IMG/VR virus record: IMGVR_UViG_3300042559_001930
Reading direction: 5' to 3' (one strand)
Length of the DNA: 20,649 nucleotides
Origin: an uncultured virus (IMG/VR IMGVR_UViG_3300042559_001930)
Lineage: Duplodnaviria > Heunggongvirae > Uroviricota > Caudoviricetes
A program made the translations under genes and the position numbers. Shown here one piece after another: positions 1 to 20,649 of the stretch (positions within the stretch are counted from its first letter, which is position 1; every line of letters begins with the position of its first letter). A model generated the notes under the pieces. The model did not search any database, was not told the origin of the DNA, and saw nothing but the letters and a program-made list of their open reading frames with translations.

Positions 1-208
1 CACCAAATTGTCCAGTCATTGGATTCAAGTTGACTGATCCAGTATCATCTTTGAATTCCATTGACCCACGATTAAATAATGAGCCAAATACATTGCCTAA
101 CTGCTGCACATCCGCAGGTGCAGACGGGTTATTAAACTGCGTTGACAACAACGTATCTTTTAACGCAGGGCCCCAAGCACCTGCTAAGCGTGTACCAAAG
201 TTAGGCAT
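1..208 (-). CDS. Hypothetical protein, 5' part only (runs off the window start)
   Basis: Manual minus-strand translation from the ATG at 208-206 gives MPNFGTRLAGAWGPALKDTLLSTQFNNPSAPADVQQLGNVFGSLFNRGSMEFKDDTGSVNLNPMTGQFG with no stop before position 1. Absent from the ORF track because it is truncated. Divergent from the gene at 359. Confidence 0.6.
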   Translation of the reverse strand, partial: MPNFGTRLAGAWGPALKDTLLSTQFNNPSAPADVQQLGNVFGSLFNRGSMEFKDDTGSVNLNPMTGQFG

Positions 209-358
209 CAATCTAAAGTTGTTTTTACAATAATAAGACAGGGGTATTGCCAGATAACTACTGGCCTACCCCCCACACCCCCACTAGAAGTACCAGAGGC
301 ACACTTTAATCTATAAGAGTTACCTCTGTACTGCACACCATTCACTCACTTACAAACC

Positions 359-808
359 ATGACTAAGCACTACTCCTTCACAGAGACAGACATCACCTTC
401 ATCCATGATGCTCTCTGCTCACTAGCAGAAGTACTCACTGCAGATGATGTGGTACACCAGCATAAAGACTTGGTTATTGCCAGGCTTGCTGAGGTAACTG
501 ACATCATTGATTCTCAGATCAATGCTCCGTTTAAACCTACATCATTCCTCAATGAATACTACAAGCTTGCTGAAGTTCTCGAAGAACTGAAAGCTATCTC
601 TCAACGTGAGAGCAAGCGTCACGAAGTGGATCAACATCTCACTCCCTCCATGCTTGCCATGGTGGATGATGAAATTATCCCCATGCTTGAGAACGAGATG
701 GACTACGACCCATCAGATGAAGACCTTGGCTATGGCGGTGAGCCGCCTATGACAGCAGACGAAATGCACACAGCTGCATGGCGTCAGCACCAGGAGCTTC
801 ACAGCTAA
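359..808 (+). CDS. Hypothetical phage protein (149 aa, acidic C-terminus)
   Basis: ATG ORF preceded by an A/C-rich leader (cattcactcacttacaaacc); first gene of the + strand run. Confidence 0.75.
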   Translation: MTKHYSFTETDITFIHDALCSLAEVLTADDVVHQHKDLVIARLAEVTDIIDSQINAPFKPTSFLNEYYKLAEVLEELKAISQRESKRHEVDQHLTPSMLAMVDDEIIPMLENEMDYDPSDEDLGYGGEPPMTADEMHTAAWRQHQELHS

Positions 809-845
809 CAGCCCTACCGCAAGGTTAAGGAAACATTAAGACCAT

Positions 846-885
846 TGGTCATGGCTTGACTGCCCTGGTAGACTTGCCATGACCA
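846..885. repeat. 10-bp perfect inverted repeat (TGGTCATGGC / GCCATGACCA) with a 20-nt spacer
   Basis: Arms at 846-855 and 876-885, in the 809-913 intergenic region. Confidence 0.7.
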
Positions 886-913
886 CACTCAACTCACACT
901 ACGTACCAATCAA

Positions 914-1117
914 ATGTCTGACAGCTTGCGCATCCCAGACTCAATTGATCTTCAACGACTCCAAGCTATGCAGCTTGTAGCCAAGATGAAAGAATCAGCT
1001 GACAAACATGGTATTGGTTTCATCGGGGGCTTTGTTGCCCCCGATGGACAAAAGTTCATCATGACAAATATGGATGATGATGACACTCAAGCACTCCTAC
1101 CTGACAACCTGAAATGA
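914..1117 (+). CDS. Hypothetical protein (67 aa)
   Basis: ATG after an ACTCAACTCA leader; ATGA overlap with the next gene. Confidence 0.75.
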   Translation: MSDSLRIPDSIDLQRLQAMQLVAKMKESADKHGIGFIGGFVAPDGQKFIMTNMDDDDTQALLPDNLK

Positions 1118-1413
1118 ACACGACTCACAAATTGATGATCGACGGAATCATTGATACCTTCAACTTTGAAAAAGTTCATGTTGCCATGACAGTACTTGAC
1201 TGGCAATGGGCATCAAGAGAAGGTAGGGGTTATGCAGTACCAACAATTGCAGAACTCAAAGCAAAGGCCTATTACTTACTACAAGAATCCATTACAGAAA
1301 CATGTGTTTCATCTGGTGGATTTGAAGCTAAGTATCAGCCTGCAGACAATAGCGATTCGGAGTATTTCGAATTGAAATTCATTCTTTGCCACGAGGATTC
1401 CTACGATGACTGA
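1114..1413 (+). CDS. Hypothetical phage protein (99 aa)
   Basis: Overlaps its neighbours on both sides; the FNFEKVHVAMTVLDWQW segment resembles a common aquatic phage family. Confidence 0.75.
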   Translation: MNTTHKLMIDGIIDTFNFEKVHVAMTVLDWQWASREGRGYAVPTIAELKAKAYYLLQESITETCVSSGGFEAKYQPADNSDSEYFELKFILCHEDSYDD

Positions 1414-1603
1414 CAAGTCACCTATCAACTTTGACAAGACAATTGCTGGATTCAATGTCACTGAACATGGAATCAAATCGTTTACTAAGTCGATTAAACT
1501 TGGGCCATTCCGGGTAACACTTAACGCTAGAGAATCTGGTGTACGTGGATCTATCTCATTACCTGGCACAGGCTTGAGTAAACGCAACATCAAGTTGTTC
1601 TGA
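1406..1603 (+). CDS. DUF4236-like small basic protein
   Basis: KSIKLGPFRVTLN...GSISLPGTGLS resembles the DUF4236 pattern (KSIK...RLN...S.PGTGLSY). Confidence 0.6.
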   Translation: MTDKSPINFDKTIAGFNVTEHGIKSFTKSIKLGPFRVTLNARESGVRGSISLPGTGLSKRNIKLF

Positions 1604-1606
1604 TCC

Positions 1607-1636
1607 AAGGACCTGGGATGTCCTTAAACTCATCCA
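1607..1636 (+). ncRNA. Putative cis-regulatory pseudoknot element, copy A (GGAC subtype)
   Basis: AAGGAC-C-TGGGA-T-GTCCTT-AAAC-TC(AT)CCA. P1 is 1607-1612/1620-1625; the loop pairs with 1630-1636 around a 2-nt bulge. Confidence 0.6.
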
Positions 1637-1656
1637 CTCCACCTCAACATAATCTC

Positions 1657-1848
1657 ATGAACAGCACTGAACTACACGCCATGATTGCCCGCATGGACAG
1701 CTATGGCGGATCATTCGTCTCATCTATTGCACAAGCATTGCGCTTTGCTGATCCAACGAATCGGCAGCGTTTGCTTGATGCATTCCCTGACCTCGTCCAA
1801 CAGTATGGACCTGAAGGCCGGTTTGCCAAAGCCAAGCAACTCACATAG
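1657..1848 (+). CDS. Hypothetical phage protein (GGSF...A...AD..N...L..AFP type)
   Basis: ORF 1618-1848; start moved to ATG 1657 because the ATG at 1618 lies inside the repeat element. Confidence 0.75.
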   Translation: MNSTELHAMIARMDSYGGSFVSSIAQALRFADPTNRQRLLDAFPDLVQQYGPEGRFAKAKQLT

Positions 1849-1857
1849 GTGTAACTC

Positions 1858-2106
1858 ATGATTGTTTTGTTAATCGAAGACACATTCATTGATGGCAACG
1901 ATGTCACAGTTACAGCAGTGGTTGACGACATGCGTCTCATCCATCGGTCAACTTACCTTGACCCTGAAGAATATGCTCCTGCGTTATGCAGGGCTAGCTT
2001 CGAACTGGATGAGGGAGAACAAATCCCTCTTGACGAAGATGGCTTCTGCAGTTATCTTACTCACCTCGAGCCTAACTGGGAACTACTTCCAGTAGACAAC
2101 GACTAA
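1858..2106 (+). CDS. Hypothetical acidic protein (82 aa)
   Basis: ATG ORF filling the gap between neighbours. Confidence 0.7.
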   Translation: MIVLLIEDTFIDGNDVTVTAVVDDMRLIHRSTYLDPEEYAPALCRASFELDEGEQIPLDEDGFCSYLTHLEPNWELLPVDND

Positions 2107-2110
2107 CCGT

Positions 2111-2139
2111 ACGTCCTGGACATGACGTTAAACTGTCCA
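2111..2139 (+). ncRNA. Putative cis-regulatory pseudoknot element, copy B (CGTC subtype)
   Basis: ACGTC-C-TGGACA-T-GACGT-TAAAC-TGTCCA; P1 5 bp, P2 6 bp, both perfect. Confidence 0.7.
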
Positions 2140-2161
2140 CTCACTACGAACTCACTACGAA
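2140..2161 (+). repeat. Tandem direct repeat CTCACTACGAA x2 in the leader of the PcfJ-domain gene
   Basis: 2140-2150 and 2151-2161 are identical. Confidence 0.85.
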
Positions 2162-2167
2162 CTTACC

Positions 2168-3913
2168 ATGGAATTCCGTCTTCCTTCTAACCTCCAATCA
2201 GAACTACTGGCTTACGATCCCAAGTTTAAACAACTGCACCAGGAACAGAACCCTAAGGTTACTAAGGCTAAGCCTAAGTTTCCACTTGGCGCTGTATTTG
2301 ATTTGATTCCTGCTGATGTCATCAGACCTGCAGCAGTAGAAGAAGCAGTAACTAGCATCAACTCCAGGGGTATAGAAAATCGTCACCATCGATTTACCAA
2401 GGTGGTAAATATTGCTACACCTACTGCACGTACTATCACACATGCTGTCATCTATCACTATGAGAAAGTGTGGTATGCAGCATGGCTACCACCTAAAGGA
2501 CACGAAGATGACTATGTGTATGGCTATGCTTACGCTTATAAGAATCTAGATTCAGTACGCAAGTCTTTGCTTCATATCTTGATTGAGAACAACAGCAAGC
2601 GTACTGTTGAATACGTTAAGTATGGACGGAGTGAATTCTGTGTTGTACGTCACAATGTAACCAAGCAAGACATTGCTAATGGCATGACTGCAAAGATGTG
2701 GAACCCAGGATATATTTCGTACGGCAAAGGCGTTTACATTAGAGACGCTGCTAATGCTTTTGAATCTACGCTGTCTGAAACAATACCTAAATGGCATGAT
2801 TCACGTGGCTTCTTTGATCGCATTGCTATCAACGACTGGGCCACCATCCTTCAGCTCAAAGGATATGCACGTTATTGGGATCAGTTTGATGATGCAGCAC
2901 AAGCCAAGCGTGATCTACTTCCTTCTGCTGATCTTATCTATAATCTTGCAGCTACTTACCCAAGTAATAACTCATTGCATGAGCATGATACTTATCTTGC
3001 AAGTCGCGTTATTCATATCATTGGCAAACCATACTTCCGCAAATGGATGCAATCACAATGTGATGAGGCCATTGCAATGTTCCAGGATCCAGATAATAAC
3101 TTGTTTTACAAGATAACTCAACCATGGAAACGTATTCACAAGCTAATCAAGTCTATTGATTACGTTAATAAGATTTGGCCTGACTGTCCCATTGATTTCT
3201 ATCAATCACACGTGCAAGAACTATTGGGCTTGCATCTTGACCGTAGGACAACAGACAAAGCAATTACCTGGTTGCGTGCCAACATGCAGCCATCTTCTTT
3301 CTTTAATATGATTGCATTGCATTATGCAAAGCAAGCAGAAGATGTAGCTCTTGCTCATCGGCATACCTGTTACATAGCTACCGAGACTGGAGTCAATACA
3401 TTCTTCATAAGTGAATGGCATGACACCTTGTCAATGCTTGGCGACGTACTAGACCATGGCATGCCTATGCCTACACCAAAGCGTTGGCGTCTCACTGAGT
3501 TCCATGATCATGTGCAAGCAGAAGCATGGAAGATCAAGCATCCAAACGTTAGCCTGCCCCAGGATCTATTCCCTGCTCCTGTCAAGGTAGAGGTGGGTGA
3601 TGAGCGTTGGTCATTCTTCCAGCCTCATGACACACATCAATTGTCAGCATGGGGCCAGGCTGTACGTAACTGCGTCGGCAATGCCAAGGACTATGCTAAT
3701 GGCGTACGCAAGAAGAAACATTTCATTGTGCTTTGTATGGTTGACAACAAGCCTCAGTTCACTGTTCAACTTAAGGTTGACATGGGTATGATGACAGTCA
3801 GCCAGATTGTTGGCATCTCTAACCAAAGGTTGACGGATGAGCAAAAGGATGCCTACACACAAGCCTTTAGCAAGGCGTTGCATTCCCGCAATGATGAGCT
3901 AGAGTCTGCGTAG
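2168..3913 (+). CDS. PcfJ domain-containing protein (581 aa)
   Basis: C-terminal region EFHDHV...QPHDTHQLSAWGQAVRNCVG..YANGVRKKKHFIV...TVQL...VSQIVGISN matches the PcfJ-like pattern (L..EG..M.HCVG.Y...V....I...Q..G..N). Confidence 0.75.
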   Translation: MEFRLPSNLQSELLAYDPKFKQLHQEQNPKVTKAKPKFPLGAVFDLIPADVIRPAAVEEAVTSINSRGIENRHHRFTKVVNIATPTARTITHAVIYHYEKVWYAAWLPPKGHEDDYVYGYAYAYKNLDSVRKSLLHILIENNSKRTVEYVKYGRSEFCVVRHNVTKQDIANGMTAKMWNPGYISYGKGVYIRDAANAFESTLSETIPKWHDSRGFFDRIAINDWATILQLKGYARYWDQFDDAAQAKRDLLPSADLIYNLAATYPSNNSLHEHDTYLASRVIHIIGKPYFRKWMQSQCDEAIAMFQDPDNNLFYKITQPWKRIHKLIKSIDYVNKIWPDCPIDFYQSHVQELLGLHLDRRTTDKAITWLRANMQPSSFFNMIALHYAKQAEDVALAHRHTCYIATETGVNTFFISEWHDTLSMLGDVLDHGMPMPTPKRWRLTEFHDHVQAEAWKIKHPNVSLPQDLFPAPVKVEVGDERWSFFQPHDTHQLSAWGQAVRNCVGNAKDYANGVRKKKHFIVLCMVDNKPQFTVQLKVDMGMMTVSQIVGISNQRLTDEQKDAYTQAFSKALHSRNDELESA

Positions 3914-3925
3914 CCCGCACAGGCT

Positions 3926-3957
3926 TGCCAGCCTTAGCCTCGATACTAGGGCTGGCA
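3926..3957 (+). other. Intergenic stem-loop (12-bp stem with one G-U); possible terminator or processing site
   Basis: TGCCAGCCTTAG-cctcgata-CTAGGGCTGGCA just after the PcfJ stop; no real U-tract follows. Confidence 0.5.
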
Positions 3958-3964
3958 TTCATCC

Positions 3965-4189
3965 ATGACTGAGTACACCGACGACCAACTGCTGGCACAA
4001 GCACTTGCCAATCTTGGTGAGTACATACATACTCATGGTACGCCTGACTATGTATTGATTGATGCAGACGATCCTCGTAACGAGGAAGACTATGACACAT
4101 GGAGTTATGGTACTGAGCCATTACCCCATGACCACACTTGGCAGCATACATCAATTGATGTATGCATAAGTCCAAGTGAGCCCGAGTAG
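3965..4189 (+). CDS. Hypothetical acidic protein (74 aa); last 10 nt overlap the tRNA
   Basis: ATG ORF with protein-like acidic composition. Confidence 0.6.
   Translation: MTEYTDDQLLAQALANLGEYIHTHGTPDYVLIDADDPRNEEDYDTWSYGTEPLPHDHTWQHTSIDVCISPSEPE
4144..4165. repeat. Perfect 22-bp palindrome GCATACATCAATTGATGTATGC
   Basis: Self-reverse-complementary; ends 14 nt upstream of the tRNA. Confidence 0.85.
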
Positions 4190-4255
4190 CCCAGCGGAAG
4201 AGGCAAGCGACTTAAAATCGCTCCAGCGTGAGTTCGAATCTCACCTCGGGTACCA
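4180..4255 (+). tRNA. trnL: tRNA-Leu(TAA) with encoded CCA and a short variable loop
   Basis: Acceptor GCCCGAG/CTCGGGT; D arm GCC...GG...GGC; anticodon arm AGCGA-CTTAAAA-TCGCT; variable loop CCAGC; T arm GTGAG-TTCGAAT-CTCAC; discriminator A then CCA. Confidence 0.93.
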
Positions 4256-4279
4256 AACTACACATTGCACATTTGAATT

Positions 4280-4492
4280 ATGTCAGCTCAAAACAATTAT
4301 CTTGACATCATTGCTGCTTGCATAGGAGATGTTTCAGACTCCATTGATGCAATTGATACAAAAGACATTGTACTTTCAATCAGTGAACTAGCCAATGTCT
4401 TGAAAGAGACTAATAAACTATTGAAAGAAGTAGCTGATAGCAATAAAGCTATTGCTATGAATGCTTATCAATATGTAGCAAACAAAGTTTGA
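4280..4492 (+). CDS. Hypothetical protein (70 aa, coiled-coil-like)
   Basis: AT-rich ATG ORF directly after the tRNA. Confidence 0.65.
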   Translation: MSAQNNYLDIIAACIGDVSDSIDAIDTKDIVLSISELANVLKETNKLLKEVADSNKAIAMNAYQYVANKV

Positions 4493-4555
4493 TTAAACTT
4501 GGGCATCCGCAAGGTATAAGTCCCAAGTATCACCCATCTACTCAACTCAAACACA

Positions 4556-4918
4556 ATGAACATCTTTGCCTGCTTCAAGCACATCATCCCTGAGTTCCAT
4601 GCATACTCAGATGCCGACCAGCGTTACAACATTGGTGCTACCTGGACAGCACAGGATGGTCTCCATGACTACCACAACTTAGAGATCAAGTACGTCCACA
4701 ACTCTGAGCGGCTTGCGCTCCAGGGCGATCCACAGCCTGATGGCAGCTGGCGGTACGTAGCTCCTGATGGTGGCATCCATGTCATGTCAGCAGAGCGTGC
4801 ACGTGCCTTCATGGAGCAGACCCATGCCCATGCCAACATCATGTGCGGCATGCTTGACCGTCTTAAGGAAAACGGAATGCTAGATCAGGTGGTAGACACG
4901 CAGGCCCAAGCAGCGTAG
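4556..4918 (+). CDS. Hypothetical protein (120 aa)
   Basis: ATG after an ACTCAACTCA leader; followed by a terminator-like hairpin. Confidence 0.8.
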   Translation: MNIFACFKHIIPEFHAYSDADQRYNIGATWTAQDGLHDYHNLEIKYVHNSERLALQGDPQPDGSWRYVAPDGGIHVMSAERARAFMEQTHAHANIMCGMLDRLKENGMLDQVVDTQAQAA

Positions 4919-4939
4919 AATTCATCCGGAAATATCTGG

Positions 4940-4968
4940 GACCCCTGCGCAAGCGGGGGTCTTTCTCT
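4940..4968 (+). terminator. Probable intrinsic terminator with a GCAA tetraloop
   Basis: GACCCCTGC-GCAA-GCGGGGGTC followed by TTTCTCT. Confidence 0.65.
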
Positions 4969-5310
4969 ATGAATCAACCCAGTCCAATTGATACTGATCT
5001 CATTGATCAAATTGTTGCACACATACCTGACTGGGCATGGGATCCTGTATGTCAAGTACTTGTGCCTGCAATTGTTGACAACATGACTGGTTTTGTTATT
5101 GAAAAACTAACTGGACAGTATGACAACTTTGATCGAGCAGAGGAAATTCTGTTTGATTATTACAAACCATTGGACAAGAAACATGCTTTAATTGTTGATT
5201 GTTTTAAATTGTTAAGCCCGCATGTAACTGTCGACATGCTTGATGCCCTTAACTTAGATCAACTTAAATCCAACGAAACAAATGAAATGCCATCAGTGTC
5301 AATCAACTAA
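4969..5310 (+). CDS. Hypothetical protein (113 aa)
   Basis: ATG ORF overlapping the next gene. Confidence 0.7.
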   Translation: MNQPSPIDTDLIDQIVAHIPDWAWDPVCQVLVPAIVDNMTGFVIEKLTGQYDNFDRAEEILFDYYKPLDKKHALIVDCFKLLSPHVTVDMLDALNLDQLKSNETNEMPSVSIN

Positions 5311-5620
5311 CACACGTGTCACGTGTACTGATCATCACGAGACATTAACCAAGCGCTACATCCGTTGCTTGGATTGCGGTTGTAAGTTTCGTACTATTGA
5401 AAAGTATGAAGTGTACAAGCGTGGTCCTAAGAAAAGCGGTAAGCTTCCTGATACACAAGGATCTAAGAATGGATTCTCAGTATTGACTGAGCAAAACATC
5501 TTGGATATCCGCAAGTTGAAACAAGATGGCAAAACTAATTTTGCTATCTCAGTTATCTACGGTATCAACCGTGGACACGTTTCAAAAATTGTCAATCGCA
5601 AAGTCTGGACTCACATCTGA
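5282..5620 (+). CDS. Zn-ribbon (NrdR N-terminal / Ogr-Delta-like) plus HTH putative transcription regulator
   Basis: MKCHQCQSTNTRV...RYIRCLDCGCKFRTIE (CxxC...CxxC) followed by GSKNGFSVLTEQNILDIR...ISVIYGINRGHVSKIVNRKVW, an HTH of the kind found at the C-terminus of phage HNH proteins. Confidence 0.7.
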   Translation: MKCHQCQSTNTRVTCTDHHETLTKRYIRCLDCGCKFRTIEKYEVYKRGPKKSGKLPDTQGSKNGFSVLTEQNILDIRKLKQDGKTNFAISVIYGINRGHVSKIVNRKVWTHI

Positions 5621-5916
5621 TGTCAAACAGAACCAATCGAATCTTTCAAGTTGGTGATCGTGTTGCCGAACGTCCCAAGACTCATGGCATGGTTGCAGTA
5701 CGTGCTGAAGCCAAGGAACAAGTAGCTAAGTATCGCAGTCAACGGTACGGAACAGTGGTTGACTTTACTTCCAAGAAGATTAAGTCTGGTGGTTACCAAA
5801 AGTTTCTTGTGATCCAATGGGATCATCTGCAAACACCATGCGAACATGCACGTGGTCGCATCTGTCACCTTGATGAGTTTCCGAAACTCATGCGTGAAAC
5901 AACTGTTGTTTACTGA
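5620..5916 (+). CDS. Hypothetical protein (98 aa; FQVGDRV...GTVV, SH3/KOW-like pattern)
   Basis: TGATG stop/start coupling with the previous gene. Confidence 0.7.
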   Translation: MSNRTNRIFQVGDRVAERPKTHGMVAVRAEAKEQVAKYRSQRYGTVVDFTSKKIKSGGYQKFLVIQWDHLQTPCEHARGRICHLDEFPKLMRETTVVY

Positions 5917-5921
5917 TTACC

Positions 5922-6269
5922 ATGACTGAACACCCGATTACACCGCCGCCTGAGCTGGTAAAGCAGTGGCGCTCTGAGCCCGAATACTCAGACGGTCACC
6001 ACAAGATCACAATGGTAACCATGTCGCAAGATCGCCTAATGGAGATTTGCGAAAAGTCCGCTTTACACGGCGCCGACCAGGAGCTGGAGGCGTGCTGCGT
6101 ATTGATGGACAAATGGGACCTCGGCGGCCCAGACCTGCGTGAATGCCGCCGCCCAAAACCTCCGAGTTTGAAGGAACAGGCACTAGAAACGCTGAAATAT
6201 CCAAAAGATTTTTGGAGTGAAGCTGAGGTGGACACCATTCGTTTAGCACTGGAGCAACTTGATGACTGA
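5922..6269 (+). CDS. Hypothetical phage protein (ITPPPELV.QW...GADQELEAC...RRPKPPSLKEQAL type)
   Basis: Pattern I associate with freshwater cyanophage-like genomes; ATG ORF. Confidence 0.75.
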   Translation: MTEHPITPPPELVKQWRSEPEYSDGHHKITMVTMSQDRLMEICEKSALHGADQELEACCVLMDKWDLGGPDLRECRRPKPPSLKEQALETLKYPKDFWSEAEVDTIRLALEQLDD

Positions 6270-6453
6270 TCTTTCCCCTGCTAGTCAAGCAATCCTTGAT
6301 GCTATTGCTGAATGGGAAGTAGAACCTGATTCGTATTCCCATCAAATTGTTATTGCTACTCTCTATGCATTAGCATCACGCATTAAAGGAGCCGACCATA
6401 TTCGGCAAGACATTTTAGACATTGCCAACGAACTGGAGAACATCAATGGTTAG
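6262..6453 (+). CDS. Hypothetical protein (MTDLSPASQAILDA type)
   Basis: Overlaps the previous stop; ATG at 6262. Confidence 0.7.
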   Translation: MTDLSPASQAILDAIAEWEVEPDSYSHQIVIATLYALASRIKGADHIRQDILDIANELENING

Positions 6454-6721
6454 CTATCTCACCAGGAAGATGACTGATAAAGACTTCTATCTTTCTCAGG
6501 CATCTAGGCCAAGACCAGCTACTGCCTTCAGTCAATACCGTGGTGTAAGCCGAGGTAACAAAGGTATGTACAGGGCAATGCTGACCTTCAAAGGGAAGCG
6601 CTACTACCTTGGTAATCATGTCAATGAGATTGATGCAGCACGTGCCTATAACAAAGCAGCGCTTGCAATCATTGGTGACTATGCTTTACTAAACGAAATT
6701 CCAAGTGATGACAATGTCTAA
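6446..6721 (+). CDS. AP2-domain DNA-binding protein (stand-alone)
   Basis: SQYRGVS...YRAMLTFKGKRYYLG...EIDAARAYNKAALAIIGDYALLN is a typical AP2 domain; start may be 6446 or 6470. Confidence 0.8.
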   Translation: MVSYLTRKMTDKDFYLSQASRPRPATAFSQYRGVSRGNKGMYRAMLTFKGKRYYLGNHVNEIDAARAYNKAALAIIGDYALLNEIPSDDNV

Positions 6722-7349
6722 TGCCAAGCTGGTTTGGGTAACTCCCAATGCAGAAGAAATGATTGTGAAGATGGCACGCGTAAGTGCGCCATCAAACCAA
6801 GGCAACATGGATACAGCGCCACGCCTGTTGAAGTACTTGATTAATCACAAGCATCATTCACCATTTGAGATGGCCAATCTTTGTGTTGAAATCGAAACAA
6901 CTCGTGGTATTTCAGCGCAGATCCTGAGGCACCGTTCATTCTCGTTCCAAGAATTCAGTCAGCGTTATGCAGACGTAGGTGAACTAGGCTCATCTGTTAT
7001 CCCACATCTGCGCAGGCAAGACCTCAAGAATCGTCAGAACAGTATTGACGATCTGTCTCCTGATGTAATTGCTGGGTACTACCGACGCATTGGCCATCTG
7101 TTTGAAGATGCAGAACATCTGTACCGCGAGATGGTTAGCAGTGGTGTTGCCAAGGAATGTGCACGTGCTGTACTTCCTATTGCAACCAAGACAAAGATGT
7201 ATATGAACGGAACGCTCCGTTCATGGATCCACTATCTGCAACTGCGTTGTGATGTAAGTACTCAGCTTGAGCATCGGCAAATTGCAGAAGAGATTAAAGA
7301 GATTTTCTGCGAACAATTCCCCATCATTGGCGAGGCTGTATTCGAATGA
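6714..7349 (+). CDS. thyX: FAD-dependent thymidylate synthase
   Basis: H.SPFE, QILRHRSFSFQEFSQRY (RHRx7S motif), G.AKECAR.VLP, LRSWIHYLQLR, Q.EHR; alternative starts at 6705 and 6708. Confidence 0.96.
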   Translation: MSNAKLVWVTPNAEEMIVKMARVSAPSNQGNMDTAPRLLKYLINHKHHSPFEMANLCVEIETTRGISAQILRHRSFSFQEFSQRYADVGELGSSVIPHLRRQDLKNRQNSIDDLSPDVIAGYYRRIGHLFEDAEHLYREMVSSGVAKECARAVLPIATKTKMYMNGTLRSWIHYLQLRCDVSTQLEHRQIAEEIKEIFCEQFPIIGEAVFE

Positions 7350-7675
7350 CTGACAAACCTTCTAAGAAATGGATTCGTGATTACGACTATGCAATGTTTG
7401 AAGTGGAATACGATCAAACATTAAATGAGTATATAGATTACATAAAAGAATTAATCAATGAAGGATGGGAAGGTATTGAAATGGTGCCCCGGGGATATGA
7501 CAATTGTTATTATCCATTCCTTTATAAAACACGTATGGAAACAGATGTTGAATTCCAAGCTCGTTTAGAACTTGCAGAAAAAGAACAGAAAAAGAAAATT
7601 AAAGCTGCGGAAAGGAAACGTAGACAGTACGAAAAACTTAAAAAGGAATTTGAACCCAATGGAATACCCAATTAA
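7346..7675 (+). CDS. Hypothetical protein (109 aa, charged C-terminal helix)
   Basis: ATGA overlap with thyX; AT-rich. Confidence 0.7.
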   Translation: MTDKPSKKWIRDYDYAMFEVEYDQTLNEYIDYIKELINEGWEGIEMVPRGYDNCYYPFLYKTRMETDVEFQARLELAEKEQKKKIKAAERKRRQYEKLKKEFEPNGIPN

Positions 7676-7883
7676 AGAGCTTGCCATTCAACACTGGGAA
7701 GCTCTTGTACTAGGTGGATTGGATGGACGTGAGTACACAGACTCAATGCTCTACATCCGCAATGCCTTGAACTTTGTGCCAGATGATTTGATGTCTGGTG
7801 TGGTTAAGGTGGTGGATGGTGAGCACTCTCTCGTACTGACCTGCCCGCCGTCCACCGGCGACGGAATGCCTAGTGACTCCTGA
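7659..7883 (+). CDS. Hypothetical protein (74 aa)
   Basis: ORF 7572-7883; the ATG at 7659 (MEYPIKEL) minimises overlap with the previous gene. Confidence 0.55.
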   Translation: MEYPIKELAIQHWEALVLGGLDGREYTDSMLYIRNALNFVPDDLMSGVVKVVDGEHSLVLTCPPSTGDGMPSDS

Positions 7884-7905
7884 AAAACTACGAACAGATC
7901 GTAGC

Positions 7906-7951
7906 ACCAAATCCCCTGCGCTGCAGGGGACCTGGTCAAATATATTTTTTT
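7906..7951 (+). terminator. Possible intrinsic terminator
   Basis: TCCCCTGC-gct-GCAGGGGA core, extended by ACCA/TGGT; T-run at 7945-7951, somewhat distant from the stem. Confidence 0.5.
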
Positions 7952-7986
7952 ATGGCTACAATGACAATGAATTAACTTTCACGTAA

Positions 7987-9126
7987 ATGCATCCCGAAGA
8001 AGCCAGGAAACTTTTCTTTAAAGAAGTTGACAATTGTTATTGGAATCCAAAGCTAAGTATCAAAGTTGCTCCTAACGGAGATCGTACTATTGTTACGTCA
8101 GCTGCATTGCAAAAAGATGAACCACTTGTTGTTTTAAATAAAAACGCGTCTTTTAGTGCAGCCAAATGCATTGAGCATTCCAAGGAAAACATTTCTACTA
8201 TTCCTAAATCAATAATTATTCCTGCATATCTTTATCAGGTTTATACAAAGCATGGCGCTAATGTGCCAGATGGTTATTCGTATTATTTTGATTCGTTGCC
8301 AACATATGAATGGTACGCACAAAACCATGAGCTGCTTAAAGTTTATTTACAATTAACTGAATCACGAAAAGAAGAATTAAAAGAATCTTGTTTTTTGTTT
8401 GATCAAATTAATTCTCTTAGCGAGTGGGCAAAGCAACTGCCTGAACATCAACTAGACAAAGAGCAAGCTATTCGCAGTGTTCTTATAACCATGACTAGGT
8501 GCTGGCCTTCTTCTATTGGGTTGGTACCATGGCTTGACTTTTCTAATCATCATTACGATGGAAGTGTTTTAAAGAACGAAGGAACTACGATTACAGCTTC
8601 TCATGAATACGAAGAAAATGAAGAGGTCAATGTAAGTTATGGCTTGAAAGATAGTCTTCAGCTATTAAATATCTATGGTTATGAAACAAAAGAGAAAACG
8701 GTTGGGATTAAATTTCCTTCAATTTCTACTTTTGCTTTAGCTTCTGATCCATCGCTTAAAGCTTATGCTCACGCTTCGGCCTCTGCCACATGTTTACTTG
8801 GAAAGAACTTAAGGAATTTTGATTTCTTTATTTCACACATGAGGCTTTGTGTGTTTAATAAATTTGATGCTCTTGCGGTTTCCGATTTAGGAACAGAATA
8901 TAAAACTTTTTTAAATGAGCGTAATGAGCTAGAAGCTTTAAAACTTTCTTTGAGTATTATTCAATCTACGCGTAAAGATATTGAAGAACTAAAAACTAAA
9001 ACCAAAGAATTTATGCAAACATTTCCTGAATCTTTTGAAAATGATTTCAAAGGTAAAGAGGAAGTTCTTGACAATGTAATTAAAAAGATTTATAAACATT
9101 GGCTTGATTTACTGAAAGAAAGCTAA
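7987..9126 (+). CDS. SET-domain protein lysine methyltransferase, Rubisco-LSMT/SETD3-like
   Basis: N-SET (GDRTIVTSAALQKDEPLVVL), YFDSLP, TR.W, LVPWLDFSNHH (the P..D..NH SAM-binding motif), EEVNVSYGLKDSLQLLNIYGY (E.....YG...LL..YG), then a helical C-terminal domain (MRLC...NELEALKL). Confidence 0.8.
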   Translation: MHPEEARKLFFKEVDNCYWNPKLSIKVAPNGDRTIVTSAALQKDEPLVVLNKNASFSAAKCIEHSKENISTIPKSIIIPAYLYQVYTKHGANVPDGYSYYFDSLPTYEWYAQNHELLKVYLQLTESRKEELKESCFLFDQINSLSEWAKQLPEHQLDKEQAIRSVLITMTRCWPSSIGLVPWLDFSNHHYDGSVLKNEGTTITASHEYEENEEVNVSYGLKDSLQLLNIYGYETKEKTVGIKFPSISTFALASDPSLKAYAHASASATCLLGKNLRNFDFFISHMRLCVFNKFDALAVSDLGTEYKTFLNERNELEALKLSLSIIQSTRKDIEELKTKTKEFMQTFPESFENDFKGKEEVLDNVIKKIYKHWLDLLKES

Positions 9127-9131
9127 GCATC

Positions 9132-9160
9132 ACGTCCTAAGCAAGACGTTAAACTGCTTG
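9132..9160 (+). ncRNA. Putative cis-regulatory pseudoknot element, copy C (CGTC subtype)
   Basis: ACGTC-C-TAAGCA-A-GACGT-TAAAC-TGCTTG; followed by a CCC-GCAA-GGG hairpin. Confidence 0.7.
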
Positions 9161-9199
9161 CCCCGCAAGGGATCTGGTAATATTCCTGTACGGGAATAT

Positions 9200-9227
9200 G
9201 GACCTGAGATGTCCCTAAACTCATTCA
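9200..9227 (+). ncRNA. Putative cis-regulatory pseudoknot element, copy D (GGAC subtype)
   Basis: GGAC-C-TGAGA-T-GTCC-CTAAAC-TC(AT)TCA; TGA/TCA here covaries with TGG/CCA in copy A. Confidence 0.6.
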
Positions 9228-9259
9228 TTAGTCCCGCTTATCAATCACATTCAACACCA

Positions 9260-10027
9260 ATGCAACTCCTCAAATTTTCCAACGGCAACGGCAAGCTCAA
9301 GAACCGTCTGATCTTTTCGCTGCCTGCTGGCCATTCATGTCCACACGCTGGAGTCTGCAAGACATTTGCTGACCGTGTCACCGGACTCATCACTGACCTG
9401 CCCCAGTACACGGGCACAGAAGCAGATGAGTTCCGTTGCTTTGCTGCCATAGCAGAGGTGCGGCCCAACGTTCGTGCGGCACGCTGGCACAACTGGGATC
9501 TCATCCGTGAGGTCATCCATTCCAATGGCAACCAAGCCGTGCTGCTTCGTGACTTGATCGACTTGTCGCTCACCATGCAAGCACCTAAGGATCTGGTGCG
9601 TGTCCATGAGTCTGGTGACTTCTGGACTGAGAACTACATGCGGGCTTGGCTGATGGCTGCTGCCCAGCGACCTAAGCAAACGTTCTATGCCTACACCAAG
9701 TCTCTTGGTATGTGGTACAACCTGCATGACCAGATCCCATCCAACTTCTATCTCACTGCATCTTGCGGTGGGACACTCGACTACTTGATCCCCAAGTACA
9801 GCGATGTGTTCCAGCGGGTTGCTTACGTTGTGTACACAGAAAAGCAAGCGGCAGAGCTGGGTCTTGAGATTGATCACGACGATAGCCACTGCCTTGGTGA
9901 CAAACCGTTTGCACTACTGGTACACGGGAGCCAGCGTGCTGGATCTGAAGCCATGCAAGCTGTCACACAACGCAAGAAAGATGGTGGCTTCGTTGGCTAT
10001 GGTAAAACATTCCAAAAAGAATCTTAA
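9260..10027 (+). CDS. Gene product 88 (GP88)-like phage protein
   Basis: N.KL...FSLPAGHSCP...C...C.A, RVHESGDF and FYAYTK motifs; start moved from 9158 to ATG 9260 because the upstream part is the structured leader. Confidence 0.75.
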   Translation: MQLLKFSNGNGKLKNRLIFSLPAGHSCPHAGVCKTFADRVTGLITDLPQYTGTEADEFRCFAAIAEVRPNVRAARWHNWDLIREVIHSNGNQAVLLRDLIDLSLTMQAPKDLVRVHESGDFWTENYMRAWLMAAAQRPKQTFYAYTKSLGMWYNLHDQIPSNFYLTASCGGTLDYLIPKYSDVFQRVAYVVYTEKQAAELGLEIDHDDSHCLGDKPFALLVHGSQRAGSEAMQAVTQRKKDGGFVGYGKTFQKES

Positions 10028-10032
10028 GATAC

Positions 10033-10060
10033 TTGCATAACTAAATAAATCGGTTAACAT
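10033..10060 (+). promoter_or_regulatory. Possible sigma70-type promoter for the DNA polymerase operon
   Basis: TTGCAT-16 nt-TAACAT in an AT-rich intergenic region; overlaps the hairpin CGGTTA/TGACCG. Confidence 0.35.
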
Positions 10061-10083
10061 CTGACCGTTCTTGTTTTGTTCAG

Positions 10084-10317
10084 ATGAGCTACGTCGTTGC
10101 TACATGGAAGGATGGGATTCCTCACGCCATAACTGCGTGTAACCAATCCAATTCATTTCAATTAATTCCGTTAGACTCTGACGTAGCTCTTAACAAGATC
10201 TTCTCTCATCCGTATCGTGCGGGTGCACAGCAAGTCTTGACGTGGATTAACAAGAATGACCAAGACCTTTCTCGCGAAGAACTCTCAATTCAAGATGAAG
10301 CCCGATTCCGTAAATGA
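10084..10317 (+). CDS. Hypothetical protein (77 aa)
   Basis: ATG ORF upstream of, and overlapping, the polymerase start. Confidence 0.65.
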   Translation: MSYVVATWKDGIPHAITACNQSNSFQLIPLDSDVALNKIFSHPYRAGAQQVLTWINKNDQDLSREELSIQDEARFRK

Positions 10318-12121
10318 ACGTTGGCTGATCTTTGACATTGAGACTGACAATCTTTATGACAAGGTCACGCTGACCCATTGCATTGTCATTCATGACATCA
10401 CAAGCCAACAAACTTTTACTTATGGGCCTGATCGTATTGCTGCTGCTCTTGATCATCTGGCAACCGCTGATGTACTCATTGGCCACAACGTAATTTTTTA
10501 TGACCTACCCGTATTGGTAAAGTTGTATCCCGAATTCAAACACAACGCACGTGTCATAGACACGCTCATCTGCACACGACTCATCTGGCCCAAGGAACTT
10601 CTCTATGACCTTGACATCGAACAATATCCGCAGGTTCCAAAGAACTTGCGGGGTTCAGCTTCGCTCAAAGCCTGGGGCTGGCGACTTGCTGACCACAAGA
10701 TTGACTTCAAAGATTTTAAAGAGTATTCCCAAGAGATGTTGGACTACTGTGTCCAGGACGTTCAAGTCACAAAGAAACTCTGGGAACATACTGTCAAGCA
10801 GAACTACCAACCAACTGCGCTCAAACTTGAGCATGACTTTGCCTTGGCGATTAACAAACAAATTAGAGCAGGTATTCCTTTCGATGTGGATGCTGCTATT
10901 GATTTGGTGGATGATCTCCGAGCAAAAGAAACAGAACTCGTTCAACATCTGAAAGAAATTTTTCCAGCCATCAAACATGAAACGGTCTTTATCCCGAAGG
11001 TCAACAACACTAAACGTGGGTATGTCAAGGGTGAGCCGTTTATTAAAGTCACGTACGAAGAATTTAATCCTGGATCTCGTTCGCAAATTGTTGAACGACT
11101 ACAACAAAAGTACAATTGGATTCCAGAGAAAACTACTGAGAAAGGTAATCCGACTCTTGATGACGATATACTCGGAGCGCTTCCGTACCCAGAAGCTAAA
11201 CCGTTAGCTGAATACATGCTGATCAAGAAACGTCTTGGTCAGATTGCGGATGGTAACAATGCTTGGCTCAAGCTTGTTAACAATGAAAACGGACGCATGC
11301 ACGGTGATGTGATCACCAATGGATGTATTACAGGCCGTTGTGCGCACCGATCTCCAAACATGGGTCAAGTACCAGCAGGTTATTCACCTTATGGAAAAGA
11401 ATGCCGTTCGTTATTTCATGCTCCTGATGGTTGGGATCTTATTGGGATCGATGCTAAAGCTTTGGAGCTTAGGTGCCTTGCCGGTTATCTAGCCATTTGG
11501 GATAACGGTGAGTATGCAGAACTTGTAACAGATCCAACCGGAGACATCCATACCTATAACCAACAACAGTTTGGTGTGGAGACCAGGGACATTAGTAAGC
11601 GTTTGTTGTATGGAATGCTGTATGGATGCGGATCTGTTAAGGCAGGTACAATCATTGACCCGAATGAAAAAGATGAATTTGTTCTGCGCAAACTAGGAAG
11701 TACTGCAATCAATTCATTTATGGATGGCGTGCCAGCCTTAAAGAAATTGAAACGTGAGATTGAAAATAACATTGCAACACGCAACTATTTATATGGATTG
11801 GATAAACGTACGTTGCATTGTCGTTCTGCATTTAAGGGATTGAATGTTTTATTACAATCAGCTGGTGCAATCATCATGAAGCAAGTTGTTGTAACCATTC
11901 ACAACAACATTGAACAAAACCTTGGCTTGGTGCACGGCAAGGATTGGGAACAAGTCTTGATGGTCCACGATGAGATTCAACTTGTTTGTAATCCCGCGTA
12001 CACAAAGCAGATCAGAGAGCAGGCTATGATTGCCTTCCCAGCTGCTGGAGACTTCTTTAATTTTCGTTGCAAGATTGAAGGTGACTCCCGGATTGGATAC
12101 AGTTGGGCAGATACTCACTGA
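10295..12121 (+). CDS. polA: Family A DNA polymerase with 3'-5' exonuclease (T7 gp5-like)
   Basis: ExoI FDIETD, ExoII GHN..YD.P, ExoIII YC.QDV, FNPGSR.Q, TGR, motif A DAKALELR, motif B RDISKRLLYGMLYG, motif C VHDEIQ; start is 10295 or 10256. Confidence 0.96.
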   Translation: MKPDSVNERWLIFDIETDNLYDKVTLTHCIVIHDITSQQTFTYGPDRIAAALDHLATADVLIGHNVIFYDLPVLVKLYPEFKHNARVIDTLICTRLIWPKELLYDLDIEQYPQVPKNLRGSASLKAWGWRLADHKIDFKDFKEYSQEMLDYCVQDVQVTKKLWEHTVKQNYQPTALKLEHDFALAINKQIRAGIPFDVDAAIDLVDDLRAKETELVQHLKEIFPAIKHETVFIPKVNNTKRGYVKGEPFIKVTYEEFNPGSRSQIVERLQQKYNWIPEKTTEKGNPTLDDDILGALPYPEAKPLAEYMLIKKRLGQIADGNNAWLKLVNNENGRMHGDVITNGCITGRCAHRSPNMGQVPAGYSPYGKECRSLFHAPDGWDLIGIDAKALELRCLAGYLAIWDNGEYAELVTDPTGDIHTYNQQQFGVETRDISKRLLYGMLYGCGSVKAGTIIDPNEKDEFVLRKLGSTAINSFMDGVPALKKLKREIENNIATRNYLYGLDKRTLHCRSAFKGLNVLLQSAGAIIMKQVVVTIHNNIEQNLGLVHGKDWEQVLMVHDEIQLVCNPAYTKQIREQAMIAFPAAGDFFNFRCKIEGDSRIGYSWADTH

Positions 12122-12135
12122 GTATTTGTTTAATC

Positions 12136-12162
12136 CGTCCCAGGTATGACGTTAAACTGCCT
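12136..12162 (+). ncRNA. Putative cis-regulatory pseudoknot element, copy E (CGTC subtype)
   Basis: CGTC-C-CAGGTA-T-GACG-TTAAAC-TGCCT; P2 is AGGTA/TGCCT. Confidence 0.7.
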
Positions 12163-12184
12163 TAACACCTAACTTCTCAAGGTA

Positions 12185-13000
12185 ATGAATCACGTCTGCG
12201 TTTGTGCTCAGCTGAATGAAACCCCACGCGAGGTTTACATCAGCGCATCCTCTACTGCCATGCGCTGTATGGTATTGCTTCCTCCCGTAGGAAACAAAGC
12301 ACCAACTCCAATTCAACTCAATGTCTATGGTAAAACTGCTGAGCGCTTTTCCAGGCTGAAAGAAAAATCTTTGGTGTTTATTTATGGCGCCAAGATTCGT
12401 TATGATCTTGAATCTAAATCTCATTCACTGCATGGTGGAATTATTCACCAGGTCAATGATGAGTTTCCAATCATCAATGATGTAATCCTTTCTGGCCGCT
12501 GCGTTAAAGACATTGACCGTGAGGATGCACGTGCATTCAAGACCACGGCAACTGGTCTGATGATCTGCAATCAAACCTTGTCGGTTAGCACTGGCCGCAA
12601 CCAAGCAGATCTCTTTAACTTCTATGCGATCAACTCGCATGAAGATAAGTTGAACAATGCGGAACTGTTGGTAAACTTCACGCGTAAAGGCGTGGGTCTT
12701 ACCATTAAGGGTCGGCTTGTTACTGATGCATGGACTGATCAGACCACAAATGAAAAGCGTATTCAAACCAAAATTCAATTGGTAAACATGACCCTTGCAC
12801 CCAAGGGAAATGCAAGCGATCAACCAAGAGAGATCAAAGCACAGACTACGGTAAGTGCACCGGAGAATGTGTCTACTCTTTGGGGTGGCCGCACGCTAGA
12901 AGAATCAACTGATCCTTGGAACCAAGCTTCTGGTGGTGGTCTGCCTGAACTTCCTGGGCAATATGGTTCTGCTCCTGACCTTGAAGAAATTCCTTTTTGA
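12185..13000 (+). CDS. ssb: Single-stranded DNA-binding protein with two tandem OB folds
   Basis: Two SSB-like repeats (MNHVCVCAQL...YGKTAE...V.I.G and INDVILSGR...AE...RKG....KGRL.TDAW.D), a low-complexity linker and the acidic tail DLEEIPF. Confidence 0.8.
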   Translation: MNHVCVCAQLNETPREVYISASSTAMRCMVLLPPVGNKAPTPIQLNVYGKTAERFSRLKEKSLVFIYGAKIRYDLESKSHSLHGGIIHQVNDEFPIINDVILSGRCVKDIDREDARAFKTTATGLMICNQTLSVSTGRNQADLFNFYAINSHEDKLNNAELLVNFTRKGVGLTIKGRLVTDAWTDQTTNEKRIQTKIQLVNMTLAPKGNASDQPREIKAQTTVSAPENVSTLWGGRTLEESTDPWNQASGGGLPELPGQYGSAPDLEEIPF

Positions 13001-13005
13001 TTACC

Positions 13006-13233
13006 ATGACAATTCAAATTGATTGCTTGGATCCTGAGCCTATGTGCTTGGAAGATGCAATGGCCTACGAGTTCTTCATGGACAACGTAAGCATTTGCTT
13101 TCAAGACAAAGAGCAAGATGGAGAAGATCTTGCAACTTCAATAGCAGTACTTGCCAAGTCTGCTTATTTGATTGCAGAGATTTTTACTGAAGCCCGTAAC
13201 CAACACATTGAAAAAACTAATGGCACAGTCTGA
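13006..13233 (+). CDS. Hypothetical protein
   Basis: ORF 12997-13233; first ATG at 13006. Confidence 0.65.
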   Translation: MTIQIDCLDPEPMCLEDAMAYEFFMDNVSICFQDKEQDGEDLATSIAVLAKSAYLIAEIFTEARNQHIEKTNGTV

Positions 13234-13459
13234 TCAACGGATGAAGTTTACTTTGGAAGAAGAAGAGTACACCATCGTATTCCAAAGCGATGGTGTTACC
13301 ACCGATGAGATTCTTGAGCACTTCATTATGTTTATGAAGGGCTGTGGGTACCATGAAGACAGTATTTATTCATCGCTTCAGGAAACCATTGATGAGCGTG
13401 AAGCTTTGTCAAAGGCTCGTGCTCTTTATGACATGGATGCCTGCAAGGACCTAGTATGA
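13220..13459 (+). CDS. Hypothetical phage protein (EILEHF..FMKGCGY type)
   Basis: ATG 13220 overlaps the previous gene; the motif is common in small phage proteins. Confidence 0.7.
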   Translation: MAQSDQRMKFTLEEEEYTIVFQSDGVTTDEILEHFIMFMKGCGYHEDSIYSSLQETIDEREALSKARALYDMDACKDLV

Positions 13460-13464
13460 GGACC

Positions 13465-13491
13465 CGCCTCGGGATGGCGTTAAAAGCGTCC
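13465..13491 (+). ncRNA. Degenerate copy F of the pseudoknot element
   Basis: CGCC-TCGGGAT-GGCG-TTAAAA-GCGTCC. P1 covaries (CGCC/GGCG); P2 is only GGA/TCC. Same position relative to the stop and ATG as the other copies. Confidence 0.4.
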
Positions 13492-13513
13492 ACGCCCAAC
13501 CCCTGAACACACC

Positions 13514-14530
13514 ATGACTGTTTCCATGACTACCAAGAAAACTTCTGCGCTTGCAACACGTGGCCTCGATTCTTTCAAACTTTTTCAATCTAAAGAGTTT
13601 GTCTCAGGATACCAAAACCTCGTTACGATTCAGCCCCTCAACAAATCCAAGACACGAGGTTGGTTCGTGCGGAACTCAGACCTTGACACTTGCGGATGGA
13701 GTGCCACTGAAAATCAATTTGCTAAGGGTTCAGTTATCTGGAACTACAAACAAACTTTTGGTATGGCTCCCAACACTTCAATTGAAGAGGGACTCAATTT
13801 TGTTGAGCCTCGCATTCAAATCCTTCTACGTTCTCCCCTCATGGTTGAGGAAACCACAGGGATGAGGCAGACGATTGGTACCTTTGACGACCCAGCTGTC
13901 AAAGAATTGTTTGAAGCTGACAAGATTGCATCTGATCTTGCCAACAGCAAAGGTGAGATGTACAAGCGTAAGTACAGTGTACGTACAAAGTACCTGGTGT
14001 ACATCCTTACGGAAGACAATAAGCGTGCTCACAAGATCCCTATGGTGTTGACACTGAAGGGATTGAATGGTACCGATGTCAGCGACAAGGTTAAGCTGTA
14101 CGAAAAAGAAATGTCCAAGTGCTTGAGCAAGGCACTGGATGCTGAAGTACCCCTGAGCTTCAATGAAAAGTTCTACGCAACTACCGTATTTGCTCCAGTA
14201 CTTGCCAATGAGATGCGCGGAGCCAACAACGTTGAGATCTGCGCAATTGAATCTTTTGACATCCCTGGTTACAGCAACCAAGAGGAAGCAGTCGAATCAT
14301 TGAATCGCATGTCGATTCCTGATGAAGACCGCGAATCTACTTGGAAGTTCCAGGAACTCTTCAGTGACTATATAAATCAACATGCACGTCAGGATGCTGA
14401 CAAGCTTGGTGGTGCTTATGGAATCAAGCCGGGTGTTGAGATCCTTCCTGTGTCTCGCACCATGGATGCTGTGGAGGTTAAAGCACTACCTTCTCGTGAT
14501 GCACTTACGGGTGAGGACACGTCACTCTGA
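13514..14530 (+). CDS. DUF5895-like protein (cyanobacterial/cyanophage family of unknown function)
   Basis: GWFV...L...GW, PRIQILLRSPL and KYLVYIL..DN...H.IP..LT.KG resemble my recollection of DUF5895; the CDS is certain, the family is tentative. Confidence 0.6.
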   Translation: MTVSMTTKKTSALATRGLDSFKLFQSKEFVSGYQNLVTIQPLNKSKTRGWFVRNSDLDTCGWSATENQFAKGSVIWNYKQTFGMAPNTSIEEGLNFVEPRIQILLRSPLMVEETTGMRQTIGTFDDPAVKELFEADKIASDLANSKGEMYKRKYSVRTKYLVYILTEDNKRAHKIPMVLTLKGLNGTDVSDKVKLYEKEMSKCLSKALDAEVPLSFNEKFYATTVFAPVLANEMRGANNVEICAIESFDIPGYSNQEEAVESLNRMSIPDEDRESTWKFQELFSDYINQHARQDADKLGGAYGIKPGVEILPVSRTMDAVEVKALPSRDALTGEDTSL

Positions 14531-14782
14531 TTTGACTTGAGGATTAGACAAGTCTTCTTCATTAACAGCAACGTTGTTAAAGATGAACATGTCTTGTACT
14601 AATCCCCTAATCACACCTTGACGTTGAGTGGCGATCTGCGCAAGCAAGGTCGCCATTTCTTTTAAGGTACTTACTGAATTGCAATCTTCAATTGATCGTT
14701 TGATTTTTTCTAGCCAAAACTTATCATCAAGCGTTGGTTCAATTTGAAATTTAGTTAATGGTACGTATTTGATTTCTTCCAT
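14522..14782 (-). CDS. Hypothetical protein (86 aa); the only complete minus-strand gene
   Basis: Fills the 14531-14861 gap; helical, protein-like sequence; 9-nt convergent overlap with the previous gene. Confidence 0.75.
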   Translation of the reverse strand: MEEIKYVPLTKFQIEPTLDDKFWLEKIKRSIEDCNSVSTLKEMATLLAQIATQRQGVIRGLVQDMFIFNNVAVNEEDLSNPQVKSE

Positions 14783-14861
14783 GGTTTATTCAGTTGGCAC
14801 CCATAGGTTACATCTATAGTAAACCCTAGATCAAAACTTCAAAATGTATTAACAATCACAA

Positions 14862-15065
14862 ATGAAACCTGAAGAAAAAGCTGCAATCAAGGACGGTGCC
14901 GCAACTGCTGCCATAGCAGGAGTGGTTGCCTTGGCCATTGGTAGTCCTGTATGCTGGGCTGGCGTTCTTTACGGAACGTATCGGATGGCACGCTTGGCCT
15001 ACAAGCGGACCAAGTATCGTGATACACTTCACGACAGGGACCAGGACGCTGATCTCTTCATCTAA
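14862..15065 (+). CDS. Small putative membrane protein
   Basis: Hydrophobic stretch AATAAIAGVVALAIGSPVCWAGVLYG followed by basic residues. Confidence 0.7.
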   Translation: MKPEEKAAIKDGAATAAIAGVVALAIGSPVCWAGVLYGTYRMARLAYKRTKYRDTLHDRDQDADLFI

Positions 15066-15079
15066 CTCAACTCAGACTC

Positions 15080-16021
15080 ATGCAACTCCAAACCGAACTC
15101 AACTCAGCCCAAGCCCTCATCTATTCACGGTCCAACATTCGTCGTGCGTATGCAGACTTTGATGACACCGAAATCTCTGGCATTTATCTGCGAGATGACA
15201 ATTGTGTTGTGGTGCGTTGTGATGGTAGTGAGCAGGCTTACGAACGGACGTTGATCAAGACAGCGTTCCAGCAGTATACTCACCGACTCAAAGACTTCTT
15301 TTCTTACCTTGGTCCTAATTACCGTGGCCCTAGTGTATGGCATAACAATGCTTACGTTATGTTTAAGGGCTGGAACTATTCACACGCACTCGGACACCTG
15401 ACTTCCAATGCCAAGCTCCAACAACACTGGGCAGACAAGTTCATTCATCTGTCAGACCCCAGCAAAGTCGTTGCCCTCCTCCAGAATGACCAGACGGATC
15501 TGGGACATCTGGTTGCGCCGGATGGGCTTCGGAGTCCGACTCGGCCAATTGACTTGGAGTCTGAGTTGGAGGAAAACGCCTCCGGTGTTCAGGCCAGCAC
15601 TCCTGAACCTTACTGCTCATGTGGGTCCTTTCAGCGTCAACTTCTTAATGTTTCGTTATTCCAACAAGAGATTGAAGGATTCAAACCCTGGTGCATCCAC
15701 CTGACTTGGTTCCATAAATACCGTGAGCTGCTGTGCAAGCGTACTGAAGTGCGTAATGCATTGCCCAGTGGTACGCCTGACAAGTGTGTGGCATGGTGGT
15801 ATGCCCCGCCCCAGGACCATATCAGTGAAGGCAAGTTTGTATTGCTGCACACCAAGTCTGGTGCTCAGGCTCCGCTGACTCATTGGCGTACGTACAAACC
15901 AAAGGAAGTGTTTAACCAAGGGCATGCCTGGGATTTGTTTTTCAATATGATGGAGGCAGGCTATGTACCATTCCCTGGTACTGCATTGCCACAACTGCAG
16001 TCTGCTGTCAAAAAGAAATGA
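15080..16021 (+). CDS. SWIM-type zinc finger-containing protein (313 aa)
   Basis: YCSCGSFQRQ...KPWCIHL fits CxC-x(n)-CxH; ACTCAACTCA leader. Confidence 0.7.
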   Translation: MQLQTELNSAQALIYSRSNIRRAYADFDDTEISGIYLRDDNCVVVRCDGSEQAYERTLIKTAFQQYTHRLKDFFSYLGPNYRGPSVWHNNAYVMFKGWNYSHALGHLTSNAKLQQHWADKFIHLSDPSKVVALLQNDQTDLGHLVAPDGLRSPTRPIDLESELEENASGVQASTPEPYCSCGSFQRQLLNVSLFQQEIEGFKPWCIHLTWFHKYRELLCKRTEVRNALPSGTPDKCVAWWYAPPQDHISEGKFVLLHTKSGAQAPLTHWRTYKPKEVFNQGHAWDLFFNMMEAGYVPFPGTALPQLQSAVKKK

Positions 16022-16209
16022 GCTTTCTCAGTTGGGTTGAGAAGTTACAAGTGGAGGTAATTAACCAAGAAGATGGTGGTTGCATCATCCGCATTGAGTG
16101 GGATGATGCAGATCCAGATCTTGAATACTGGACAAACCTTGGTGAAGAAGGACAAAAATCCTTTATCATCGAATCACTAACCAATGCTCTTGACTGCTAT
16201 GTCGATTGA
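16018..16209 (+). CDS. Hypothetical acidic protein (63 aa)
   Basis: ATGA coupling with the previous gene. Confidence 0.7.
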   Translation: MSFLSWVEKLQVEVINQEDGGCIIRIEWDDADPDLEYWTNLGEEGQKSFIIESLTNALDCYVD

Positions 16210-16525
16210 CACTTACGGCCTTGACGAAAATCGCTACGTTGAGATCTTTGAAGATAAAGCCAGGTTTCTTTTCAGGACAATGCATGCTCTTATTCGAGTA
16301 TCCCTGGAACAAAATGTAAACCTTGATGGGTGGCCTCACGACATCATCTGGAAGATGTACGAGTCTGTTACGTACAATGCCAGTGATGATGCTCGTGTCA
16401 TCCAGAAGACTGAAGCCCCTGAAAAAGTTGAAGAACGTTCGTATGATCCAATCACAATGTATAGTCGCCAAGACTTAATGGATGAAATAAAACTTATTAA
16501 AGAACTGTTGATCAAGGAAGTTTGA
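16199..16525 (+). CDS. Hypothetical protein
   Basis: ORF 16184-16525; likely start MSIDTY at 16199. Confidence 0.7.
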   Translation: MSIDTYGLDENRYVEIFEDKARFLFRTMHALIRVSLEQNVNLDGWPHDIIWKMYESVTYNASDDARVIQKTEAPEKVEERSYDPITMYSRQDLMDEIKLIKELLIKEV

Positions 16526-16529
16526 TCCA

Positions 16530-16558
16530 ACGTCCTGGTCATGACGTAAAACTGACTA
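16530..16558 (+). ncRNA. Putative cis-regulatory pseudoknot element, copy G (CGTC subtype)
   Basis: ACGTC-C-TGGTCA-T-GACGT-AAAAC-TGACTA. Confidence 0.7.
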
Positions 16559-16577
16559 CTACCTACACACTCAACTC

Positions 16578-16697
16578 ATGTTTGAAGCATTTGCATCTGC
16601 TGTACTTCCAGTACTAAAAGATATTCTTTGGACAGCAGCCGCGGCTTTGTTAGCCTTTGCATTAAACAAGCTTCAATCCAAATTCCAAAACATCTAG
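16578..16697 (+). CDS. Small membrane protein, 39 aa (not in the ORF track)
   Basis: MFEAFASAVLPVLKDILWTAAAALLAFALNKLQSKFQNI*; ACTCAACTC-ATG leader; stop lies 3 nt before the next ATG. Confidence 0.75.
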   Translation: MFEAFASAVLPVLKDILWTAAAALLAFALNKLQSKFQNI

Positions 16698-16700
16698 GTC

Positions 16701-17402
16701 ATGACTCAAATCACACAGGTTAAGCTTAAGGATCTCAACATCCTCAAACTCTACGAGCACTATGGTGCCCTGGAACGCAGTCTTCCTCTCCTCACTCCTG
16801 AGTCCCAAGAGCTGGCGCAAGCTGAGCTGGAGGCCTGTGCCTCTCTCCGTTCAGAGAAGGTCGACCGTATCTATTACGCTATGGCGGCCCATGAGGATGC
16901 TCTTGAGCGCATCAAGAAGGAAGGGGACCTCATTGCACAAGCCAAGCGTCACCACGAATCCCAGCTGCGGTCCCTCAAGGGTTTGCTAGGTTGGTTGCGA
17001 CGTTCTTTACCGCAAGAGTCTAATAAGATTCAGGGTAGGAACTATCAATTTGCCTTAAGCAAAAAGAAAGATCTTACTGTTGAGATCAATTCCGATCCGG
17101 AGTTTTGGAACTCTGAGGAGCGACAGCTCTATTGCATTGAGCAAGAGACCACCACAACCAAGCAAATTGTGGTACGTTCAATGTCAGGGGAGGTCCTTGC
17201 CGAAAGGACCGAACCCAAAACTAAACACGAAGTACTCCCAAATCTCGATGCCATCCGCAATGCGTACCAAACCGGTCAGCAACTCCCATTCGGAGTCAAA
17301 GTCACTCAAGAATACGCGGTACGCACCAGCCGCATCTACTCAGAGCCAAGGGTGGAATTGGATGCATCCGAATATCCCGGAGACCTTCTATCAAAAGATT
17401 GA
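16701..17402 (+). CDS. Siphovirus Gp157-like protein
   Basis: Pattern L..LY...EKVD.I.Y......E.IKKE...I...K...E....SLK..L...L.....KI.G..YQF.L, with C-terminal PNLDAIR.A...G..LP.GV. Confidence 0.7.
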   Translation: MTQITQVKLKDLNILKLYEHYGALERSLPLLTPESQELAQAELEACASLRSEKVDRIYYAMAAHEDALERIKKEGDLIAQAKRHHESQLRSLKGLLGWLRRSLPQESNKIQGRNYQFALSKKKDLTVEINSDPEFWNSEERQLYCIEQETTTTKQIVVRSMSGEVLAERTEPKTKHEVLPNLDAIRNAYQTGQQLPFGVKVTQEYAVRTSRIYSEPRVELDASEYPGDLLSKD

Positions 17403-17655
17403 AGCTCCCACGGATCTAGAAGATGCTCACATCAAGATGAGTTGTCACAACCACGCTGTAGATGATTTTAATCTGCAGCTGGAAATAAACACTCTTGAAA
17501 TTTCTGGCCTTAATGATGGCGAAGAAGTTCTTCCGTACAACGTGACGGAAGTTGATGAGCTGGAGCAAAAACGTCTTAAGCTTTTGTTTGGTAAGCGCTT
17601 CCATCAGAACGCAGCTCGTGCCTATTGGTATCACATGGTCAAGGCAGAAAAATAA
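17362..17655 (+). CDS. Hypothetical protein (~97 aa)
   Basis: ORF 17080-17655; start at ATG 17362 (MHPNIPETFY) gives a 41-nt overlap with the Gp157-like gene. Confidence 0.65.
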   Translation: MHPNIPETFYQKIEAPTDLEDAHIKMSCHNHAVDDFNLQLEINTLEISGLNDGEEVLPYNVTEVDELEQKRLKLLFGKRFHQNAARAYWYHMVKAEK

Positions 17656-17691
17656 ACTGCCATACAATTAGATAACTACTACGGGTGTTCC

Positions 17692-17949
17692 ATGACTGAT
17701 GCAAACAAGCTGGTTGAATTGCTAGCAGGTTTTACTCAGGACGGGACACCCATTCCTGCATTGATCGGTACCAAGCTGGAGTGGCAGGTTACCGTATTAA
17801 CGGCTGCCATGCTGGCAAATGAAAACCTAGCTGCGTCTATGGATGCAACTGAAATGGTTGATGCTGCTATCAATTACACACAAATTATTCAAGAACGACT
17901 TGGTTACTATCAACGTAATCAAGTGCACTCTTTAGAGAGATTACTGTAA
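17692..17949 (+). CDS. Hypothetical protein (85 aa)
   Basis: ATG ORF; a TACAAT -10-like hexamer lies upstream at 17663-17668. Confidence 0.75.
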   Translation: MTDANKLVELLAGFTQDGTPIPALIGTKLEWQVTVLTAAMLANENLAASMDATEMVDAAINYTQIIQERLGYYQRNQVHSLERLL

Positions 17950-17974
17950 AGTAGTTGGGTCCTCCATTCCAGAA

Positions 17975-18172
17975 ATGGTTCTCACTGCTGTGCCTAAGCT
18001 AACCGTATCCTTTGCGGTTGACCTTGAAGTTGAATACGACAGCTTCACTGGTCGCACCCCGCAAGATATTGCAATTGCATTACAAGATGAAGTAGACGAC
18101 CTTTTGTTTGAAGCAAGCCCTAGCATCAAGGGTGTCTTTACCTCCATCACAGCAGTTGACTCCAATGAATGA
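17975..18172 (+). CDS. Hypothetical protein (65 aa)
   Basis: ATG ORF overlapping the next gene. Confidence 0.7.
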   Translation: MVLTAVPKLTVSFAVDLEVEYDSFTGRTPQDIAIALQDEVDDLLFEASPSIKGVFTSITAVDSNE

Positions 18173-18461
18173 AGAGCTTCTTAAAAAACTAAATACGACT
18201 GGTGCTTTTGATACGCCTTGGCTCAAGGAACAACTTCAGTCTTGGGACGTTACCAAGGAACAGCAGAAGGCTGACTTTCTTGAGCACATCTATCAGGTGT
18301 ACCAACCTACCAATCACACCTATACGGGACTGTGGGAACGCTTCTGCATGACAGAGGCTGGCCCTACTTGCCGGGACTTGTACTTTGAACGTATTGCAGC
18401 TATCGAAAAGTTTCTAGAAGAAACCCAAAATGTTTCGAAAGAAACAGTAGTAGTCTCTTAA
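18165..18461 (+). CDS. Hypothetical protein (98 aa)
   Basis: ATG 18165 (MNEELL) overlaps the previous stop. Confidence 0.7.
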   Translation: MNEELLKKLNTTGAFDTPWLKEQLQSWDVTKEQQKADFLEHIYQVYQPTNHTYTGLWERFCMTEAGPTCRDLYFERIAAIEKFLEETQNVSKETVVVS

Positions 18462-18476
18462 TTCTTACTATGATTG

Positions 18477-18508
18477 AACGTCCCACACTCGTGGGGCGTT
18501 TTTTATTT
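18477..18508 (+). terminator. Intrinsic terminator
   Basis: AACGTCCCAC-actc-GTGGGGCGTT followed by TTTTATTT. Confidence 0.7.
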
Positions 18509-18512
18509 AACT

Positions 18513-18884
18513 ATGGATCACCCTCACGAACCTATAGATGTCATTTCGCAATGGCAAGAGTGGTATAAGAAGAATCGGGTTGTTGCAGAAATTAACACGC
18601 CGTTAGTTTCAAAACAGTCACGTGAGAATCTACATGACACAGCCAAGGCATTCCCAACACTTGCAACTGCAATGAACAACACAACAACAGAAAAACTTAA
18701 GAGGCAAGCTCAAGATTATTTTGCAGATACTCTTGCAGAATTTGCAAACGAATTACCAGGTAAAGATCTGTATGAAGCCTTAGTTGCAGCCGTAAACTAT
18801 AACCTAGAGGTAGTTAAAAAAGAATATGAACAAGCTAAAGAGTTTGCTGACTTGGTGCAAGGAAATGGTTATGGCACAAAGTAA
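18513..18884 (+). CDS. Hypothetical protein (123 aa)
   Basis: ATG 18513 downstream of the terminator hairpin. Confidence 0.7.
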   Translation: MDHPHEPIDVISQWQEWYKKNRVVAEINTPLVSKQSRENLHDTAKAFPTLATAMNNTTTEKLKRQAQDYFADTLAEFANELPGKDLYEALVAAVNYNLEVVKKEYEQAKEFADLVQGNGYGTK

Positions 18885-19080
18885 GTATCCAGCCTGGGTT
18901 TGTCACATGTGTGGCATGCAGCATGGTAATTGGTACCAAGCAGAGGAGTACATTGGCCCGTTGAATCACTGTTCAACTTGGCATACAGGAACTTGCGATG
19001 TCTGTAAAGATGTTAAGGTGCCTGTAACTGAGCCCAGGGATTATGGTCATCTTAGAGATACCTGGAATAGCAAGAAGTAA
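18871..19080 (+). CDS. Small Cys-rich putative Zn-binding protein
   Basis: WVCHMCG...STWHTGTCDVC...VTEPRDYG. Confidence 0.7.
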   Translation: MAQSKYPAWVCHMCGMQHGNWYQAEEYIGPLNHCSTWHTGTCDVCKDVKVPVTEPRDYGHLRDTWNSKK

Positions 19081-19104
19081 AATAGAAAAATATATGTCAA
19101 AACA

Positions 19105-20424
19105 ATGCCGTTATACAGAGATCCCCAGAACGAAAATCTATATCACGTAGAAAAAGTGCAGACTTGCAGTGGGCATCCCCTAGAGGTTGTCACTGCAAGT
19201 GGCTCAAGTACTTATGTACAACCCGCTGGTATGGCAGGTGATGCTTTTGGACGCACACGTGTATCAGCACCTCTGACTTTATTCGACTCAAGCCATCGTT
19301 ATAACGACAATGGTTTGTGGTCTACATCTAGTGGTACTGGCGCTACATACGCATTCAATGCAAACGAAGGTCTTGTTGATCTCAATGTAACTACCGCATC
19401 TGGCTCTGAGATCATCAGGGAAACCAACAAGGTTTGTTCATATCAACCAGGGAAATCCCTGTTGTTCATGTCAACCTTTGTAATGAATGCTGCAAAGGCG
19501 AACTTACGACAGCGTGTTGGTTACTACGGTGCAGCCAACGGTATGTACCTGGAAGTCAGTGGTACTACAGAGCCGGCATTTGTTGAGCGTAGCTCTGTAA
19601 GTGGAAGTCTTGCTGAAACACGAGTAGCTCAAGCCAACTGGAACATTGATAAACTAGATGGCAACGGGCCGTCTGGTTTTACCCTTGATATCAGCAAAGC
19701 GCAGATCCTTTGGTTTGATATTGAATGGCTTGGTCTTGGCACCGTGCGTGCAGGGTTTGTAATCAATGGTGCATTTATCCATTGTCATTCATTCCATCAC
19801 GCCAACTTAATTACATCCACCTATATAACAACGGCATCCTTGCCGTTGCGTTATGAAATTACTAATGTTGGAACAACGGCAAGCAGCAGTACGTTAAAAC
19901 AAGTTTGCTCAACCGTCTTGTCTGAAGGGGGATATGAATTACGTGGTGCACAGTCTGCCATTGGAACTCCAGTTGCATCTCCGCGTGATTTAACAAATGC
20001 TTCTACTGAATATCCTGTAGTTTCTATCCGTCTTAAATCAACCCGTCTTGACGCAATCGTTATCTTGACTGCGTTATCAATCATGGGGATTACCAACAAC
20101 TCAGACTACAACTGGAAAGTTATTGTTGGTGGCACAACCTCAGCCGGATCATGGAATACCACTGGAGCTTCTTCTTCCGTTGAATACAACATCACTGGTA
20201 CATCTTTTACGATTGGTACAGGACGCATCCTTGCCAGTGGTTTTGCCAATGGTTCCAACCAAGGATCTACTGTTGTTGACATCTTGAAAGAAGCGTTGTT
20301 TGCTTTCCAACTGGAACGTAATGGTCTCACGGGTACAGCTACAGAATTAACTTTGGCATGTAGTAGTGCACAATCTGGTTCTGATGTACTTGCATCTATG
20401 GATTGGGAAGAGGTATCGAGATGA
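19105..20424 (+). CDS. Putative virion structural or tail-associated beta-rich protein (439 aa)
   Basis: Ser/Thr/Gly-rich; DAFGR.RVS.P.TLFDS, YQPGKS, D.EWLG.G.VR.GF and terminal .DWEE motifs I associate with cyanophage virion-type proteins; function is inferred. Confidence 0.6.
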   Translation: MPLYRDPQNENLYHVEKVQTCSGHPLEVVTASGSSTYVQPAGMAGDAFGRTRVSAPLTLFDSSHRYNDNGLWSTSSGTGATYAFNANEGLVDLNVTTASGSEIIRETNKVCSYQPGKSLLFMSTFVMNAAKANLRQRVGYYGAANGMYLEVSGTTEPAFVERSSVSGSLAETRVAQANWNIDKLDGNGPSGFTLDISKAQILWFDIEWLGLGTVRAGFVINGAFIHCHSFHHANLITSTYITTASLPLRYEITNVGTTASSSTLKQVCSTVLSEGGYELRGAQSAIGTPVASPRDLTNASTEYPVVSIRLKSTRLDAIVILTALSIMGITNNSDYNWKVIVGGTTSAGSWNTTGASSSVEYNITGTSFTIGTGRILASGFANGSNQGSTVVDILKEALFAFQLERNGLTGTATELTLACSSAQSGSDVLASMDWEEVSR

Positions 20425-20465
20425 GGCGTTAATAACTGATAAACTAGTACTATTGCCATGTGACT

Positions 20466-20649
20466 ATGTATACCCCTGCCCCTCAGCAGTACCAGGTGAC
20501 TGAAACCCCTCAGGTTCAACCCGTTCCTCAGCCCCAGGACAAACCCAAAGCTCCTGCCAAGTCCAAGGCTGGTGGTGATGTAGGTGCATTCATCCAGCAA
20601 TGCATCTCTCTGTGTGCTTACCTCAAGGAGCTGGAGACACAGTCACATC
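20466..20649 (+). CDS. Partial CDS, possibly Dps/ferritin-like after a Pro/Gln-rich N-terminus
   Basis: MYTPAPQQYQVTETPQVQPVPQPQDKPKAPAKSKAGGDVGAFIQQCISLCAYLKELETQSH, open to the window end; the last helix resembles Dps helix A. CDS likely, product weak. Confidence 0.5.
   Translation, partial: MYTPAPQQYQVTETPQVQPVPQPQDKPKAPAKSKAGGDVGAFIQQCISLCAYLKELETQSH

Follow-up and report, generated by a model that had tools for sequence, protein, structure and literature searches.

To our knowledge, exoribonuclease-resistant RNAs have so far been known only from eukaryotic RNA viruses. One of them is coremin, an element of plant, fungal and insect RNA viruses that works without protein in the plant-virus case. 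Hosts of coremin (xrRNA-C) include BNYVV, cucumoviruses and other eukaryotic RNA viruses (available text of PMC6546385, PMC10520033 and PMC10321173), and the motif has been published as GUCCGAAGACGUUAAACUAC (PMC10520033, accessible part). According to the available portions of PMC6546385 and PMC10321173, mutagenesis found the AAA, C and U of the spacer to be essential and the UU tolerant, the loop-closing C-G pair to be essential and the first loop base to be restricted to C or U, and a second hairpin is needed right behind the spacer to stop Xrn1. A variant of coremin whose pseudoknot is of the Watson-Crick type (xrRNA-WCC) is likewise Xrn1-resistant (PMC10321173, available text). Coremin also stalls scanning ribosomes and stimulates -1 frameshifting (PMC10520033 and PMC10321173, in the parts available), and bacterial RNase J1 is blocked in vitro by a flaviviral xrRNA (accessible text of PMC5760640).

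We found an element with the same core, GUCC..GACGUUAAACU, dispersed in front of replication genes in the genome of an uncultured tailed lake cyanophage (IMG/VR IMGVR_UViG_3300042559_001930), of which we analyzed a stretch of 20,649 nucleotides, here called the window. On comparative evidence, the predicted structure is a self-contained, compact 28-nt H-type RNA pseudoknot of the coremin type. Its consensus is a 4-bp P1 (NGWC/GWCN), a one-base loop C, a 6-bp P2, one further base and then UUAAAC. P1 agrees with coremin hp1 (3-4 bp, GUC/GAC, C-G closed), the phage G-UUAAAC-U agrees with the coremin spacer GUUAAACUAC, and conservation in the phage matches coremin mutagenesis, with AAA, C and U kept and the preceding two bases free. 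The antiparallel pairing between loop 1 and the spacer end across a one-base L1, as in xrRNA-WCC, is also present, and both coremin and the phage element occur as tandem copies.

There are also differences. The phage loop is 8 nt long (C-UGNNCA-U) and its first base fits the Y of the coremin loop rule YGAD/YGNNAD, but the rule fails because the second loop base is U, not G, and a C as the last base (48/288 matches) is excluded by D. The last bases of the spacer (AC) belong to the variable P2' strand in the phage, and some copies read UUAAACUAC. P2 is a 6-bp Watson-Crick helix in the phage, non-canonical in coremin and 3 bp in xrRNA-WCC, and the L1 base is C in the phage and G in xrRNA-WCC. The coremin hp2 directly after the spacer has no regular counterpart, hairpins immediately after P2' being depleted (26/213 unique contexts vs. 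79/213 random segments). The phage element is intergenic, in DNA phages and before start codons, whereas coremin lies in RNA-virus 3' UTRs; as a candidate roadblock the former would face RNase J or RNase E, and the latter faces Xrn1.

Bacteria and phages have compact 5' structures of their own. Known bacterial 5' mRNA stabilizers include the ompA 5' hairpin and the Bacillus 5' stabilizers, and the T4 gene 32 operator, which serves SSB autoregulation, is a pseudoknot followed by an unstructured leader. The T4 operator is also mentioned in PMC10690425. Like the phage element, these consist of a compact 5' structure, an unstructured leader and a start codon, and one phage copy precedes an SSB gene. 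Unlike them, the phage knot recurs ahead of many genes and across phyla, and there is no sequence likeness.

Copies in the phage genome

A covariance model (R1) built from 127 unique relatives matched the six clear copies (starting at 1607, 2111, 9132, 9200, 12136 and 16530; Table 1), all on the + strand, at E-values from 5.4e-9 to 3e-5. The next best match in the window (E 0.28) is on the - strand. An anchored descriptor scan of the window gave seven matches on the + strand and none on the - strand; one of the seven, at 8925 inside an ORF and with P1 TGAG/TTTA, was rejected as a chance match. Looser patterns were of no use: a generic pseudoknot descriptor lacking the AAAC anchor returned 384 + strand matches in the window, which is noise, and GTYMMTAAACT with one mismatch allowed gave an uninformative 6 matches vs. 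2.2 expected. Two more copies precede the window on this viral contig, at distances of 1.6 and 1.2 kb, which brings the contig total to eight canonical copies and one variant.

Table 1. The pseudoknot element in the window, with two of the leaders that follow it.
Feature	Position	Strand	Structure	R1 score (bits)	E-value	Upstream stop codon	Downstream context
Copy 1	1607..1636	+	P1 (AA)GGAC/GTCC(TT); L1 C; P2 UGGGA; P2' UC[AU]CCA (2-nt bulge); L3 AAAC after P1' UU	32.5	1.1e-5	1601-1603 (copy starts 3 nt past it)	
Copy 1 leader	1637..1656	+	20 nt, G-free				ATG at 1657 of 63-aa ORF (1657-1848)
Copy 2	2111..2139	+	P1 ACGUC/GACGU; L1 C; P2 UGGACA/UGUCCA; L2 U; L3 UAAAC	46.1	5.4e-9	2104-2106	28 nt to ATG 2168 of PcfJ-like 581-aa gene
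Copy 3	9132..9160	+	P2 UAAGCA/UGCUUG	42.1	4.9e-8	9124-9126	hairpins; no nearby gene start
Copy 4	9200..9227	+	P1 GGAC/GUCC; P2 UGAGA; P2' UC[AU]UCA (bulged class)	30.6	3e-5	73 nt from any upstream stop	32 nt to ATG 9260 of GP88-like gene
Copy 5	12136..12163	+	P1 CGUC/GACG; P2 (C)AGGUA/UGCCU(U)	41.8		12119-12121	21 nt to ATG of SSB gene (12185-13000)
SSB leader	12164..12184	+	21 nt, without Shine-Dalgarno sequence				
Variant copy	13465..13497	+	P1 CGCC/GGCG; first loop base U; weaker P2; L3 UUAAAA then G (canonical: UUAAAC-U)			13457-13459	DUF5895 gene 13514-14530
Copy 6	16530..16558	+	P1 ACGUC/GACGU; P2 UGGUCA/UGACUA; L3 AAAAC	43.8	2e-8	16523-16525	19 nt to ATG 16578 of 39-aa hydrophobic ORF

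All seven stretches read as the preliminary description gave them. Its stem variants are correct, the gap it placed in P2' at 1607 and 9200 being a 2-nt bulge (TC[AT]CCA and TC[AT]TCA), and six of the seven copies do start 3-14 nt past a stop codon, as it had said, with the copy at 9200 as the exception. It had called the copy at 13465 degenerate. That copy is indeed missed by the model (no R1 match at E ≤ 10), but it is nearly unchanged in eight close relatives (L030, L009, L007, L008, L073, L046, L043 and L047), and in L046 P1 has undergone a compensatory change from CGCC/GGCG to TGCC/GGCA. In other relatives the equivalent site, 20 nt ahead of the same gene, is occupied by a canonical copy. 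Judged from these relatives, the copy at 13465 is a conserved variant at a site that can also hold the canonical form.

Covariation of the stems and comparison with Rfam

Both stems are supported by instances that were collected blind to them. Those found with no requirement on P2 have at least 5 of the 6 P2 pairs in 228/253 cases vs. 8/461 on the opposite strand, and those found with no requirement on P1 have all four P1 pairs in 231/430 cases vs. 1/119 on that strand. The mean number of P2 pairs is 5.40, compared with 4.45 ± 0.04 when partners are shuffled. Among the 127 unique copies, the covariation score is 0.473 vs. 0.203 ± 0.010 in shuffles, a value reached by 0/500 of them, and double-sided changes occur at 6 of the 10 pairs. 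L1 is a single base in most copies, and P2 (5-6 bp) shows compensatory changes at four pairs; the P2 covariation noted in the preliminary description also holds in the larger alignment. At positions 2-5 of P2, 44 G-U pairs stand against 16 A-C pairs. Of the 316 model matches in relatives, the 300 listed all lie on the gene strand, which is not a random orientation. Covariation of both stems, the excess of G-U over A-C pairs and this orientation argue, as first proposed, for a selected single-stranded fold and against a double-stranded DNA operator.

Conservation of the unpaired bases was followed in orthologues picked by position only, in which AAA and U never change and C reaches at least 90% conservation; the two bases preceding AAAC vary among copies. 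The closing C-G pair and the third G-C pair of P1 are present in 127/127 unique copies, a set whose selection filter demanded both, and before filtering they were present in every core with at least 8 occurrences. The SSB-site orthologues are too conserved for the fold to be provable from that site alone: 11 double changes occur at one pair, and the share of paired cells is 85.5% vs. 84.0% in shuffles. MAFFT misplaced 13 rows with a longer L1 in this alignment. The nested folding energies of the copies are unremarkable against shuffles (z -0.04 to -0.99), as calculated by a program that cannot score pseudoknots.

An Rfam search of the window copies found no family at threshold, riboswitch families included; the preliminary description had likewise not recognized a named family. 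Matches to miRNA, snoRNA and similar models (E 0.5-10) were dismissed as chance. The sole Rfam model that aligns to the window's best copy (2112-2138) is RF01106 (SBWMV1_UPD-PKb), as CG..CGUUAAACUGU.C; the score of 14.9-15.7 bits vs. a gathering threshold of 38 means that the copy is not a member. RF01106 is a pseudoknot from the upstream pseudoknot domain in the 3' UTR of soil-borne wheat mosaic virus. It shares the hairpin and UUAAAC with the element, likewise has a strand that complements the loop, and its first stem is 3 bp long.

A second likeness is to GP20-b RNA (RF03003), reportedly described by Weinberg in 2017 as a candidate cis-regulator ahead of phage GP20 genes. The first half of GP20-b is built like the element (a GUC..GGCG hairpin followed by UAAAA and by a strand that pairs back to the loop), and its UAAAA-G form resembles the variant copy at 13465. 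At an Enterococcus locus, the element and the hairpin that follows it align to full-length GP20-b with 25.5 bits vs. a gathering threshold of 36.2. None of the copies in the window matches GP20-b at E ≤ 10, and unlike the element GP20-b is a two-module, 62-position motif bound to one gene family. The main text of PMC5737381 does not treat GP20. Among the papers that our literature searches listed, none describes an exoribonuclease-resistant RNA in a phage or bacterium, or this fold in phages. The idea that the element is of an undescribed kind is not supported, since a relative has been described in eukaryotic RNA viruses and part of GP20-b is built alike.

Placement in related phages and bacteria

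The model gave 316 matches across 76 related S-EIVl-like phage loci, with as many as 9 copies inside 20 kb of one locus. In this lineage, at least 22 gene families lie downstream of the element, the commonest being that of the 39-aa hydrophobic ORF (66 matches). The knot is also found on many unrelated phage and bacterial contigs from numerous phyla, beside unrelated genes, so it is not a regulon private to this phage. The end of the element lies 19-22 nt before the next ATG in 171/259 cases and almost never under 18 nt, and the commonest gap from the upstream stop to P1 is 5 nt (90/259). Both spacing rules are equally expected, whatever the function, from genome compaction and a need not to occlude the ribosome. 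The leaders contain 4.2% G vs. 21.7% overall and are predicted to be unstructured in 88% of cases vs. 36% of random segments, and they lack a Shine-Dalgarno sequence. Clear Shine-Dalgarno sequences are missing from all genes of the window, and CA-rich leaders of the same type are found at window genes lacking the knot.

At the SSB site, the element is present in all 63 unique rows of the 74 examined; the leader is partly conserved among relatives and the flank 5' of the element is not. The ORF families upstream differ (at least 10 for the SSB copy and at least 14 for the GP88-like copy) and the downstream gene is constant. A change of the upstream gene does not separate the element from the gene that follows it. 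Elsewhere, a type III hammerhead ribozyme directly follows the knot (L141 and L143), and in some bacterial loci the element comes directly after a terminator. RNase J (TIGR00649) was found above cut-off in 3 of 5 element-bearing bacterial genomes, with a 320-bit match below cut-off in a fourth; none was found in the fifth, a Bacteroidota MAG. The nearest genome (G001) has a 7.9-kb contig identical to window positions 12250-20000. It lacks a phycobilisome gene and an above-cut-off RNase J and is thus not usable as a host.

A candidate roadblock and its alternatives

The preliminary description offered four roles: a riboswitch-like aptamer, a 5'-to-3' exonuclease roadblock, a protein-binding operator and a translation enhancer. 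The roadblock fits best because the conserved core equals the Xrn1-resistant core of coremin; the riboswitch finds no support. We tentatively favor a knot that is never opened by ribosomes and shields the cistron behind it from 5'-to-3' decay, a reading that we regard as plausible and still short of probable. Since the fold shares its core with a nuclease-stopping plant-virus RNA, it would probably shield the message that follows. The element would be carried on the multi-gene messages that the phage transcribes rightward. From its placement, ribosomes would seem to have no need to open the knot: it begins 3-5 nt after the upstream stop and ends ~19-22 nt before the next start, and the G-poor, unstructured leader may be a landing pad for the small ribosomal subunit. 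Were the message cut upstream, the knot would stop either a 5'-to-3' exoribonuclease, which in cyanobacteria is RNase J, or RNase E entering in a 5'-end-dependent way, and the downstream cistron would survive with a defined, protected 5' end. The cistrons so protected in the window would be the SSB, GP88-like, DUF5895, PcfJ-like, 63-aa and 39-aa genes. Beyond the observed fold, strand, covariation, spacing, gene linkage and coremin match, we infer that the knot may block a bacterial nuclease and may be selected for doing so.

Several observations run against a roadblock. The second hairpin that coremin requires is depleted after the phage knot, the loop breaks the YGAD/YGNNAD rule, and the nested folding energies are unremarkable. 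After self-cleavage by the hammerheads of L141 and L143, the knot would form the 3' terminus of the upstream fragment. Copy 3 has no close downstream gene start, and one element-bearing Bacteroidota MAG has no RNase J match.

The knot could act on ribosomes and not on nucleases, either blocking re-initiation by terminating or sliding ribosomes or serving as a standby platform that aids 30S loading (e.g., via protein S1). The tight lower bound of ~18-19 nt to the start codon, the G-poor unstructured leaders, the lack of a clear Shine-Dalgarno sequence at window genes and the linkage to the downstream gene all favor such a translation module. Frameshift signals have a spacer like the 3-5 nt between stop and knot, which also counts in its favor; at copy 1, where a frameshift or readthrough reading might be considered, the next ORF is in a different frame with its own ATG. 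The effects of coremin on scanning ribosomes and on -1 frameshifting point the same way (PMC10520033 and PMC10321173, available text). However, initiation does not depend on the knot, since CA-rich leaders of the same kind occur at window genes that lack it. Copy 3 is followed by no start codon, and elsewhere the knot precedes ribozymes or follows terminators; we consider a role in translation unlikely. Copy 3, at a gene end with no gene close downstream, would better suit a knot that belongs to the upstream message and caps it, guarding the new 3' end against 3'-to-5' exonucleases after cleavage within the unstructured leader, by a neighboring ribozyme or at an RNase P site. So would the position of 6/7 copies 3-14 nt past a stop, most often 5 nt, and the hammerheads directly after the knot. 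Against such punctuation, it is the downstream gene that is constant and the upstream ORF family that varies in the S-EIVl-like lineage, the leader is conserved while the 5' flank is not, and copy 4 lies far from any upstream stop. We consider a 3'-end cap slightly less likely still.

Binding of a phage or host protein, as in SSB autoregulation by T4 gene 32, would account for the copy before the SSB gene in every relative examined, and the knot with its unstructured leader resembles the T4 operator. The occurrence of the same knot across many phyla beside unrelated genes, before at least 22 gene families in this lineage alone, makes an operator very unlikely, and its conserved bases are those that coremin needs for protein-free Xrn1 stalling. 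A signal in DNA, either a promoter with TAAACT as -10 box or a single-strand DNA hairpin, is less likely again. TAAACT does resemble a -10 hexamer; on that reading the element would reach from about -29 to -2 and the leaders would be ~20 nt long. Some bacterial copies also directly follow a terminator. Yet a duplex promoter has no need of the covariation seen in the two interleaved stems, the sense strand tolerates G-T much better than A-C, and the same core works as RNA in plant viruses. A sigma-70 scan called none of the six clear copies (19 sites vs. 35.2 ± 5.6 in shuffles). We give the least credence to a ligand-sensing aptamer of the small H-type kind, like preQ1-I. Small size, an invariant unpaired C and AAAC and a wide phylogenetic spread are what such a riboswitch would show, but an expression platform is missing: P2' stops 18 nt or more short of the ATG, neither overlap with nor pairing of the start region occurs, and no terminator follows. 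Up to 9 copies per 20 kb, here eight canonical and one variant before unrelated genes, and the lack of an Rfam riboswitch match also speak against it.

It is possible, if more doubtful than the roadblock itself, that a true exoribonuclease-resistant RNA on the GUCC..GACGUUAAACU core, a prokaryotic equivalent of the viral xrRNAs, is carried by DNA phages from many bacterial phyla, which would use it to cut multi-gene messages into separately stabilized units. If so, the shared core would go back to a very old viral RNA device or reflect a striking convergence on one minimal fold for mechanical blocking. A knot that stops RNase J or blocks ribosomes would explain gene-level control within the long transcripts of phages that lack Shine-Dalgarno sequences and obvious internal promoters, could provide a tiny portable mRNA stabilizer or insulator for cyanobacteria and Firmicutes, and would connect the RNA biology of phages with that of plant viruses. 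The proposal is directly testable because the cultured phage S-EIVl, with a known Synechococcus host, carries seven copies. The phage described here was present in at least 24 sequencing runs, none of those listed being recorded as RNA and all of them lake-water or biofilm metagenomes.

Architecture and copies of the pseudoknot

The element is an H-type pseudoknot. With the first stem (P1) trimmed to 4 bp, every copy is 28 nt long. From 5′ to 3′ it is made up of P1 (4 bp), one base (C), the 5′ strand of the second stem (P2), one base (mostly U), the 3′ strand of P1 (P1′), six bases ending in AAAC, and the 3′ strand of P2 (P2′). The 5′ strand of P2 is 6 nt (5 nt in the copies at 1607 and 9200), and P2′ is 6 nt, or 7 nt with a 2-nt bulge. 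The preliminary description listed seven stretches of this kind in the window, and their sequences agree with it. The + strand of the window bears every long ORF.

Annotated features and pseudoknot copies of the window
Feature	Coordinates	Strand	Remark
Thymidylate synthase		+	gene annotation
HNH endonuclease (two)		+	gene annotation
Family A DNA polymerase	10256-12121	+	gene annotation
SSB	12185-13000	+	gene annotation
GP88-like protein		+	gene annotation
DUF5895 protein		+	gene annotation
PcfJ-like protein		+	gene annotation
Virion protein		+	gene annotation
tRNA-Leu (anticodon UAA)	4180-4255		overlaps end of ORF 3965-4189
Pseudoknot, six clear copies	starts 1607, 2111, 9132, 9200, 12136, 16530		9132 and 9200 are copies 3 and 4
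Pseudoknot, variant copy	start 13465		

Only one relative bears a name, Synechococcus phage S-EIVl, which comes from an arctic lake. Across window 13525-14448 the two are 82% identical, and the S-EIVl genes run in the same order, on the minus strand. S-EIVl has seven copies of the element, all of them at 25.9-43.0 kb in its replication arm and on the gene strand; none was found at 45-79 kb. Using the SSB protein, we retrieved 76 related loci from viruses, which together span 1.295 Mb. The window was extended by 23.6 kb of upstream sequence from G002, a viral contig of 32.6 kb whose final part is window 1-9052. In the resulting 44-kb composite, an anchored scan found two further copies, at 1.6 and 1.2 kb ahead of the window start, and none in the first 22 kb of G002. 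The two copies have a P1 (GGUC/GACC) and a P2 (UGAGUA/UACUCA) that are absent from the window copies. P1 in the relatives is CGUC/GACG (200), GGAC/GUCC (37), GGUC/GACC (8) or UGUC/GACA (8). The length of the first loop (L1) is not strictly fixed, because the SSB-upstream copies of some relatives (L014-L024, L059, L063, L069, L071) have 2-3 nt (CU or CUU) instead of the single C, with P2 shifted to match. The nearest "genome," a 3.2-Mb MAG of 460 contigs, carries a 7.9-kb phage piece on contig C440 that corresponds to window 12250-20000. We found no phycobilisome gene in this MAG, and the phage piece is most likely a binning error rather than a sign of the host.

Covariation and strand evidence for the fold

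A descriptor scan of the 76 loci gave 288 matches on the gene strand vs. 17 on the opposite strand. When only P1 and AAAC were required, at least five of the six P2 pairs were present in 228 of 253 instances, against an opposite-strand background of 8/461, and the mean number of P2 pairs was 5.40 vs. 4.45 ± 0.04 with partners shuffled. Requiring only P2 and AAAC, we found a full P1 in 231/430 instances (1/119 on the opposite strand). In an alignment of 127 unique copies, six of the ten pairs have changes on both sides, and the covariation score is 0.473 vs. 0.203 ± 0.010 for shuffled alignments (0/500 as high). The compensatory variation first described for both stems in the window holds among the relatives. 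Sliding the partner by 1-3 columns lowers pairing from 93.9% to 19-50%; the percentage paired is biased because these copies were selected for pairing, while the tests blind to P1 or to P2 are unbiased.

A covariance model built from the same copies, which treats P2 as a nested stem, matches the six clear window copies (E 5.4e-9 to 3e-5), and its next match in the window has E 0.28. On the 76 loci it gave 316 matches at E ≤ 0.01; 300 were listed, every one of them on the gene strand. At P2 positions 2-5 there are 44 G-U pairs but only 16 A-C pairs, which points to folding of the sense strand. The nested folding energies of the copies are unremarkable (z -0.04 to -0.99), and the minimum-energy structure contains P1 in some copies and P2 in others; the case for the fold is therefore one of covariation, not energy. 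The pseudoknots form a genuine family with a wide distribution; any function given to it is a prediction.

The copy at 13465, which had been called degenerate, does depart from the canonical form and is missed by the covariance model. It is not a product of decay: the variant (first loop base U, and UUAAAA-G replacing UUAAAC-U) is retained by eight close relatives, and in one locus (L046) it has a compensatory change in P1 and another in P2. At the equivalent site, 20 nt ahead of the same DUF5895 gene, a canonical copy is found in other relatives. The paired change from C-U to A-G after AAA is found in two backgrounds, the DUF5895-site variant and the copies of the CUGGUA class. It was seen at window 13465-13497 and in L058, L044, and L028.

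Placement between genes

In 171 of 259 family matches, 19-22 nt separate the end of the element from the ATG that opens the next ORF. Depending on the downstream gene, the modal distance is 19-21 nt (SSB, DUF5895, 39-aa, and 65-aa genes), 28 nt (PcfJ-like gene), or 33 nt (GP88-like gene). An ATG closer than 18 nt has a single genuine case, at 12 nt; three matches score -1 because the ATG overlaps the end of the element. On the other side, the inner P1 most commonly lies 5 nt from the upstream stop codon (90/259), and rarely closer to it. The downstream gene is constant while the family of the upstream ORF varies (SSB copies follow at least 10 upstream families, GP88-like copies at least 14), and at the SSB copy the 5′ flank is unconserved and the leader partly conserved. 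The leaders are poor in G (4.2% vs. 21.7% across the loci), and 88% are predicted to be unstructured vs. 36% of random segments. Leaders of window genes without a knot are likewise CA-rich, and no window gene has a clear Shine-Dalgarno sequence. We infer that the knot is packed maximally tight between terminating and initiating ribosomes, neither of which would need to unfold it; ribosome footprints and frameshift spacers are part of the basis for this.

The sequence between the tandem copies 3 and 4 (9161-9199) contains a TAATAT hexamer along with two small hairpins. The first of these hairpins offers P2′ of copy 3 an alternative pairing partner (CUUGC/GCAAG). A transcript may end, and another start, between the two copies.

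Likeness to known RNAs, possible functions, and wider occurrence

A search of the whole window against Rfam at E ≤ 10 returned the tRNA only. The best copy alone gave one alignment, to RF01106, the pseudoknot of a plant furovirus 3′ UTR, at 14.9 bits vs. a gathering score of 38. The suggestion that no named family covers the element therefore stands as far as Rfam thresholds go. An Enterococcus knot together with a second hairpin aligns to the Rfam family GP20-b at 25.5 bits (gathering score 36.2). We found no paper on such a phage element in the literature; related motifs may be aligned in the supplementary files to PMC5737381 and PMC10690425.

The phage element has GUCC..GACGUUAAACU in common with coremin, an Xrn1-resistant RNA motif of plant RNA viruses that is printed as GUCCGAAGACGUUAAACUAC in PMC10520033. 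Mutagenesis of coremin (PMC6546385 and PMC10321173) found that its spacer cannot do without AAA, C, and U but tolerates replacement of the two U before them, that inversion of the loop-closing C-G pair is not tolerated, and that only C or U can serve as the first loop base. Positions are fixed and free in the phage copies as in these experiments, and the C and U that change together after AAA are bases found essential there. Two defining features of coremin are lacking, however: the phage loop departs from the rule YGAD/YGNNAD, and the second hairpin that coremin requires is depleted in phage contexts (26/213 vs. 79/213 random segments). PMC10321173 describes a Watson-Crick pseudoknot form of coremin that is Xrn1-resistant too. 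We suggest that the 6-bp P2 may replace both the short loop-spacer contact of coremin and its stacked second hairpin. Window 104-166, where a hairpin is followed by UAUUAAAC and then by a terminator-like hairpin with a T-run (138-155), recalls in its layout the two hairpins of coremin; the covariance model does not match this stretch, which a possible ORF (30-233) encloses.

Our preferred but tentative reading of the knot is a roadblock: 5′-to-3′ decay would halt at it and the downstream cistron would be protected. None of the sequencing runs listed for this phage is of RNA. Bacterial RNase J1 is blocked by a flaviviral xrRNA, according to PMC5760640. Among five element-bearing bacterial genomes, RNase J was above the cut-off in three and nearly so in a fourth, and was absent from one Bacteroidota MAG. 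Cyanobacteria possess RNase J. The knot might instead act on ribosomes, as an insulator or enhancer; according to PMC10520033 and PMC10321173, scanning ribosomes are stalled by coremin, which also promotes -1 frameshifting. It could also be a 3′-end cap or a protein operator. A promoter is disfavored by a sigma-70 scan of the window, which found fewer sites than in shuffled sequence and none at the six clear copies. A riboswitch, a further and unlikely reading, would suit some bacterial copies better than the phage ones: in Erysipelotrichaceae/Bacilli MAGs (L087, L088, L104, L106, L122, L126, L133) an outer helix encloses the knot, its 3′ strand covers the Shine-Dalgarno region, and the gene starts MK(Y/F/H)Y(T/I)L, a context more riboswitch-like than, and unlike, that in the cyanophages.

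An 18-base pattern with P2 left unspecified, scanned against one genome per prokaryotic species, matched 75 stretches across highly diverse bacteria and MAGs, with at least five of six P2 pairs in 54. The carriers include Enterococcus, Erysipelotrichaceae, Selenomonadaceae, Saccharibacteria, Phytoplasma, Anaerolineae, and Alphaproteobacteria, and some bacterial copies lie directly 3′ of terminators. In IMG/VR the same pattern matched at least 135 stretches; among the matches listed, 113 of the 127 unique ones have at least five of six P2 pairs.

In L089 and L118, from a Bradymonadales and a Calditrichia MAG, the knot sequence sits between identical direct repeats of ~36-37 nt that, read by eye, look like a CRISPR array. 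The knot there would therefore be a spacer that targets carriers of the element. On one contig of Firmicutes CAG:95 (L141, L143), a type III hammerhead ribozyme lies directly 3′ of each of four knots; three score 48.4-50.7 bits, around the gathering score of 48.5, and one scores 42. A RAGATH-1 hammerhead is 600 nt away in L151, and its 5′ hairpin plus UAUAAAAU resembles the first half of the knot.

Follow-up and report, generated by a model that had tools for sequence, protein, structure and literature searches.

A predicted 28-nt RNA pseudoknot at gene boundaries of an S-EIV1-like cyanophage, with a possible role as an exonuclease barrier

The source genome belongs to an S-EIV1-like lake cyanophage, of which a stretch of 20,649 nucleotides, the window, was analysed. 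It contains seven copies (A–G) of a short element, all intergenic (Table 1). The element spans 28 nt, covaries in keeping with its predicted fold as an H-type RNA pseudoknot (the knot), and typically lies about 5 nt past a stop codon and about 21 nt ahead of the next start codon. A generic descriptor recovered six copies in the window (D was missed), all on the plus strand; in 200 shuffles the mean was 0.2 and the maximum 2. By tblastn the 379-aa ORF is confined to G000 and the near-identical L025, and blastn shows a gap against L002. Copy C appears to have come in behind this inserted gene. Copies A and D have ATGs within their loops that are in frame with the downstream ORF, which does not hold for B, E or G; these ATGs were rejected as starts because the homologous genes begin at the later one.

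Table 1. Knot copies, leaders and an inserted ORF in the window. P1 is the first stem of the knot; distances run from its first base.
Feature	Position	Strand	P1 to ATG (nt)	Description
Copy A	1609..1636	+	48 (1609 to 1657)	Stem 1 GGAC/GTCC, 7-nt loop; 5 nt past stop 1603; 20 nt to ATG 1657
Leader of A	1637..1656	+		G-free, unstructured; precedes 63-aa ORF 1657–1848
Copy B	2112..2139	+	56 (2112 to 2168)	Stem 1 CGTC/GACG, stem 2 TGGACA/TGTCCA; 5 nt past stop 2106; 28 nt to ATG 2168 (PcfJ-like gene)
Leader of B	2140..2167	+		Doubled 11-nt motif, recurring with substitutions in relatives
379-aa ORF	7987..9126	+		Inserted relative to closest relative L002; copy C behind, no knot in front
Copy C	9133..9160	+		6 nt past stop 9126; without own start codon; omitted from the earlier note
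Copy D	9200..9227	+	60 (9200 to 9260)	Stem 1 GGAC/GTCC, 7-nt loop; 32 nt to ATG 9260 (GP88 family)
Leader of D	9228..9259	+		Unstructured, 2 G
Copy E	12136..12162	+	49 (12136 to 12185)	14 nt past DNA polymerase stop 12121; 22 nt to ATG 12185 (SSB)
Leader of SSB (copy E)	12163..12184	+		29 distinct homologous spacers: 21.0 ± 0.7 nt, 52% ungapped identity
Copy F	13465..13491	+	49 (13465 to 13514)	CGCC/GGCG; linker without TAnnnT hexamer; 5 nt past stop 13459; ~22 nt to ATG 13514 (DUF5895)
Copy G	16531..16558	+	47 (16531 to 16578)	Stem 2 TGGTCA/TGACTA; linker without TAnnnT; 5 nt past stop 16525; 19 nt to ATG 16578 (39-aa ORF ahead of Sipho_Gp157)
Leader of G	16559..16577	+		G-free

In 36 hand-picked, diverse copies, 96% of cells were paired and seven of ten pairs had changed on both sides, compared with 21–48% in slid controls. 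When stem 2 was left unspecified in the search pattern, at least five of its six pairs were still complementary in 120 of 139 IMG/VR matches. Across a set of 265 copies, 169 from the phage's own clade and 96 from elsewhere, the first stem is CGTC/GACG in 235 and compensatory in the remainder, although the scan itself required a first stem of this type. These homologue counts come from related copies in about seven main gene families and overstate their independence. No Rfam family matches any copy in the window or in 74 homologous loci, and we take the pistol, twister and HDV folds not to fit the element.

G-U cells outnumber A-C cells (139 vs 30 among 1404), and this bias, together with the covariation, indicates that a single strand is needed. 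This counts against a DNA promoter in which TAAACT would serve as −10 box and the 21-nt leader as a short 5′ UTR. TAAACT does fit TAnnnT, and a start 6–7 nt downstream would coincide with the knot end, so that the leader would measure about 20 nt. However, TAnnnT is absent from 21 of the 169 clade copies, F and G included, and 20 of the 21 still lie at 46–63 nt. The last T of the linker pairs with an invariant loop A. No −35 consensus lies upstream, the sigma-70 arrangement of a −10 TAnnnT with either a −35 at 16–18 bp or a TG extension is not seen, and none of the 18 sigma-70-like sites found (28.9 expected by chance) uses a linker. A promoter is highly improbable.

The earlier note gave the six P1-to-ATG distances correctly and called them near-constant. 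The spacing is tight in the clade, where 136 of 145 copies lie at 46–65 nt, but the distribution is a clade-specific floor with a right tail, and the note omitted copy C, whose next real start is that of D, 127 nt away. Measured from the knot end, the clade distance to the AUG peaks at 21–22 nt with a floor at 18–19 nt; 113 of the 169 copies end 18–24 nt before the ATG and three are closer. The knot thus sits just outside the 30S footprint, as had been proposed, given the −20 to +10 coverage in E. coli (bioRxiv 10.1101/2025.04.04.647229). The first ATG falls at 47–50 nt in 66 of 100 plus-strand clade copies versus 28 of 1090 knot-free control anchors, and six annotated S-EIV1 starts lie at 48, 49, 49, 51, 54 and 56 nt. 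The idea that copy B would stand at 45 nt without its 11-nt duplication was not borne out: 27 copies before the same gene family span 47–57 nt, 45 nt is below the clade floor, and many relatives also have the doubled motif, with substitutions. The note had also held that a broad distribution among homologues would speak against its reading, and broad is what was found outside the clade (24 of 126, against the clade's 136 of 145), where 6 of 126 copies lie at 46–51 nt, 68 beyond 65 nt and 24 are without an ORF start. SD-led starts there come as near as 37–46 nt from P1. The spacing alone is a clade-level feature, weaker than the family behind it.

The window leaders are unstructured, as claimed, with folds of 0 to −2.8 kcal/mol. 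They measure 19–32 nt with 0–2 G, and the anti-SD duplex is −0.3 to −1.3 kcal/mol, except at E (−4.0 kcal/mol). Such a G-poor leader without a Shine-Dalgarno sequence is not specific to the knot, since 13 of 44 knot-free S-EIV1 genes have at most one G in −20..−1; the control comprised 50 annotated plus-strand S-EIV1 starts, as automated start calling picked many internal methionines. A hairpin of −22 kcal/mol ends 7 nt before ATG 3965, and structure as such is therefore tolerated closer than 18 nt.

The earlier note read these features as consistent with an S1-dependent loading or standby site, or with a protective 5′ structure on processed mRNAs. In the loading view, taken to apply to Synechococcus phages at least, the knot would bind S1 or the 30S platform and pass the subunit over a set distance to a start codon without SD. 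Several observations agree with this. Length is kept while sequence drifts in the SSB leaders (Table 1), and the spacing holds despite upstream slack: of the 61 clade copies that have over 20 nt of room upstream, or no ORF called there, 54 remain at 46–65 nt. The unrelated kyanovirus S-H35 has a like layout (55 nt, a G-free leader and an unannotated 55-aa ORF), and S1 binds H-type pseudoknots (PMC7708055). As a function of the whole family, however, loading is not supported: against it stand the broad spacing outside the clade, the tRNAs and ribozymes that follow many copies (see below), the knot-free genes with the same leader and start regions that are already open. Copy C has no start codon to serve, and several gene families tolerate 47–64 nt. 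We consider loading rather unlikely, although an enhancer role specific to the clade may exist.

A second constant lies on the upstream side. Exactly 5 nt separate stop and knot in 58 of the 169 clade copies and only seven are closer; outside the clade, 41 of 126 copies lie 5–9 nt past a stop and four are closer. This 5-nt floor is a constant that also holds outside the clade. Within the clade, the position of the knot follows the AUG more closely than it follows the stop. A gap of 5 nt would also suit the geometry of knot-stimulated recoding, by readthrough or −1 frameshifting at the upstream stop, and variants of coremin, a pseudoknot of eukaryotic RNA viruses discussed below, stimulate −1 frameshifting in vitro. 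Against recoding, 94 copies have their stop-to-ATG phase spread over the three frames (35/38/21), each of the three stop codons is used, and 7 of 265 copies contain a slippery heptamer. Recoding is extremely improbable.

Homologues elsewhere often precede non-coding RNAs. Two mirror-image scans gave 48 distinct copies, of which 33 precede a tRNA by 1–13 nt, 25 of them within 5 nt. Fifteen of the 33 have the order stop, knot, tRNA (eight at 5 nt) and seven sit between two tRNAs; a further eight of the 48 follow a tRNA without a called tRNA behind them. A combined knot-plus-tRNA search pattern had no match in 228 loci. Type III hammerheads lie 3′ of the knot in five of six distinct loci of one scan (four by Rfam, one by eye) and likewise in four copies on one GTDB contig; none precedes the knot in the seven stretches of a further scan. 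An HDV-like ribozyme lies 3′ of the knot in one further locus (L154). Cutting at the tRNAs and hammerheads that directly follow the knot would leave it at the upstream mRNA's 3′ terminus. The copy at G000:58253 opens the early region behind a terminator-like hairpin, and a T-run stands immediately before 4 of 109 copies from outside the clade. The earlier suggestion of a protective 5′ structure is plausible, but the evidence points at least equally to shielding of the upstream mRNA 3′ end.

These neighbours also bear on a roadblock or insulator, in which a fast-folding knot would halt post-termination ribosome sliding and the pairing of upstream RNA with the next module, nuclease blocking being secondary. 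The knot does end near the next module, be it a tRNA (1–5 nt in 25 of 33), a ribozyme (mostly ~0–6 nt) or a 20-nt ribosome pad (1–2 nt), and the seven tRNA–knot–tRNA cases would be accounted for. Coremin stalls scanning ribosomes. Yet the 24 of 126 copies with nothing called downstream are left unexplained and the roadblock data come from eukaryotic lysates, so that we hold this to be quite unlikely.

Phages of many phyla carry the element, in front of scaffold genes, tRNAs and ribozymes; in Arthrobacter phage Molivia it stands behind an SSB gene. This distribution argues against a protein operator like that of T4 gene 32, in which phage SSB or another protein would nucleate on the knot, coat the leader and repress several replication genes. 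Copy E does precede SSB, and a knot followed by an unstructured leader is the gene 32 layout (PMC10690425 for the role of the pseudoknot), but an operator remains very unlikely. By blastn, 137 phage records carry the element, led by Staphylococcus (83) and Vibrio (27). Phages of Escherichia, Klebsiella, Pseudomonas and Salmonella are absent from the ten named groups and the 60 matches listed, and no title among 34 GTDB stretches names Pseudomonadota. A Vibrio phage and an Acinetobacter plasmid do have well-paired copies, and host range is therefore not used to support a link to RNase J.

Our preferred reading, to which we give about even odds (roughly 0.5) on sequence evidence, is that the knot may be a protein-free exonuclease barrier at the gene boundaries of a long early transcript, with the distance to the start providing room for the ribosome rather than loading it. 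The sequence would fold in the mRNA. At less than 5 nt from the upstream stop, ribosomes that terminate there would need to open the fold, and the geometry of the ribosomal entry tunnel would set this floor. The end of the knot would likewise stay at least ~18 nt from an SD-less AUG, because the 30S subunit needs about 20 open, G-poor bases. Selection would hold both gaps near their minimum, limiting exposed single strand, which gives stop + 5 + 28 + ~21 = 52–55 nt. By default the knot would stop 3′→5′ trimming of the upstream message, and behind a terminator or at the head of an operon it would also keep RNase J from degrading the downstream message 5′→3′. The arrangement would be that of PPR proteins on chloroplast mRNAs, achieved by RNA alone. 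A flaviviral xrRNA blocks RNase J1 (PMC5760640), cyanobacteria have RNase J, and PNPase needs a single-stranded tail of 10–12 nt (PMC10989914). Several observations stand against a barrier. The copies depart from coremin's tested rules for Xrn1 resistance in loop and second hairpin, the closer tie of the clade knot to the AUG is what a loader would also predict, and no mRNA end needs shielding between two tRNAs, where seven copies lie. Copy C could be a hitch-hiker from a donor spacer.

RNA knots that resist nucleases have been described in eukaryotic viruses; the literature searched yielded none for phages. The linker string was not found in the searched part of the PMC10690425 supplement; the supplements of PMC10690425 or PMC5737381 may list the motif. 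If the barrier reading is true, phages of many phyla would share a portable 28-nt stabiliser of mRNA ends. The element would then help to probe what RNase J does in cyanobacteria, a matter poorly understood, and would be a coremin fold built wholly from Watson-Crick pairs, a form without a solved structure in the coremin literature consulted. The two floors, 5 nt past the stop and 18–19 nt before the AUG, may be evolutionary read-outs of ribosome footprints.

Coremin (xrRNA-C), found in beny-, cucumo- and further RNA viruses of eukaryotes (PMC6546385, PMC10520033, PMC10321173), shares with the element a 4-bp first stem, the UUAAACU linker, a pseudoknot from loop to linker end, and a frequent location just past a stop codon or between genes. 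Its spacer UUAAACUAC is conserved, with A16–A20 essential, and it blocks Xrn1 and ribosomes; known frameshift knots did not stop Xrn1 (same sources). UUAAACU is kept in most copies of the element, followed by G in 201 and A in 26 of 239. Unlike coremin, the element has an 8-nt loop starting C-U, a 5–6-bp Watson-Crick stem 2, no downstream hairpin in the clade, many copies per genome, bacterial hosts and fixed room before the AUG. None of the 265 loops fits the coremin consensus YG(N)nAD, and 237 start with CT. Xrn1 resistance of coremin and of its Watson-Crick variant, xrRNA-WCC, depends on a second hairpin immediately downstream; 6 of the 169 clade copies and 15 of the 96 others have one. The Watson-Crick stem between loop and spacer is shared with xrRNA-WCC, at 5–6 bp with covariation versus 3 bp, but none of the 265 loops has the G at the first position, where G5C abolished resistance in xrRNA-WCC (PMC6546385, PMC10520033, PMC10321173).

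Among bacterial and phage systems, the tisB standby site also combines an H-type pseudoknot with single-stranded RNA upstream of a start codon, and it serves a sequestered RBS ~100 nt away (PMC7708055). No such sequestered RBS with a distant loading site was found here: start regions are open (0 to −2.8 kcal/mol) and adjacent, 19–32 nt from the knot, and most non-clade homologues are without a nearby start. STAXI (RF01728, PMC2864571) is likewise a small pseudoknot near SSB and DNA-handling genes, and tandem homologues of the element exist (L073, L164, L204, L278), but a tandem arrangement and UUCG loops define STAXI, while the window copies are single and lack an Rfam match. The T4 gene 32 operator (PMC10690425) resembles copy E in placing a pseudoknot and an unstructured leader upstream of SSB. 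It serves one gene, whereas the element occurs ten times per genome in front of unrelated genes and elsewhere precedes tRNAs and ribozymes. PPR10-type intercistronic barriers of chloroplasts (PMC3326301) are proteins on unstructured RNA instead of an RNA fold, and the analogy is one of function only. Their footprints end ~20–60 nt before the AUG, which reconciles ribosome clearance with minimal exposed RNA, and they share with the element the placement, the two-sided protection proposed here and the SD-less starts.

The intergenic element is a predicted RNA pseudoknot (the knot) composed of a 4-bp stem 1, a loop of 8 nt (7 nt in copies A, D and F), an A-rich linker of 6 nt and a stem 2 of 5–6 bp. 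A generic descriptor run on the window recovered 6 copies, compared with 0.2 in 200 shuffles. An IMG/VR pattern search that left stem 2 unspecified gave at least 139 distinct matches, and stem 2 formed at least five of its six pairs in 120 of the 139 listed. Across 36 diverse copies, picked by hand, 96% of cells were paired and 7 of 10 pairs had changed on both sides. G–U cells outnumbered A–C cells in the stems (139 versus 30), which suggests an RNA element of this strand. An Rfam search of knot copies found no family match.

The window spans bases 62001-82649 of a complete viral record of 82.6 kb. It carries early and replication genes (PcfJ-like, ThyX, GP88, polymerase, SSB, DUF5895 and Sipho_Gp157), and its DNA polymerase shares 71% identity with the Synechococcus phage S-EIV1 enzyme. 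The earlier note had reported near-constant distances from stem 1 to the ATG (48, 56, 60, 49, 49 and 47 nt for copies A, B, D, E, F and G), all of which we reproduced, and its G-poor, SD-less spacers, predicted to be open, were borne out. Its set left out copy C (9133), which lacks a start codon of its own, and its alternative distance of 45 for B, with a duplication removed, is absent among 27 homologous copies, which span 47–57. The closest relative lacks both copy C and the 379-aa ORF, indicating that this gene arrived with a knot behind it and none in front. The ORF matches no family; its insertion site is a hairpin (window 7908-9180), and a short stretch beside the hairpin is found at both insert ends.

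Features in the window, the full virus record (G000) and S-EIV1 (L001)
Feature	Location	Strand	Remarks
Three further knot copies, upstream of the window	G000 58253, 60400, 60843	+	early region; ATG 50 nt away for each
tRNA gene, TAA anticodon	window 4180-4252		Rfam; no adjacent knot
Second structure family	window 4496-4532, 810-830; L001 upstream of 11112 and 11809; G000 58861-58900		repeated structure
Third repeated structured element	G000 59111-59160, 59694-59745		early region; ~25 G-poor bases, then a start codon, downstream of each
Hairpin, −22 kcal/mol	window 3926-3957		ends 7 nt upstream of ATG 3965
Sigma-70-like site, 9/12	window 13428-13457		ends 7 nt upstream of copy F
379-aa ORF	window 7987-9126

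The knot-to-start spacing is real and specific to the S-EIV1-like clade. The first ATG lies at 47–50 nt in 66 of 100 clade copies versus 28 of 1090 control anchors, and six annotated S-EIV1 starts fall at 48–56 nt, making the result independent of automated start calls. The distribution is tight but skewed, with 110 of 169 distinct copies at 47–50, 158 at 46–65 and 3 below 46 (counts that ignore kinship). Measured from the knot end, the ATG follows after 18–24 nt in 113 of the 169, peaking at 21–22. SSB leaders, at 52% sequence identity, stay 21.0 ± 0.7 nt long, and leader length is more spread in other gene families (26 ± 2.8 and 31 ± 9). A second sample, drawn by pattern alone, comprised 271 copies in which five or more stem-2 pairs form; here constancy held for the clade (136 of 145 at 46–65) and failed elsewhere (24 of 126); among these 126, 68 lay beyond 65 nt and 24 had no ORF start within range. 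The broad spacing among homologues that the earlier note named as contrary evidence is thus found outside the clade.

In agreement, an annotated comparison set (13 among the cultured phage matches listed, plus one plasmid) placed SD-led genes about 53–97 nt from the knot in Paracoccus, Geobacillus-type D6E, Moorella, Staphylococcus, Lactobacillus and Bacillus phages; in phages Molivia and NMeng1 the knot is followed by tRNAs, not genes. The unrelated Synechococcus myovirus S-H35 shares the clade layout (55 nt, G-free), which suggests that the layout tracks the SD-less initiation of the host rather than the knot; the ORF concerned, of 55 aa and unannotated, starts 55 nt after the knot (L217:555 onward). 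Nor is the leader tied to the knot, since 13 of 44 S-EIV1 genes without one have the same leader. An added role in ribosome loading in Synechococcus phages, along the lines first proposed, is unlikely.

The start-side floor of the knot matches the 30S footprint, given as −20 to +10 in the available part of 10.1101/2025.04.04.647229. The hairpin ahead of ATG 3965, an arrangement repeated in S-EIV1 ahead of the gene at L001:15571, means that this 18-nt floor is no general rule for structures. The second structure family, a GCAA-capped hairpin or tRNA T-arm-like loop followed by a G-poor leader, lies about 28 nt before ATG 4556 (fold z = −2.6) and has no Rfam match.

The stop-side rule is sharper than the start-side one. 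Copies A, B, F and G begin exactly 5 nt past the upstream stop and C 6 nt. In the clade, 58 of 169 copies lie 5 nt after a stop and 7 closer, again ignoring kinship; outside it, 41 of 126 lie at 5–9 nt and 4 closer. A ribosome with a stop codon in its A site covers five bases 3′ of the stop. A recoding signal was rejected because stop-to-start phase showed no in-frame bias (35/38/21 over three frames) and only 7 of 265 copies carry a slippery site. The linker could also be read as a promoter, weakly: TAnnnT is missing in 21 of 169 copies, 20 of which keep the spacing, and none of the scanned promoters used the linker. Sigma-70-like sites are rarer than chance in the region.

Mirror-image IMG/VR scans returned 45 knot-then-tRNA stretches and, with a slightly laxer pattern, 19 tRNA-then-knot stretches. 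Dropping duplicates and copies with fewer than four stem-2 pairs left 48 knot copies. A tRNA begins 1–13 nt downstream in 33 (15 after a stop, 11 without a called upstream neighbour, 7 between tRNAs), 8 lie downstream of a tRNA with none called behind, and 7 have no tRNA called alongside. Among 6 distinct loci, 5 have a type III hammerhead ribozyme downstream of the knot, as do four copies on one GTDB contig; no hammerhead lay upstream in the 7 stretches of a separate scan. Other neighbours include weak GIR1 lariat-capping ribozyme matches downstream of the knot (short viral contigs L035, L050 and L147), a weak DUF2800 RNA match directly 3′ of it (L201:630-791, L212), and CRISPR-like repeats with the knot sequence as spacer in Bradymonadales and Calditrichia genomes (L183:601-628, L196:601-628).

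Three observations count against a purely 3′ role: the copy at G000:58253 opens the early region past a terminator-like hairpin, some copies follow T-runs ahead of scaffold genes, and the AUG distance is still held in 54 of the 61 clade copies that have slack upstream. As both polarities occur, the arrangement would fit a two-sided mRNA barrier; an insulator role is unlikely. From sequence, the spacing is best read as a by-product of a putative barrier knot packed between two ribosome footprints.

The closest known structure is coremin (xrRNA-C), a nuclease-resistant motif of eukaryotic RNA viruses. In the available parts of PMC10520033, PMC6546385 and PMC10321173 its stem is of the type seen in the phage knot and its linker is kept in most phage copies, but its loop rule is satisfied by 0 of 265 phage copies and its second hairpin occurs in only 6 of 169 clade copies. 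On sequence criteria the phage knot is a coremin-like variant, not a coremin member, and coremin depends on parts that the phage knot lacks, which counts against the barrier reading. Tandem knots occur at L073, L145, L164, L185, L204, L206 and L278; at L164 the loop of the second copy is short and resembles that of coremin, so this copy may connect the two forms. Our search of largely non-subscription literature, which included passages of PMC2864571, PMC5737381, PMC7708055 and PMC10690425, found coremin only in eukaryotic virus papers, with no phage counterpart. The available part of PMC5760640 describes RNase J1 blocked by a flaviviral xrRNA. As far as the accessible text of PMC3326301 goes, footprints of chloroplast PPR proteins, which are RNA-binding barriers, lie 20–60 nt before the AUG, the same placement as the knot, for reasons given there as ribosome clearance and minimal exposed RNA.
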